From Candidatus Bathyarchaeia archaeon (GTDB lineage Archaea > Thermoproteota > Bathyarchaeia > Bathyarchaeales > Bathycorpusculaceae): a DNA stretch of 64,000 bases. Positions within the stretch are counted from its first letter, which is position 1, and every line of letters begins with the position of its first letter. Made by a program: the position numbers and the translations under genes. Location: positions 1-64,000 of the forward strand of contig JBEKSS010000009.1 in NCBI GenBank assembly GCA_049516875.1, given 5' to 3'. Positions 1-64,000 of this stretch are shown here, in pieces. Under the pieces are notes generated by a model, which made no database searches, had not been told where the DNA came from, and saw nothing but the letters and a program-made list of their open reading frames with translations.

Positions 1-335
<335 letters not shown>

Positions 336-486
336 GTCGGGCTATAGGTAGTGTCTGGACGATATGGTCGGTGAAGCTTCAGGTGCGGGCGAAAACGGGT
401 TTATGCATGGTGGTTATCGCTTCTTTCAAGGTTGGAGCGAACGTTTTTGAGGGTGCTGAATCCATGAGTAATGTTAGTGAAGCCGT

Positions 487-1350
487 GTGAATCTGATTTC
501 AAGGTTTGATCCTTGGCGTTCATGTTTGTGCACCTGTCCTTTCAAGTTGACTTTCAATCCTTACACTGGTTGCGATCACGGCTGCACGTACTGTTATGCT
601 TCAAGTTACGTGCCGAAGTTTTCTGTTTGCAGGCCTAAGAAGGACTTAATGCAGAGGTTGAGGAAGGAAGCCCGTAGACTGAACGGTGAGATATTGTCTA
701 TCTCTAATTCTTCGGATCCGTATCCTTTTCTGGAAGGCAAGATGGGGTTGATGCGAGATTGCTTGGGAATATTGTCCCAACACAAATGTAAGGTTCAGAT
801 AATCACAAAGTCTCCGTTGGTGACAAGGGACATCGACCTCCTGAGAAGGATTCCTTCGATGGTTTCTTTGACTGTCACGACGGACGACGACAGCACCGCT
901 AGGCTAATCGAGCCGCGTGCTCCGTCGCCTTCGGCACGTTTGAGGGCGGTCGAAACCTTGGTTGATGAGGGCATACCCGTGTCTGTGCGCGTAGACCCGG
1001 TTGTTCCGTTCGTGAACGATAATCCGGAAAGCTTGGTGAGGACGCTGGCTTCTGTTGGCGTGAGGCACGTTACGAGTTCGACGTTCAAGGTTAGGCCGGA
1101 CGCTTGGCGGAGGTTTAGCGCAGAGTTGCCTGAGGTTGCGGAGAAACTGAGGCCCTTGTACTTTGAAAAGGGTGAAGTGAAGGCTGGCTACCGTTACTTG
1201 CCGGGAGAGTTGAGGCTTTGGTTGATGGAGAGAGTGGGCGACTTGGCTAGGAAGTGTGGAATGAGGTTTGGCACGTGTAGGGAAGGTTTGAGCAGTTTGA
1301 ACACTGCGGTGTGCGATGGTTCATGGTTGTTGGACGAAGGGTTTTCCTAG
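487..1350 (+). CDS. Radical SAM protein (spore photoproduct lyase-like family)
   Basis: NPYTGCDHGCTYCYA CxxxCxxC motif, SDPYP, IITKS and RVDPVVP motifs. Confidence 0.85.
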   Translation: MNLISRFDPWRSCLCTCPFKLTFNPYTGCDHGCTYCYASSYVPKFSVCRPKKDLMQRLRKEARRLNGEILSISNSSDPYPFLEGKMGLMRDCLGILSQHKCKVQIITKSPLVTRDIDLLRRIPSMVSLTVTTDDDSTARLIEPRAPSPSARLRAVETLVDEGIPVSVRVDPVVPFVNDNPESLVRTLASVGVRHVTSSTFKVRPDAWRRFSAELPEVAEKLRPLYFEKGEVKAGYRYLPGELRLWLMERVGDLARKCGMRFGTCREGLSSLNTAVCDGSWLLDEGFS

Positions 1351-1661
1351 CTGGTTCGGGCTTGTGGTTTTTTCAGGTCTCTTTCTATGTAGTTTCTAGG
1401 TTGTGATGTTTGTGGTTGTTGGATGTGGATTTTGAATTCATAAGTGTTTTTAGTATACGCCGTTAAACTTGCTTGATCAGTTGGAATTGCTTCTTGAGTG
1501 GGATCCAAGGTAATTCCAGCGCACCAACAGGAGGGATATGCTTGGACGTAGCTTGGAGGCTACGGTTAATGAAGTGGATGCCGGCAATCTTAGCTGTAGC
1601 CATCGCCATGTGTGTTTGGCATTGGGGCGGCGGAAGATTAGACGTTTAGGGCTGAGGGACT

Positions 1662-1904
1662 ATGACGAGGGAAGCTGAAGCGGAGGCGTGGGTTCGTGGA
1701 AGCAGGCGGATTGTTCATAACCAGTGGCTCATAGAGGCACTGGTTGTTCTGGCACTTTTGGTGCCATTGCCGCTGGGCGCGACGATTTTCTGGGTTCTTA
1801 CTTCTCCGTTGATGATCCAGTGCATCGTCATTTTGTGGGCTGCTGCAACCATAGCATACATTGCGCTCTTCGTGCACACTAGGATGAGACAAGAAAAGCT
1901 TTGA
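1662..1904 (+). CDS. Small membrane protein (2-3 TM)
   Basis: ATG preceded by GAGGG; hydrophobic helices; T-rich tract after stop. Confidence 0.6.
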   Translation: MTREAEAEAWVRGSRRIVHNQWLIEALVVLALLVPLPLGATIFWVLTSPLMIQCIVILWAAATIAYIALFVHTRMRQEKL

Positions 1905-2015
1905 TTTTCTCCCTTTTTTTCTGTTTTGCGTGTATTGAGTATTGCTTAGAGTGTGGTTTTGTCTGGTTTTTTGGGATGTTGTTTGGCTCTGGCTTTGGCG
2001 GTTAATGTTGAGATT

Positions 2016-2070
2016 TGAGCCCTTGTGTTTGAGTACTCGATCCGCGATTTTTTTGAGGCTCAAAAGGTTG
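2016..2070 (+). repeat. Dispersed ~50-bp double-palindrome element, copy A
   Basis: TGAGCCCTTGTGTTTGAGTACTCGATCCGCGATTTTTTTGAGGCTCAAAAGGTTG; near-identical to 49462-49518 (+) and 47782-47828 (-). Confidence 0.9.
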
Positions 2071-2259
2071 ATGGGGCGTACATTGTTGGAAACGGCGGTT
2101 TTTGTTGGGCTTCCGTTGGAGAGTTGTGTTGCAGTTGTGTTGGGTTCGTTTTTTGCGCGTTTTGCCTGTGCTTGCACTGTTCGTGCGAGCAGGGGACTTC
2201 GTTGGCGTGAAGGTTTTTTAGGTGGAAGAACGAGTGAGTGGTTATCGTGGTGTGGCGTT

Positions 2260-2694
2260 ATGGTTTCAAATAAGCAGGTTCAAGCGGTTGTTGGTCATGT
2301 TGGAATTGAAGTTTCCAGTTTGAGTCGTTCGAGGAAGTTTTATGAGGCTTTGTTGGGTGGGCTTGGCTTTAAGATGATAATGGACTCTGAGGATGGGGTA
2401 GGATTCTCTAATCAGAGGTTTCAGGTTTGGGTGGGTGAGTTGCGGGAGTCGAGGGTTAGGCGTGAGGCTCCGACTGGAGAGGAGTTCGTGGTGGCGGATC
2501 ATCTGGCGATTCTTGTTCAGGACAAGGGAACTGTTGATGCTGTTGAGAGAAGAATGAAGAAGAAAGGGTTTGAAGCCCTTTTCCCGTGTGAAGAGCATCC
2601 GCAGTTTGAGCCAGGATATTATGCTGTGTCATTCTGTGACCCGGATAACTATGTGATCGAAATCTACACCAGACCAAAACCAAAGCGATTCTAG
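2260..2694 (+). CDS. VOC/glyoxalase family protein
   Basis: GHVGIEVS..SRKFY, DHLAI, YYAVSFCDPDNYVIEI; start moved to ATG 2260 because the upstream ORF extension is low-complexity. Confidence 0.85.
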   Translation: MVSNKQVQAVVGHVGIEVSSLSRSRKFYEALLGGLGFKMIMDSEDGVGFSNQRFQVWVGELRESRVRREAPTGEEFVVADHLAILVQDKGTVDAVERRMKKKGFEALFPCEEHPQFEPGYYAVSFCDPDNYVIEIYTRPKPKRF

Positions 2695-2852
2695 CCGGTC
2701 CCAGCCGATTGGCTATAAACTAGCCTCTTTCGCGTGTGCTATTGTTACAAGTTGATATGCGCGCTTCTTGCAGCTCTGTTCTAAGCTAAGAATTAAATAG
2801 CTAGTGAACTATACTGTAGATGGCAGGAGTAGAGACCTGTAGGATTTGAAAC

Positions 2853-3260
2853 ATGGTTTCCAAGAATGTTGAGATTGTTTTGAAGACTCTGAAGAGCAAT
2901 CCAAACCTCATGAAAGACCTGAATGACACCTTGCAGAAGATTTTTGACACGGCAAAGGTTGACTTATCGGACGAGGAGATGGCAGAGCTTTTCCGCACGA
3001 TGACTGAGTCTCTCATAATCGTTGACCCACAAAAAGGCATAATTATTATTGAAACCAAGCCCACGTCGCAAGAAAGCTATCAGAAAGACATGGAAAAAAG
3101 AAGAGAAGAAGGCACATTGGATTTTGAAATGTGGTTGAGACACGTTAAGAACTTAACGGGGCAGACAATCTTTCAAATGAATTTCAATCCTGACCTTATC
3201 AAAGAACGTGAATTGCAGGAAGAATACGCAAAGTGGAAAGGGATGAAGAGAAACGTATAG
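2853..3260 (+). CDS. Hypothetical protein; C-terminal ~60 aa homologous to 9200..9385
   Basis: Shared TLxFEMWLRHVKNxTGQ...RELQEEYAKWK block. Confidence 0.7.
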   Translation: MVSKNVEIVLKTLKSNPNLMKDLNDTLQKIFDTAKVDLSDEEMAELFRTMTESLIIVDPQKGIIIIETKPTSQESYQKDMEKRREEGTLDFEMWLRHVKNLTGQTIFQMNFNPDLIKERELQEEYAKWKGMKRNV

Positions 3261-3443
3261 AGAGCTAACCTCTTAGTCTGAACCCTAATCGGAATAAGAC
3301 ACCTCAGTTTTTCTACTTTCATAATCATGATATAGGCTGAAACGCGGTTTCATGTTCATGTAATCTACGCGGGCCTACCGACCCACCCTCTTTGCTAGCA
3401 CACATTAACCCATGAAAACACAAAAAGGCTGGCTTGGCTTAAC

Positions 3444-3695
3444 TCATGCAGGCCTCACTGCCTCAGGAGAGCTTCTTCCATGTGTTCCGACAAAGCGTTT
3501 TCTCTTGTTGTAAGCCAATGCAGCTAATACAATGCCGATAAGAATTAACGCTCCGCCGAAGAGCTGGCCCATCGGTTGGTTCTTGGTGTAGGACCATGTT
3601 GCCAACGCAACGCCAATAAGAAACAGCACTCCGCCAAAGAGTTCGCCTGCCGCTAGGCTATTCAAGCTTTTCCTCGCCTCCCGTCTTACGTTCAT
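3444..3695 (-). CDS. Small 2-TM membrane protein
   Basis: Two hydrophobic helices followed by a basic tail. Confidence 0.6.
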   Translation of the reverse strand: MNVRREARKSLNSLAAGELFGGVLFLIGVALATWSYTKNQPMGQLFGGALILIGIVLAALAYNKRKRFVGTHGRSSPEAVRPA

Positions 3696-3822
3696 AAACA
3701 GAAGAATAGCTTGCTGATAAGCTATTAACACCTTTTATGTCCAAAAAGCCTTGCTTTGCTGTTTTATGTGCGCCAAATAGAAAAGGTGAGGAGCAGTTCG
3801 CGCGTTTCTTCTGTCTGTGCTC

Positions 3823-4152
3823 TTACATGAACCCAATGTCGAGCAGTTTCAGGCCGGTGGCGATGCTGCCGTTGAATTCGAGTTTTCCGGTCATGAAGGC
3901 GTTGACAGCATTCAGTCTGCCGTTGACCAGGTCTACGAAGTCCGTGTCCATCATTTTGAGCGTGATGGCAGGCGAGGGGGCAACTCCCTCTTTTGTGTCG
4001 ATCTTCTGGTTTTTTATGGTTATGATCCAGTGGCCGCCGTTGGTGCCAGCGATGTCTACTTGGGCGACTGCTTCAAAATCTTTGGCCTTGTCGGGTTTGA
4101 ACTTGGTCGGCAGAACTTTTTCAAAGAATTCTTCAGGCGTTTTCACTTCCAT
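3823..4152 (-). CDS. SCP2 sterol/lipid-binding domain protein
   Basis: GGHWIITIKN, DFVDLVNGRLNAVNAFMTGKLEFNG typical of SCP2. Confidence 0.9.
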   Translation of the reverse strand: MEVKTPEEFFEKVLPTKFKPDKAKDFEAVAQVDIAGTNGGHWIITIKNQKIDTKEGVAPSPAITLKMMDTDFVDLVNGRLNAVNAFMTGKLEFNGSIATGLKLLDIGFM

Positions 4153-4255
4153 GTTCCTTTCACCTGCTAGGCTGGACAACTTTTACTTATGTGGAGCGCG
4201 GGGAGGTTAAATACGTTTGTAATGAGTCGTGTCACGTTGGAGCCTGTTTGGTCTT

Positions 4256-5014
4256 TTATATGAACAGGTCTTTTTCTCTTGGCCTGACGAGTTCTGCTGC
4301 TTTTGCGCCTTCGGCTTTTGGATAGTTGTATCCTCTGATTATGGCCGCTGGGATTCCTTCGTTTGCTTGTCCTATCGCGAGTTCTGCCGCGGAAGACAGT
4401 TCGTCGACGATTGCGGTTTGTTTTATTCGTAGGACGCGTCCGAAGAGGTCTTTTTCGCCTCTTCTGTCTCTTATGGGTTTCATTCCTGCAACGCCTATTG
4501 CCACGTTTATTTCGCCCATCCTCAATGGTCGTCCGTGAGTGTCGGAGACGATTACTGCTACTCTGCGTCCGGTGAGCTTTTTGATTTCTTGTCTGATCGT
4601 CTCTGCGGAACGGTCGGGGTCTTTCGGTAGCAGGGCCGCGTTCCGTTCTCCCTGCACGTTGGATCTGTCAACACCTGCGTTTGCGCAGACAAAGCCATGC
4701 TTGGTTTCTGTTATGAGGTTGCCATTGCCCATGCGCACGATACGTTTTGATTCTCGGAGGACAACTTCGACCAAGGCAGGATCCTTCTGGTACTCTTCGG
4801 CAATTTTCATGGCGAATTCGGATGGCTGAACCTTGTCAAGGTTCACGATGTTTCCTTCTGCACGTGAAACGACGACGTGGGTGACCACGAGTATATCCCC
4901 GTCCTGAATAGGGGTGCCCTGTTTTTTCGTTGCGTTGCAGACTAGTTCGCCCAACCGGTCTCCCTTCTTTATGATCGGCAAGCCTTCAACCGCGATTATC
5001 TGGATTGTGTTCAT
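4256..5014 (-). CDS. cofE: Coenzyme F420-0:L-glutamate ligase
   Basis: GLPIIKKGD, VVSRAEG, CANAGVDRSN, LPKDPDRSA, DTHGRPLR, DELSSAAEL motifs. Confidence 0.95.
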   Translation of the reverse strand: MNTIQIIAVEGLPIIKKGDRLGELVCNATKKQGTPIQDGDILVVTHVVVSRAEGNIVNLDKVQPSEFAMKIAEEYQKDPALVEVVLRESKRIVRMGNGNLITETKHGFVCANAGVDRSNVQGERNAALLPKDPDRSAETIRQEIKKLTGRRVAVIVSDTHGRPLRMGEINVAIGVAGMKPIRDRRGEKDLFGRVLRIKQTAIVDELSSAAELAIGQANEGIPAAIIRGYNYPKAEGAKAAELVRPREKDLFI

Positions 5015-5244
5015 GAGAAACATCTCGGTCATGAGTGTGTGGACATTACCTATTTTGGCGCAAAACTTAAGCTTATAGCTCGGTGGTTTTCCAAGAGGAG
5101 AATTGATGAGTGGCAAAGCGAGTTTTGCGGTTTCACTGGAGAAGAAGGTTGTTTAGCGGTGCGTGTATTGTCTCGTGCTTCAGAGTGTTGAAGGGAGAGC
5201 TTATGAGTTAGTCTTATGAGTGTTTGAGGTCATAGTGTTCGTTT

Positions 5245-6180
5245 GTGATGTTCATGGGACTTGTGGTGGCTCTTGCTGGCGGGGTAGGCGCTGCTAGGTT
5301 GTTGAGGGGGCTTGTTCGAGTCGTCTCGTGCGATGATCTTGTGATAGTCGGAAACACTGGTGACGATTTTGAGTTCTATGGGCTTCATGTTTGTCCAGAT
5401 CTGGATATAGTCATGTACACGTTGGCAGGGATTGTTGATGAGGCGAAGGGGTGGGGTGTCGCAGACGACACGTTCAGTTGTCTCGGAATGTTGGAGAAGC
5501 TTGGTTTTGAGACTTGGTTTAGGCTGGGCGATGGGGATCTTGCGGTTCAAATTGTTAGAACCAGACTGTTGAAAAGTGGTGGGGCTCTGTCCGAGGCGGT
5601 TGCTGAGCTTTGTCAGATGTTAGGAGTGAAGGCTAGGCTCGTGCCGATGAGTAACGATCCTGTGCGGACCGTGGTCTTGTCAGGCCGTATGCGCTTGGGT
5701 TTTCAAGAGTACTTTGTGAAGAGGGGAGCTAGGGATCAGGTTTCAGGCGTGTTGTTTGAAGGATGTGACGATGCAAAGCCTGCTCCAGGCATCATCGAGG
5801 CGATAGACGGTGCTGAACGCGTGGTCATATGTCCCAGCAACCCTGTCCTGAGTATTGATCCCATCCTCTCGATTCCGGCGATCAAGGATGGGTTGAAGAG
5901 CACGAGGGCTTACGTCGTTGGTGTCAGTCCGATCGTCGGTGGGAAGGCGGTTAAGGGGCCGGCTGACAGAATCATGTCCAGTCTTGGGCTTGAGCCTTCT
6001 GCCTATGGTGTGGCTAAATTCTACGAAGATTTTCTTGACCACATAGTCATAGATAATGCTGACGCATGCCAAAGGACGCGAATAGAAAGGCTCGGCACAA
6101 AAGTGACGGTGGCGGACACGATAATGAGGAATATTGAAAACGCTGTTTCTCTAGCCACAAAGGTGATGGATGCAGAGTGA
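5245..6180 (+). CDS. cofD: 2-phospho-L-lactate transferase
   Basis: LAGGVGAARL, NTGDD, CPDLDIVMYTLAG, WFRLGD, FQEYFV, PSNPVLSI, KGPAD. Confidence 0.95.
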   Translation: MMFMGLVVALAGGVGAARLLRGLVRVVSCDDLVIVGNTGDDFEFYGLHVCPDLDIVMYTLAGIVDEAKGWGVADDTFSCLGMLEKLGFETWFRLGDGDLAVQIVRTRLLKSGGALSEAVAELCQMLGVKARLVPMSNDPVRTVVLSGRMRLGFQEYFVKRGARDQVSGVLFEGCDDAKPAPGIIEAIDGAERVVICPSNPVLSIDPILSIPAIKDGLKSTRAYVVGVSPIVGGKAVKGPADRIMSSLGLEPSAYGVAKFYEDFLDHIVIDNADACQRTRIERLGTKVTVADTIMRNIENAVSLATKVMDAE

Positions 6181-6303
6181 CAAGAACCAAAGTGGACGAG
6201 ACACGGGTTCCATCTAAATCAATCTGCATAGTGACGGATCCGCAATCAATCAGCTTGGCAATCGCAGACCTGTCCGTATAATCTCGGCATGTCTAAAACA
6301 CGC

Positions 6304-6558
6304 CTAGGCCAAGTGTTCTAGGGCTTGGAACCCGACTAGCTGTAGCTTGCTTCCGCACTTGTTGCACTGAAGGATCACTTTTTCAAGGCAGTCTTCTTTC
6401 ACTCTTGTCTCCACGATTTTGTACGCGGTTTCAGATGTGTCGTCAGGAGATATCTTGGTGCCGCATTTCGGGCACTCGAACTCGCCTTTTCCCTTGATCT
6501 TGTCCAGATCTATGATGTAAGTCTCGTTTTCTTTAATATTTTTGATACTCACACTCAT
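6304..6558 (-). CDS. Small zinc-ribbon protein
   Basis: CPKCG...CNKCG cysteine pairs. Confidence 0.75.
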   Translation of the reverse strand: MSVSIKNIKENETYIIDLDKIKGKGEFECPKCGTKISPDDTSETAYKIVETRVKEDCLEKVILQCNKCGSKLQLVGFQALEHLA

Positions 6559-6847
6559 AAGGGCACACTCATAAGGGATTATGACATACGTCATATTTAA
6601 GCCTTAATGACAAACAAAGGCAACCCGTAGCTAGAGCGAATTTCGATAATACACGACTAAGCTTTAATTTTCGATGTGGAAGCCAGTTTTTATGCGCTTC
6701 GGCCAGTAAGAACAAGAGGCGCACGATCGATTTCACAAAGCAGAACTGATAACGATAACTGTTAACCAGGGACGAGCGTATGATACGGTCTTCTCTGAAA
6801 ATTTATATTCTAGAAACGGTTTTGTGATTGGATTGGAGAAGGTTATA

Positions 6848-8890
6848 ATGAGAAGTAACGTTGGTATAGGTATTGTTCTAATTGTCCTAATTCTTGCTGC
6901 TAGCCTCTTGAGTTCTACGTCAGTAGTGACAGCGCAACCTGTAACACTTGCTGATACTTTGTACTCTGTTATCAACAACGTTAATTGGGGTAGTGCAGAT
7001 TCATGGACGTCAACTTGGGGCACCATACTTGCGAACATGAACTTGTCCGCTTTTGACAGTGCTATAAGCCAGGATATCAGCAGCGGTAATTACGTTGACG
7101 CTTTGTACGTTGCTCGACTTGCAGATATCAACGGGTACAATTCAACGACAATCTCTGAATCTACTCAAACAGCGCTTCAGCAAATGGCTATGTGTGGGAG
7201 TCTGCCGATAAACGCTAACGCTCATAGCTACGGTGATCCGGATGTTTTGAATCAGGGTTGTTTTTTGGTTTACAGCCGGTTTCTTTTATGGGGATACGAG
7301 TATGCTGAGCAGTTTGGCTTGACGGGTAAGTGGGATAAGAACAAGGCGTTCGCGGATTTCGCGAGGATGTTTGACAAGCCACCAGTCGGAAGCACTGCGG
7401 GCGAGATGTTGTGGTGTGATCCGCAAGAGAATTGGGCTGACTCTTATTCGAGCAGGTATTATGATGAGCACGCTGAGACTTTGAGTGTTTTCTTGAAGTT
7501 CGCTGAAATGGGTGTTCCGGGAGCTATGGCCTATGCTGACAAGGCGTGGAACGGCGTGCAGAGCCATTGGAACGGTCAGTACTACGGTTACACGGGCACC
7601 TCGACTGTTGAGTGTGAGATGGGCAACTTTGCACAGGTTGTCGCTGAGTATATGCAGCAAAGTGGCGGAAACATTACAAACTGGGACAGGGTTATTCAAG
7701 ACTTGAACTACAAGCTGTTGGCGAACGGGTGGAGTTCACCAGGATGGGCGGCTCCAGGCGTCATCATTCATGCTCAGGGAGTTAACCCTCAGACCAGGCT
7801 CTGGGAAACGATGGGAGCGATGACGGCGTTACAAGAACTTTTTCCCTATTTCACGTCGAGCATGAAAACGAGTTTCGACAACCTTCTGATGGGCTCAGCT
7901 AAAGCGTGGCAAGGTTTGATGTCGAGTAACTTGAACAGCGGAGGACACTTCATAGGAGAAAGCGGTAGTCAACCGTCGAACGATGCGACTGTTTGCGCGG
8001 CGGCAATTCTGTTTCTCGACGGCATCGTGCCTGTCACGGGAAACCTGGCAATCCCGATGCGCGAAGAAAACTATGGCGATCACAGAACGTCTTTCCTCGC
8101 GTCAGAGTTTCAGTTTGATTACAACGGCCATAAGATCAGAATCCCGGTGAACGCGGGTCAACTGACCTTCATTTACGGGTCGGCACCTGTGAGCTACACC
8201 TTTCAAGCTAACGGTGTTTATGACGTTCAATTCTCGAGCGACTGGAATCAAATCACGAGCGTCAACGGTCAACCTGTAAAGGCCCAGGCGCCCTCTGCTC
8301 CACAGAACCTTAAAGCAACTGCAGGCAGTGCCCAAGTTACGCTGTCTTGGTCTGCACCACTGTCCGATGGCGGTTCTGCGATTACAAGCTACAACATCTA
8401 CAAGGGGACCGCGTCGGGCGCAGAGACGCTGTATATAGCGATAGCCAATGCGTTAACTTACACTGACACGGCGGTCGCGAACGGGCAAACCTACTATTAT
8501 AAAGTCACTGCGACTAATTCCGTCGGTGAGTCGGGTCCATCAAACGAGGCAAATGCAACGCCGTCTGCACCTAGCGTGAAGACTCTGAGTGTTGCTGTCG
8601 GAACGGATAAAGCGACGTATTCACGGTGGTCATACGTTTCCATAACAGTGACCGTTAAAGACAGTGCCACTGGAAAGCCGATACAAGGAGCGTCGGTTAA
8701 GGTCACGGTTTACTACCCCAGCGGTTCGGCTGTGTGGACTGGCCTTGGCACGACAGGCTCGAGCGGTACGGTTCGATTTAATTACAGGGTAGGCTGGAAC
8801 CCTCCGAAAGGAGCCTACAAGGTCGTTGCAACAGCGTCTTATACAGGGTACCCGACCGAAACTGGGCAAACAAAGTTCAACGTAGGTTAA
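6848..8890 (+). CDS. Secreted protein: possible glycoside-hydrolase-like N-terminal domain, FN3 domain and C-terminal Ig-like domain
   Basis: Signal peptide; PSAPQNL..VTLSWSAP..DGGSAITSYNIY..YYYKVTATNSVGES is FN3; the N-terminal domain assignment is inference. Confidence 0.8.
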   Translation: MRSNVGIGIVLIVLILAASLLSSTSVVTAQPVTLADTLYSVINNVNWGSADSWTSTWGTILANMNLSAFDSAISQDISSGNYVDALYVARLADINGYNSTTISESTQTALQQMAMCGSLPINANAHSYGDPDVLNQGCFLVYSRFLLWGYEYAEQFGLTGKWDKNKAFADFARMFDKPPVGSTAGEMLWCDPQENWADSYSSRYYDEHAETLSVFLKFAEMGVPGAMAYADKAWNGVQSHWNGQYYGYTGTSTVECEMGNFAQVVAEYMQQSGGNITNWDRVIQDLNYKLLANGWSSPGWAAPGVIIHAQGVNPQTRLWETMGAMTALQELFPYFTSSMKTSFDNLLMGSAKAWQGLMSSNLNSGGHFIGESGSQPSNDATVCAAAILFLDGIVPVTGNLAIPMREENYGDHRTSFLASEFQFDYNGHKIRIPVNAGQLTFIYGSAPVSYTFQANGVYDVQFSSDWNQITSVNGQPVKAQAPSAPQNLKATAGSAQVTLSWSAPLSDGGSAITSYNIYKGTASGAETLYIAIANALTYTDTAVANGQTYYYKVTATNSVGESGPSNEANATPSAPSVKTLSVAVGTDKATYSRWSYVSITVTVKDSATGKPIQGASVKVTVYYPSGSAVWTGLGTTGSSGTVRFNYRVGWNPPKGAYKVVATASYTGYPTETGQTKFNVG

Positions 8891-9199
8891 ACACTGTTCC
8901 CCGTTTTTTGTTGTTAGACCGCGCGATGGAACTGACAAGATGCCTTCCGCACGATGTTTTCCATGATGTCACTTCCAAACCTACGCAGGTCAAGGGTCGC
9001 TACTTTCCTGTCCATAATGGCGCCCTTCGATGATCTCGCGCGCGTTACGCCTGCCCTGTAGTAGATGCCTCTTTTCTTGGTTAGGGGCAGATCTTTCAGC
9101 CAAGGAAACATAGGCTTCCTGAACAGAGTGCTAATATGACATTGCTAATATACTTCGTAGTTGAATATAACATGTTGAAGTGCGCAGGAGTCAGAAGGA

Positions 9200-9385
9200 A
9201 TGAGCTATGAGGAGGAAATGAAAAAAGGAATAAGAGAACGCACTTTGACTTTTGAAATGTGGCTGAGACACGTTAAGAACATGACTGGGCAACAAATCTT
9301 TGAAATGAAAAGCGAGATCAATCGAGACCCTGCTAGAAACCGTGAATTGCAGGAAGAATACGCAAAGTGGAAGGAGAAGAAATGA
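9200..9385 (+). CDS. Small hypothetical protein, paralog of the C-terminus of 2853..3260
   Basis: GGAG/GAAGG upstream of ATG; protein and DNA similarity to 3100-3240. Confidence 0.75.
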   Translation: MSYEEEMKKGIRERTLTFEMWLRHVKNMTGQQIFEMKSEINRDPARNRELQEEYAKWKEKK

Positions 9386-9454
9386 AGCATAGCGCGCGTA
9401 TATGTCGCGCTTTCAAACGTGCTTAAAACATCTTTCGTTGTTTCGCTAGTGTGA

Positions 9455-9825
9455 ATGAAAGGGGGGCTAAGTCTTACCTCTAATATGCAATCATATTGGA
9501 CTCCTTGTTCTGTCAAAGATGCCTTGGCCCAAAACGGTATTTTTGCAGCAGTCACATTTTGTTTGCGCGCGACGATTGATTATGATTCCGTTCCTGCCAG
9601 AATAGTCAACGTGACCCATGTCATTTCTAGTCATGGTTCAGATTTCGTGAATGTCGATTATAGTGGTTCTTTGACGAGCGGCGTGGCCCCAGCGGCCAAA
9701 GTGCGGGTTCTGTCCGAGTTTGCGATTCCGATAGAAGTTGTGTTCACCGTACTTTGGCTGATTGAACTGTTGAGAGCCATTAGAAGCGAGGGAGTTAGCG
9801 TTGTTCGTCTGCCTGCGATTCTGCT
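9455..9825 (+). pseudogene. Probable fragment of a membrane-anchored protein gene
   Basis: Open frame with beta-rich segment then a TM helix (IPIEVVFTVLWLIELL); GCGCGC motifs at 9564 and 9825. Confidence 0.3.
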
Positions 9826-9850
9826 AGCGCGCGCTTTTTTTGTTTTTGGG

Positions 9851-11647
9851 CTAACTTGGGAATCGTATGAATTCGTTGTTCGAGTTGACTATTATCGTTA
9901 CTGTGTAGCCTATCTGCAGTTTTTCGATCCTGCTGACTGTCGTGAAATCCAAGGTTTGAGTATACACTGCATAGTCGGTTTGGTTGATTGTTAGAACGTA
10001 GATGGTGTTGCCGTTGTTGACGTATGAGAATCTGTCGTTCAGCGTTCCGGTTATCGTCTTCTCGTTCGAAGGCTGAACTGCTCCTGCTTCAAACCTGCGT
10101 TTGGCCTCTGCGACGAGGGCCGCGCCTTGGTATCCTTCGCCGGTCATGACGATTGTGTAGTGGTCTAGGTTTACGGCGTCGACGATTCCGAGGCCGGCCA
10201 GCTTGATGGTTTCTTGTGCTGATGTGGATTGGCCCTGTGCTGTGCGCCAGTATACTGGGACGAACCAGGCGTTTTCGCCGTTTATCGGGTATATCAAGGG
10301 CATTTCTGCTTCGTACGCGCCCGTGGTGGGCATTAGAATGTGGGATTCGATGACGTTCTGTGCCTGAAGGCCGCTTTTGATGTCTAGGCCTCTCGTGTCG
10401 TAGTACTCTATTCCGCTGTCGGTTGTTTTGAACATTCCCGCCATCGTCTGTGCTTCGCCGACGAAGTCGACGGGGACGAGCGCGGTTATCCTGTTTGTGT
10501 CTGGGTCAACGATCCATCGGACGTCGTCGGAGATTTCCACCCTGTTGGTTGATGCGGGTATCCAGGCGAAGCCGCGTGCGAAGATGTCGAAGCCGTTTCC
10601 TCTTCTGGTGCCGCCCCACGCGTTGATCATGCTTTTGAGCCAGCCTTCGTCGTAGCGCTGGGTGACCCAGTCGGGTATCTGGTTCATGTTGTAAAAGTTT
10701 TGGACTTGGCCGAGTTCGTTGTACACGTAGACTCCTTTGGGCTGTGCAACGAACGACCATTGCTGAACTTGGGTGGCGGTTAGCACGTATTTCCAGTCGC
10801 CGTTGTCGTCGGGTGTCAGGGTGGCTCTGCCGTAGGCGTCGGCGGTGCTTTGTCCCCAGTAGGCGTTTCCCTGTATGTTTCCGGTGTAGAGGCCTGGGAA
10901 GTACATGAGTCCTTCACCAACTTTGAAGGGTTTGTCGATTATTTCTACGTCGAGTTCCGGGTTGTTCGCGTCGACGATTACTAGTCCCTTTATGGTGTTG
11001 TCGCCCCACAGGTTCGGCGGGATCATCGTCACGACCCAGACGAGGCGCCCGTTGTATATAGTAATGTGTGCGGATCCGACCTGCACGCTTCCGAAGTGTG
11101 CGGCGCTTCTCAACGCTATGCTCTTCGCCAGTTCTTCGGTCGTCAAGCGTAGCATGCTGTCTGGAATTTCGTGCTGGAACAGGGGGGTTCCGGCGGGTTC
11201 GAACGTTAGCATCTGGTTGAAAGCGCTTGCGTTGTTGACTGTCGATACGGCTTGGGTTTGCCAAAGCATTAGGCCTGAAAAGACGATTATGGCCACCAAC
11301 GCAGAGGCGGCCAGCCACTTGTACGCTTCCTTTCCGTTCCCTCGGCCGAACATCGGCCCGATTCTTCTGTTCTCGTATTTCTCGTATCTTGGTCGTTTCT
11401 CGGACTCGTTTAATCTGTAGATGTTCATGTACGCGAACATCCACTCTGCCGCCGTGATGAACAGTTTGAAGAATATGAGCCAGAGAACCATGTACACGTC
11501 TATCGTGACGGCTGCAATGGCGATGAATCCGAACAGTGCGCCGAAGAGGCCGAGCAGCACGTATCGCCACACGTTTTTGATATAGTGCTCGCTCACAGGG
11601 AACACGAACACTATTATCCATGTCAGCCACCATAACAAAGGAAACAT
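9851..11647 (-). CDS. Membrane protein with several N-terminal TM helices and a large extracellular domain
   Basis: 598-aa ORF, GAGGT upstream, hydrophobic N-terminus. Confidence 0.85.
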   Translation of the reverse strand: MFPLLWWLTWIIVFVFPVSEHYIKNVWRYVLLGLFGALFGFIAIAAVTIDVYMVLWLIFFKLFITAAEWMFAYMNIYRLNESEKRPRYEKYENRRIGPMFGRGNGKEAYKWLAASALVAIIVFSGLMLWQTQAVSTVNNASAFNQMLTFEPAGTPLFQHEIPDSMLRLTTEELAKSIALRSAAHFGSVQVGSAHITIYNGRLVWVVTMIPPNLWGDNTIKGLVIVDANNPELDVEIIDKPFKVGEGLMYFPGLYTGNIQGNAYWGQSTADAYGRATLTPDDNGDWKYVLTATQVQQWSFVAQPKGVYVYNELGQVQNFYNMNQIPDWVTQRYDEGWLKSMINAWGGTRRGNGFDIFARGFAWIPASTNRVEISDDVRWIVDPDTNRITALVPVDFVGEAQTMAGMFKTTDSGIEYYDTRGLDIKSGLQAQNVIESHILMPTTGAYEAEMPLIYPINGENAWFVPVYWRTAQGQSTSAQETIKLAGLGIVDAVNLDHYTIVMTGEGYQGAALVAEAKRRFEAGAVQPSNEKTITGTLNDRFSYVNNGNTIYVLTINQTDYAVYTQTLDFTTVSRIEKLQIGYTVTIIVNSNNEFIRFPS

Positions 11648-11742
11648 TCTTTCTCTACCTCAATGTGATTCAAACACTTGTTTTCTACTTCATTTATGTT
11701 GTTGTCTGTCTTGGTCTTATGGTTTATGGAAGATCGCGCTCG

Positions 11743-12714
11743 TTAGGTTTTCAAGGTTTCAACGGCTTTTTCCGCCCATTTTGGATCCTTCCAAAGGGCT
11801 CTGCCCACGGCCACTAGGTCAACCTTGCCTTCTCGAACCAGCTTGTCGGCATACTCGGCCTCGGTGATTCCTCCCACGCCGATGATGGGAGTTCTAACGG
11901 CTTTCTTTATCTCGTAAGCTTGAGGAATGAAGTAGCCCTTGACACTTCGAAGCTGCTTAGGCTCGCTTCCGCACAGGCCGCCCGATACGTCAACAACGTC
12001 AACGCCATACTGCTCAAGCTTCACAGCAAAGGCGGCCGAGTCATCTACGTGCGTTCCGTTCGGGGCTAGGTCGTCCGCGCCCAGCCGGTAGAGCAGAAGC
12101 CTGCCCCTTACGCTCTCTCGGACCTTCTTGACGACCATGAGGGGGAAACGCATCCTGTTCTCCAGAGGACCACCGTACTCGTCCCCGCGCTTGTTAAGCA
12201 GAGGCGAGAAGAACTGGTTGAGCAGGAACCCGTGCGCTCCGTGAAGTTCGACGCCGTCAAAACCCGCTTTAGTCGCACGCTCGGCAGCCATGGCGAACTC
12301 TTCGACTAACGCTTCAATCTCGCTTCTTGTCAGCTCACGAGTTTTCCTTGTAGCAGAAGGACCAGCAGGCTCGGCGCCGATGATTTTCTTGTTCGCAATG
12401 CCTCCGGCATGCGTGATCTGCAAGACGACAGGAGTGCCGACCGCGTGGATGCGGCTCGCGAGCCTCTTCAACCCGTGGATCAACTCGTCATCATAGATGC
12501 CTAACTGTTTTGGGCTCAACTTTCCAGCCGCAGAAACGTAAGAGTGTTCAACAATCAGCAGGCCCAGAGCCGTCGAACGCCTCACATAGAAGCCGATCAG
12601 TCTGTCCGTGACGGCGCCTTTAACCGTGGCTCGACTCGTCTGCATGGGAGGCATGACTATGCGATTTTTGAGAGTCAGGTCCTTCACTTTCAAAGGATCA
12701 AGAAGTCCCGCCAA
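11743..12714 (-). CDS. NADH:flavin oxidoreductase (Old Yellow Enzyme family)
   Basis: LKNRIVMPPM, AGFDGVELHGAHGFLLNQFFSP, RGDEYGG..ENRMRF, DLVAVGRAL. Confidence 0.95.
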   Translation of the reverse strand: MAGLLDPLKVKDLTLKNRIVMPPMQTSRATVKGAVTDRLIGFYVRRSTALGLLIVEHSYVSAAGKLSPKQLGIYDDELIHGLKRLASRIHAVGTPVVLQITHAGGIANKKIIGAEPAGPSATRKTRELTRSEIEALVEEFAMAAERATKAGFDGVELHGAHGFLLNQFFSPLLNKRGDEYGGPLENRMRFPLMVVKKVRESVRGRLLLYRLGADDLAPNGTHVDDSAAFAVKLEQYGVDVVDVSGGLCGSEPKQLRSVKGYFIPQAYEIKKAVRTPIIGVGGITEAEYADKLVREGKVDLVAVGRALWKDPKWAEKAVETLKT

Positions 12715-12872
12715 CTCCTGTCACACCGGTAGGCTACAGACTAGTTCGGCGTCTATAAGAACAATACACGTGCGGGCAGTTTTGGCTTGTGTTGCATCGC
12801 TGCTTTTAGTCGCGCAAAGTTATTTGAACACTGAAAACGTAGTTGTGTGTTTGTGTTTCGGAGTTGATGTGG

Positions 12873-13411
12873 TTGAACGGTCGAAGGCAACTGGAAGAAC
12901 TTTTCTTCAAAAGCCGGTTCAAGGATTTCAGGTGGATTGACCCAGGAGCATCGTGGTTTCTCGGTGGGTTAGGATGAAGTGCATGTTCGGATGCGTGGAA
13001 TATGGGAAAGTCGCATGCTGTCCTCCGAACACGCCGGCGGTTGATGAGTGCAAGAGTTTTTTTGGCGAGTACAGTGAGGGTGTTGTGTTTCATTTTGAGA
13101 AGAGGGTTAAGAAGCCGGAGGATCTGCACGAGTGGGCGAGGGACGTCAACGAGAGGCTTCTCAGGTTGGAGCGGGAGGTGTTCTTGGCGGGTTATCCGAA
13201 GACGTTCCTGCTCTTCATGGATTCTTGCAGCCTGTGCAGGGACTGTGCGGCAGAAAGGGTCCTGTGCAGGAACAAGAGGTCCGCGCGTCCGCCCCCCGAG
13301 GCTATGGCGGTTGATATTTTCTCTACTGTGAAACAGCTTGGCTATCCTATCGAAGTTTTGCGGGACTATTCACAGACTATGAACAGGTACGCCTTCCTGC
13401 TAGTAGAATAG
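12873..13411 (+). CDS. DUF2284 metal-binding protein, frameshifted near 12941
   Basis: WVRMKCMFGC..YGK..CCPP and C..C..C motifs; the N-terminus RQLEELFFKSRFKDFRWIDP lies in another frame joined at GACCC/AGG. Confidence 0.8.
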
Positions 13412-13571
13412 TGGGCTGAGAAAAAAGAGACGTAGCGCGCGTGCCACTTCTGTTCTGCAGTCTGCGCTGTTTCTGTCGAGCTACCAGCCCGATGGGCTTA
13501 ATAGGCTCTCAGTTGAAATTGCTGTCAGGTGAAGATTCTTAGTGGAAAATTGAGCGTGAAGCAAGGGGGAG

Positions 13572-13754
13572 GTGAGTGTTATGAGTAAGGGTAAGATGAA
13601 GATGACGACGTGCCCAGAGTGCGGGTGGGCTGTCAAGTCGCCTTGGGGAGAAAATGACGTAGTGGACCACGTGATGCTACACGCGAAGAACCATCATCCT
13701 GAGCTGCTGAAGCACAGTAAGGAAGATTTTAAGAAGATGATAAAGGACGCATAG
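13572..13754 (+). CDS. DUF1059-like small metal-binding protein
   Basis: CPECGW...HVMLHAKNHH; GGAGGTG RBS. Confidence 0.75.
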   Translation: MSVMSKGKMKMTTCPECGWAVKSPWGENDVVDHVMLHAKNHHPELLKHSKEDFKKMIKDA

Positions 13755-14006
13755 TGCGCGTTAGCTACGCTCACGTTTGTTTGGCTGTTCGTGCGTGCTG
13801 AATAGGCGTAGAAGATAGGCCCCTTTTTTTCTTGAACTGGTTCAACCTTGGGTTTGACGAATTTATGTTGAGTAGATATCCACTAACCCGATTAGCTTGC
13901 ATCTAAAAGCAACGGGTTTTTTCTGTTGAGCCCGTGTGCAGTGTGCTTGGGAAAGTTATAATAACCTTGAGGTATAACTTGGGTTACAATCATATGTAAA
14001 CAGAAA

Positions 14007-14924
14007 GTGAAAAAAATGAAGACATCCGCTACAATGTGTATCATCCTATGCGCTGTTGTTTTGGTCGCTGCGTTAAGCATGCCCGTGGCAAGAGCTTCGA
14101 TCAACAATTACAACTGGATCTCCACGGCTGTTCGAAACACGTATGACAACTTTTACGGCTCAATAGTTACAGCGTACGAAGAAAACACTTCAGCGTTCTT
14201 GGTGGTAAGCGTCTCGAACGACTATTATGTTGGTCAACTGAACGTTTCTGCTGTGAAGGTGGGCTTCGATTGGGGCATAAACTACAGTTCAACTGAGTGC
14301 AACATCGATAACCCGTTTGGCATCGCCAGTCCTCAGTCACACGTCTTCACTATAAACTTCAAGGTTCCGTCTGCGTTGTTCGCGTCGAACCTAGTGACAC
14401 ACAGCTACACAATCTACGTGGAGAGCGTGAACAGTACGACCGGACCCAAAGGGATGGCAATCAGTTGGACTCTGAACGGCAGCGGTTTCGCCGTGTTTTC
14501 CACAGATCAAGCGGCCGCAAATCAATACAAAAAAGAAGTCGATGCGTACCCGACGAGCAATCTCAACGGCATCCCGTTTCTGACGGCGAACGCGAGGCAG
14601 CTGCTGCAACAGTCAAACGTTGCCAAAACGCTGGCAAGCGATAGTTATATGCGAGGAGATTTCAGCACGGCCGCTGCCGACTACAAGAGCTCGTTGGACT
14701 CTATACAGCAGGCTTGGTCGAATGAAACGGCTAAGTGGTCGACGTTTGAAGACGCTATTGCGAGCATACTGCAGGGAGGCGGCAACTTGCTCACGATGCA
14801 GGGATACGCTTGGCTCATCTTCGCAGTGGGCTTCCTAATCATGAGCATCGGAGTGCTTATCTACTTGGCAAGAAGAAGAACACCGCCGCTACCGCCAAAA
14901 CAACCTACAACAAACCCAACATAA
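14007..14924 (+). CDS. Secreted, C-terminally membrane-anchored protein
   Basis: Signal peptide, beta-rich domain, helical linker, C-terminal TM plus RRR and Pro-rich tail. Confidence 0.8.
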   Translation: MKKMKTSATMCIILCAVVLVAALSMPVARASINNYNWISTAVRNTYDNFYGSIVTAYEENTSAFLVVSVSNDYYVGQLNVSAVKVGFDWGINYSSTECNIDNPFGIASPQSHVFTINFKVPSALFASNLVTHSYTIYVESVNSTTGPKGMAISWTLNGSGFAVFSTDQAAANQYKKEVDAYPTSNLNGIPFLTANARQLLQQSNVAKTLASDSYMRGDFSTAAADYKSSLDSIQQAWSNETAKWSTFEDAIASILQGGGNLLTMQGYAWLIFAVGFLIMSIGVLIYLARRRTPPLPPKQPTTNPT

Positions 14925-15011
14925 ACTCCATTTTTTCTTCTTTCGGAAAAGCGTGTGCTGACTTATATACATGTAATATGCCACAAATGCCCCCACAGAG
15001 ACTGAGGGTGG

Positions 15012-16229
15012 ATGGTTGCTTTGACGGGGAAGAGGGTGCTTTGTCTGAGTAGTTCGATGGGGTTGGGGCATGTTACGCGGGATGTTGCGGTGGTGCAGGA
15101 GCTGCGCAAGCGTGTTCCGGACGTTCAGGTTGTGTGGTTGACTGCTCCTCCGAACACTGTTTTTCTGCAGGAGGCTGGGGAGGTGTTGCATCCTGCGTCG
15201 GGCAGTATGTGGTCGCAGAGTGATGTGGCGGAGAGGCTTGCTCAGCCGGGTTTCAGGTATGACAGTCGAAGAGCGTACGAGCAGGTTCAGGCTTTGCAGA
15301 TGCGGAACGCTGAGGTTTTGGCGAAGGTGCTTGTTGAGGGTAGGCCGGACCTGGTTTTTGGGGATGAGGCTATGGAGGTGTTGTTTCTTCTGTTGAAGTA
15401 TCCGAGGTTGAAGCAGTGGCCTTTGGTGATGCTTACGGATGCGTTGCTTCCTGCGGCTGCTGATGTGGGGACGATTCGGCAGTATGTTGAGTCTCTGCAG
15501 ACTTTCAAGCGTGCGGGTGTTTTTGACCCTTATGCCATGCTGTACGTTGGGACGGAGGAGGATGTGCCGGACAGGTCGATGGGGGAGGGTTTGCCTGGGT
15601 TCAGAACGTTTTTCCATGAGCACTTCAGGGCTGTGGGCTACATACTTCCGTTTGACGGCGCGGCCCTTCGCAGGGAGGGGAAAGCTCGGTTGAAGTCTCG
15701 GTTGGGCTATTCGCCTGACGGGAAGCTTATCGTTGCATCAATCGGCGGAACGGGCATCGGACGGGAGCTGTTGGAGCGTGTGGACCATGCTGCTTCAGAG
15801 TTGACTGCGGTCACTGAGGGAAAACTGGAGATAGTGCTAGTGTCTGGACCTCGTCCTTCGCCTGAAAGTCTTCATGTGACTTCGAAGAATGTGGCTGTGC
15901 GGGGCTACGTGCCACGTCTGTACGAGCACTTCGCGGCGGCTGATTTTGCTGTGGTTGAGGGTGGGCTTACTTCTGCGGTGGAGTTGGCGGCAGTTGGAAC
16001 TCCGTTCGTGTACGTGCCGTTGTCGGGGCATGTTGAACAGGAGTTGGAGGTTGCGCCGAGACTGGAACGATTGGAAATCGGAAGACGGATGAGTTTCGAA
16101 GAGCTGACCCCACAGAACCTTGCAACAGCCTACCAGGACGCGCTCAAATCTCCCCACACAGCGCGAGGAGTCAATTTGCCAGTTAACGGAGTGGACGTAA
16201 CAGCTGAAGAGCTTCTGAAGTTCTTGTGA
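15012..16229 (+). CDS. GT-B glycosyltransferase (GT28/MurG-like C-terminal domain)
   Basis: GLGHVTRD, SIGGTGIG, GYVPRLYEHFAAADFAVVEGG, GHVEQ. Confidence 0.85.
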   Translation: MVALTGKRVLCLSSSMGLGHVTRDVAVVQELRKRVPDVQVVWLTAPPNTVFLQEAGEVLHPASGSMWSQSDVAERLAQPGFRYDSRRAYEQVQALQMRNAEVLAKVLVEGRPDLVFGDEAMEVLFLLLKYPRLKQWPLVMLTDALLPAAADVGTIRQYVESLQTFKRAGVFDPYAMLYVGTEEDVPDRSMGEGLPGFRTFFHEHFRAVGYILPFDGAALRREGKARLKSRLGYSPDGKLIVASIGGTGIGRELLERVDHAASELTAVTEGKLEIVLVSGPRPSPESLHVTSKNVAVRGYVPRLYEHFAAADFAVVEGGLTSAVELAAVGTPFVYVPLSGHVEQELEVAPRLERLEIGRRMSFEELTPQNLATAYQDALKSPHTARGVNLPVNGVDVTAEELLKFL

Positions 16230-16316
16230 AGGTGCGTGCCAAATGGGGTATGGTCCCTCCAGACTGACGCGCGCTACCTGTTTTAGGCAAGAATAGAGAA
16301 TGCTGGAGGAACAGAG

Positions 16317-16475
16317 CTTTGCTTCTTCGACGTTCGTGGCTACTCCGCAGGTCTATTCGTCACGTGCAAATCCGATCAGTTGGGTGTCCATGAGCGTGGT
16401 TTTGATGTTCCTGTGGCCCAGGAACCGCATCACGTGGAGCAGTTCTAGTCTTCGGGGTACTCCATTGTGACGGCC
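16317..16475 (-). pseudogene. Tyrosine recombinase/integrase C-terminal remnant
   Basis: Minus strand reads MEY..(stop/frameshift)..LHVMRFLGHRNIKTTLMDTQLIGFARDE*TCGVATNVEEAK; box II LGHxxIxxT with the catalytic Tyr position changed and internal stops. Confidence 0.8.
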
Positions 16476-16613
16476 AATCCGAGCCTTTCTACCTCTTGCA
16501 CGGAGTTAGATGTTCCTATTTTTGACATACAACCATCGTCACAATTTCATTTATATTATGTCCCGAGTTAACTGCTCTTGAGACACCTGGAGAAGGGAGA
16601 AAGGAGAAGGCGA

Positions 16614-16769
16614 ATGTCTACTAGAGAATTGTTCCTTAGCCTATATCGGAAAAAAAAGTTGCCAAGCAAAGACTTCCTAGAACTCTACGACCTTATATGG
16701 GAAGGCACAGCTCCCATCAAGTACCAGAATCCTGAAAATTGGCGCGCGCACAGAGGAGACGAAAAATGA
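16614..16769 (+). CDS. Small hypothetical protein
   Basis: GGAG upstream; stop overlaps the next start (ATGA). Confidence 0.5.
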   Translation: MSTRELFLSLYRKKKLPSKDFLELYDLIWEGTAPIKYQNPENWRAHRGDEK

Positions 16770-17071
16770 AAGGCCTTAGTTCAGAAGAACATCGCAGAAA
16801 GAAGCATCCTCAGAAGACGCTGGTCGAATTCGACAAGAAACTTGAAACACACTTCAAGGGCATCGAAGATGCTATGTTCGACCGCGAAACCAGGAATGCA
16901 ACACTTGGGAGCGAGGAGTTCCATCCTCCTGCAGGCACGATCTTTGAGGCAATATTCAAAGAATTGAAACGCAAAGAAGAACATGAAAGACGCAAACACT
17001 CACTTTCCAATATTATTTCACGACTCCGCGGTCGTCGAGATAAGCACCAAATCACGCTGCAAAGTGCGTGA
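16766..17071 (+). CDS. Hypothetical basic protein
   Basis: Translationally coupled to the preceding ORF. Confidence 0.5.
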   Translation: MKGLSSEEHRRKKHPQKTLVEFDKKLETHFKGIEDAMFDRETRNATLGSEEFHPPAGTIFEAIFKELKRKEEHERRKHSLSNIISRLRGRRDKHQITLQSA

Positions 17072-17499
17072 AGTTTCTCCTGTCGCTCACAAACTACATC
17101 GTGGAAAAGGGCAAGTTCAACATAACATGTTTGAAAGTTGGAATAGCGCGCTACTTGAGGCGCAGATTTCTCTGATCGCTGATGCTGATCGCGTTCGACG
17201 CAAGAGAAAAGAGAAACGAAATCTATTTGATGTGGTCGGTGAGCCTCCATTCTTTTTACTGAAAACTGGGCTGGTCAATAGTTATACTGTTCTATGATTT
17301 CGCAGAGCGCTTGGCTAGATGTTCGCTTATGTCTAGAGGGGCGCGCGCTGGATTTGTCTGTGGTGCGTGGGGTGAGGTTTATGCTGTCGTTTGAAACTGT
17401 CAACTCTTCTATGGAGCAATATGCTTTTCAGTTGAGACCGAGTTCCCAACAAATAGTGCAATGTTTGTAAGGTGATGTATCGCAAGACTTAATTCAATT

Positions 17500-18198
17500 A
17501 TGGGAAATTCTTCATTCATGGGTTCAAGGTTCTGGCGTAAGAAATGGTTCCTCGTTTTCGTAATACTCATCATAATCGTGTTCGTTTCTTCTCTCTTCTT
17601 GTTTACTTTGAAAATTAACTACGAGCATGAAAACGATGCTGTCATGCAGTATTTTGCAAAACAGCCTGGAATGCCAGACGCCTTCGCCACGTTAGAGCAA
17701 ATCACTCCAGGTGGCTCAGTCGTACTCTGTTGGTGGGACTATGGTCGAGCGGTTCAACAGTGGAGCCACAGAGAAGTAATAGAAGCTTATCCATCAAGAG
17801 ACATAGCATACAGTGTTGGCGCTACTAGCACTTTCTGGGGAAACCTTGAGGCTCAACTCTTCGGAACGTGGGGATCATCCGAAAAAATCCATGACTTGGC
17901 AAACATCTTCATGCTACCTGAAGATCAGGCTTTTCCAATTTTAGAGAAATACAACGCAACCTATGCCTTGGTCTTCACACCTGACGACCTGCAAAAATTT
18001 GTCTGGATCGCCAAAATAGCAGGATACAACGCCACCGAATACCTAACATACAACAAAGACACAGGCACGTACACACCTACCGCACTCGCTCAGCAAACTA
18101 CCTTGCTACGTCTCCTATTCGACAACACCTTCCCCCCTCAACACTTCACGAAACTATACGATAACGGCAGAGCCAAAATATACAAAATCAACTATTAG
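17500..18198 (+). CDS. Stand-alone AglB/STT3 C-terminal-like domain with a single N-terminal TM anchor
   Basis: VVLCWWDYG motif and DLQK (DxxK) motif; no multi-TM catalytic region. Confidence 0.75.
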   Translation: MGNSSFMGSRFWRKKWFLVFVILIIIVFVSSLFLFTLKINYEHENDAVMQYFAKQPGMPDAFATLEQITPGGSVVLCWWDYGRAVQQWSHREVIEAYPSRDIAYSVGATSTFWGNLEAQLFGTWGSSEKIHDLANIFMLPEDQAFPILEKYNATYALVFTPDDLQKFVWIAKIAGYNATEYLTYNKDTGTYTPTALAQQTTLLRLLFDNTFPPQHFTKLYDNGRAKIYKINY

Positions 18199-18432
18199 CA
18201 TCCAAACGTCGAACACCTTCTATTAGCCTACGCGCGCTTGCTAGAGCATGACATTGTCACTCTTGAGGTGACTATGCTCACGATAAGCTGGGTACTGCTG
18301 ATAGTTTCAGGCGCCTTGCTGAGCGTCGTCTTCAAGCGAGCGCGCGCGCTGTGGATGTTGTGCGTCAGCATATTGCCTTTCCACTTTGTTTCAAGAGGGA
18401 TCTCCTTGTCGACCATGGTGCGCGCTGCTTGC

Positions 18433-19359
18433 TTACGCTGGAGTTAGCCATTCCTTGTGTTTCTCCGCTTTTCCAGCGACTATGTCCGCGTAGTATCCTG
18501 CTATTCGCTTCGTCACGGACCCTGGATACTCTTTGCCCAGGGGCAAGTCATCTATGCTGGTTATTGGCGTGATTTCCCCACCGGTTCCGCATAATAATGC
18601 TTCATCAGAAGCATAAAGCTCAACGCGTGCAATATCCCTCACTTCAACTGGAATGCCGAGATCTTCTGGTGTTATCTTGAGAAGCGTCTCTCTCGTGATG
18701 CTCTCGAGAATTGACGCGGTCACCGGTGGGGTTATCACTTTTCCATTTCTCACCACCATAATGCAGGCACCTGTTCTTTCGCTGACAAAACCCCTGTTAT
18801 CCAGAAATATTGCGCCGTCATAACCCATCCTTGTGGCTTCTCGCAGGGCTAAGGCAGAATTGCCGTAATTCGCCCAGGTCTTCGCCTGCGCAGGAAGTGC
18901 GTCGGAAGCGATGCGTCTCCAACTGCTAATCATGAACCTGCGGTTCTTAGAAAACTGTAGATTATCTTTGCCCAGCACCGTCTCGAATGTCCAGACGGGG
19001 ATGACAACGTGAACCTCTCCTGGTGCTCCAGCCTTTGGCCAAATTCTGGGTTGAATGTAAACGTTCGTTTTGAAACCGTTTGCCCTGATAGTCTTCCTTG
19101 TAGCCTCCAATAACTCCTCGTCAGTGTAAGGTATTTTCATCCCACAGACTGCCGCAGAGCGCCGCAGCCGATCAACGTGAGGCTTCCATTGAAAAACGTT
19201 CAAACTTCCACTGCCGTTGACATCATTTTCCACGTAAGCCTTTATTCCCTCGAAAATGCCAAGATGGATGGGCTCCATAGCAGAGACAAGCGCCCTTTCC
19301 GTCCCGATGACCTCACCGTTCATCCAACAGAAACCTGCACCATGAAACGCAACAGACAT
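18433..19359 (-). CDS. Class IV aminotransferase (branched-chain amino acid aminotransferase-like)
   Basis: GIFEGIKAY, H.DRL..SA, AK..ANY, GYDGAIFLD, SILESITR, CGTGGEITPI. Confidence 0.9.
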   Translation of the reverse strand: MSVAFHGAGFCWMNGEVIGTERALVSAMEPIHLGIFEGIKAYVENDVNGSGSLNVFQWKPHVDRLRRSAAVCGMKIPYTDEELLEATRKTIRANGFKTNVYIQPRIWPKAGAPGEVHVVIPVWTFETVLGKDNLQFSKNRRFMISSWRRIASDALPAQAKTWANYGNSALALREATRMGYDGAIFLDNRGFVSERTGACIMVVRNGKVITPPVTASILESITRETLLKITPEDLGIPVEVRDIARVELYASDEALLCGTGGEITPITSIDDLPLGKEYPGSVTKRIAGYYADIVAGKAEKHKEWLTPA

Positions 19360-19437
19360 AAGATAACAACCTCAAACAAAACCTAAGCTCGCCACCTTTT
19401 CTATTTATGAGTTTTGATGCAACAGACGCGTGCGCTA

Positions 19438-19570
19438 TTCAAAAACGAACAAGAATACGCTGCAAAGGTAGTTCATAACGTCAACGAAGCCTGCGCTCTC
19501 ATCGAAGATGGATGGAAGTACCATACGGGTGAATGCGCTGACGGCGGCAAATCTCCGCAAAACCCAAATA
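19438..19570 (+). pseudogene. Extreme C-terminal remnant of an archaeal tyrosine integrase
   Basis: FKNEQEYAAKVVHNVNEACALIEDGWKY...GK..RKPK resembles the tail of the 16317-16475 remnant; lies ~60 bp before the att duplication. Confidence 0.6.
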
Positions 19571-19630
19571 TCATTTGGCTTCCGATCAGTAAACGTTGAT
19601 TTCAGGAACCCCAGTCATCTTTCAACGTAT

Positions 19631-19647
19631 TGGTGCGGGGGGTGGGA
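19631..19647 (-). repeat. att-like duplication of the tRNA-Leu 3' end
   Basis: TGGTGCGGGGGGTGGGA identical to 27834-27850. Confidence 0.85.
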
Positions 19648-19766
19648 CCCCCGCCCGACTTTACCGGTAAAAACACCATCACTATGGCGGGTCTGAGGTG
19701 ATTTGTATAGATTTCTATCCGAGTACAACGATACCTTGAGCTGGAACTTGATAAATCAGTATGTAA

Positions 19767-21431
19767 CTATCTTCCATTTACTTTTGATGTATGTTTCCTT
19801 TTGTCTACTAAGATTACCAATAGTGCTGCTATCATGAATGATGGTAGAATAAGAAACGATGGAAACTCCGGGATTTGAGTGCTTACAGTGATTGCCTGGA
19901 TCGCCGTGTTGTTACTTGTCACTCCATAATCGTCCATAACCGTGAGGTTTGCATAGTAAGTTCCTGCAGAACCATATTGATGCAAAACTTCAGGCAGCGT
20001 TGTCCAACTGCTGTTGGTTCCATCACCAAAATCGAAGAAATAGGAATCTATTCGACCATCGCTGGTCGAGTAAATGGCACTGTATGTCACGGTTTCATTT
20101 ATGCCGAGAGTTATCTCGTTAGCTGAAAGCGCAGCAACTGGACGTTGACGAATCTGTCCCTGCGGTGAAGTCAGAAAAGGAATGAAGTCCAAGTCCACTC
20201 CATTTCCATTAACAGGGTTGCCTTTTCCTTCTGGATTAACGGATAACTGATATGGTCCTGTTGAGTCGCCCCAATAATTATATTCAGCGTTCACAGTTGC
20301 CCCTTGAGTCACATTCATTCCATAAGTGTTCGAATAAATGTCATTGCGGGTGGCAAGATTGCGAGTTGTGCTTTGATACAGAACTCCGCATTGACTATAC
20401 AGGACAGAATTCTCAGTAATGTTCGACTGAGAATTCCAAAAATACATTCCTATTTGGTTGCCAGCAATTCTGTTGTTTGATGCTGTCACGTCGGGCGGCG
20501 ACAAAGGTCCCCCGTGAACGTATATTCCGTTTTGCGCGTTAGACGAGACGGTGTTAGAAGAAAAAGTCACATTATAGATATAGCGCATATAGCCCCAACC
20601 TCCTGCGCCAGGGACGTATCCGTTCAAGTATATTCCGTTTTGCGCGTTAGACGAGACGGTGTTAGAAGAAAAAGTCACATTATAAATACCGGAGTACCCC
20701 CAAACGCCGTTTGAAGTAGAGGCGTATATGTATATTCCGTTTTGCGCGTTAGACGAGACGGTGTTAGAAGAAAAAGTCACATTATAAATAGAGTACTCTA
20801 AAGCGTATAAGTATATTCCGTTTTGCGTGTTAGACGAAATAATGTTTCCTCCAATTACTATACCTGCATGATCGTGAGAGTCAGTTGCAATCCCATTCTG
20901 ATTGTAGCGAATTGTATTCTCTTCAATGGCTACGTTGCTTATGCCATTAATCATTATCCCACTTCGGGAGCAGTTGAAGAGTTCGCTTCTCGCAATTGTC
21001 GCATATCCTTGGCTTTCGATGGTTATCCCGTTGACTGCAAACTCTATGGTGGCGTGGTCAAGGGTGAAAGAGCAGTTTGAAGCTCCGTTGAAATCTATGG
21101 TATTCCACGCACCAGCGCTTGGATTAGCACGACTGGATGTGAACACTATTGGGTTAGCATCGGTTCCAGTTGCATTCAAGCTTCCTTGAACAATGAGTGA
21201 AAAGCCATCAGCTATCTGGACGTTCACACCTGGAAGTATGGTCAACGTCACGCCCGAGTCAACATATGTATTATTAATCATACGATACGTGTCTACAGGA
21301 GTCCAAGTAGTATCAGAAGTTATGTTTCCTCCAATCCAGATAATAGCATTTGCTGGTGCGACGTGATAGAAAGTAATGGTCATTAAAACTATGAAAACGG
21401 TAACAATCAAGATGGCAGATTTCTGGGTCAT
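19767..21431 (-). CDS. Surface protein: right-handed beta-helix repeats, PKD domain, PEF-CTERM-like anchor
   Basis: Signal peptide; NxxNGIY rungs; YFFDFGDG..HQYGSAGTY.ANLTV.DD (PKD); IPEFPS plus TM plus basic tail. Confidence 0.9.
   Translation of the reverse strand: MTQKSAILIVTVFIVLMTITFYHVAPANAIIWIGGNITSDTTWTPVDTYRMINNTYVDSGVTLTILPGVNVQIADGFSLIVQGSLNATGTDANPIVFTSSRANPSAGAWNTIDFNGASNCSFTLDHATIEFAVNGITIESQGYATIARSELFNCSRSGIMINGISNVAIEENTIRYNQNGIATDSHDHAGIVIGGNIISSNTQNGIYLYALEYSIYNVTFSSNTVSSNAQNGIYIYASTSNGVWGYSGIYNVTFSSNTVSSNAQNGIYLNGYVPGAGGWGYMRYIYNVTFSSNTVSSNAQNGIYVHGGPLSPPDVTASNNRIAGNQIGMYFWNSQSNITENSVLYSQCGVLYQSTTRNLATRNDIYSNTYGMNVTQGATVNAEYNYWGDSTGPYQLSVNPEGKGNPVNGNGVDLDFIPFLTSPQGQIRQRPVAALSANEITLGINETVTYSAIYSTSDGRIDSYFFDFGDGTNSSWTTLPEVLHQYGSAGTYYANLTVMDDYGVTSNNTAIQAITVSTQIPEFPSFLILPSFMIAALLVILVDKRKHTSKVNGR
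20520..20837 (-). repeat. Intragenic array: three identical 57-bp repeats plus one partial copy, separated by unique in-frame spacers
   Basis: GTATATTCCGTTTTGCGCGTTAGACGAGACGGTGTTAGAAGAAAAAGTCACATTATA at 20520, 20628 and 20730; partial copy at 20811; spacers 51, 45 and 24 bp. Confidence 0.95.
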
Positions 21432-21437
21432 CTCAGG

Positions 21438-24400
21438 TCACTTCTTTGTTTTCCAGCGCGAAGTCCTGTACTTTCGATAGTAGACTGCGAATAGAGTACA
21501 CGCAATTATCAAAGCGACAGCGGTGCCGACCCACCAGATGTTGATTCCCTCGGGCGTTTCTTGTATGGATGGTGCGTTTCCAGCAAGTTGGAGTGTGTAT
21601 TCCTTCAGCTGACCTGTTTCGATTTCCCCGTTCACTGTTGATGGTGAACCGATCAATTGTCCTTGATCGTAGCGCTCAACAGTCAATGTGTAGTTCCCTA
21701 TTGCAGTGCCTGAGAGCATAATCGTATACGGACCGTTGTCTGGGTCGGGTATCATTATTACTTGTGGCTCCGTTGCGTTTCCAGAATAGAACACGCCATT
21801 CAGTTCATTCACTGTTTTTCCAGTCGTCCAGTCATATCCTACTCTTGAGCCATTTGAGGCTCTGATCAACATGTTAACTGGACAATTAGCTTCGGTCCCT
21901 AAGAAGCTCTCAACTGTCTTGGGCGCAAGCTCCCATACCGCTTGCATCAGTTCGTTCATGTGAGCGGATAAAAGATTCCAATCTACTGCAGTACGCTCGC
22001 CGGTGCCAATATTGGTCAAGCCATATTCAGACACGAGGTCCCCTGAGTTGTTTGTACGTGTTAGAGCAAAGTTGCCATTTTGACCTTTTGACAATGTAAT
22101 GTAGCAGGTTGTGCCGCTGTGGTTTGGGTCATAGATGTACAGGGTTAGTTGGTTTCCGTTCAATTTGTAGTCGTAAACAATTACTGAGTGCATGAAGAAT
22201 GGATTGTTTTGTAGCGCTGTCAAGTAGAGTTGAACCGGTCGGTAGTTATCACATTCACTCATTATCCATTGAGCTTCATCATTTAAGGAATTAAGCCCGA
22301 GGTATGTGAGTGCAAGGTTAAACAAATGGGGCTGCATGATCTCTTGACCTGGAAACTGGTTGACTAATATTTCAGGTGAGGCTGCGGTTTCACTGACGCC
22401 ATACATATCTCCAGAACCAGAATACTTTGAAGCAAAGGATGAAGGATTCTCATAATAGTATTTTGCCGTGTAGCACATGCCGAAACAGTTGCCAAACTGC
22501 AGCTGGTTGACGTCAACCGCAAACATGGCTATTAAGGGTCGCGCTTCAACTGGGATGGACGATGACCAAGCGCAAGAACTCAGAGCGTTGCTGGCATCTG
22601 AGAAACTCACAGTTTCTTTTGGAATGGTGTTGTCGAAGTGATAACCGTTGACGGTTGGAGAGAAGCGGGTGGAAGAAGGAGCTGATGAAACCAGCGTGGT
22701 CGTGATCGTTTCGCTTGCTCCATTGTGCTGGTCGACCTTCACGTTGTCTTCCTCTCCGATTTGTGATGAAGAGTACGTTACTTCCAGCTTGTAGTGTTCA
22801 GCGGTTATCGTGGTTGGCCACAAGAGAAAACTTGCTTTCCCCGTGCCATCGGTTACGGCTGAGCTTCGTTGGTCATAACGTTGGTGGTATCCATCCCAGC
22901 TGAACACTTCTATTGTGACGCCGGATAACGGGGTAGCTCCGTCACTGTAGTAGGTAGTTACCGTTAGGGTCTGTTTGGACCAAGAGGTTTGAATTGTGCA
23001 AGACGCGATCTGGCCCGTTTGAACGTGCACGTTGCTTGCTGCACCAATGAACATGTCATCAGCGTATGCTTCGACGCTGTAGGTCCCGGGTGACAGAGAG
23101 CTGAAAGTGTAAGTATTGAGCAAGGGGGTGGCGCGATTTATCTCCTGGTAAGATGAGTTGTATAGGATCAAGGTTTCTGGAGTGAGAGCATTCCCAGAGG
23201 AGTCAAGGATTGTGATCGAGATGGAACCCGAACTCAGGCTTGAAGGAGCAAGCGTTGTGGTCATTGTTTCCTGTCCTCCGTTGTATTGGTCGACTTTGAC
23301 ATTGTCATTTTCGCCGATGGTGCCTGATAGAAGGTATTCAACCTTGATCTGGTAATGTTCAGCTGCGATAGTAGTGGGCCATAGAAGAAAACTTGCTTTC
23401 CCAGTGGTGTCTGTCAGCTGGGTTAGCCGGAGGTTATAGATTTGATTGTGCCCGTCCCAACTGAAAACTTGGACTGATGCTCCTGGCAACACTGTTGCGC
23501 CATCATTATAGCAAACGGTGACAGTGAATGTCTTCTTTGACCATGAGGCTTGGATAGTTTGAGAAGTAGTTTGACCCGCTGAAACAATAATATTGCCTGC
23601 TGCACCGAAGAACATGTCATCAGCGTATGCGTCGACGTTGTAGGTCCCGGGTGACAGAGAGTCAAAAGTGTAGGTGTTGAGAAGGGGGTGTGCTCTGCTT
23701 ACTTCTTTGTAGGAGGAATTGTATAGAATCAGAGTGTCAGGAGTTAGAGAGCTACCATCATGATTCAGGGTTGTCACGGATATGGAGCCATAGCCCGAAG
23801 TTGCCAACGTCGTTGTTATTGTTGCACTTCCGCCGTTGTATTTGTCCACTTTTACATTATCTTCCTCTCCGATATTTCCGGACAGCAAATAGGAAACCTC
23901 CAGCCTATAATGCTCTGCAGCAATCGTAGTCGGCCACAGATCAAAACTGGCCATTCCATTAAGGTCTGTCACAGAAAATGTTCTCAGGTTGTACTGCTTA
24001 TGATAACCATCCCAGCTGTAAACTTCAACAGTTGCACCCGGCAGAATTGTTAAGCCGTCGCTGTAACATACGGTCACAGTCAACGTCTTTTTTGACCATG
24101 AGGCTTGGATAGTTTGAGAAGTAGTTTGACCCGCTTGGACAGCAACGTTTCCTGCGGCTCCTATGAACATGTCATCAATGTAGACTTCGACGTTGTAAGT
24201 TCCAGCCGAGAGAAAGTTGAAAGTGTAGAAGTTGAGTAGAGGTGTTACCCGGCTTATCTCCGTATAAGATGAGTCGTACAAAATTATCGTTTCAGGATGC
24301 AGAGGCAAACCAGAAGAATCTAAAACCACTACATAAAGAGAGCCCGTAGAATCAGAGAGATCGAATCCTCCGAGAAGGCTTGAAGTAGATTCGTTTGAGT

Positions 24401-24491
24401 TTGGATATGCAAAAGCCTTTCCCAGCAACTGCGAGCAGCACGGTAAAGAAATCAGCATGACCAATAGACAGACAAGCATTTTTTTCGGCAT
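21438..24491 (-). CDS. Large surface protein: three ~190-aa Ig/carboxypeptidase-regulatory-like repeats, putative papain-like domain, C-terminal TM
   Basis: Repeated LxPETLILY..LSxGTY.V..DDMF.GAA..WPTTI.AEHY units; GNCFGM, HSVIVY and YDPN; start may be as far up as 24572. Confidence 0.85.
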   Translation of the reverse strand: MPKKMLVCLLVMLISLPCCSQLLGKAFAYPNSNESTSSLLGGFDLSDSTGSLYVVVLDSSGLPLHPETIILYDSSYTEISRVTPLLNFYTFNFLSAGTYNVEVYIDDMFIGAAGNVAVQAGQTTSQTIQASWSKKTLTVTVCYSDGLTILPGATVEVYSWDGYHKQYNLRTFSVTDLNGMASFDLWPTTIAAEHYRLEVSYLLSGNIGEEDNVKVDKYNGGSATITTTLATSGYGSISVTTLNHDGSSLTPDTLILYNSSYKEVSRAHPLLNTYTFDSLSPGTYNVDAYADDMFFGAAGNIIVSAGQTTSQTIQASWSKKTFTVTVCYNDGATVLPGASVQVFSWDGHNQIYNLRLTQLTDTTGKASFLLWPTTIAAEHYQIKVEYLLSGTIGENDNVKVDQYNGGQETMTTTLAPSSLSSGSISITILDSSGNALTPETLILYNSSYQEINRATPLLNTYTFSSLSPGTYSVEAYADDMFIGAASNVHVQTGQIASCTIQTSWSKQTLTVTTYYSDGATPLSGVTIEVFSWDGYHQRYDQRSSAVTDGTGKASFLLWPTTITAEHYKLEVTYSSSQIGEEDNVKVDQHNGASETITTTLVSSAPSSTRFSPTVNGYHFDNTIPKETVSFSDASNALSSCAWSSSIPVEARPLIAMFAVDVNQLQFGNCFGMCYTAKYYYENPSSFASKYSGSGDMYGVSETAASPEILVNQFPGQEIMQPHLFNLALTYLGLNSLNDEAQWIMSECDNYRPVQLYLTALQNNPFFMHSVIVYDYKLNGNQLTLYIYDPNHSGTTCYITLSKGQNGNFALTRTNNSGDLVSEYGLTNIGTGERTAVDWNLLSAHMNELMQAVWELAPKTVESFLGTEANCPVNMLIRASNGSRVGYDWTTGKTVNELNGVFYSGNATEPQVIMIPDPDNGPYTIMLSGTAIGNYTLTVERYDQGQLIGSPSTVNGEIETGQLKEYTLQLAGNAPSIQETPEGINIWWVGTAVALIIACTLFAVYYRKYRTSRWKTKK

Positions 24492-24810
24492 TTTTTTTGA
24501 GAAAGCAACAAAATTAGAACCTATAGATTCCACCTGAGAACACCTTCCCCCAGTTTTCAAATAACCATCCAATTAGGAACAGCCAACAAGATGCTTATCT
24601 GTTTTTTGAAACAAAGTTCCATCACTGGACAGTAATTCGTGCCAAATAAAGGACAAATAGGAGAAAAGAGAAGGACACAAATACCTAAATGGCGAGAGTC
24701 TGATTAGCGCGCGCCAAAGGCTACGCCCGCGCTATTTGAAACATGATTTTGAACGTAAATACGTAAATACCGAAGGCCTGAAGGTTGTGTGCGAGTTGGG
24801 AGTGGAGGAT

Positions 24811-24984
24811 TTGCGTGAGTGCCAGAACCTAAAAATCAACCTGGAAAAGTGCCCTTGCACTTACAACTGTAATCTAAAGGGTAAATGCTGTGAGTGTTTG
24901 AGAAGTCACAGAGATTTCTTGACATCGTTGATCACACCGCTGATACCGTTTTCAGATGAACTTAGCGTACGCTCCACTTTATAA
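24811..24984 (+). pseudogene. DUF6485-like Cys-rich small protein, apparently truncated
   Basis: GGAGG plus TTG; ECQNLKINLEKCPCTYNC..KGKCCECLRSH, after which the resemblance stops. Confidence 0.5.
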
Positions 24985-24996
24985 GGCGAAGGGCAA

Positions 24997-26319
24997 ATGA
25001 CAGATCACACAGCAGGTGACGTGATGACTGTCGATGAGCGAAATCGGAGAATTTTGGATGAACTATTCCGGGTTATCAAGAAACGTGAGGCAACCTATGG
25101 AGAGGCTGTGGTAAGTCTTGCCCTTTCAAAGAATGAAAAAGGCGAGGGCAGACTCTGTTTTGGCCAAATAAGGTTCCTCGGAAAAGACGCTCGCGCCAAG
25201 GGAATGCAATACGATTATGGAAACTTTGACCTTATCAGGAAATCTACAGAAGTGAAAGAAGTTCTGGATATTATGAGTTCTATCTTTGAGAAACAAGCCC
25301 TGAAGATTGACGATTGGCCCGAAATCCCCCTCAAGATACAAATGACTGAAACAAGATTTCTTCAAAGCCGAAGCCGTTATGGATACGCATCAGATGAATG
25401 GCCAACGCTATATGCATACGGTATGATTGATGATACAACAAAAGGAACTTTCCCCCAAGGTTCATTGTCAAGGCTTGGATTGCCGTTATTTCCGAATAGT
25501 ACAGAGGCAACAAACGTCTTTTTTGAACTGAACCTGCCAAAAGACTGGTATACTCTGGACAATCGCTTCAGTCTGTTCTTGCCAGACTACCGGGCCAGAA
25601 TCAAGAACCTAAGGCTAACAGGAAAAGAAACGACCATAGAAGTGGAAAACAAAGAAATAGCTGAAACAAACTTGCGAGCGAAATTCTTCTGCAGGACCGA
25701 AAAAAGGAGTTACTGTTCCGACGATGTCCCTCTTGAGAATGGGTGTGCAAGCTTTTCAAGCGATGAAGAGCCATTCTCAGTCGAAGCCCACATCATCTCG
25801 ACCTTAGAAGGCGACAGCATTGACAGTAGGAATTTCGATTATCGCTATACCTCGCAGCAAGAAGGAGTGGTGATAGAAAACAGCGACGCACAACTATTTG
25901 ACATGATTAGCAGGGGAGAGAACGAAACCGTAGAATTCAAAAGGGAACTCGATGCAAAGAAGCAGGCGCTTGAGCTGTTGAAGTCAATAGTTGCGTTTGC
26001 CAACACATCTGGTGGAACGGTTTTTATCGGAATAGATGACAATTGCCGAATCACGGGTTTCAAGGAGAACGTCGATGCCAAAATTGTGGACATGATTGCA
26101 GCTCGTTGCGATCCATCAATCAAGGTCCAAATTCGGCAACAAGAACTCAACAAGTTACCTATCACTATCATTGACGTTGTAGAAGGAACGAACAAACCAT
26201 ACGTTCTGAGCAACAGTGGACTATTTGTCAGAAGAGGGGCTTCAGACAGGCAAATCAAAAGAGCAGAGTTGGATGAGATCTACCGCAAAAAAGAACAACA
26301 GACACCTTTCTCGCGTTAA
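24997..26319 (+). CDS. Protein with C-terminal Schlafen/AlbA_2 domain
   Basis: GENETVEFKRE, IVAFANTSGGTVFIGIDD, KPY....FVRRGASDR; ~300-aa N-terminal domain not recognised. Confidence 0.9.
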   Translation: MTDHTAGDVMTVDERNRRILDELFRVIKKREATYGEAVVSLALSKNEKGEGRLCFGQIRFLGKDARAKGMQYDYGNFDLIRKSTEVKEVLDIMSSIFEKQALKIDDWPEIPLKIQMTETRFLQSRSRYGYASDEWPTLYAYGMIDDTTKGTFPQGSLSRLGLPLFPNSTEATNVFFELNLPKDWYTLDNRFSLFLPDYRARIKNLRLTGKETTIEVENKEIAETNLRAKFFCRTEKRSYCSDDVPLENGCASFSSDEEPFSVEAHIISTLEGDSIDSRNFDYRYTSQQEGVVIENSDAQLFDMISRGENETVEFKRELDAKKQALELLKSIVAFANTSGGTVFIGIDDNCRITGFKENVDAKIVDMIAARCDPSIKVQIRQQELNKLPITIIDVVEGTNKPYVLSNSGLFVRRGASDRQIKRAELDEIYRKKEQQTPFSR

Positions 26320-26371
26320 TTTAGAAATGCCCGCTGAAGTCTCGCAAACTGTCTGAAAGAGATGCTCATCC

Positions 26372-26974
26372 ATGAACATTGCTTTCCTCGGATGGGGATC
26401 ACTTGTATGGGATCCACGCAACCTGAGGACGGGTGGGACTTGGAGAAATGATGGTCCGGAATTGCCGATCGAATTTGCTCGAGTTTCGAAAGATGGAAGA
26501 CTTACACTTGTAATCTGTAGCGGAGCACGAAAAGTAAAGACATTGTGGACACCCGCTGATTGCAGCACTTTAGATGAAGCAGTTAGAAATCTTGCTTGCC
26601 GCGAAGACACTGTTAGCGAGAACATAGGATTCATCTCTGTTCCCGACAGAAGGAAAAAAGGCCGTCTGAAGGATTCGGTCCTCAGGATAGAAGCGTGGGC
26701 AAAGGAAAAGGGACTGGATGCGGTGGTATGGACAGACCTAAAACCGAAGTTCAAAGAAATATGCAAAACCGAGTTAACATCTGAAAACGCTATTGCGTAT
26801 TTAAGAAAGCTCGATGACAACTCTCGAAAAAAAGCTGAGATGTATGTCCGCAACACTCCTCAACAAATAAATACTAAAATAAGAGAATCCTTGGAAAAAG
26901 AACTTGGATGGACCTGCACCGACGATAATGCCAGAATCCAACGCTGGTCCGATATTAGGGAGCGCGCGCGCTGA
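26372..26974 (+). CDS. Hypothetical protein, possible gamma-glutamylcyclotransferase-like fold
   Basis: N-terminal IAFLGWGSLVW, GPELPIEFARVS.DGRLTLV, DAVVWTDL. Confidence 0.7.
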   Translation: MNIAFLGWGSLVWDPRNLRTGGTWRNDGPELPIEFARVSKDGRLTLVICSGARKVKTLWTPADCSTLDEAVRNLACREDTVSENIGFISVPDRRKKGRLKDSVLRIEAWAKEKGLDAVVWTDLKPKFKEICKTELTSENAIAYLRKLDDNSRKKAEMYVRNTPQQINTKIRESLEKELGWTCTDDNARIQRWSDIRERAR

Positions 26975-27119
26975 TTACTTCACGAGCAGTCCATGGAGAA
27001 CTGGACCAAAGATTGGGGGACTTGATGCTCTTCCAGAAGTTGAACTTGCAAAAGAAGTGTTGACGGTTGAACAGCGCGCTGCTGAGAAAGTATGAGAGCA
27101 TTCAGTTTCTGTGATAGGC

Positions 27120-27548
27120 TTAAGGGGCTTCAGTTTCCAGTTGGGCAATTCGTTTTCTATACTCGGCAAGCGGCCATTCGTAGTCTTCAACGACTAAATG
27201 TCCATCTTCTATATGTGAAGAAAAAACCGCGATTTGAGGTGCCTCTTCCAGTTTCTTCTTCATGATCTTGGGTGCATAGAGGACAAACTTGTAGTTATCT
27301 CTAACAAAACGATTGTCCTCTTCGATGATGTGCCCCAAGCCGTTTTGCCTAAGGTGGTGACGATATTTTTCCAGCGCTATATTCTTGGCTGATACTGAGT
27401 CCCACATCTGAGAGAAAAGGCTGATAATGAAGAGTACGAAGGATACCACAAGCAGTGCCAGGTTCAATGAATCTAATGCAAGGTAATTCCACAAGAAAAT
27501 AATGAGAACTTGAAACGTGCCAATGAGTAACGCAACAACTCTGAACAC
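27120..27548 (-). CDS. 2-TM membrane protein
   Basis: GGAG plus GTG; two N-terminal hydrophobic helices and a soluble tail. Confidence 0.65.
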   Translation of the reverse strand: MFRVVALLIGTFQVLIIFLWNYLALDSLNLALLVVSFVLFIISLFSQMWDSVSAKNIALEKYRHHLRQNGLGHIIEEDNRFVRDNYKFVLYAPKIMKKKLEEAPQIAVFSSHIEDGHLVVEDYEWPLAEYRKRIAQLETEAP

Positions 27549-27833
27549 ACGCTCCTAATACTAGGGAAGAATCGTTCTGAACAATATGGATACGTCCAAC
27601 TTTGTCTGCGCATCAAAGGTCGGAAAAAAGAGAAAAAAGAGAAAGTCCTGTTCACTTGAAGCTAGACGCAAAGATCATCTGATAAATCCTGAAAAGTGCT
27701 TATTAGTGAGACAGCAAGATAGGCTTGCGCGCGCGGATTGCGATTTGAGAGCACTAGGATTCGTCACGACGAAGATAACACATATTTCGTGGCCTTCTCA
27801 CGAAAATAGCGTGAAAAAAGCTTTAGAAAGAGG

Positions 27834-27950
27834 TGGTGCGGGGGGTGGGATTTGAACCCACGAACCTCTACAGGATAGGCTCCTGAAGCTTTCGCGCCTC
27901 TTTTTTGTTTTTTTGGCTCTACGCCTTTGGCCAAGCTTGGCGACCCCCGC
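27834..27950 (-). tRNA. tRNA-Leu(CAG) with a 29-nt non-canonical intron at 29/30 (27890-27918) and encoded CCA
   Basis: GCGGGGG/CCCCCGC acceptor stem, GGGTTCAAATCCC T-arm, long variable arm; removing the intron restores the TAGGC/GCCTA stem around TT-CAG-GA. Confidence 0.92.
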
Positions 27951-28230
27951 CTGGCATGTTATTGGTGCATGTGAAAAGGTTTAAGAGTTACTATAAGCTT
28001 TGCATAGGACAGGTGATTTGATTTGCCAACTCACGGTTCACTTTCAAAGGCTGGGAAAGTCAGATCTCAGACTCCCAAGATACAGTCCACTCCCAAGAGA
28101 AGCCCGACTCCAAGGTATCGCAACAGACGCAACTTCGAGAAACGCGTGATTCTCCAGAGAAAACCCGGACAAAACTGGGTCTAACCAACTTCTCAAACCT
28201 TAATTTATCGTTCGGCAATAATCACTGGTT

Positions 28231-29799
28231 ATGTCAGCTTCGCTTGTGATACTGAACGCCAACATAATCACACTAAACCCTAAACAGCCAAAAGCCACGG
28301 CAGTAGCCATTCACAACAGCCGAATAGTCGCCGTAGGCTCCAACGCCGAAATCCGCAAACACATAGCCAAAAGCACAAAGATCATGGACGCCAACAACAA
28401 GACCGTCGTCCCAGGCCTCGTCGACTGCCACGTCCACATGACAGAATTCGGCTTCTTCCTCCAAACCCCCGACCTGAGAAACACACGGTCCATAAAAGAA
28501 ATGCAACAGAAACTCCGGGAACAAGCCTCCAAAACTGGCGGAGAAGGCTGGATTCAGGGAGGAAGATGGGATCAAGAAAAATTCGGCGAAAAGCGGTATC
28601 CAACCCGCTGGGACCTGGACGCTGCGGTATCGGACAGACCTGTTTTCTTGGTCCGCGTCTGCGGCCACATCGGCGTCGCGAACACCGAAGCCCTCCGACT
28701 GGCGGGCATAACGAAGGAAACCGTCGTCGAGGGTGGAAAGATAGACTTGGATGAAGTCTCCGGCCAGCCGTGCGGAATCATAAGGGGGAACGCCATGCGT
28801 CTCATCTGGAAAGTCGTTCCCAAACCAAGTTCAGAAGTTCTGGAAGAAGTCTGCCTCCTGACGTGTAAGAAGGCAGTGGAAGCTGGACTCACCGGTGTTC
28901 ATTGGCTAGTAGAGACCACAGATGAGATTCGGGCAATAAAGAAGCTCGATTCCGAGGGAAAACTGCCTATAAGAGCCTATCTGGGCGTTCCATTGAAGCT
29001 CATAGACAGGCTTGCCAACCTCGGCCTTTCAACCGCAGCCATGGACAGCATGGTCAGAATGGGTTTTGTCAAGCTCTTCGCCGACGGCTCTCTCGGCTCC
29101 CGAACCGCAGCCTTGAAAGAACCATACTCCGACGAGCCTGAGTCAACTGGGCTACTGCTTCATTCGAAGAAGCTGTGCCAGCTTGTCCTAGAAGCCCACA
29201 AGACCGGGTTTCAAGTGGGCGTGCACGCCATAGGCGACCGCGGCATCGAAAACGTTCTAGACGCTTACGAAGAGGCCTTAAAGCGGTATCCAATGGAGGA
29301 TCACAGACACAGAATCGAACACTGCTCCGTCCTCAACCCCCAACTCATCAGACGCATGAAAAAGCTGCGCCTCATCGCCTCCGTCCAGCCACACTTCGTA
29401 GTATCTGATCCCTGGATCGTCGACCGCGTGGGCAGAAAACGCGCTCGCTGGGTCTACCCCTTCAAAACGCTCGTGAAGAAGGGCGTGGTCGTCGCTTCCG
29501 GCTCCGACTGCCCCATCGAGGACATCAGCCCCCTACTCGGCATCTGGGCAGCCGCAGCGAAAAGAAGTCCAGACGAAAGCCTCACCGTGAAGGAGGCTCT
29601 GAAGAGCTACACACTGAACGCGGCCTACGCCAGTTTCGACGAAGACAAAAAGGGAACGATTGAAGTCGGAAAGCTGGCGGATTTCACGGTTCTGTCGGAC
29701 GATTTGTTCAACATTGAACCAAACGTGATCAACAAAGTTGTCGTGGAGATGACCGTCGTTAACGGAAAGGTGGTTTATGCTCGTGAAGACTCTTTCTAG
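28231..29799 (+). CDS. Amidohydrolase family 3 (YtcJ-like)
   Basis: PGLVDCHVH, KLFADGSLGSRTA, HAIGD, RIEHC, GSDCP, GKLADF. Confidence 0.92.
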   Translation: MSASLVILNANIITLNPKQPKATAVAIHNSRIVAVGSNAEIRKHIAKSTKIMDANNKTVVPGLVDCHVHMTEFGFFLQTPDLRNTRSIKEMQQKLREQASKTGGEGWIQGGRWDQEKFGEKRYPTRWDLDAAVSDRPVFLVRVCGHIGVANTEALRLAGITKETVVEGGKIDLDEVSGQPCGIIRGNAMRLIWKVVPKPSSEVLEEVCLLTCKKAVEAGLTGVHWLVETTDEIRAIKKLDSEGKLPIRAYLGVPLKLIDRLANLGLSTAAMDSMVRMGFVKLFADGSLGSRTAALKEPYSDEPESTGLLLHSKKLCQLVLEAHKTGFQVGVHAIGDRGIENVLDAYEEALKRYPMEDHRHRIEHCSVLNPQLIRRMKKLRLIASVQPHFVVSDPWIVDRVGRKRARWVYPFKTLVKKGVVVASGSDCPIEDISPLLGIWAAAAKRSPDESLTVKEALKSYTLNAAYASFDEDKKGTIEVGKLADFTVLSDDLFNIEPNVINKVVVEMTVVNGKVVYAREDSF

Positions 29800-29825
29800 C
29801 GCGCGCCAAAAGAAGAAGCCTTTTT

Positions 29826-30053
29826 CTATCCTTCATGCGCGATCATCGTCAGTGTCTGTCTAACTCTCTCCAATTTCCTTATCTTGTCATGTATTTCCTT
29901 AAGCTTGTCCATAGTATCCGCTCTTGTTCTTACAATGATGTCATAGACGCCGTAGAGAGGATAAGCTTCTTCAACTCCCTTAATCTCCTTCAATGTTTTC
30001 ATCAACTGTGGGTGATATTCTTCTGAATTTATCAACAAATATGCCATAGGCAT
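29826..30053 (-). CDS. Lrp/AsnC ligand-binding-domain-only protein
   Basis: AYLLIN..GVEEAYPLYGVYDIIVR..IRKL..V..TLTMI. Confidence 0.85.
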   Translation of the reverse strand: MPMAYLLINSEEYHPQLMKTLKEIKGVEEAYPLYGVYDIIVRTRADTMDKLKEIHDKIRKLERVRQTLTMIAHEG

Positions 30054-30529
30054 CCAAATCACCTTTTACTCTTTTCTGAACACTTGGCTTTTAGCTTTTG
30101 GGCGCGTGTTAGCTAAAAAGCTTCTAAGACTAGCCAGCCGTCTCTGCACGCGCGGGAACGCCTCCCAGCTGCCTCTTTGTTCTCTGCAAATCTCCTCTTC
30201 CGAAGCTCTCCCGCTCTAAAGCCCTTTGGAAACCTCAGCCAAGGGAACGCTCGCTCACCTCCTCGTCTCCACAGATACACGCCAACGAGACGATGACCGG
30301 AATGAAAAAGACGCGCGACAGACACGAATTTGTTCAGTTTCAACAAGATTCAAGTTTGATTTCGGGATACTGTTTAACTAGTTGTTCTACATCATCATGG
30401 TAAATGACCTAAGTAATTAGGCTCAAAGCAACAAGGAGAAACGGGGAAATGAAGAACAAGCGAAGGTTTAATCAAGAGTCCAAAAAAACCGAGCTCCCAA
30501 AGAAATACAGGAAGAACAAAAAGTAGTCG

Positions 30530-30647
30530 GATACGCCAGTGCTCCGACGACCCGTTCCTTATTGAGCCACACGTGATCAAGAAAGTCGTTGTTGAGATGA
30601 CCATCGTCGATGAAGAAACGGTATACGCCCGTGAAATCTCTTACTAA
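30530..30647 (+). pseudogene. Diverged duplicate of the amidohydrolase 3' end
   Basis: SDDPFLIEPHVIKKVVVEMTIVDEETVYAREISY* versus SDDLFNIEPNVINKVVVEMTVVNGKVVYAREDSF* (29695-29799), colinear and the same length. Confidence 0.85.
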
Positions 30648-30881
30648 TTCGCGCGCAAAGCAACATGTCACACTTTCCTATTCTTTCAGCCCAGGCCAAA
30701 AGTTTTCCAAATTCTAAAATAGTTATAAAAGGGTTTTGTAGAACGATTTTTTATTAGGCGCGCTCAGTGCGCGCGCCCTCTAATGTGGCAAAAGCACTCT
30801 TAACTGATTTTTGAATAGCATGCGCTCTCGTTTGAAATTTTCCCAACGAAGGTTTGCAGTATTCTTGCGGTTCGGATACAC

Positions 30882-33293
30882 TCAAGTTTGGGCGCACAGG
30901 TACTTTGAGAAGAGGGAATCAATTACTTCAATTCCGTCGGTCAATTCTCTTGATGTCACTTCCCTTCGTGGTGGTTCGTGGCAGCTAGCATCACAGACAT
31001 TTAGCACAGACTTGATTTCTCCAATTTCCTTAAGGGTCATCAACTTTGCAGTTTCAATTTTGTCGAGTCGTTCATCCAGACTCAACTCGTAGACTTTAGC
31101 GTGACCCCTTTTTCCTATGTGTATTAGCACATCTGCTGTGAAACGTTCAATTGCTTTTCTGAGGTTGTTTCCAGATGTTGCTCTTTCCTCAGTGTTGCCG
31201 CCGCAATACTCTTTGGCATTGGCAATGTACGTTTGAAATGGTGCCTGCTTCAAATCGATCCTTGGGCCTTCCTTTGAATCTCCCGAGAATTCATAAAATA
31301 GATAATCTTGTCCATAAAACAGGTCAGTGAAGTCTTGGCAGAATCTGGCGTTGTGGCTTAGTACGATGACCTGTTTTTTCATGTGAACTTCATCAATTAT
31401 CCTTATGAGATTCTTAGCATGGTCTTCATCCATAGATTGAACTGGATCATCAAGGATGACGAAGTCCCAATATGGATTATTCAAGACTCGTTGCGAAAAG
31501 TATATGCTAAGACACAAGCAATTCATGTGGGATTCGCTGAAACAACTGACTGGGTTCATGTTTTTTCCGTAGGAAATTGCTTTGAGTTGCATTCTACGGC
31601 TCTTGCCTTTTGTCGGGGCAATTTCTGAGAACTGCGTCTTTTCTCTTGGATTCAATTTCATATAGAAGTTTCTGATTTTCTCGTTAAGGTCGGTGAGTAA
31701 CTGCTTTGACTTTTCTTTCTCAAATTCCTCGATTTTCCCTATCAAGGCCGAGACAGTGTCCAAATTGCTTTCATAGATGCCGACATATTTGATGTCTTGT
31801 AAATGGCCAAGCATCTTTCGGAACAGCATTGCCTTGTTCAGTTCTGCTTTTTCTTCAGCGGACAAGCTCGGCGCTTTGGATATTAGTGACGCGCATAACA
31901 ACTGCGTATCATCTCGCAGTCCAGTCAAAACAGTTTCAATGGTACTTACTGACACTTCAACTTCAGCGAGATTATGTTCGGTTTTCCTTTCGTCAAATTT
32001 GGTTCTTCCTTCTGAAATGCTCTTAGCATAGTCAACCAGAGCGGTCAACATGGCCTTCACCGCAGAGCCTGCCTCGTTTAGTTCGTCTATTTGCTTTTCA
32101 AGGGAATCTATTCTATTAACTTCGTTTGAATACTCAGCATTACATTGAATTCTTTCTCTGATTTTCTCGAGGGCAATTATATTGACAGACAATAAAATTT
32201 TTGCGCAATACTCCTCGATTGATTGCCGTCCTTTCCCTATTGTGGAATTGATGCTTGAAAGCAGCGTTCCTGCTTGCTCATTTTCTTTGATACGGATATC
32301 TATTTGATGCCTCTTTTCGGCAGTCAGCGTTTCTTCTAGACAAAACGGGCATGTTGGCTCATGTATTAGATTCTTGCCGATTTCCAAAAATCTGTAGAGC
32401 TCGGCGTCAAAAGACCTGAATTGCTTCACCATTGAAAAAAGTTCTTTGACTTCTTCAGTCAGCCTCAAGAGATCCTTTACGACAGATGTTCCTGGAACCA
32501 TTAACCTACTCATGATTTCAAAGTCTTCGGACTTCTGCGCCAGCTTCTTTAGCTCCTCGTCAACGGTGTTGCCTAGTTCATCGACGGATTTGGTTGCCAG
32601 GGAGTAAGTTCCTGTGATTGCCTTAACCAAAAGATCTTCAAAAACCAAAGGACCGAATGGCCGTTTTTCCAGTATTGAGTGCAACTTATCGAGTTCAGCG
32701 AAGCCTTTAAGGTCGCTTTCTATTCCGTCGTAGACTTTCTTTGTAGATACATATAGACTCTCAGCTTTTTTGGAGCTTACAAGCTCTTGCAAGTCGGTAC
32801 GAAGTTCGCTCAAGATGCCCAAACCGAGTATCTTGCTGGTTTCCTCCCAACGATCTTTTGGATCAGTTTCAACATAATGTTTCACCTCGATTTGTGAAAG
32901 AACTGGTTTAAAGACATCAGCGAAACTTATTCCAAGGGAAGAAAAATCATCAACTTCCTTCCCATCGATATAATATTCCTTTTTTTCAGGACTAACCAAT
33001 TTCTTTTTCAGCTTTGTTTCCTTGCCGTGAATTTCAGCAAGAAGCTCTACATAGGTTTCTTCGTTTTTCTCACAGTGAAGATTGCGCAAGAAGTCTCCTG
33101 AGTATTCACTCTTGCACGCTGATTTCTTCTTTCGCGATATTTCATCAAAAAAGAGCCATTCAATAGCTTCAACTAGACTCGATTTTCCAGAGCCGTTCCT
33201 CCCCCTTACAAGAACTAGGTTTCTGTCTAGATTCATGGTTTGTTTGTCCTTGAACCCTCTGAACCCGCATACAGTTATGTCCTTAAGTCTCAC
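30882..33293 (-). CDS. SMC/Rad50-type ABC ATPase with zinc hook and HEPN-like C-terminus (RloC/AAA_13-like)
   Basis: GFRGF, Walker A GRNGSGKS, coiled coils with CPFC hook, FSESH signature, ILDDPVQSMD Walker B, LSHN; C-terminal NNLRKAIE...CH. Confidence 0.85.
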   Translation of the reverse strand: MRLKDITVCGFRGFKDKQTMNLDRNLVLVRGRNGSGKSSLVEAIEWLFFDEISRKKKSACKSEYSGDFLRNLHCEKNEETYVELLAEIHGKETKLKKKLVSPEKKEYYIDGKEVDDFSSLGISFADVFKPVLSQIEVKHYVETDPKDRWEETSKILGLGILSELRTDLQELVSSKKAESLYVSTKKVYDGIESDLKGFAELDKLHSILEKRPFGPLVFEDLLVKAITGTYSLATKSVDELGNTVDEELKKLAQKSEDFEIMSRLMVPGTSVVKDLLRLTEEVKELFSMVKQFRSFDAELYRFLEIGKNLIHEPTCPFCLEETLTAEKRHQIDIRIKENEQAGTLLSSINSTIGKGRQSIEEYCAKILLSVNIIALEKIRERIQCNAEYSNEVNRIDSLEKQIDELNEAGSAVKAMLTALVDYAKSISEGRTKFDERKTEHNLAEVEVSVSTIETVLTGLRDDTQLLCASLISKAPSLSAEEKAELNKAMLFRKMLGHLQDIKYVGIYESNLDTVSALIGKIEEFEKEKSKQLLTDLNEKIRNFYMKLNPREKTQFSEIAPTKGKSRRMQLKAISYGKNMNPVSCFSESHMNCLCLSIYFSQRVLNNPYWDFVILDDPVQSMDEDHAKNLIRIIDEVHMKKQVIVLSHNARFCQDFTDLFYGQDYLFYEFSGDSKEGPRIDLKQAPFQTYIANAKEYCGGNTEERATSGNNLRKAIERFTADVLIHIGKRGHAKVYELSLDERLDKIETAKLMTLKEIGEIKSVLNVCDASCHEPPRREVTSRELTDGIEVIDSLFSKYLCAQT

Positions 33294-33432
33294 TCAAATC
33301 AGCCTTCACAAGTTCATCAAAACTTTCAGAAAGTCCACTTGCTCTCTTTCTCGTGTATGAATGAACATATCTCTTGTGCGTTGGGCTTTTCAGGTTCTTT
33401 GATAGTTCTTCTAGAAGAGTTTCTTCGCCCAT
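33283..33432 (-). CDS. 49-aa ORF coupled to the ATPase (not in the ORF track)
   Basis: MGEETLLEELSKNLKSPTHKRYVHSYTRKRASGLSESFDELVKADLSET*; overlaps the ATPase GTG start. Confidence 0.55.
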   Translation of the reverse strand: MGEETLLEELSKNLKSPTHKRYVHSYTRKRASGLSESFDELVKADLSET

Positions 33433-33438
33433 ATCTCA

Positions 33439-34225
33439 CTATATCCGCAATAATGTCTTATTACATTTTTCCATCCCGATGAATAACTTGCCGAGTTGCA
33501 CGGCGAAGGCGACGGATCCCATTCCTGCCCGCACGCTAAGTTGAACGAAAAGCTGTGTCAGCATAGTCTTCGTATTGTGTTTAACTATTCTCATGTATTC
33601 ATCGTACTGCCGGTTCTCTTTATTACCCAGATGCAGATCAATGGTCTTAGCATACAGTTTTACGGTAGTAGGTTTGTCTTCGATTAGGTTTCTTAGGAGG
33701 GTTAGAGGGGTCGAGATTAATGTGCTTTCTTCAGATTTGGGGTAGACAAGAAGAACGATTTGCAGTTTGGCAATGCTAAACTGTAGGCTATTATTTGATA
33801 GTAGTCGGCGTTTGATTTATCCCTCTTGTATTTGGCATCTATTATGAGTGGATATTCTTCGTTGACTGTCTTGACCACTATGTCAGGTATGATTCGTATT
33901 TTTCCTTCTTTTACAAGGGAATTGAAGCGAGATTGCTTTTCAATTTGATAGCCCTTAAAATCTGGGTCTTCGGTAACTATTTCTTGAATTATCTCCGTCA
34001 TGAAATCTTGGTATACCTTATTCATATTGACAATAAAATTAAACCCTCGTGATCGCCCCTTATGGACGCTACGGATGAATCTTTCCTCAAGAATTAATTT
34101 CGAAAGCTTGATTATTTCTTCATAATTTTGGTTGAGTCGATTAAACTTGACCCGATCATGTTGGTTCTCCATAATCAAATAGCGTATTGGCATCGAACTG
34201 TTTGCTTCCTGAGAAGTAAACAAAA
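33439..34225 (-). pseudogene. McrC-like PD-(D/E)XK nuclease, 5'-truncated and frameshifted
   Basis: FNRLNQNY, NMNKVYQDF, PDIVV..IIDAKYK..ADYYQIIAY; LLVYP continues in another frame near 33750; no McrB in the window. Confidence 0.8.
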
Positions 34226-34452
34226 AGTCCCTCAATTTCACTCATCAAAGGGGCATAGATTTTCTCCACATTCTCCAAGTTCCAGTCTCTTACATTGGTA
34301 AGAACTGCTAGGAGAAAAGACGGCAAGAATCCTGCAACGATGCCAATAGTTAGACCTTCGATGGTCTGATTCCATTCAGTTGAGGCCGCCAGTATTAATG
34401 ATATCACAAGGAGCGAGCCCCACAAACCGACAACTTTCCAAAGATAACCCAA
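34156..34452 (-). CDS. Small 2-TM protein or fragment abutting the McrC remnant
   Basis: GAGG upstream of TTG; two hydrophobic helices; 3' end runs into the McrC frame. Confidence 0.5.
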   Translation of the reverse strand: MGYLWKVVGLWGSLLVISLILAASTEWNQTIEGLTIGIVAGFLPSFLLAVLTNVRDWNLENVEKIYAPLMSEIEGLFVYFSGSKQFDANTLFDYGEPT

Positions 34453-34652
34453 ACACGACCCTCAATAAAGAGAGCTTTATTCTGGTTACTTTAAGTTTTA
34501 GTGCCAGAAGGTGTGTTGCTGGCCAAGGTGATTATAGATGAGTTGACTCAGAGCCAAGTGCTTCCTCCCGTTAGTTAGTCTTCGTCCCATTCCGGGTGCG
34601 TTGTCAATGTTAGGAAACGTTATAATTCAATCAAGCGGTAGGTAATCACAGG

Positions 34653-35747
34653 ATGTCAAGAACAAAACGTGTGCTTGCCAAGCTAATAGTAGTTGCGGTC
34701 GTAGGTCTTGCAATTTTTCTGCTTTCTTACTTTGCAGGTTTTGGACTGTTAATTTCCATCACGATAAGTTCGTTGTCATTTCCTTTTGTTCTTGCTGCGC
34801 TTTTCCCGAGCAAGGCCTTCAATTTCTTTGAAAGGCATCTCCAGGCCATATCTATAGCATTTATTATTGCGCTACCTGGTGTGTTGACAGTTCTCCTCGG
34901 GGGCTTTCTGGGAGTATTATTACTCTACTACGTTCCTATTCTATTCATATTAGCTGCGCCGCTCCTCGCCTTGATATTGACCGAAGTGGGCGTCATACTG
35001 ATCTACCGGGTGATGATTCACGAGGTCGTTAAGGAGGAAAGATGCCCAGTATTTATCCTTCGGACGCGAAAAATGCTCAATAGGATCGCAATTTGTATAT
35101 TTGCTGCGTTCCTCTCGCTTCCATTTCTAATCTATCTCCTTGGCTACCTTGGCGTGAAACAACCAATACTCCCTCTCTTGTACCTCTACGCTTTTGTCTT
35201 TTGGTCCTATTTCTTTCTCTTGCCGATCTCGTTAGGCATAGTCAACAATTATAAGCAGGTCAAACTGGGCCTGAGAGCCGCAATCGGGGGTTTTGAAAAA
35301 CTCACCCAGTATTCAACGCCTGTTGAGAAAAGCAAAACCCTGTCTGATTTGGTGTGGTTAATGGACAGTCTGCGTGTCTACAGCAAGCTTATGTCTTCTC
35401 AACCTAATCGTCCAGTCTTAACGAACGTAAAAGTATATTACGACGCAGCCGTCGTAGCGGTTCTGAGTGGCACGCGAAAAGACCAAAGAAGAACATTGGA
35501 AGCTCTGAAGGACATGCTTGAGGCATTAGGAAAGAAAAAAAGCGAAGTCAACTTCAAGGAATTTTTGTTCGCCCTTATTCGGATGACAAAAACTGAACGC
35601 GTGACATCGAACGATGTTGAAGCAGCGACGAAGACTGAATCCAGGACTGAATGGATAAAAGAGCGTTCCAAATCTATCGTAAAATACGTGGTCCCAGTCG
35701 TTAGCGTGGTTGTGCAGATTCTCGCCGCTTTATGGGCTAAAGGATGA
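34653..35747 (+). CDS. Multi-pass membrane protein
   Basis: About 6 N-terminal TM helices, soluble domain, C-terminal TM. Confidence 0.8.
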   Translation: MSRTKRVLAKLIVVAVVGLAIFLLSYFAGFGLLISITISSLSFPFVLAALFPSKAFNFFERHLQAISIAFIIALPGVLTVLLGGFLGVLLLYYVPILFILAAPLLALILTEVGVILIYRVMIHEVVKEERCPVFILRTRKMLNRIAICIFAAFLSLPFLIYLLGYLGVKQPILPLLYLYAFVFWSYFFLLPISLGIVNNYKQVKLGLRAAIGGFEKLTQYSTPVEKSKTLSDLVWLMDSLRVYSKLMSSQPNRPVLTNVKVYYDAAVVAVLSGTRKDQRRTLEALKDMLEALGKKKSEVNFKEFLFALIRMTKTERVTSNDVEAATKTESRTEWIKERSKSIVKYVVPVVSVVVQILAALWAKG

Positions 35748-35874
35748 GTGCAATCCCCTTGCAAGCTATGAGGAGCGCTTTTCGCAGAAAGGACAAGGTT
35801 ATGGTTCAATTTGCGAACGAAGTGAGTGCGCGCGTTGCAAAGTAACTTTGTCACATACCGTCTTGCAACGAGAA

Positions 35875-37691
35875 CTATGGTCTTTGGTTCGAATCATGGT
35901 CGGGATACTTAGGCACAGTCAGCTTTTGTTTCACACACTTAGGAATTTCGAGTTCTTTTATTAATAGCCACGGAACTCTTACCTGCCGCTGTTTGATATT
36001 GATGTCTAAGATGCCAGAGTCCTGACCGGAGTTTTCTATTCTGAAATCTTGGCTTGAAACCATTTCTTTTAGTTCAAGGAACGAGATTAATGTGGTTCCC
36101 ATGAGCTCTTCGAATTGTATTGCGATATTCGTGACGAGAAATGGAAGGATGAAAACTGGTTTTGTTTTGTCAACCCCAAGTGCAGTGCCTAAGTCCTTTC
36201 CGACATAACTTTCGAATCTGCTTGGATTGTTCTTTATCCACATTGCTCTGTAAAAATGCTCAAGACAGAATCGTCTAAAATGTTTGAGTTTGTGGCGGTC
36301 GAGTGCTTTGTCTTTTATCTCTTTACACTCAATGACGAGCAAGCAGTTGTTTTTGCTTGATATTACGTCTATATCTGTTTTTTTCTTCTGTTCTCCCCAT
36401 AGACCATGAGCAACTTCAAGCGGGATTGTTGGTTCGTTAATCTCAACTCTGTTTGGAATCGTGTGCAGTCCTTGCTCTATCATAACACGCCTACATGCTT
36501 GCTCAAAGGCATCACCTTTGAAATCATTATTCAGTAATTCTCCAAAACATTCTTCTAGTAAAATCCGTCTCGAACCAGTAAGCCTTCTGAAACTCGTGAA
36601 TATGTAGTCATCGACTGCAATGAAACCGAGAAATGAACTTTTGAACTTTCCTTTGAGGAGCTGAATTGTTTTTGTAATATTAGCGAGGCCAAAGCAACCA
36701 AGTTCCCTCTCTCTAATGAGTTCGGAGTATTTCCAAATTCCTATCGTATGGATGTTTTGTAGCACAGATATGTAATTTCCGAGGTTATTTCAAAAAAAAT
36801 CTGAAAGTCAATTCCGAAGGATTGCTTGAATGTGTAAGAATAATTCTTGATGGAACTGTAAGACTTGTAGATCTCTTTGTCTTCTCTTCTCAAGATCTCC
36901 AAATTTTCTTTACCCTTACCCATATCGACTATTTTGAAATTCTCGGCTGCAGTTTCTCTGAAAAATGAGTTCCAATCAAAGACTGTTGCACTATTCTCTA
37001 TTATCCTTGGCGTAATACCTTCTCTTTCAAGTATCGATTCCACGGCACTCCCATCAGGCAGAGTGATCTTTCTCAAACCAGTTGTATCATCAAATTCAAC
37101 TGTAGTTCCCTCAGGTGCCCCACGGAGCATTGTTTCCAAGAGGCCCTGTTTGTAACAAAGATCTCTTAGTTCGAGAATTGCTTTCATTCTCTTTTCAACA
37201 GACTTGTGTTCGCCTCCTTTGATGACGATGAAAAACCATCCTGGAATTCGATTTAAGAAATAGCGGGGTTTTTTAATCACCCAATCTTTTTCACCGATTT
37301 CTCCTTCCTTACCTAGGCCTATTAGGTAATCATCGACATTTTGTTGGAGGGTGATTCCGAACATAAATTGGGGAAGTTGACGAATTTTCAGTGGTACGAA
37401 GGAATCGTTTTTGATAACAGTGTTAAGAATAGTGTTTACTACGTTGTACCATTCGGCCATGAACTGAAACATTGAAAGAACAAAATCTTCATGTTCCTCT
37501 TTTTCTAAACCATTCGTCAGGTTGAACTTGAGGAACTTTATCTCCAAATTGTTAATTGCATCTTCGAGGCAGAGCAATAGCAGTATTGTGTCAATATGAT
37601 TGTTTTTTGAATACTCCGCTTTGAGTTGGTTATTGACTTTTTCTAGCTGTCTACCTGCCTCAGCCTTGTTCGATGCCTTAAAATTGCTCAA
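35875..37691 (-). CDS. Large protein with C-terminal PD-(D/E)XK (NERD-like) nuclease domain, split by a frameshift near 36757
   Basis: GDAFEQ, TDIDVI..LLVIECKE; ORFs 36741..37691 and 35875..36765 join at TAC AAA(A) CATC. Confidence 0.75.
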
Positions 37692-38364
37692 CTTGACTTC
37701 TCTCTTTGAGCTTAATGTGAAGGTCAGTCATGCTAAAAGCTTCTGGTGAATCGCAATTAGCGTGCGACAATGCTGAAACACCTTAAGTTCCAGAATTCAT
37801 TATCCTAATCAATTCTTCAGCGCGCTGCCTTAGGCGTCTTGCTTTCGTCAGCAATATCCGTTTGTTGCTCCAGACAGAACAAGCACAAAAGAAGCACCAT
37901 ACAGTCACGACACCAAACACTAGAGTAGCGCGCGTGCTGTGAGAATAAAATACTTTTGGTTCACGTTGCAAAAACTTGGCGTTAACGCGCGTTAACGCAT
38001 TCTCGCGAATAGTTCATTGTGCTAACGCGAAAAGGAGCTTAATTCGCAAAGAACTGGTCACAAAAACAGAGTGTCACAAAAACTCAAAAAAGCATGTTGC
38101 GTCAATTGTCTTTTTGTGAATTCCTAGAAAAAATGAATTGTTACGAATTGTTACAGCAAAATTGTTACAAAAGCATGGACTTTCACGTTAATCCTCGTTT
38201 AGCGCGCTCGAACTTCGATGATGGATGTGTCCTTCGGGTTCTCGCTGTCATGGCCAACATGCGCATGATTGGATTAGGGATAGAATTGGGTCAGATTCTG
38301 AGAAACGGTTTAATATTCCATTCTTCTTGGGAAGAGACTGCAACCATGGAAAGGAGGATTGTAA

Positions 38365-39789
38365 ATGGAATTACCTCAAAAACCAAAAGTGTCGCGCTTA
38401 ACCACAGCTTTGATCGCAGCAGTCATCATCTGTCTGTTGGCAGGGGGAACACTCGGCTACGCGATAAGCAGCTTCACCCTTTCGAACCAAAACAATGATC
38501 TCCAGAGTCGCATTTCAGCTCTCGAAAACCAGGTTTCAACTCTCGAAAACAACGTTTCGACTCTACAATCAGCGACGAACGTTTCGACTCAAGTCATTAA
38601 TCTTCAGAGCCGCTTGTCGGTTCTCGAAAACCAGGTTTCGGCTCTACAATCAACGGCGAACGTTTCGAGCCAGATCAGTGATCTCCAGAGTCGCATTTCG
38701 GTTCTCGAAGAGCAGGTTTCAAATCTCCAATCAACGATCAACTCATTCACACAAAACGTCACCTACCAGAACATCACCTATTTTCTAGGAGAGAATTTCT
38801 CACTGTCTCAGTTGTATGAGCAGATCAAAAGCTCTGTAGTCGTGGTTCAAGGAATAATAGTTCAGTACGACTTCTTCGGGCAGCCTTACTACGCAGAAGT
38901 GCAAGGCTCGGGGTTTGTCTCTAACCTGACGGGGCAGTTTGTGATAGTCACGAACTACCACGTTGTTGACGGCGCAACCAACATCACCGTCACATTTATT
39001 GACGGAGACGCCTACTCAGCCACTGTAACTGGTTCAGATCCCTACGCAGATCTCGCGGTGCTTTCTGCAAACGCGCCACAGCATGAGTACGTGCCACTGA
39101 CAATCACAAGCTCGTCAACTCTGAGAGTCGGTGACCCAGTGCTTGCCGTCGGCAATCCTTACGGGCTGGCAGGATCTGTGACCTCAGGAATAGTCAGCGC
39201 TCTGGGCAGAACGATTACGGAGAGCACGGCGGGCGCTTATGCTATAGCTGATTGCATACAGACGACGACACCCATAAACGCAGGCAACTCTGGAGGACCT
39301 CTTCTGAACTATCTAGGTGAAGTCGTAGGCATAACCGCCGCCATCGTAAGCAACTCCCAAGGGCTGGGCTTCGCGATTCCTTCAAGTTCGATACTGCGAG
39401 AGATCGCATCTTTGATCACAAACGGCTCATACAACAACCATTCTTGGTTGGGAGCGTCCGGAACAGACATGACGTTGGGCATTGCACAAGCGATGAACAC
39501 AAGCGTCACCTACGGTTGGCTGATCGCTCAGGTCACAAGCCAAGGACCAGCGGACAAAGCCGGTTTGCGAGCCGGCACAACTCAAGTCCAAGTTGATGGG
39601 ACATCGGTGACGATAGGAGGCGACATTATACTAGCCCTCAACGGCACGAGAATCAGGAACTCGGATGACCTTTCAACTTACGTCGAAGAATACACTCTAC
39701 CAGGCCAAACAATTAGTGTTGCAGTAGTAAGAAACAACGCGACTCTGACATTGCCGCTCACGCTGGGAACCAGACCGCCACCAACGTAG
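38365..39789 (+). CDS. HtrA/DegP-like serine protease with TM anchor, coiled-coil repeats and PDZ domain
   Basis: GSGFV, TNYHVV, DLAVL, INAGNSGGPL, PADKAGL; LQSRISxLExQVSxLQS repeats. Confidence 0.93.
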   Translation: MELPQKPKVSRLTTALIAAVIICLLAGGTLGYAISSFTLSNQNNDLQSRISALENQVSTLENNVSTLQSATNVSTQVINLQSRLSVLENQVSALQSTANVSSQISDLQSRISVLEEQVSNLQSTINSFTQNVTYQNITYFLGENFSLSQLYEQIKSSVVVVQGIIVQYDFFGQPYYAEVQGSGFVSNLTGQFVIVTNYHVVDGATNITVTFIDGDAYSATVTGSDPYADLAVLSANAPQHEYVPLTITSSSTLRVGDPVLAVGNPYGLAGSVTSGIVSALGRTITESTAGAYAIADCIQTTTPINAGNSGGPLLNYLGEVVGITAAIVSNSQGLGFAIPSSSILREIASLITNGSYNNHSWLGASGTDMTLGIAQAMNTSVTYGWLIAQVTSQGPADKAGLRAGTTQVQVDGTSVTIGGDIILALNGTRIRNSDDLSTYVEEYTLPGQTISVAVVRNNATLTLPLTLGTRPPPT

Positions 39790-39891
39790 CGGCCTCTAAG
39801 CAGGCTATCACGAGGAACAGTAAGCCGCATCATAGTGCATACTGTGACCGTCGTGCGCCGTGGCCAAAGTGAGGAGAAAATAGTCAGATCA

Positions 39892-40446
39892 TCAGCGAAT
39901 CCGCACATCTTTTTTCTTGTCGAGCAAATCTGTGATTTCGTCGAATTCTCCCGTATAGTCCTTATGCTCCTTAACAAGTCTCCTCAATCTGTTCTGGTTG
40001 AAACTTCCAGTGTATATTCCAAACACAAAAACGGCGAGTAGCGCCCAGAAAAAGAAACTAGAAAACACGTTCAAACCGTCTGTGTAGATTTCAGCGACGA
40101 GGGGAATCAATGCTCCAACAGATGTAGAATACCCGCTAATCATCCCTATGAGGGCTCCCCTAAGATCATCCCTATTATCGTTTATACTCTTGGCCAAACT
40201 GGCTTTTCTTTGCCACAGGTTTGAAGTATCACTATAGTCTACAGCGCTAGCCAGTTCGTCAAAGGCTTCAATCAAATTTCCTGAACTGCGTACGAATGCA
40301 CTGTTCACTTTTTGATGATACAGCTCTCTGCTCTCCAGATACCGCTTCTTAAGTGCTATGTTGTCCACATAGGGAGTCCTCCTCTCTCGCCAGGCGTACC
40401 TAACATTCTCCAAGAAGCCCTTCATTCCGTCTTCAAGCTTGGCCAT
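39892..40446 (-). CDS. Hypothetical protein with 2 C-terminal TM helices
   Basis: 184-aa ORF, GAGGG upstream. Confidence 0.65.
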   Translation of the reverse strand: MAKLEDGMKGFLENVRYAWRERRTPYVDNIALKKRYLESRELYHQKVNSAFVRSSGNLIEAFDELASAVDYSDTSNLWQRKASLAKSINDNRDDLRGALIGMISGYSTSVGALIPLVAEIYTDGLNVFSSFFFWALLAVFVFGIYTGSFNQNRLRRLVKEHKDYTGEFDEITDLLDKKKDVRIR

Positions 40447-40515
40447 ATTCCCTCTGAGTTTTTATTCATAAGAGAATCGCTATTTAAACATGATAAGCGC
40501 GCTACAAGAGACGCT

Positions 40516-40783
40516 TCAAAGAAAAGGGTCAACCGCCTCCGCTGCCTGTTTAGATTCGATGACTGGAACTATCTCAAAGTCAACCAAGTCCTGCCATTGA
40601 ATCACCCACTTCTGGAACAAGCTTGCATCATCACAATTCCATAAGTTGGAAGCAACGGTTACAATTAGCCTCCACCCAACTTCCAACGTATTTCAACCCT
40701 TCAGGCAGTATTCTACCCTCTTCTCGAACTCTCTGATAAACTGCTTTTGCATCCTTGAATCGCTCAATCACCATAAACAGCAT
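40516..40783 (-). pseudogene. DUF3303-like protein with a 1-bp insertion near 40636
   Basis: MLFMVIERFK..GR.LPEGLKYVGSWV....RCFQLME, then CDDASLFQKWVIQWQDLVDFEIVPVI in the next frame. Confidence 0.75.
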
Positions 40784-40985
40784 CCTGTGTCCCTCACAGC
40801 CTTGGTCAACCCTTTCACAGTTTTCAACCCATCTACTTTCATTAATGTTTCGCCCTGCAAAGATTCGCCCCACTCCCCACCAACGCGCGCTACGCCTTTC
40901 CCTTGCAAACGCCGTCCATTATCCATTCTGATTTGACACTAATTACTCTGACTAAACAAGCTTCTTATAACGCGAGGCGTCAGAC

Positions 40986-41342
40986 TTGGGTATGCAAACC
41001 AAAATCGCATATTTGTTCATGGGAAAGAATACAAGGCTACAAGCAAGATTGCGGAAGCAGCAGAGGGGCAAGCCGATACATGAACTGAGTTCACTTCTCC
41101 ATCGCAAGCTCCTGAAGATTGTCTGCAGCGTGGTTTGGGATATTCGTTTGATGAAGACGTCAATACTGATAACCAAAACGCCATTAACGACGCTCAAATG
41201 TCTGTCTCGCAACTACATTGGCCGCTCGCCTGTCAACAGTGTCTTCATTCACAACGCGAACGCGAGAATGCTCAGGGCAGCCAAGCATATCACAGATGGT
41301 TTTTCTCGGCTTTTGGAAGAGTTTGCACATGAACGCGGCTGA
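40986..41342 (+). CDS. Hypothetical basic protein
   Basis: 118-aa ORF with a TATA-like TTATAA upstream; no recognised motif. Confidence 0.4.
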   Translation: MGMQTKIAYLFMGKNTRLQARLRKQQRGKPIHELSSLLHRKLLKIVCSVVWDIRLMKTSILITKTPLTTLKCLSRNYIGRSPVNSVFIHNANARMLRAAKHITDGFSRLLEEFAHERG

Positions 41343-41471
41343 CACGAATCTTTGAATGTTGGAAGACAACACTGGAGTTTCTGCCAAGACCGGTCAGTTG
41401 CACACAAACTATCCTGTTCATAGATAGCGCGCGCTAAGAGTATTAAGTGGCCATGCAGTTATCCGTAGCTT

Positions 41472-42020
41472 ATGCAACTTGGAAAAGTGTTTCGAAAATT
41501 CTCCGCCAGAGACGGACGAGAAGTGATTCTGAGAACACCCAAATGGGAAGACCTAGATGACCTTATGGAACTCATCAACTCACTTGTAGACGAGAAAGCA
41601 GAGATTGCGCGCACTGACAAAGTTACCAGAGAGGATGAAGTTGAATGGTTGCCCAAAGTGCTCGCAAGTCTGGAGAAAGATGAGCTTTTTTTCCTAGTTG
41701 CAGAAGTAGACAGAAAGGTTGTCGCCTCATCCGACATTCACATTCTAAACGGTAACGAGAAACATGTCGGTGTCCTAGGCATAGTCCTCAAGAGTGGCTT
41801 CAGGGATTTGGGCATCGGGACGGAGATGATGAAGACATTGGTAGAGCAGGCTATGGCTTTGGGTTTGAAGGTTTTGACGTTGCAGGCTTTCGCCACGAAT
41901 AAGCGAGCGGTTCATGTCTACGAGAAAGTGGGTTTTGTTCAAACTGGCAGGGTTCCCAAGAAGCACTTCAAAGATGGTCAATACGTAGATGAAGTAATAA
42001 TGACAAAGTTGATCGAGTGA
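41472..42020 (+). CDS. GNAT family N-acetyltransferase
   Basis: FRDLGIGTEMM, N.RA..VYEKVGF. Confidence 0.9.
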   Translation: MQLGKVFRKFSARDGREVILRTPKWEDLDDLMELINSLVDEKAEIARTDKVTREDEVEWLPKVLASLEKDELFFLVAEVDRKVVASSDIHILNGNEKHVGVLGIVLKSGFRDLGIGTEMMKTLVEQAMALGLKVLTLQAFATNKRAVHVYEKVGFVQTGRVPKKHFKDGQYVDEVIMTKLIE

Positions 42021-42414
42021 GCGCCCGCACGATTGGTTTGGGTTTGAGGCCAAGTTTCCTCCCGGTTTCTCAAGTTGTCTTTGTCAACATCCTTCAAAAT
42101 CCATTCTCCTCTACAGTCACAAGCGAGACTTAGCCTATTTCAATCTTTGGGAATGGTTCAGGAGGAGGGGGTGAAACTCATCCAGACCAGAAAATTGTCT
42201 ATTGTCAGGGCGCGCGCTGTAACGATTCTCCATGCTTTCCCGGCTCTCAACAGAAGCATGCCAGAAGAACATGACTTCGTTCTGCATTACTGATTTCTGC
42301 TAAGGATTGCAGGTTCATAAACGCTTTATCAAAAAAAATCAGCATTAACACGCAGGCTCCCACGTTCGATACTGGAGCTGAATTTGGAACAGCAACAACC
42401 AGGAGCATATTCGC

Positions 42415-42843
42415 TTGATTATCAAAAACAGTTCACGGTATCCCTCCGACAAAGTTGAAGACCTCGTCAAATTCGCCCTCAGAAACTCGCCACATTCCGA
42501 TAGACTAGAAGTTCAAGTGGGAAGGAGCAAACACGCATTCTACGGACGTATCTTCACAAGCGCAGAGAATTGTACATGCGGATGCAACGGCCAACGCTTC
42601 CTAATCGTAGTCCGAATAGGCAGCAAGAAACACTTCCCATACCTCTCCATCTATCCAAACAACAAACGGTGCCAGAAGTACGCGGTAATGTTGAACAACT
42701 GGAAAGAAGCACTAGTGAAAGTCACAGCGCATGAAGGAATGCACCTGCGACAGCTGACAGAAAAGAAACCCATGTGGGAACACCAAGCAGAGAAACACGC
42801 AAAAATCCTCCTCGCCAAATATCGAACCACCTTTGCAGACTAG
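42415..42843 (+). CDS. Small HExxH zinc-metalloprotease-like protein
   Basis: VTAHEGMHLRQ...EHQAE; GGAG upstream. Confidence 0.6.
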   Translation: MIIKNSSRYPSDKVEDLVKFALRNSPHSDRLEVQVGRSKHAFYGRIFTSAENCTCGCNGQRFLIVVRIGSKKHFPYLSIYPNNKRCQKYAVMLNNWKEALVKVTAHEGMHLRQLTEKKPMWEHQAEKHAKILLAKYRTTFAD

Positions 42844-43010
42844 CAAACGTATTCAAACCTAAATTCCTACAGCATCCAACCTTGTCCGACCAACGCCCGC
42901 AAATCCAAGCGCACGGCAATCACAATATTCCGCTTTTTGATATATATCGGAAATTGAAAGAAGCGCTTTATTGAGATTTACGATATAAAACTGTAAGGGT
43001 ACAGGGCGTC

Positions 43011-43244
43011 ATGGGTATGAATAAGCGGAAAAAGGTTAAACTGCTCGAAGCTCAAGATGCTGAAAGCATACAGCTTCGCTGGAAAATTAGAAGGCAAGTT
43101 CAACAGGAACTCCTGCAAAAGAAGTTAATGCAATGTTTCTCAAGTCCAAGTGAAGGGGATGCATGCATCAAACGATATCCTGAAGCCATGCAACCAATGA
43201 TTAGGGATTTCATGCGAAAAGCAGATGAGCAAACGAGGCTTTAA
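43011..43244 (+). CDS. Small hypothetical protein
   Basis: ATG with TATA-like ATATAAAA upstream. Confidence 0.5.
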   Translation: MGMNKRKKVKLLEAQDAESIQLRWKIRRQVQQELLQKKLMQCFSSPSEGDACIKRYPEAMQPMIRDFMRKADEQTRL

Positions 43245-43288
43245 AGCACATAGCAAGCGCGACGTTTTCCTTAACCATTTACAAGCTT

Positions 43289-44470
43289 CTATTTCAGGCG
43301 GATTTCAACCCCGTCTCCATCCTGCAGTGTGAATGTTGCGCCGACTTTTTGCGGACTGAACGCGAGACGTTTGGACCACACTCTTGCATACTTAAAGTTT
43401 TCTTTGAAGTCGCTGTGAATGCTCTTAGCCAAGTCGTAGACCGACGAATCCTTCCTTAGGATGAACGGGTTCCTCGAAAAGCCTCTCTCCTTCGGTTCCT
43501 TCGTGTAGACACGCATCAGGTTCAACGCCTTAAACAGAGTCTCACCCAGCTTCTCTAAGCCGATTCTGCGGTAGCACGAGACCGCGAGGATCGGAAGCTT
43601 GCCGCGAACATAGGTTTTGAGCAGCTTCAGGTTCCTCTCAGCACCCTTCACGTCAGCCTTGTTCGCAACAATCACCGCAGGCTTGTAAATCGTGTTCTCA
43701 AACACGGCCTCCTCAACCTCCTCCAACGTGGCGTCTCCCGAGATCCTCACAAACGCGTCCGTGACATGGTAGGTCTTGAGCAGATCTTCAACATCCTTGA
43801 ACGTGCAATCAACCAGTCTTCCGAAAACGACTATCCGCAGGCCCGCACCCATGTACTTCCTCTCTATATCCACCCGCGCACGCGGCTGGCTCACCAATAT
43901 CCGCGCCTTCTCCATCTCCCCCAAAACCAGAGACAACCCATCAACAGGGTTCTGCGACAAATCGACAATGATGATTAGACCGTCAGCGTTCCGGGCTATC
44001 CCCAAGGTTTGCAGTCCCCATGTTCTCCCGTCCGCTGAGCCCTCCATCAACGCCGGGGCCTCAATCAACTGGAACTGAATGTCCTGGTAATTCATTATCC
44101 CGGGCACAGGCACTCTCGTCGTGTACGGGATCGGTGACACTTCAACCTTAGCGTTCGTGACGGCGGCAAGCAAACTGCTCTTTCCCGCCTTCGTCAGGCT
44201 TATGAGGGCTACTTGTGCCGCGCCCTCCTTCTCAATGAAAAACTTCGGCCCACTCCTAGCCGTCGACGCCTTCTTCCTCTTCTTCTCCTCAATCTCCTTC
44301 CGCAAGTTCGTAATCTGCTTCTTAGTCTGAACCACCAATTTCGACGTGCCATGATGCCTCGGGACCAAGCTCAGAAACTCTTCCAGCAGGCGAAGCTTCT
44401 CACGCGGCTCCTTCGTCGCCTCAACCTCTTCCCACTTGTTCTTCGCGTCAGGAGGCAAATTCGTCGGCAT
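43289..44470 (-). CDS. DRG/OBG-family GTPase with TGS domain
   Basis: MPTNLPP, KEGAAQV, GKSSLL, PYTT..PVPG, NKAD, RVYTKEP, IHSDF, C-terminal TGS. Confidence 0.92.
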   Translation of the reverse strand: MPTNLPPDAKNKWEEVEATKEPREKLRLLEEFLSLVPRHHGTSKLVVQTKKQITNLRKEIEEKKRKKASTARSGPKFFIEKEGAAQVALISLTKAGKSSLLAAVTNAKVEVSPIPYTTRVPVPGIMNYQDIQFQLIEAPALMEGSADGRTWGLQTLGIARNADGLIIIVDLSQNPVDGLSLVLGEMEKARILVSQPRARVDIERKYMGAGLRIVVFGRLVDCTFKDVEDLLKTYHVTDAFVRISGDATLEEVEEAVFENTIYKPAVIVANKADVKGAERNLKLLKTYVRGKLPILAVSCYRRIGLEKLGETLFKALNLMRVYTKEPKERGFSRNPFILRKDSSVYDLAKSIHSDFKENFKYARVWSKRLAFSPQKVGATFTLQDGDGVEIRLK

Positions 44471-44670
44471 AGCCCGCGCATCCAAACAATAATCTCAAGG
44501 CTCAACGCTAATATCTGTTTCCGAACAGCATGGACTTTACACTTTTTCTCGCTGTCACAAAGGCTTCAAAATGGTATAGACCTCTCGTGCGCTGCACATA
44601 CTACCATCATCAACTTCTTAAGTTGACAATTCCATTATTTGCTTCATTCAAAGGTAGAGGAAAGCGCGGA

Positions 44671-45195
44671 ATGAAAGAGACTGAGTTGAAGCTGGTTTCT
44701 GAGCTTATGAAGAACTGCAGAAGAAGCGATAGGGAACTCGCGAAAGCTATCGGAGTCTCTCAGCCCACCGTCAGCAGGATGATCACGAAATTGGAGAAGG
44801 AGGGTTTTCTCAAAGAATACACTGTCATACCAGACTTTCAGAAGCTTGGATACAGTCTGGTAGCCATAACGCTTGGCAACGTGAAGGAAGAGTTTCGGAA
44901 GCCGGAAATGCTAGACGAGGCGAGAAGAAAATTCGTGGAAAGTTTCGATCATGCGGCTTTTGAGGTAATTCTGGATGAGAGAGGAACGGGAATGGGATAC
45001 GACGGGATCATAGTTTCTTTCCACAGAAGCTACTCGGAATATGCTGACTTTAAAAGATGGATAGCGCAGATGCCCTTCATCAACGCGCGCAGGCTTGACA
45101 GTTTTCTACTGGATCTCACCGACAAAGTGCACCACCGCTATCTCACTTTCTCATATCTGGCCAAGCACTTACTGCAACCTCAAAACAGAGCCTAA
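44671..45195 (+). CDS. Lrp/AsnC family transcriptional regulator
   Basis: KNCRRSDRELAKAIGVSQPTVSR..LEKEG..KEYTVIPDF.KLGY. Confidence 0.9.
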   Translation: MKETELKLVSELMKNCRRSDRELAKAIGVSQPTVSRMITKLEKEGFLKEYTVIPDFQKLGYSLVAITLGNVKEEFRKPEMLDEARRKFVESFDHAAFEVILDERGTGMGYDGIIVSFHRSYSEYADFKRWIAQMPFINARRLDSFLLDLTDKVHHRYLTFSYLAKHLLQPQNRA

Positions 45196-45391
45196 AACTA
45201 ATCACGCACGACACAGACCACGCTCCATAACAAAAGAACGTGCGTTTATGCTTGCGCTAGGTTTCTCATGGTCTATTTTGATGGTCAACTTATCATGTCA
45301 ACCTATACAATAGGCGCCCTCGCTGAACATGAATTGCACGTATGGCGGGAAAGGTTTAAGGTTATCCTGATAGTTTTGCTCTAATCTAACA

Positions 45392-46330
45392 GTGAGGAAT
45401 TTGGACTCGAATCTCGTGGGAGAGTCAGCTGCGATTCTCACCTCATGCTTCTGGACGTTCAGCTCTATCCTTTTCACGTCGGCTGGCAGAAGGTTTGGTT
45501 CAATCAGTGTCAATGCGTATCGCACTATAATGGCTATTGGGCTTCTGGCTTGTACGCATGTCGTTTTGCTGGGTACTCTACTGCCTCTTGCAAGCAGCGG
45601 GCAATGGTTCTGGATGGGTTTGAGCGGCATCGTTGGGCTTGGCATTGGTGATTTCGGGTTGTTTGCAGCGTACGTTACCATCGGTCCCCGACGTTCAGTC
45701 CTCATACAGGCCTCAGCCCCAATATTTGCATCATTAGCCGCGTACTTCATGCTGGGAGAGCCGTTGTCGACAGTGGCGGCACTTGGGATAGCAGTCACAT
45801 TGTTAGGCATTATCGTGGTCATACTCGAAAGGGAAGAGACGCCGGAAGAGAAGTCGGAAGAGAGGCTTGCAGCGAAGAAGCGGAAGACTTGGGGGGTGTG
45901 CTTCGGTTTGGTTTCAGCGATGGGTCAAGGGTTCGGCGTTGTTCTCTCCAAGAAGGGAATGTATCTTGGCGTGAGCGTGGCGATGAATCCGCTGTCCGCA
46001 GCGTTGATACGGATGATGCTGGCAGGCGTTTTCGTGTGGACATGTGCTCTCTTCGCAGGAAAACTGCCGGAACTGCACCGGGCTATGAAGGACAAAGAGG
46101 GAATCAAGTACACGGCTGCGGGTGCACTGGTTGGCCCGTTCGTTGGCATGACACTCTCCATGGTCGCTGTAGCCGACACTCAAGCAGGCATCGCGCAGAC
46201 ACTGATGTCCCTGATGCCCGTCCTCATCATCCCAGTGATATGGATAATCTACAGAGAAAGAACCAGCGGGCGCGGCATACTAGGCGCTATCGTTGCCATC
46301 ATCGGAGTTGCCATTCTATTCCTAACCTGA
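45392..46330 (+). CDS. DMT/EamA family transporter
   Basis: About 10 TM helices in two repeats; SGIVGLGIGD, IGPRRS. Confidence 0.9.
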   Translation: MRNLDSNLVGESAAILTSCFWTFSSILFTSAGRRFGSISVNAYRTIMAIGLLACTHVVLLGTLLPLASSGQWFWMGLSGIVGLGIGDFGLFAAYVTIGPRRSVLIQASAPIFASLAAYFMLGEPLSTVAALGIAVTLLGIIVVILEREETPEEKSEERLAAKKRKTWGVCFGLVSAMGQGFGVVLSKKGMYLGVSVAMNPLSAALIRMMLAGVFVWTCALFAGKLPELHRAMKDKEGIKYTAAGALVGPFVGMTLSMVAVADTQAGIAQTLMSLMPVLIIPVIWIIYRERTSGRGILGAIVAIIGVAILFLT

Positions 46331-46643
46331 AACCACAGCACGCGCGGCTTGCCACTCTGATGGCAACTCACTCGTAGAAAGCCTACGAGCAGAAGAACTA
46401 GTGAATCTTGATGTTTGCACCGAGAATTGATGCCATTGTTTTTTGTGGAAGGCCTGGAGCATTTTGATAAGTCATCGTAAACTTTCTCGCTGTGCCCAAT
46501 AAACAGCACTATGACCTGTTTTTCGGCCAGGTCCATTTCGAAGATAGTTCAAACAACGCGGACGTCAAAGACTCTTTAGTCAGTTTTTGTTTACGAAAAG
46601 CCTTTTCTCGCTGTTTCTAACCGTTGTTCACTGGAGGATTGCT

Positions 46644-47622
46644 ATGGCTGGGTTTGAGAAGGAAACAAACTCCACCGTTTTTGCGGCTTTGAAGCATCCG
46701 ATTAGGCGAAAAATACTGCGGGTCCTTTCTGAGGGCTCCCGAAGTTTTACAGACATGCAGAATTCTTTCAACGTTAATAGTCCTGTTCTGACGTATCATC
46801 TTGAAGCCCTGAGAGACCTGATTTCTAGGACTGAAGACGGAAAATACAGACTATCCGCAACGGGCGAAGGTGCCATAGCACTGATGGAAAGAGTGGAAGA
46901 GGCTCCAAAAACAACGTCAAGAACCGTCTCACCAACTAGGCGCAGGCGTGTCCTGAGTCTCTTCCAGTTAACAACCACAATCTTAGCTATAACTTTGCTG
47001 ATAAGCGGATGGTACCTGGCATCTGTCTCAGAAATACGGACTTCCTACAGTCTGCCATACGAATCTTTTTCACGCAGAACTCCCCCAACAATCAACGGAG
47101 TAATCTACGACACCTGCATCACCACCCTCGTCCCTCCCACAGAAGAACTGGTCACCAACGGGTCACCCTCATTTCTGTAAGAATCAAACACATTGAAAAA
47201 GTTTCACAAGGAATCTGCAACATCAGCCTAAGATACACAGAATACTCACACATGGAAGACAGATACGTTCCCAAAGAACAAAATTACACAGCAGGACAGT
47301 TTCTGCCCTCAGAAACCAGCGATGGACTCATCTTCTCAGGCTTCATATCATTACCAGCAACCATAGGACTGGAAAAAGCGAACAACCCTTACCCAAGGAC
47401 ATCGTAATCTCGGTGCTCACTAACACATCCGACCCCAACCCGGCGTTGCTGCTAAGCGTTGAAGCACCCATATACGGCTCGCACGCGGAAACACAGCCTT
47501 ACAGAAACCAAGGCTTCCTATGCATCTCCACAGGCACCATGATTCTCACTGCAACGCTCACATCATCAGTCCTCCTCACGATAGACGAACACAGACACCA
47601 CAGCACACACGACCGTTCCTAA
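46644..47622 (+). CDS. ArsR-type wHTH fused to TM / extracellular domain / TM, with two frameshifts (~47161, ~47393)
   Basis: FAALKHPIRRKILRVL..LTYHL..L..LI; ORFs 46587, 47009 and 47413 join at short G and C runs. Confidence 0.7.
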
Positions 47623-47781
47623 ACCCGTTCGTCGAGGCAGCCTGCGCCCCTGGCTCCACCCAGTCCACGGACATCGGCGTCTCCTGAGAAACCCCAAGCA
47701 CCCTCCTCAGAGCGTTACCCAACCCCATCACACTTGAAAAAACAAACCCAAGAACAACAACACACCCGCCACACCGCACGT

Positions 47782-47828
47782 CCGTTTGAGTCTCAATAAA
47801 ATCACGGATTGAGTACTCAAACACAAGG
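47782..47828 (-). repeat. Dispersed ~50-bp double-palindrome element, copy B
   Basis: Minus strand CCTTGTGTTTGAGTACTCAATCCGTGATTTTATTGAGACTCAAACGG. Confidence 0.9.
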
Positions 47829-47964
47829 ACCCAAACCCCAACACCACCAATCCACCCCATTGAACAAGGAAACGCACACGCAAAGCGCATGCCAACGACA
47901 GAAGCTCAGCTCAACTTACAACAGAATTGCACGGGGTAGCTACGAAAAAAGGGAGAAAATGAAG

Positions 47965-49269
47965 CTATGGCCCTTTCTTAGTTATCTCCTTTATGATGCC
48001 TGCGGCCACGGTTGTGCCCATGTCTCTGACGGCGAAGCGGCCCAGCTCCTCAAACTCCGCGAAGGTTTCGACGGCAATCGGGTGCAGAGGCTCCATCCGC
48101 ACGACGGCAGCGTCTCCAGTCTTCAGGAAAGTCGGTTTTTCCTCAGTGACCTGTCCCGAGCGCGGATCAAGTTTTCGTATCAGCTCCGTGAACCGGCACG
48201 CCACCTGTCCGGTGTGGTAGTGCAGGACGGGCGTGTAGCCGGCTGCAACGGCTGTGGGGTGGTAGATGACGATGATTTGTCCGATGAACTCTTTGGCAAC
48301 CGTCGGCGGGTTGTTGACGTGTCCGGCGACGTCTCCGCGGTGGATGTCGGTTTTGGCTACGCCGCGTATGTTGAAGCCTATGTTGTCGCCCGGTTCAGCC
48401 TTCGGAATGCGTTCATGATGCATCTCCAGTGATTTGACCTCGCCCTGCTTGTTGGTCGGCATGAAAATGACCACGTCGTTCTCTTTGATGACGCCGGTTT
48501 CCACTCTGCCGACGGGGACGGTGCCCACGCCTGTTATGCTGTAAACGTCCTGGATCGGAACGCGCAAGGGTTTGCCCGTGGGTTTGGGAGGCACTTCGAA
48601 CGTGTCCAGAGCTTCAATCAGGGTTGGACCCTTGTACCATGGCATGTGTTCGCTGGGTTTGACGAGGTTGTCGCCGGTCCAGCCGCTTGTGGGTACGAAC
48701 GGAATTTTTTCAAGTTTGAAGCCCACCATCTTGAGCATTCGACCAACTTCGTTCTTGATTTCGTTGTACCGTTCTTCACTCCAGTTCACCGAAACATCGT
48801 CCATCTTGTTGACGGCTACGATGACCTGGCGGACGCCCAGTGTGAAAGCTAGGAACGCGTGTTCACGTGTTTGGCCGCCGGGGCCGATGCCAGCTTCGAA
48901 CTCTCCTCTCCTGCTGGAGCAGAAGAGTATGGCGCCGTCGGCTTGGCTTGCCCCTGTGATCATGTTTTTGACGAAGTCTCTGTGTCCGGGTGCGTCTATG
49001 ACGGTGAAGTAGAACTTCTTGGTCTCGAACTTTAGGAATCTGAGGTCGATGGTGACGCCTCTTTCGCGTTCTTCTTTGAGGTTGTCGAGGACCCATGCGA
49101 ACTTGAAGCTTTCTTTTCCGGCTTTCTTGGCTTCTTCCTCGAAGGTTTTGATTGTTCTTTCGTCGACGGCTCCTGCGAGGTAGAGCAGGTGGCCTGTGGT
49201 GGTTGATTTGCCGTGGTCTACGTGTCCCATGATGACTAGGTTCAGGTGTGGCTTAGCTGCTTTGCTCAC
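47965..49269 (-). CDS. tuf: Translation elongation factor EF-1alpha
   Basis: [40 protein letters not shown]; GGAGG RBS. Confidence 0.98.
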
Positions 49270-49461
49270 TTTCTTTTTTTCCTCCTGTTCTTCAAGTATT
49301 TCCTCTAAATTTTAGTGAATTCGTTTATTCAACTGTTTAAAGGGTTATTTTAAGTTTATGATGTTGACTCTGCGCTTGTGACACGGGTGTAACGCGTTTG
49401 CGGGGCGCTTGTTCGGGGCCTGTGGGAGTCTTTGGGATCTTGCGGAGTTCGTGTTGGCGTG

Positions 49462-49518
49462 TGAGCCCTTGTGTTTGAGTACTCAATCCGTGATTTCTTT
49501 TTGAGGCTCAAACGGTTG
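49462..49518 (+). repeat. Dispersed ~50-bp double-palindrome element, copy C
   Basis: TGAGCCCTTGTGTTTGAGTACTCAATCCGTGATTTCTTTTTGAGGCTCAAACGGTTG. Confidence 0.9.
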
Positions 49519-49627
49519 TTGTGACGTTTTTGGGAATTCAGATGGGGGATTCATAAGCGATTAATATTGTTGTGCGGGGAATTAGTACGGTCATCGTGGC
49601 GTTGGATGTTGCGTAGGGGTCGGTTGG

Positions 49628-51649
49628 TTGCGTGTAGGTGAGAATCAGGGTCCTTGTGAGTCTTGCGCACGGGCGAAGGCTGGGAGCGGGAGGAAGGGGC
49701 GGAAGAAGTGCGTCTCGTCTGGCGTTGGCTCGTGTGGGGAGGTTGGGGCTGAGCGGAGGCATTATGAGGAGAGGCTTTCCGCTTTGAATTCTTGCGGTTG
49801 GAGGTTGAGTGCGGCCAAGAGGCTGGATGAGGTTTATGAGTTGACGTTGGATGCTATGGAGCGTACTCTGGGTTTCGAGCATGCTTCTTTTGTGACGGTG
49901 GACGGTGACAGGCTCAGGTTTGTTTCTCAGCGCGGGTACACTACACGTCTCGGTTATGAGTTGCCTCTGGACGGGACGAAAGGTGGAATAACGGTGAGGG
50001 CGGTGCAGATGCGCAAGTCCGTCCTCGTGCCCGACGTCACGAAGGACAAGGCTTATCACAGAGGTAATCCTGCGGCGCCGCCAGCGCGTTCGGAGCTCGT
50101 GGTTCCCGTCATTGCTGAAGGCGAAGTGCTGGGTGTTCTGAACGTGGAGAGTGAAGAGCTGAACAGGTTTGACGAGGAGGATGTGATGCTGCTTGAGATT
50201 CTGGCTTCGCACGCCGCGACGGCTATCAACAATCTGAAGCGGCGGGATGATATTCAGAAGCGCATTGATCAGCAGGCGTCCTTGATGAAGAGCTCTGCTG
50301 AGATGATTCACTCGGTTGATTTGCATCAGCGTCTTCAGGCGATTCTGGATGCTATCAGAGGCTTGGGGTGGGGAAGAGTTGTGCTTTCGCTGACGGATGA
50401 AAACTTTGACATGGCGAAGCCCGAAGACATCGTGGGCTCAGGCTTGACGGAAGAGGAGAGGCTTTACCTGTGGAAACACCGGAAACCCGGCAGTGCCTGG
50501 AAGGAACGTTTTGGGCCGCAGTTTGAACGTTTCAAAATCGGCGAGTTCTACTATCTGCCTTGGAGCAACAGTTTTGTCAGGGAAAGGTTCAGCCACGGCG
50601 TCGTACTGAGCCATTTGTCACAGGAGCAGATGTTGGATTGGGACCCGAACGATCTGCTTTTGGCTCCGCTGCGACTGGCTGACGGGCGAAATGTGGGCAT
50701 AGTAAGCATCGACGACCCGGCGGACGGGAAAAGGCCAACCAAAGAGTCGTTGGCGGCGTTGGAACTGTTCTTGTATCAGGCTGCGGTGGCCATAGAAAAC
50801 GGTAGGCTTATTCAGCAGCTCAACCAAGCAAAGGACCAGATTCAAGGGTACGCGGAACAGCTTGAGGTGAAAGTGAAAGATAGGACCAGAGAGCTGGTTG
50901 AGGCTCAAAACCAGCTGCTGAAGGCGCAGAGACTTGCTGCCATAGGTGAGCTGGCGGGAATGGTTGGGCATGACCTGCGAAACCCGTTAACGGGCATAGC
51001 AGGGGCTGCGTACTATTTGAAGACAAAACTGGGCCAGAAGTTGGACAAAAGAGAAAGAGAGATGCTTGAGACCGTCGAAAAGGCTATCGGGTACTCGAAC
51101 AAGATCATCAACGACCTCCTCGAGTACTCAAGAGAGATAAGGCTGGAACTGTCAGAAGCAGAGCCGAAATCGCTTTTGAAAGAGGCGTTGTCACTGATTG
51201 AGGTTCCACAGAAGATTCACGTGCTGAACCGGACCCGAGGGGACCCACGGGTCAAGGTTGACAAGGAAAAGATCCGAAGAGTGTTCGTGAACCTAATCAA
51301 AAACGCGTTCGACGCTATGCCCGACGGCGGAAAACTGACGGTGAAAAGCGAGAAAGACGGGGAAAACGTTGCATTCACCTTTTCTGACACGGGCACAGGC
51401 ATGTCGAAAGAGGTAATGACCAAGCTCTGGTCACCGCTTTTCACAACAAAGGCAAGAGGCATGGGTTTCGGGCTGTCAATCTGCAAACGCATAGTGGAGG
51501 CGCATGCAGGCAAAATCTCAGTGGAAAGTGTTGCGGGCAAAGGCTCCACTATCACGGTGACTCTTCCAACAGAACCGAAAACTTTAGACGAGCAACAAAC
51601 AGTCTGGGTGAACATGCCAGAACGTCTGCAATCCACAGTAAGAACATAA
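49628..51649 (+). CDS. GAF-domain sensor histidine kinase (start uncertain)
   Basis: Two GAF regions (RSELVVPV..GVLNVES), H-box VGHDLRNPL, N-box NLIKNAFDAM, DTGTGM, FTTK..GMGFGL. Confidence 0.93.
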   Translation: MRVGENQGPCESCARAKAGSGRKGRKKCVSSGVGSCGEVGAERRHYEERLSALNSCGWRLSAAKRLDEVYELTLDAMERTLGFEHASFVTVDGDRLRFVSQRGYTTRLGYELPLDGTKGGITVRAVQMRKSVLVPDVTKDKAYHRGNPAAPPARSELVVPVIAEGEVLGVLNVESEELNRFDEEDVMLLEILASHAATAINNLKRRDDIQKRIDQQASLMKSSAEMIHSVDLHQRLQAILDAIRGLGWGRVVLSLTDENFDMAKPEDIVGSGLTEEERLYLWKHRKPGSAWKERFGPQFERFKIGEFYYLPWSNSFVRERFSHGVVLSHLSQEQMLDWDPNDLLLAPLRLADGRNVGIVSIDDPADGKRPTKESLAALELFLYQAAVAIENGRLIQQLNQAKDQIQGYAEQLEVKVKDRTRELVEAQNQLLKAQRLAAIGELAGMVGHDLRNPLTGIAGAAYYLKTKLGQKLDKREREMLETVEKAIGYSNKIINDLLEYSREIRLELSEAEPKSLLKEALSLIEVPQKIHVLNRTRGDPRVKVDKEKIRRVFVNLIKNAFDAMPDGGKLTVKSEKDGENVAFTFSDTGTGMSKEVMTKLWSPLFTTKARGMGFGLSICKRIVEAHAGKISVESVAGKGSTITVTLPTEPKTLDEQQTVWVNMPERLQSTVRT

Positions 51650-51954
51650 GAAAAGCATAGCAGTAATCGTTTACAAGGTGGCTTGTCCCTCTGGCTTTGC
51701 TTAGTCTGTGGACGATGATGTGGCTCAGGATGCGAGGGCATCTTTCTGGAGAGCGCGACTCAAGCCTACTACGGTTGAAAAAAGGGAATTTGGGAGCACA
51801 CATGCCATTGAAGGTTCTGTGGTTTTCAGCATGTGTGTGCGCAGATGCCTACCCGCCGGGTTCGATGTATGATCCAGATATGATTTGACAAAAAGGCGCA
51901 GGTCCCCGTGGAGGATTGGCTGGGTGGAATGCTTCGCGGTAATAGGGCAAGGTC

Positions 51955-52965
51955 TTAACAGCTGGGTTTTGTGTTTGTTCTTACTATGTCGTTCAGCACT
52001 GCGTAGGCTGTCTGTTTTGGGCCTAGGAACTGTGCTGAGACGAAGATTTCTTTCGAGGTTTTGAAAGTGTATTTTATGGCCATGTTTCCTTGGTTCACTG
52101 TGGCCAATGCGTCGTCTAGGGGGATAGTTTTTGGGGAAACGTTCATCTCAAGTTTGTCTTTGTTTCTTGTGATTTCGCAGATGAGTTTGACTTTTTTGTT
52201 CTCTTTGCGTGCTTCTTTCATGGTTGTTTCGACGTGTCTGATTCCTTCGATTTTGACGTCCTTGAGCCTTGCATCCTCTCCGAAAAGCGCGTTCGCCATA
52301 ATCACCAGTTTTCTTGCCGCGTCTACTCCGTCGACATCGTCAGAATAGTTTGTCTCAGCCCATCCTGCCTTTACTGCTTCGTCGATGGCTTCTTGGAAGC
52401 CTTTGCCTTTCTCCATCTCTCCGATGACGAAGTTTGTCGTGGCGTTGAGTATTCCCCTGACGCTTTGAAGCTCATCGGCTTTGAAACACGATTCTAATAG
52501 ACAGAACACTGGAACGTGCGCGCCGACCGTTGCTTCGTAAGACAGCTTGACACCGTTTTCCTTAGCTATCCTCATGAGCTCCTTGTAAGCAACAACTAGC
52601 GGGCCTTTGTTTGACGTGACAACATTCTTCTTCGCGGCCAACGCGACCCTTATGTTTGAAAGCCCAGGCTCGCCACTCGACGTGGACGGTGTCAACTCTA
52701 CTATCGTGTCGCTTTCAATTCTTCTTATAGCATCTAACGCGCTGCAGCCTTCCACGTATTTTCCAAAGCCTTTCCAGCCGAGCATTTTATACTTGAGAAC
52801 TTCGGATGGGCCGAGACCTCTTTTGTCGACGGCAGTTCCTTTTGAATCAGAAATAGAAACTATACGCGGGTCGAATCCCTGTAATTTTAGCAGTTTCTTC
52901 TTTTCGTCAATGAGCTGGATTAGGTTTTGTCCCACGTGACCTAGGCCTATTAGTTGAATCCTCAT
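51955..52965 (-). CDS. hom: Homoserine dehydrogenase
   Basis: IGLGHVG, VVTSNKGP, YEATVG, GILNATTN, DVDGVDAARK. Confidence 0.9.
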   Translation of the reverse strand: MRIQLIGLGHVGQNLIQLIDEKKKLLKLQGFDPRIVSISDSKGTAVDKRGLGPSEVLKYKMLGWKGFGKYVEGCSALDAIRRIESDTIVELTPSTSSGEPGLSNIRVALAAKKNVVTSNKGPLVVAYKELMRIAKENGVKLSYEATVGAHVPVFCLLESCFKADELQSVRGILNATTNFVIGEMEKGKGFQEAIDEAVKAGWAETNYSDDVDGVDAARKLVIMANALFGEDARLKDVKIEGIRHVETTMKEARKENKKVKLICEITRNKDKLEMNVSPKTIPLDDALATVNQGNMAIKYTFKTSKEIFVSAQFLGPKQTAYAVLNDIVRTNTKPSC

Positions 52966-53114
52966 GCAGGCACCATTGTTTCTGTACATATTTTAGGTTT
53001 GGCAAAAAAGCCAGCAAATTCCTTGGGCAAGTGCTGCTATCGTCTCGAATACCGTGAGGTAGAAGGGAAATAACAATAAGAAGCTGGGCTGAATAGTCCA
53101 GTGCGGGGATAAGA

Positions 53115-53456
53115 TTGGAGCAAAATAGGGAGCAAACGGGTGTTGCAAAGGCACAGACTTCAAGGTTGGTTGATTTGGCAGACTATCAAGAAGGTTCTGT
53201 GGTAAGTCGAACGATAATTGATAGAAAAACTGGAACCGTGACCTTTTTCGCTTTTGATGAGGGACAGGGACTGAGTGAACATACGGCGCCGTATGATGCC
53301 TTGGTTTACCTTCTTGATGGAGAAGCAGAGATTGTCATCTCAGGTAGGGCAATGCGTGTGAAAATGGGCGAAATGGTTGTCATTCCAGCCAAGAAGCCAC
53401 ATGCTCTGAGGGCAGTGAAGAAATTCAAAATGATGTTGACGATGATTCGATCTTGA
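53115..53456 (+). CDS. Cupin domain protein
   Basis: VVSRTII, FAFDEGQGLSEHTAP, P...PHAL. Confidence 0.9.
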   Translation: MEQNREQTGVAKAQTSRLVDLADYQEGSVVSRTIIDRKTGTVTFFAFDEGQGLSEHTAPYDALVYLLDGEAEIVISGRAMRVKMGEMVVIPAKKPHALRAVKKFKMMLTMIRS

Positions 53457-53547
53457 TGCGTCTGTTTGAGCATGGATCAGTATACGCGTGCGTTTTGAGT
53501 TCAGAAAAGTCTGATTTTGCCGAGACATTATTGAAACAAGATGAACC

Positions 53548-54251
53548 ATGAAAAGCGAAGCTGAACCTATCAATTGTCCTTTTTGCGGTGCTCCTTACAC
53601 AGACGTTATCGCAGCCGATGTTGTTCAGGTGAAATGCAAGTATTGTGGAGGAATGTTTCAGGTTCCCCAAACCATCGGAGCCGAGCTTTCCAGATGTCTC
53701 AACCATCCTGAGAAAGTTGCTGTTGGAATATGCAATAACTGTGGGCAAAGCTTCTGCGGGAGCTGTCTTCATGCCCATCGCCTTGCAACGCGCGATACGA
53801 GTGCTACCTTGTATTCGTGTCCAGACTGTCTCAAAGCCATGCACGACAAGAAGGTTCAAGGGTACATCTACGCTGGAGCTCTCACGTTGCTCATGGGCGC
53901 GCTCTTTACAATTGTCGTGCCCGTGCCCGGAGTGATACTCTTGGTGTTTGGGCTCGTTTCGATATTCTACGGTTTCTCAGGCAAGTCGGGAGCAATTGAA
54001 GGGAAGACGATTGACGAGTTGAAGGCTGAGCAGGAGAAAAGGAAGGCTGAGGCTGCTGAGTACGATGGGGTTGACTTTGAGGCGATGTATGACGAGCTCG
54101 TGACCAGATACGTGAAGCATTGGGAGCATCGGAAGGGCTTCAGGTTCTTGATGAAGAAATCAATGCCTATGTGAGACATGGGCAGAGTTTTCCCGAGGCC
54201 GTTATAGCAGTCTACCGAAGGCAGGAAAAAAGTCGGCGCGCGCCTGCCTAA
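53548..54251 (+). CDS. Zinc-finger (zinc ribbon plus B-box-like) membrane protein, frameshifted near 54123
   Basis: CPFCG..CKYCG, CLNHPE..CNNCG..FCGSC..CPDC, 2 TM; continues ..GASEGLQVLDEEINAY.. in another frame to TAA 54251. Confidence 0.7.
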
Positions 54252-54403
54252 CCACATGATTGGACGCTATGCTCGCTAGAACACAAAATGTTCACACCAA
54301 TGCAGGTTGTTTACTCTCCTAGGATTAAGTATATTATTACTTTCGCATAATAGTCACTACTGCTTCAATGCCGCAAATGTGAAAACTAAGTCGAGAGACG
54401 TGA

Positions 54404-55192
54404 ATGAACATGCTGTATGCACTCCCAGAACAGCCCCCTATGAAGAGGCGAAGAACCTACACGGTCCTGCTGATTGTTTTGTTGGATTCTTTACTGGTTC
54501 TTGCCCTGATTTTCTTCTTTCCACTTCTCACGCGGTCTGCGAATCGACGCTTGACAAGCTTCGACTGGGCGGGCTACTGTGTCGCCTCAGACTTGAATAG
54601 TCCGCAACCTTCAGTCACAAAGATCAACGCGTCCTGGACAGTTCCCACAGTCAACATTCTAACGGGAGGCTCCTTCTCCGCAGCGTGGATTGGTGTGGGT
54701 GGACAATTCGACGATACGCTGATCCAGGCAGGAACCGAACAGGATTCAACAAATGGGCGAGGAACATACTCGGCTTGGTATGAACTGTTGCCTAACACAG
54801 CAGTGTCGATCGATTCACTGAGTGTATCGCCAGGAGACAACATCACTGCTTCAATATCGGTCTTAGACCTGACCACGAACACGTGGTCGATAGAAATTCA
54901 CGATGTCACGAAGGTTCAATCGTTCCAGAAGAGTGTCACTTACGTTTCCTCAATGCTTTCTGCTGATTGGATTGTAGAGCGACCGACGGTAAACAATCGT
55001 GTCAGAACTCTAGCTGACTTTGGCGAAATAACATTTGTAGGTTGCACAGCAACCATAGGCGGCAGAGTTGGAACCGTCGGCAGCTTTCCTTCTATCCAAG
55101 TCACGATGTATGACCGCCAAAACACAGAACTGGTGAGTATCTCGGCCCTTGCTTCCACGGGCTCGTCATTCACAGTCAACTACGCAAGCTAG
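54404..55192 (+). CDS. Peptidase G1 (glutamic endopeptidase) family, membrane-anchored
   Basis: WAGY, SWTVP, AWIGVGG, LIQAGTEQ (catalytic Q), AWYELLP, ADWIVERP (catalytic E). Confidence 0.88.
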   Translation: MNMLYALPEQPPMKRRRTYTVLLIVLLDSLLVLALIFFFPLLTRSANRRLTSFDWAGYCVASDLNSPQPSVTKINASWTVPTVNILTGGSFSAAWIGVGGQFDDTLIQAGTEQDSTNGRGTYSAWYELLPNTAVSIDSLSVSPGDNITASISVLDLTTNTWSIEIHDVTKVQSFQKSVTYVSSMLSADWIVERPTVNNRVRTLADFGEITFVGCTATIGGRVGTVGSFPSIQVTMYDRQNTELVSISALASTGSSFTVNYAS

Positions 55193-55413
55193 CAGATGAC
55201 TCGTAGAATCTCTCGCGATGCTGTGGGGGCGTTGCGCGCGCTAATCATCTTTCCTTCTTAACATTCACTGATTAGAGTATACATTAAAGAATCCATAACA
55301 CAAGAGGACGATGGAGAGGACGCGACGAGACTTTTTCGGGTTTGCAAGACTTAAATAGCGTTACGTAGTCCATGTTTGACTGAGTATGTGTGACTGGTTG
55401 ACTCTGGTGCGGA

Positions 55414-56397
55414 GTGCCAGGGATGAACAAGATGGAAGTTTTGGTTTCTTTTGATTTGCCGAGCGTTTATATAGAGAAGATTAGGGGTGTTTCGTCAAGC
55501 ATTGAGGTCGTGCAGAGTGAAGACAAGGAAGAGGCTTTGCGTCTCGTCGAGGATGCAGACATACTGTTTGCTGGTTTCTTCTCGAAAGAGCTGTTTCTTG
55601 CCTCGAGGAAACTGAAGTGGATCCAAGCGTGGGGTGCTGGCGTCGATAGGTTTCTTTTTCCGGAAGTGGTGAAGAGTGGGGTGATAGTGACGAACGCTGG
55701 GGGTGTCCATCCTACGCCGGTTTCGGAGCACGTCGTGGGGGTGATGCTCTGCCTCTGCCGAAAGCTGCACCTCTTCATCAGGAATCAGGCAGAGAGAAAA
55801 TGGGAAAGGTACGAATCATGGATATCCACGGAACAGGTTGAGGAGTTATCAGGCAAGACCGTAGGGATATTGGGGCTGGGCAGAATCGGAGCAGAAATAG
55901 CGCAGAAGGCGAGATGCCTTGGAACGAGAGTGATCGCAACAAAACGGGATACTTCTCGTAGGGCATCAGCGAGTGTTGATCGGCTGGTCCGTCCGGCTGA
56001 TCTGAACGAGCTGCTCGCCGAATCGGACTTCGTTGTTCTCTCGCTACCATTGACCAAGGAGACGCAGGGAATGATTGGGGAAGCACAGTTGAGGAGCATG
56101 AAACGGACCGGCTACCTCATCAACGTGAGCAGGGGAGGAATCGTGCAGGAAAACAAGCTCATCGAAGCGCTGAAGCAGGGATGGATCGCTGGGGCGGGCT
56201 TGGACACGTTTGAGAACGAGCCGTTGCCTGGAGACAGCGAGCTCTGGGGCTTCAAGAACGTGATAATCACTCCCCACGTCGCTGGCCTAACGCCGTACTA
56301 CATGGAACGTTTGACAAACATATTCTGCGAAAACCTACACCGATTCATCCGTAAACAACCTCTGATGAACGTCGTAGACAAAACTCTGGGATACTGA
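55414..56397 (+). CDS. D-isomer-specific 2-hydroxyacid dehydrogenase
   Basis: GAGVD, GILGLGRIG, INVSRG, AGLDTFENEPL, ITPHVAG. Confidence 0.95.
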   Translation: MPGMNKMEVLVSFDLPSVYIEKIRGVSSSIEVVQSEDKEEALRLVEDADILFAGFFSKELFLASRKLKWIQAWGAGVDRFLFPEVVKSGVIVTNAGGVHPTPVSEHVVGVMLCLCRKLHLFIRNQAERKWERYESWISTEQVEELSGKTVGILGLGRIGAEIAQKARCLGTRVIATKRDTSRRASASVDRLVRPADLNELLAESDFVVLSLPLTKETQGMIGEAQLRSMKRTGYLINVSRGGIVQENKLIEALKQGWIAGAGLDTFENEPLPGDSELWGFKNVIITPHVAGLTPYYMERLTNIFCENLHRFIRKQPLMNVVDKTLGY

Positions 56398-56601
56398 AAC
56401 GGACAGTGCACTCGGTTTTGGGCACGACACGACGGATCGCGGGCCAATCAGCATTGTGTTATTGCCTTTCGGGCGACATAGCGTACGCGAGTCTGACGTT
56501 TTGCGCCCATGAACATTGGAGGGTAAGAACTTTTGTCTAGAAAAAGGTTTCATAAAGGTTAACTATCCAGACGATGCAGAGTTGAGGACCAGAGGATAGT
56601 A

Positions 56602-59600
56602 TTGAGAAGCAAGCCCCTCCAACGCATAGTTGTTAGTCTAGTTTTGATAGTCGTTATGATGCTGGCATCCACCGCGGCGTGGACGTCAGTGAGCCCTGAT
56701 GATAGTGCTATCGGATTAGCGCGCGCGATCGAACAGCGACTGCCCAGAATATTCTATCTACAGAATTTTGAGAACGAAACGGCGGGCAATCCTGCTGACA
56801 ATTGGACAGTGTTCCCACCTGGCGCAGGAAGTGTCATCGTCAACGGTAGCACCATTGATGGGGATATGGGCAATTATGCGAAGTTCGTTGACAACTCAAC
56901 CATAGACTCGGTGGTTGCTTCGCGCAGCTTCACCCAGCAGAATGGCACGATTATGTTCAGTTTCTCTGTTAGCCTCCCATACACTACGGGCGTCCACACT
57001 GGCCTTGAAGTAAGCGTTGATGATGGAGGCTTCAACGGTTCGAACATCGTCTTCAAGGACGGGGCAATATGGTACTATGACGGAAACAAAGGGCTCGTTG
57101 CTCTGAGATCTTACTACGTTGCCAACCGATGGTACAGAATCAAATTCATTATGAACATACCTGCCAACGTCTACAACATCCACATCGACGATCACCTAGA
57201 ATGGACAGGCGCAGAGTTTAATGGATCTTGCAGCCAGATTCATAGAATAGCTGTCACCGAGTTCTCTCCCTCCGACGCCCCAGGTTCACTGTTGCCAATA
57301 GGGTTCATTGACGACGTAGAAGGAAGGCAAGGCATCATTATTCCGGTTGATTTTCCAACGATCCAGGCGGGAGTAGACGCGGCCAGTCCAGGAGACCTTG
57401 TGTACGTTACGTCTCAGAGAATCTACTTCGAAAGCGTCTACATACCAATGGAGAAGAGCGGCATATGGCTTGTCGGGCAAGATGCCAGCACGACGATTAT
57501 CAATGGAAGGTTTGCAGAGACGAATCCCTACAGGATAGCGTTGGATGGCTGTTCAGATGTCGTCGTGTGCGGCTTCACGATGAATTGCTCGAATGAAAAC
57601 GGCACACAAGTCATCCTGTGGTACAGCTCGGGCAACGTCATCACTCATAACATAATAATCAACGGTCTTGGCGACGGAATATATATTCGTGGTTCGAACT
57701 CGGACATAACTGACAACGTGATTCAGTCAAACCAGGTTGGCATCAGCCTGGATTCGGGCAAAGACAACTTGGTGATGAACAACACGATAATGGGAAACAT
57801 GGTGGGTCTCCAGTGCGGAGAAGAAGCTGTCAACAATCTGATTTACGCGAATCGATTTGTTGCCAACAATCAGCAGGCGCTCGATTACGGGACATCAAAC
57901 GCGTGGGATGATGGTTACCCGTACACGTCCACGCCGGATAGCATTGCGGGAGGAGGAAACTATTGGAGTGACTTCAGTAACTGTACCGACGTGTATTCGG
58001 GCAAGTATCAGGATGAGGAGGCCAACTGTTGCTGGCCTTCGCCAGATGGCATATGTGATCAACCGTACAATATAAACGTCAACAGCGTTGACCATTACCC
58101 GCTGTTCCTGATACAAAATGTAACCCAGGTCCCGAAACTTAACCGCGCCAATTGTGCCCTTGGGGTGTTCGACAAAAGCGTCCAATACACAGATAACGTT
58201 ATCGTGACGGCAACAACACTCAGGTTCGTCAATATTTCCAAAGCAACCGTTTACGTGGACTATACCTACGCGGGTGTGACCACTCACCGGAGCATCTCAA
58301 TGACAGTGTCTGGTAACATTTTGACTGGTACGATACCGCACCAGCCCTATAATACAACGGTCAGATACAACGTCAGTGTGGTTGCGTCCGGGGTCGACTG
58401 GAGGGGTTCAAGTAGCAACTTGAGCCTGAACTCAACCAACTACCCGATTCCATTTCCCTATCTCGTGGACGACATGACGCCACCTGATTTCCCCAAGATT
58501 CCGCCTTTCACAATAACGGGAGGTGATGAGAATCAAACGTATACTGTAACAACAACGGTGACAGAACCATCGGACGCGAGCGGTGTAGACAAGGTTTACG
58601 CGTCTTACCAGGTCAACTTCACTTGGTGGACGGCTGAAATGACGAAGGATGGCGACGACACGTACACGGCGGTGATTCCCCGGCAGTGGGGAGGTACTAC
58701 GTTGAATATCAAGGTGACCGCTGTCGATAAGGCGGGCATCCCAGGTGCGCCTACACCTAGTAACAGTTCCACGTATGTGAAGAGACTTGCTCAACTCAAA
58801 GTGAACTCCACTGACCCTATCCCTTACGACCCTTGTGATGTCGATCTCGGCTTACTGTCGGGGGATCAGACGTACACGGGTGGCTTCAACATCACTAACA
58901 TTGTCCAGCCGAATGATGACGTGCTCCTTTGGAACATAGTAACAGTTGAAGGAGGATCTTGGTTGCGCCCTCTTTCTATCACGCACGGCACCTTGACTGG
59001 TGGTCAAACTATTCACGTGGTCGTGACTGTTGACACCACCAACTGCTCAGATCCGGGTCTTTATGTTGCCAAGCTCTCTGTAAATGCAAACGGGACGGTG
59101 CCTCAGTGGGCTGTGATCTTGACCTTTACGGTGAGAGACATAATAATCGACATCTCATGGGCATCTTCTGAATGGCCGAACCGAGTCAACGTCGACTCAA
59201 CCCAATATGTAGCTTTTCACGCAGAGTGGGCCATCAACTGTGTAGACGCCACAGACGGCGCCTTGAAGATTTTTGGGAACGACACTTATGAACCAGTAAA
59301 CACTACGGGCTGGGCCACGTTCTCTGTGAGCTCTTCATCGCCAGCAAATATAACTTTCGGAGTTGAGAAGGTTGTATTTGGCAACGTAACGTCGTTTTGG
59401 CAAACGGCGCTAAATCGGACCATAGCGTGGGATCGTGTACAGGTTGTTCTCACAATGGACAACAACTATGTGAACGTTGACTCCCCCGCCGACATATCAT
59501 GGGGCGGCAGCTATTATGAGCTTGACCAAACTCCGTTCAACGCGAGCACGGGCTATGTCTTCTTCAACGACAGTTTAACCCGTGACCACGTTGACGAAGC

Positions 59601-60273
59601 ATGGATAAGCACGTCTTCAATCGTTGACTACAGTTATCCTAACGTAACAGCCTATGAGAGCAACAGCGTCGACGTTATCTGGGACGAGATAGAGATAATC
59701 GCAGGAGGAGTATCGCGCTCACAAACCCCCGTGGGGCAACCAGAGTCAGTGTGGTTCATAGGAATTTACGAATTAGAAAACAAAGTGTTCAAAGGCGCGA
59801 ACGGCATGTTGTTTGTGAATGATGGTGCCAGTGATTCGGCCTTGAACTGGTCAGGCGACACGGAGATATGGCGAAAGGATGATTTGAACTATTCGACACC
59901 AGGAACGAGAATCTTCCACGTTTCGAAGGTGTTTGACAACGTACACAACCTGACCAAGATTAAAGATAACGTTGGACCGTTGAACATAACGTGGGGCGAG
60001 CCGGCACCGAGACCATGGTGGGAGGCTTGGTGGCCGACAAGTGAGGACGTTACAACGACAGAACAACCCGTTCAGACCGTGCAGCCGGTTCAAACACAAG
60101 CTGCCAACGCATACGCTACTTGGGCTGTAGTTATAGTAGTGGTAGTCGCGATGGGCTTAGTCCTCATGCTGTTGATACTCATGAGTTCTGGGAAGAAGTC
60201 CAAGTCAAAGAATGGCAAGAAGAGAGCTGTCCTGCCAACCTACAGCATCAACACGCCCAGTTCGAAACGCTGA
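56602..60273 (+). CDS. Large surface protein with lectin-like domain, NosD-type beta-helix, Ig-like domains and C-terminal TM
   Basis: Signal peptide; DFPTIQAGVDAA.PGD, IYANRFVAN, GGNYWSD, DGICDQPY..DHYPL; C-terminal TM and Lys-rich tail. Confidence 0.88.
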   Translation: MRSKPLQRIVVSLVLIVVMMLASTAAWTSVSPDDSAIGLARAIEQRLPRIFYLQNFENETAGNPADNWTVFPPGAGSVIVNGSTIDGDMGNYAKFVDNSTIDSVVASRSFTQQNGTIMFSFSVSLPYTTGVHTGLEVSVDDGGFNGSNIVFKDGAIWYYDGNKGLVALRSYYVANRWYRIKFIMNIPANVYNIHIDDHLEWTGAEFNGSCSQIHRIAVTEFSPSDAPGSLLPIGFIDDVEGRQGIIIPVDFPTIQAGVDAASPGDLVYVTSQRIYFESVYIPMEKSGIWLVGQDASTTIINGRFAETNPYRIALDGCSDVVVCGFTMNCSNENGTQVILWYSSGNVITHNIIINGLGDGIYIRGSNSDITDNVIQSNQVGISLDSGKDNLVMNNTIMGNMVGLQCGEEAVNNLIYANRFVANNQQALDYGTSNAWDDGYPYTSTPDSIAGGGNYWSDFSNCTDVYSGKYQDEEANCCWPSPDGICDQPYNINVNSVDHYPLFLIQNVTQVPKLNRANCALGVFDKSVQYTDNVIVTATTLRFVNISKATVYVDYTYAGVTTHRSISMTVSGNILTGTIPHQPYNTTVRYNVSVVASGVDWRGSSSNLSLNSTNYPIPFPYLVDDMTPPDFPKIPPFTITGGDENQTYTVTTTVTEPSDASGVDKVYASYQVNFTWWTAEMTKDGDDTYTAVIPRQWGGTTLNIKVTAVDKAGIPGAPTPSNSSTYVKRLAQLKVNSTDPIPYDPCDVDLGLLSGDQTYTGGFNITNIVQPNDDVLLWNIVTVEGGSWLRPLSITHGTLTGGQTIHVVVTVDTTNCSDPGLYVAKLSVNANGTVPQWAVILTFTVRDIIIDISWASSEWPNRVNVDSTQYVAFHAEWAINCVDATDGALKIFGNDTYEPVNTTGWATFSVSSSSPANITFGVEKVVFGNVTSFWQTALNRTIAWDRVQVVLTMDNNYVNVDSPADISWGGSYYELDQTPFNASTGYVFFNDSLTRDHVDEAWISTSSIVDYSYPNVTAYESNSVDVIWDEIEIIAGGVSRSQTPVGQPESVWFIGIYELENKVFKGANGMLFVNDGASDSALNWSGDTEIWRKDDLNYSTPGTRIFHVSKVFDNVHNLTKIKDNVGPLNITWGEPAPRPWWEAWWPTSEDVTTTEQPVQTVQPVQTQAANAYATWAVVIVVVVAMGLVLMLLILMSSGKKSKSKNGKKRAVLPTYSINTPSSKR

Positions 60274-60396
60274 TGCGGTATCATAACGTGCACGTTGGCA
60301 CGCCGTTGAGTATGACGATTGGAGTCTTGAATGCATGATGGAGGATGATGGTGCAGAAAAATGAAGGAAGAGGGATACTCAGAGCGGTGTTTTAGG

Positions 60397-60786
60397 TTAG
60401 GGATGCATTGGCTGCAGTATGGCGAACTGGTTGCCTTCAGGGTCGGCGGCTATTGCTGTCCAGCCTACGCCTGGGACCACTTGCTTGGGCACGATGATTT
60501 TGCCTCCTAGAGCTTTGATTTTCTTGATGTACTCCTCTGCGGACTCGACTGAAATGTAGTTAATCGGCTTGGCGTCTCGGCGTGTTTTCTGGTATATGCC
60601 TCCGTTCACTCCGGGTCTCAGGGATCTCATCTGCTCATCCATGGGTACGGTGCCTAGCATCCAGTAGTCCATTTCCATCTCTCCGGGGGCTTTCTCAATC
60701 TTCCAATCGAACAGTTCTGAATAGAATTTGTTCAGTTTGTCAACGTTCTTTGCGGGTATCTCAAAGTGAACAACCGTGTGATCCAT
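60397..60786 (-). CDS. VOC/glyoxalase family protein
   Basis: VVHFEIPA..FYSELFDW, NGGI, LGGKII.PK..VPGVGW..DPEGN. Confidence 0.9.
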   Translation of the reverse strand: MDHTVVHFEIPAKNVDKLNKFYSELFDWKIEKAPGEMEMDYWMLGTVPMDEQMRSLRPGVNGGIYQKTRRDAKPINYISVESAEEYIKKIKALGGKIIVPKQVVPGVGWTAIAADPEGNQFAILQPMHP

Positions 60787-60881
60787 TTTTTACACCTTCG
60801 TTTCAAGCATCGAAAACGAACGCGGTTGATATAAACTATTGCTACAGTCAGCCTGCAGCAACGGTTCATGCTTAGCGCTTG

Positions 60882-61718
60882 CTAGGTCTTGGGTTTGACG
60901 CCGGATATCTTCACGCTTGCGACGGTGTTGGCGATTTTCTTGATTTTTTCGACGGGTATTTCTGTGGTCTTGACGATTGCTTGTGCGGTGGGGTCGTTGG
61001 CCATGTTTTCGACTGGGAAGTGGTTTTCTTCGATGATTTTGACTTGTTGAAAGCCGGCCTCTTTTATCATTTGTAGGTATTTGCTCTTCATTTCGGCGCC
61101 TGAGAGGCATCCGATGTATGCTTGTACGTTCTTTTTTATGATTTCTGGGAGCTTTTTCAGCAGGACGATGTCTGAGACCATTAGTTTGCCGTTCGGTTTT
61201 AGGACTCTGAAGGCTTCTTCGAACACGCGTTTCTTGTTTGGTGAGAGGTTGATTACGCAGTTTGATATTACGACGTCAACGGTGCTGTTCGCTGCGGGTA
61301 GGTTTTCGATTTCTCCGAGTCTGAACTCGACGTTTTTGTATTTGCTTTTTCTGGCGTTTTCTCTTGCCCTGTCAATCATTTCGGGTGTCATGTCCACGCC
61401 GATGATCTTGCCGCTTTTGCCGACTCTGTTTGCCGCTAGAAAGCAGTCGAATCCTCCGCCGGAGCCGAGGTCCAGGACTGTTTGTCCCTTTCTCAGGGAA
61501 GCCAAGGCGACGGGGTTGCCGCATCCGAGACCCAGGTTTGCGCCTTCTGGAACTGATGTTATTTCTTCTTCGCTGTAGCCTATTCTCCTGCTGATCTTCT
61601 CGCTCATATCGGGGGTATTGGAACCACAGGAGGTTGGGGCACCGCAACAGGATTTTTCGTTCTTGGCGATCTTTGCGTAGCCTTCTCGAACTATCTTCTT
61701 CACTTTTTCTTCTTTCAC
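60882..61718 (-). CDS. arsM: Arsenite S-adenosylmethionine methyltransferase
   Basis: SCCG, ANLGLGCGNP, VLDLGSGGGFDCFLAA, ISNCVINLSP, GCLSGA; GTG start with GAGGTG RBS. Confidence 0.92.
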   Translation of the reverse strand: MKEEKVKKIVREGYAKIAKNEKSCCGAPTSCGSNTPDMSEKISRRIGYSEEEITSVPEGANLGLGCGNPVALASLRKGQTVLDLGSGGGFDCFLAANRVGKSGKIIGVDMTPEMIDRARENARKSKYKNVEFRLGEIENLPAANSTVDVVISNCVINLSPNKKRVFEEAFRVLKPNGKLMVSDIVLLKKLPEIIKKNVQAYIGCLSGAEMKSKYLQMIKEAGFQQVKIIEENHFPVENMANDPTAQAIVKTTEIPVEKIKKIANTVASVKISGVKPKT

Positions 61719-61806
61719 ACTGTTCACCTCCGATTTGATGACTTGCGCACGCTTCCTAATCCTATGTTTGGAACCATCTTGAGTGAAATCCTCAGCGACC
61801 GATGTT

Positions 61807-62058
61807 TCAACTGCAACCACATCCATTCTCTGAATCTTCCGCAACAGGTTTCGCCTCTCCGATTAGACCTGACGCAAACTCGTCCATGTGTGCCATTGCA
61901 CCTTTTCTAACCATCTTTGCTATCGCAATTGCCTCCATGATTTCTTTTTCCTCTGCTCCACTATCTTTCGCCCCCTTCATGAGGTGTTCAGGACAGGGCT
62001 GACAATTTGCCGTTACCGAAGCTCCGACCGCTATCAACAATTTGGTTCGGTTTTCCAT
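61807..62058 (-). CDS. Carboxymuconolactone decarboxylase/AhpD-like protein
   Basis: LIAVGASVTANCQPC..H...A...G....EI.EAI.IA; C-terminal CGC. Confidence 0.8.
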   Translation of the reverse strand: MENRTKLLIAVGASVTANCQPCPEHLMKGAKDSGAEEKEIMEAIAIAKMVRKGAMAHMDEFASGLIGEAKPVAEDSENGCGCS

Positions 62059-62085
62059 AGCAGACCTCCTCAATATTCTTGTCAA

Positions 62086-62325
62086 CTACTTGATGACCAG
62101 CTTGAGTGCGGGGCTGAGTACTTTGCTCACTGCTTCTCCCAGTCCTTCTGCTTTGAGCATCAGAAGACAGCACACTTCGCCTCCTTTTTCACAGGCCACG
62201 ATGGCGAGCTTGTCGCCGGGCTTCAATTTTGCTTTCTCCCTTATGTCCTTAGGAAGGACTATCTGCCCTTTCGAATCAATTGCAACGACGGCGTCTACCC
62301 TGAAACCTTCATTACGACCGTTCAT
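62086..62325 (-). CDS. AbrB-fold HgcAB-associated-like protein (HgcC-like)
   Basis: VDAVVAIDSKGQIVLPKDIREKA.LKPGDKLAIV......VCCL.MLKA. Confidence 0.75.
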   Translation of the reverse strand: MNGRNEGFRVDAVVAIDSKGQIVLPKDIREKAKLKPGDKLAIVACEKGGEVCCLLMLKAEGLGEAVSKVLSPALKLVIK

Positions 62326-62487
62326 TACTCTCACTGCCCAAAGCTGTGTTTCTCGGATTATTTATGTTTTTCGGATTTTTCAGAAAAATACGATTAGGCG
62401 AAGAAAGCCCTCCAGCACCGTGCCTCCCACGCTTCGTTCCCGCCCTTGAGGAAGCCTTTTCATCCTGCAGATTGTTCGCGGTTTGGG

Positions 62488-62883
62488 CTAGTCGGCTTCG
62501 TTGATGAGTCTCTTGACTCTCTTCTCTATTTCGTCCCTCATCTCCATCACCCTCTCGATGGACTTTCCTTTTGGATCATCGATTCCCCAGTCTACCACTC
62601 TGTTCAGCAGTGGAGCGGGGCAGAATCCTTGGGCGCTGCATCCCATAACGATTATCGTTTCTGCTTCCTGAACCATCTGGTTAGTGATAAGTTTCGGCTT
62701 GTTGGCTAACAGGTCTATTCCCTTTTCTCGCATGACCTGAACGACCATGGGGTTAACTTCGTTCGCTGGCATCGTCCCCGCGCTTGAAGCCTCAATCTTG
62801 CCATCACCATACAACCTTGCGAAGGCTTCTGCCATCTGGCTTCTTCCAGCGTTCTCAACGCAGACGAAAAGGATTCTTTTCAT
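62488..62883 (-). CDS. arsC: Arsenate reductase (LMW-PTP type)
   Basis: ILFVCVENAGRSQMAEAF, SAGT, MGC...CP, WGIDDPKG. Confidence 0.9.
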   Translation of the reverse strand: MKRILFVCVENAGRSQMAEAFARLYGDGKIEASSAGTMPANEVNPMVVQVMREKGIDLLANKPKLITNQMVQEAETIIVMGCSAQGFCPAPLLNRVVDWGIDDPKGKSIERVMEMRDEIEKRVKRLINEAD

Positions 62884-63163
62884 TCTTTCTTCACGTCCGT
62901 TGGAATGATGAAACAACGGGTTTAAAGTGTGTCAGCGCGCGCTACGAGTGTCTGGCAAGCAGGGCCCTTATCTGCTCTTCAGTGCTTTTTTTCACCAGAC
63001 TCGCCACAATATTAGTGAGATGGTCACTAAATAAACGCTTTTTCCTCATTAAAAGCGCGCGTAAGTCTTATTCGTGCAGCCCCATTTTTCTTGTTTGCTG
63101 CAAGAACGCCAAACAGTCAAATAGTCAGAATCCAGTTCTATGCAATGGGACTGTGAGGGAAGA

Positions 63164-63817
63164 ATGCGAAGTGCGAGAGTTGTGTCTTTTGATATGGACG
63201 GAACTTTAACCGACATCTCGTTTGCAGATTCCGTGTGGCTGGAGGGAATACCTCGTTTGTACGCCCTTAAGAATGGTCTTGCGTTTGAAGATGCAAAAAA
63301 CAGTGTGATGAACGAATATAACAAGGTCGGCAGACAGAAGCTTGAATGGTATGATATAAGTTATTGGATAGCCAGGCTGGGCTTGAACGTTTCTCCCAAA
63401 GAGGTTTTGAATTCTTATCAACACAGAATCAGGATTTTTCCGGATGCAATTGAGGTTCTGGAGGAGCTTGGGGATAGAGGATTTAGGCTAATCATGGTGA
63501 CGAATGCCCATAGGGAGTTCGTCGATTTGGAGCTTGAAAAGACGAAGATCATGCAGTATTTTGAACGTGTTTTTTCTCTAACTTCTGATTTTGGACTCGT
63601 CAAGAACACGGTTAGCGCTTACATGAAAGTGTGCAACGTTTGCAATGTCTCTCCTGACGAAGTGGTTCACGTGGGTGATGATGAGTGTTTTGATTTTGAC
63701 GTGCCTAGCAAAATGGGCATGACGGCCTTCTACCTCGATAGAACAGGTGGACACTCGGGGGAGTTTGTGGTTCGCAGTCTGAAAGAGTTTAGCGGAAAAC
63801 TCGCAGAGCGTACTTAG
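63164..63817 (+). CDS. HAD-superfamily hydrolase
   Basis: FDMDGTL, VTNA, HVGDD..FD. Confidence 0.9.
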   Translation: MRSARVVSFDMDGTLTDISFADSVWLEGIPRLYALKNGLAFEDAKNSVMNEYNKVGRQKLEWYDISYWIARLGLNVSPKEVLNSYQHRIRIFPDAIEVLEELGDRGFRLIMVTNAHREFVDLELEKTKIMQYFERVFSLTSDFGLVKNTVSAYMKVCNVCNVSPDEVVHVGDDECFDFDVPSKMGMTAFYLDRTGGHSGEFVVRSLKEFSGKLAERT

Positions 63818-64000
63818 CGTGCTGAACTGGATCGTGCGGTTTTTGATGGTCTTTTGCTGCAAAGCAGCGTTACGTGTGCGTTGCAAACTCGTTTTTTGCG
63901 GGGCAGATTGTGATAAGCTAAAATTGTGGTCTCTAGTTTAGACAAAGGGATGTCTGTTGTCGTCTCGACGAAGTCTTGAAAGGTTGAAAGGGAAAGCGCC

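Follow-up and report, generated by a model that had tools for sequence, protein, structure and literature searches.

When they excise, Tc1/mariner transposons and Stowaway MITEs leave behind footprints that consist of the TA duplication and a few terminal nucleotides from each end, and for Tn10 Foster et al. reportedly described in 1981 a "nearly precise excision", a transposase-independent deletion between short terminal repeats. The cyanobacterial palindrome HIP1 (GCGATCGC) is said, after Elhai in 2015, to fill coding regions and to go along with cognate methylases, and integrons have reportedly been known from archaea since 2022. The sections of PMC2836001 used here give footprints of 6, 9 or 12 bp for a Stowaway element in yeast and precise excision in 109 of 110 events for PIF/Harbinger and mPing, which are eukaryotic relatives of IS5, and a 2024 review of prokaryotic MITEs (PMC10969869) does not contain the word "footprint".

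Here we describe a palindrome, GCGCGCGC, that is repeated along a 64,000-nt stretch of DNA from a Candidatus Bathyarchaeia archaeon (assembly GCA_049516875.1, contig JBEKSS010000009.1, positions 1 to 64,000; the window in the following). Like HIP1 and other cyanobacterial iterated palindromes it is a GC-rich palindromic octamer, the top word of its genome and patchy by lineage, but unlike HIP1 it is mostly intergenic and occurs within genes about as often as expected, and no methylase that matches it was found. With integron attC sites and cassettes it shares short palindromic marks bordering single accessory genes or small groups, with empty and filled alleles, but there is no imperfect palindrome of 55-140 bp, no core beyond 10 bp, no array and no cassette-adjacent integrase. 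It also resembles the footprints of cut-and-paste transposons, as TA-GCGC-GCGC-TA consists of a TA on each side and the 4 outermost nt of both inverted repeats of the elements described below, and as it occurs as a neutral 10-bp insertion polymorphism tolerated outside genes only. Unlike in Tc1/mariner, the transposase of these elements is of the IS4/IS5 type (DDE_Tnp_1), and in contrast to known footprints the putative scars are several times as numerous as the elements, make up the most frequent 8-mer of a prokaryotic genome and are mostly located at junctions of larger indels.

Results and Discussion

Distribution and shape of the palindrome

In the window GCGCGCGC shows 17 overlapping matches at 15 loci, whereas 0.78 are expected (sd 0.80, maximum 3) from 100 dinucleotide-preserving shuffles. 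The original prediction, made from the window, had listed 15 exact 8-mers, variants at 9390, 13433, 16267, 18229, 40496 and 55233 and a perfect 12-mer at 41425-41436, and all of them are present, the 12-mer as an exact copy of TAGCGCGCGCTA; allowing up to two mismatches, TAGCGCGCGCTA has 14 matches versus 1.26 expected. From the 46 alternating G/C runs of at least 6 nt in the window, 36 are intergenic and 10 lie within an ORF, a split that rests on our own crude gene calls.

Solo (GC)4 runs are found in intergenic DNA at 17341-17348, 30769-30776, 42210-42217, 54236-54243 and 55234-55241 (gttGCGCGCGCtaa) and in divergent intergenic regions at 24707-24714 (ttaGCGCGCGCcaa) and 62935-62942 (tcaGCGCGCGCtac), while a (GC)5 run at 18340-18349 (8-mers at 18340 and 18342) is located between convergent genes and a 9-nt run at 27727-27735 is intergenic as well. 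The (GC)4 run at 9827-9834 (ctaGCGCGCGCttt) stands 16 nt downstream of the gene 9851-11647 on the reverse strand, and the exact 12-mer, with its 8-mer at 41427, 37 nt upstream of the gene 41472-42020. Three of the 15 loci fall within called ORFs, namely a (GC)4 run at 16742-16749 in a doubtful 63-aa ORF, a (GC)5 run at 26962-26971 (8-mers at 26962 and 26964) that covers the last codons of the 200-aa ORF 26372-26974, and the locus at 56719. The TA flank of the (GC)4 run at 29799-29806 is part of the TAG stop of the gene 28231-29799, and this locus, overlapping the stop, was called intergenic.

The window belongs to contig C9 of a genome of 2,430,117 bp (G000). A count of k-mers against a Markov model, divided into coding and intergenic DNA, had been suggested for the whole genome, and it reveals GCGCGCGC as the commonest 8-mer, with 447 overlapping copies, or 894 over both strands versus 61 expected (order-3 model); 362 of the 447 (81%) are intergenic. 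The intergenic density stays at 0.6-0.86 per kb regardless of spacer length and does not correspond to one site per gene. Core syntenic spacers hold fewer sites than variable DNA, which bears out the suggestion from the window that accessory DNA is richer in the motif.

Plotted by length, the runs show a bump at 8 and become fewer after 10, and TA(GC)nTA occurs 13, 9, 23, 4 and 0 times for n = 2 to 6. The form TA + GCGC + GCGC + TA, that is TAGCGCGCGCTA, thus has 23 exact copies compared to none for the C-first control, and a deeper fusion, GCGCGCATGCGCGC, is absent from five genomes. Of 199 solo 8-runs, 69 have TA on the left and 64 on the right, and 142 and 130 have the inner A or T; where the flanks are not TA/TA, no direct repeat was seen. 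The flanks of 212 sites hold no information past +/-2 nt and nothing beyond A...T. REP/RAYT elements were rejected from this flank analysis, which showed no imperfect palindrome of 20-40 nt with a conserved head. Integron attC sites, a likeness drawn in the original prediction, were also dismissed, since conservation in the 212 sites does not extend beyond a core of 10 bp, no integrase stands beside the cassettes and contig C9 has no PF00589 match.

An IS5-like family with the same tips

The motif seems to stem from an IS5-like insertion sequence and its MITEs. The MITE family measures about 185 bp, and its inverted repeats read GCGCGCATGYGTGTTCCTAAAWTGG and start with GCGCGC; in G000 we counted 19 paired elements (173-1102 bp), 54 tips and 46 repeat matches. 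TA stands outside 31 of 39 element tips and on both sides of 9 of the 19 paired elements, and the empty sites are compatible both with duplication of a TA and with insertion into one. An autonomous copy of 1082 bp in the related genome G002 (C7:99619-100700) has the same inverted repeats as the MITEs and a 328-aa ORF (L176:694-1680) that matches DDE_Tnp_1 (PF01609, 1.2e-23) and DUF772 (PF05598, 1.3e-9). This transposase, the element length of about 1.1 kb, the inverted repeats of at least 25 nt, the short TA flanks and the derivatives of 150-480 bp in tens of copies are like those of the IS5/IS1182 families, but unlike the named members the transposase scores below every NCBIfam cut-off, the nearest being IS1182 (142 bits, cut-off 270) and IS5 (IS5_4, 103, cut-off 140). 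The only DDE_Tnp_1 gene of G000 (C7:36835-37809) is 45% identical to it, and its repeats start with GCGCGC as well; to our knowledge a palindromic GCGCGC tip common to two transposase lineages of 45% identity is not a described feature.

Elements and palindromes also occur together. Among 41 genomes the number of repeats correlates with that of the 10-mer (Spearman 0.66, p 2.7e-6, a value that is overstated because kin among them are not independent); all six genomes with at least 29 motifs carry repeats, and from 31 of the 35 with at most 11 motifs they are missing. Intervals of 20 kb contain on average 5.6 solo runs with a tip and 2.6 without one. Two loci have a tip as one allele and a solo run as the other. 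A 480-bp MITE at C10:117472-117951 in G000 corresponds to GCGCGCG at G002:C1:5324 after the same flank, and a 4.7-kb segment at G002:C6:103273 opens with an element tip, with GCGCGCGC between the same two flanks in G004 (C3).

Junctions of gained and lost DNA

The congeners G002 and G004 are 94.5% identical and differ by 69 indel or replacement events with 276 junction ends. A run of at least 6 nt lies within 5 nt of the junction in 36 of these events and at 57 ends, compared to a mean of 2.4 ends for shifted-position controls (Fisher OR 30, p 1e-40); runs of at least 8 nt are found at 40 ends in 30 events. The motif marks about half of the gain and loss points between close relatives, in line with the predicted link to breakpoints.

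In the window four of seven events have an alternating GC run of at least 6 nt within 5 nt of a junction. A defence-like accessory segment of 7.5 kb (30657-38201) encodes three proteins without a Pfam hit besides an SMC/AAA ATPase (803 aa) and an McrBC-like protein (174 aa). It is bounded by CGCGCGC at 30650-30656, where the homology to the related contigs L080, L077, L090, L060 and L061 stops, and by GCGCGC at 38202-38207, and it contains the run at 30769-30776. All five contigs lack the segment and show a single CGCGCGC at the empty site, except for L061 with the degenerate CGCGGGC. A window-specific segment of 929 bp (8917-9846), replaced by 131 unrelated bp in L090, has CGCGCG at its left edge (8920-8925) and the run at 9827-9834 at its right edge. 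The GCGCGC at 40497-40502 is the exact point at which L090, L060 and L061 have about 590 extra bp, and CGCGCGC at 40884-40890 is close to where a stretch of 1.2 kb begins that unrelated DNA replaces in L090, which again has a run at that point.

Origin of the solo palindromes

On balance we take the solo palindromes to be probably scars from the breakage and rejoining of IS5-like IS and MITE elements and not a host signal. The elements carry GCGCGC at both termini, usually between two TA dinucleotides, and if such an element, often with adjacent DNA, were lost or rearranged and the broken ends rejoined with about 4 nt of each tip kept, the product would read (T)A-GCGC|GCGC-T(A), along with variants of 6 and 10 nt. 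These scars would be tolerated between genes only, where their accumulation would run at the same rate per base throughout and be followed by neutral drift, and since they would arise in breakage and rejoining they would be located exactly at the junctions of deletions, insertions and replacements. Being abundant, identical and GC-rich, they may later also act as microhomology for illegitimate joins. A route like the nearly precise excision of Tn10 is conceivable too: the two terminal GCGCGC form the foot of a hairpin and repeat each other in direct as well as inverted orientation, and slippage across them could delete the element with (GC)3-5 as the remnant. Unlike that route, which predicts mainly (GC)3, the commonest TA-flanked form here is (GC)4 (23 versus 9 copies).

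Some data fit such an origin less well. From about nine informative tips only two clean and one degenerate case show a solo run as the other allele, whereas about six have a clean empty site in another genome, and a tip is recognisable at the edge of just 4 of the 69 variable segments. TA is less frequent next to solo runs (69 and 64 of 199) than outside tips (31 of 39), and this drop at the outer base is not predicted by simple loss of TA-flanked elements. Two derived deletions of 2546 bp and 314 bp (the latter in frame), polarised with G000 as outgroup, speak for this origin by the GC run at their new junctions, but would require an intermediate element of which there is no trace. The assemblies of G000, G001 and G003 contain no close autonomous copy, and G003 has 69 motifs but just three repeat matches. 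Finally, eukaryotic relatives of IS5 excise precisely (109 of 110 events in the sections of PMC2836001 used here).

It is possible, though unlikely, that copies already present act as recombination sites at which segments insert, delete or swap, as originally proposed, with the IS5-like transposase, working on abutted tip-like sequences, as a possible agent, or else another recombinase, or microhomology-mediated joining of GC-rich copies. The enrichment at junctions would agree with this, as would the motif at both ends with a single copy at the empty site (30657-38201, 8917-9846 and event 63 of the comparison of G002 and G004), three events (10, 15 and 21 of the series to which the two polarised deletions, 4 and 9, belong) in which unrelated segments keep the motif on one side, and ten tyrosine-recombinase matches (PF00589) in G000, four of them on the motif-richest contig C14. 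But both polarised deletions have a GC run at the new junction and none at either end of the ancestral allele, and among 26 clean indels between G002 and G004 only two have runs at both ends of the filled allele. None of the ten tyrosine-recombinase matches lies on contig C9 and no recombinase was found in or beside the 7.5-kb segment, 10 bp without conserved flanks are short for a site-specific recombinase, and the density per kb is independent of spacer length. This constant density, the lack of positional conservation between related genomes and the neutral drift also speak against the dedicated, undescribed cassette or boundary system of the original prediction. That solo A(GC)4T are working joints of a transposase-driven cassette exchange, by re-cutting of abutted IS5-like tips or as privileged microhomology, seems to us quite doubtful; if true, arbitrary DNA such as defence genes could be captured, swapped or deleted without a bounded transposon, an integron-like function built from IS ends that would shape about half of the structural variation of the genus.

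We regard it as improbable that the motif is a HIP1- or uptake-like word, driven by a methylase, repair or uptake, or the site of an abundant DNA-binding protein, to which the elements have adapted. It would explain the commonest 8-mer being a palindrome of patchy, lineage-specific distribution, the clustered substitutions at some sites compared to the orthologous sequence, and a 2.4-fold excess in confident gene interiors (1.26 Mb), with 18 copies versus 7.6 +/- 2.9 in synonymous shuffles. However, of 725 synonymous opportunities there no more than 18 are taken, the density within genes is 54-fold below the intergenic one, and the latter is constant per kb and not tied to one site per gene. 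In aligned blocks 11 of 19 sites are conserved compared to 59% of neighbouring 8-mers, so the sites drift at the neutral rate, and one of the differences is a clean 10-bp indel. A C5 methylase (PF00145) was not found in G000, which is 97% complete, and its single N4/N6 DNA methylase was not found in G001 and G002, is matched only weakly and in part in G004, and occurs in the motif-poor G006 and G029. Neither a methylase that tracks the motif nor the likeness to HIP1, both part of the original prediction, thus stood up, and we rejected a HIP1-type iterated palindrome for want of a strong coding excess and a cognate methylase. DNA uptake sequences (DUS/USS) were rejected too, as the word is rare in genes and core spacers are poorer in it than variable DNA.

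There is also a slim chance that alternating GC is filler DNA added by an end-joining polymerase of Ku/LigD-type repair at any break, with no link to a transposon. Ku is encoded in G000 (C9:92481-93017), G002 and G004, derived deletions carry runs at their junctions that the ancestral ends do not have, and the clean 10-bp insertion exists. Yet Ku is also present in the motif-poor G010, G020 and G040 and was not found in the motif-rich G003 (93% complete) and G021 (98% complete), and it would be coincidence that the motif is identical to the tips, has TA flanks and occurs together with the inverted repeats.

It is very improbable that the motif is read, in DNA or in RNA, as a transcription terminator, a Z-DNA element or a boundary signal. 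Its intergenic location, its avoidance of the 40 nt upstream of start codons and its density, which peaks at 0.88 per kb between convergent genes, would suit such a role, but divergent spacers, which hold no 3' ends, still have 0.60 sites per kb, no T-tract, other flanking signal or compositional asymmetry was found around the sites (against the terminator also considered originally), the sites are not conserved in position, and 8-10 bp are short for Z-DNA.

The 9-nt run at 56719-56727 lies at about codon 40 of ORF 56602-60273, near the called TTG start, which was probably placed too far upstream.

Results and Discussion

The alternating-GC palindrome that had been described as iterated across the window is indeed strongly enriched: GCGCGCGC is matched 17 times (counting overlaps) at 15 loci, against 0.78 expected (maximum 3) in dinucleotide-preserving shuffles of the window. 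The perfect 12-mer at 41425-41436 was likewise confirmed, as TAGCGCGCGCTA is present there as an exact copy and, with up to two mismatches, at 14 places of the window versus 1.26 expected. In the whole assembly (G000; 2,430,117 bp in 20 contigs, the window being the first 64 kb of contig C9) we counted 447 overlapping copies of GCGCGCGC in 388 maximal runs, which makes it the commonest 8-mer of the genome (894 on both strands vs 61 under an order-3 Markov model, the second-ranked 8-mer reaching 542). Two other palindromic 8-mers, GAGTACTC (130 vs 42 under order 3) and GATCGATC (92 vs 27), are also over-represented. Beside 212 isolated copies in G000, A is found at -1 in 152 and T at +1 in 136, with T at -2 in 86 and A at +2 in 92. 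As a logo of these sites is uninformative beyond +/-2 nt, the unit is the 10-mer AGCGCGCGCT and no longer repeat, and a MITE or other longer repeat surrounding every site can be rejected. Alternating G/C runs become rapidly scarcer between lengths 2 and 7, are more frequent again at 8 (n = 240) and still number 56 at 10, followed by counts of only 5, 1, 1 and 1 for longer runs; runs of exactly 8 start with G in 212 cases and with C in 28. This bump at 8, the cliff after 10, the preference for G-first runs and the A/T-favouring flanks exclude microsatellite slippage alone.

According to our own crude codon-usage gene caller (2,327 genes, 80.7% coding in G000), 362 of the 447 copies lie between genes; for other GC-rich palindromes the coding share is 75-90%. 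The motif density is 0.60-0.88 per kb over divergent, tandem and convergent spacers and 0.6-0.86 per kb for all spacer lengths from 50 to 1,200 bp, dropping to 0.35 per kb at 1,200-2,000 bp (27 spacers) and to 0.11 per kb below 50 bp, and is thus a per-base pattern rather than a single mark per gene. Inside 1,208 confident gene interiors 18 copies were found versus 7.6 +/- 2.9 in synonymous shuffles, the word being used in 18 of the 725 amino-acid contexts able to encode it.

The 10-mer occurs 98, 29, 87, 69 and 115 times in the five genomes of the genus and is also frequent (63) in G021, a member of another genus; among the 41 related genomes in all, its number is modest (5-11) in five and 0-2 in the other 30. 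The role as a terminator suggested in the original prediction can be dismissed, as neither a T-tract nor a compositional asymmetry was found near the sites in G000 and divergent spacers are similarly dense. A methylase site or HIP1-like drive, which had also been suggested, did not hold up either: the word is mostly intergenic and little used in coding contexts, the C5 methylase family PF00145 has no match in G000 (97% complete), and the one clear N4/N6 DNA methylase gene occurs in genomes poor in the motif and was not detected in two congeners rich in it. Six of the seven PF01555 matches were assigned: L003 and L004 are THUMP RNA methylases, L001 and L007 represent one and the same gene for a 304-aa DNA methylase, distributed differently from the motif, L006 (a 642-aa protein) is a borderline PF01555/UPF0020 match and L002 contains stop codons. 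Ku as determinant of the motif was rejected on its distribution: it was found in G000, its congeners G002 and G004 and three motif-poor genomes (6 of the 41), so that three of the six motif-rich genomes carry it, and was not found in the motif-rich G003 and G021. The Ku homologue of the archaeal genome G000 (PF02735, 1.7e-40) lies outside the window at C9:92481-93017.

To follow the sites through evolution we compared G000 with G004 (85% identity in genes), where none of the eight sites within aligned blocks is shared while control intergenic 8-mers are identical in 27%; of 41 syntenic gaps, one has a site in both genomes and 13 have it in a single genome. Between G002 and G004 (~95% identical) 11 of 19 in-block sites are conserved, just as are 59% of neighbouring 8-mers, and the sites are thus neither protected nor unstable once formed. 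Among the differences are point changes, one (GC)5/(GC)4 slip, patches in which 4-5 changes cluster and in one case a clean 10-bp indel.

The predicted link between motif and breakpoints of gene gain and loss was borne out when 1.51 Mb of G002 were set against 1.17 Mb of G004. The alignment covered 447 kb, with 94.5% identity, and revealed 69 indel or replacement events. Counting runs not more than 5 nt from a junction end, with the mean over eight shifted positions as control and Fisher's test, runs of at least 6 were found at 57 of 276 ends and 36 of 69 events (control mean 2.4 ends; OR 30.0; p 1.0e-40). The corresponding values are 78 ends and 44 events for runs of at least 5 (control mean 4.4; OR 24.5; p 6.9e-52) and 40 ends and 30 events for runs of at least 8 (control mean 0.9; OR 53.3; p 1.5e-32). 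From the 26 clean indels, 11 have a run at the junction of the empty allele, in 8 the filled allele has one at one end at least and in 2 at both ends, and in 11, by our reading of the event list, neither allele has a run. When polarised with G000 as outgroup, two of the events prove to be derived deletions of 2,546 bp and 314 bp, both with CGCGC or CGCGCGC at the new junction and without such a run at either end of the ancestral allele, and one is a derived insertion of 1,024 bp with GCGCGCGC at its end. The 314-bp deletion is in frame within a gene for a repeat-domain protein (G004:C1:94034-94348 vs G002:C4:140453, where an 8-nt stretch with CGCGCGC replaces it) and is a rare instance of the motif persisting within a gene. 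The signal is confined to close genomes, as ends of G000/G004 blocks carry the motif in 5/88 and 4/88 cases versus 4.3% of random intergenic positions and are therefore not enriched.

Against metagenome contigs of 88-95% identity the window itself shows seven structural differences, four of them with the motif at the junction. The clearest of these is a 7.5-kb segment (30657-38201) located between CGCGCGC and GCGCGC, with genes for an SMC/AAA ATPase, for a McrBC-like protein and for three proteins without Pfam match. It is absent from five related contigs; at the empty site four of these have a single CGCGCGC with identical flanks, and L061, the fifth, shows the degenerate version CGCGGGC. The motif likewise borders both ends of the 929-bp segment at 8917-9846. 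Another of the seven differences, the 8.2-kb segment at 19648-27832, absent from the comparison contig L080, shows no motif at its borders and looks like an integrated element, with att repeats at 19632-19647 and 27833-27850, this flanking 18-bp direct repeat (GGTGCGGGGGGTGGGA...) being the 3' end of a tRNA-like gene. Its genes specify a Schlafen AlbA_2 protein as well as surface-type proteins with beta-helix/PKD and CarboxypepD_reg domains; an integrase was not seen among them. The adjoining tRNA-like gene (27834-27950, minus strand) may be an intron-bearing archaeal tRNA: ARAGORN called no tRNA, Rfam gave no more than a weak hit in the tmRNA clan (18.8 bits, E 1.8e-5), and its first 60 nt have 90-97% matches at many places in relatives.

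One inserted segment starts with a ~185-bp repeat dispersed through the genome, which has inverted repeats GCGCGCATGYGTGTTCCTAAAWTGG... with TA immediately outside. G000 contains 46 matches to these repeats and 19 paired elements of 173-1,102 bp, with TA outside 31 of 39 tips (the outer GCGCGC ends). A 1,082-bp copy in G002 combines the same repeats with an intact 328-aa ORF showing DDE_Tnp_1 and DUF772, for which the nearest NCBIfam families are IS1182 and IS5, both below cut-offs; a second copy is frameshifted. Homologues with at least 69% identity occur in G002, G021 (many at contig ends), G004, G020 (broken) and G013, and the sole DDE_Tnp_1 gene of G000 is 45% identical and has repeats that also begin with GCGCGC. 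The elements are ordinary members of the IS4/IS5 world. An IS630/Tc1-type partner, suggested by the TA flanks, was rejected, as PF13358 was found only in the motif-poor G014 and on a small high-GC contig of G004 without the GCGCGC repeat. Repeat matches number 46, 8, 38, 3 and 57 in the genus, 28 in G021, 5 in G024, 1 in each of three genomes and 0 in 31, and correlate with the motif counts over the 41 genomes (Spearman 0.66, p 2.7e-6, the latter overstated since kin are non-independent). Windows of 20 kb in G000 contain on average 5.6 solo runs (copies without adjoining element) when a tip is present versus 2.6 without. In the window no inverted repeat or remnant was found at up to three mismatches, the nearest MITE being located at C9:64723-64936.

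On balance we lean towards the view that the solo palindromes are scars of breakage and rejoining left by these IS5-like elements and their MITEs. If an element departs and ~4 nt of each tip remain, TA + GCGC + GCGC + TA would result; TA(GC)nTA is counted 13, 9, 23, 4 and 0 times for n = 2 to 6 versus 13, 0 and 0 for the C-first controls, and the deeper tip fusion GCGCGCATGCGCGC is absent from the five genomes searched. Such a scar would add 10 bp to the site, from which exclusion from genes, constant density per intergenic base and neutral drift would follow, and birth in breakage and rejoining would place the runs at junctions. Many solo runs have TA on a single side, which would fit one-sided rejoining. 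As for alleles, a 4.7-kb segment at G002:C6:103273 opens with an element tip right after ...TTGA, where G004 has GCGCGCGC and 3 nt between the same two flanks. In G000 a 480-bp MITE (C10:117472-117951) follows a gene end that in G002 precedes GCGCGCG, with the far flank aligning weakly, and at a third site a tip faces a degenerate GCGCACGC. This scarcity of direct alleles weakens the idea of scars; at about six further polymorphic tips the empty site is clean in the other genome, and an element tip can be recognised at the edge in only 4 of the 69 variable segments. Two further weaknesses are that solo runs have the inner A/T as often as tips but the outer T/A half as often, and that IS5 relatives in eukaryotes are described in excerpts of PMC2836001 to excise precisely. 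Direct-repeat flanks other than TA/TA are not enriched on solo runs (5 observed vs 18.3 expected). The main rival, that the solo units themselves serve as joints in cassette gain and loss, is compatible with an origin as scars, yet we consider it rather improbable.

In behaviour the solo palindromes resemble the footprints of eukaryotic Tc1/mariner and Stowaway elements and are unlike HIP1, attC, DUS and REP. In the search listings and abstracts consulted we found no account of a genome-wide build-up of such scars in prokaryotes, of a scar ranking as the commonest word of a prokaryotic genome or of scars marking half of the indel junctions in one; a term search of a MITE review (PMC10969869) returned "footprint" 0 times. 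If the palindromes are scars, a single 10-bp word would log hundreds of past transposon-linked break and rejoin events in an uncultured archaeal lineage, flag about half of the positions at which close relatives differ by gained, lost or replaced DNA and serve as a marker for locating accessory-gene junctions in these genomes. It would also be evidence for cut-and-paste transposition followed by end joining in archaea, and a "highly iterated palindrome" could then be transposon debris and not a host signal.

Some minor observations can be added. The motif density varies from 0.12 to 1.49 per intergenic kb between the contigs of G000, with 0.12 and 0.26 on C5 and C6 and 0.44-1.49 on the others above 30 kb; C5 and C6 may represent core regions or may not belong to the bin, whose contamination rating is 5.4%. 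The 1,927-bp contig L171 (G004:C58), whose two ends are repeats of one another (circular or tandem), bears a high-GC IS630-type transposase unlike the remainder of G004 and is probably a contaminant or a plasmid-like element. Within the window, adjacent genes between 9000 and 29000 fall on different contigs of the congeners G001-G004, and the gene at 11743-12714 is located in three relatives between genes that sit on C1 of G000 at 382 kb; judged from this gene order, the region is heavily reshuffled.
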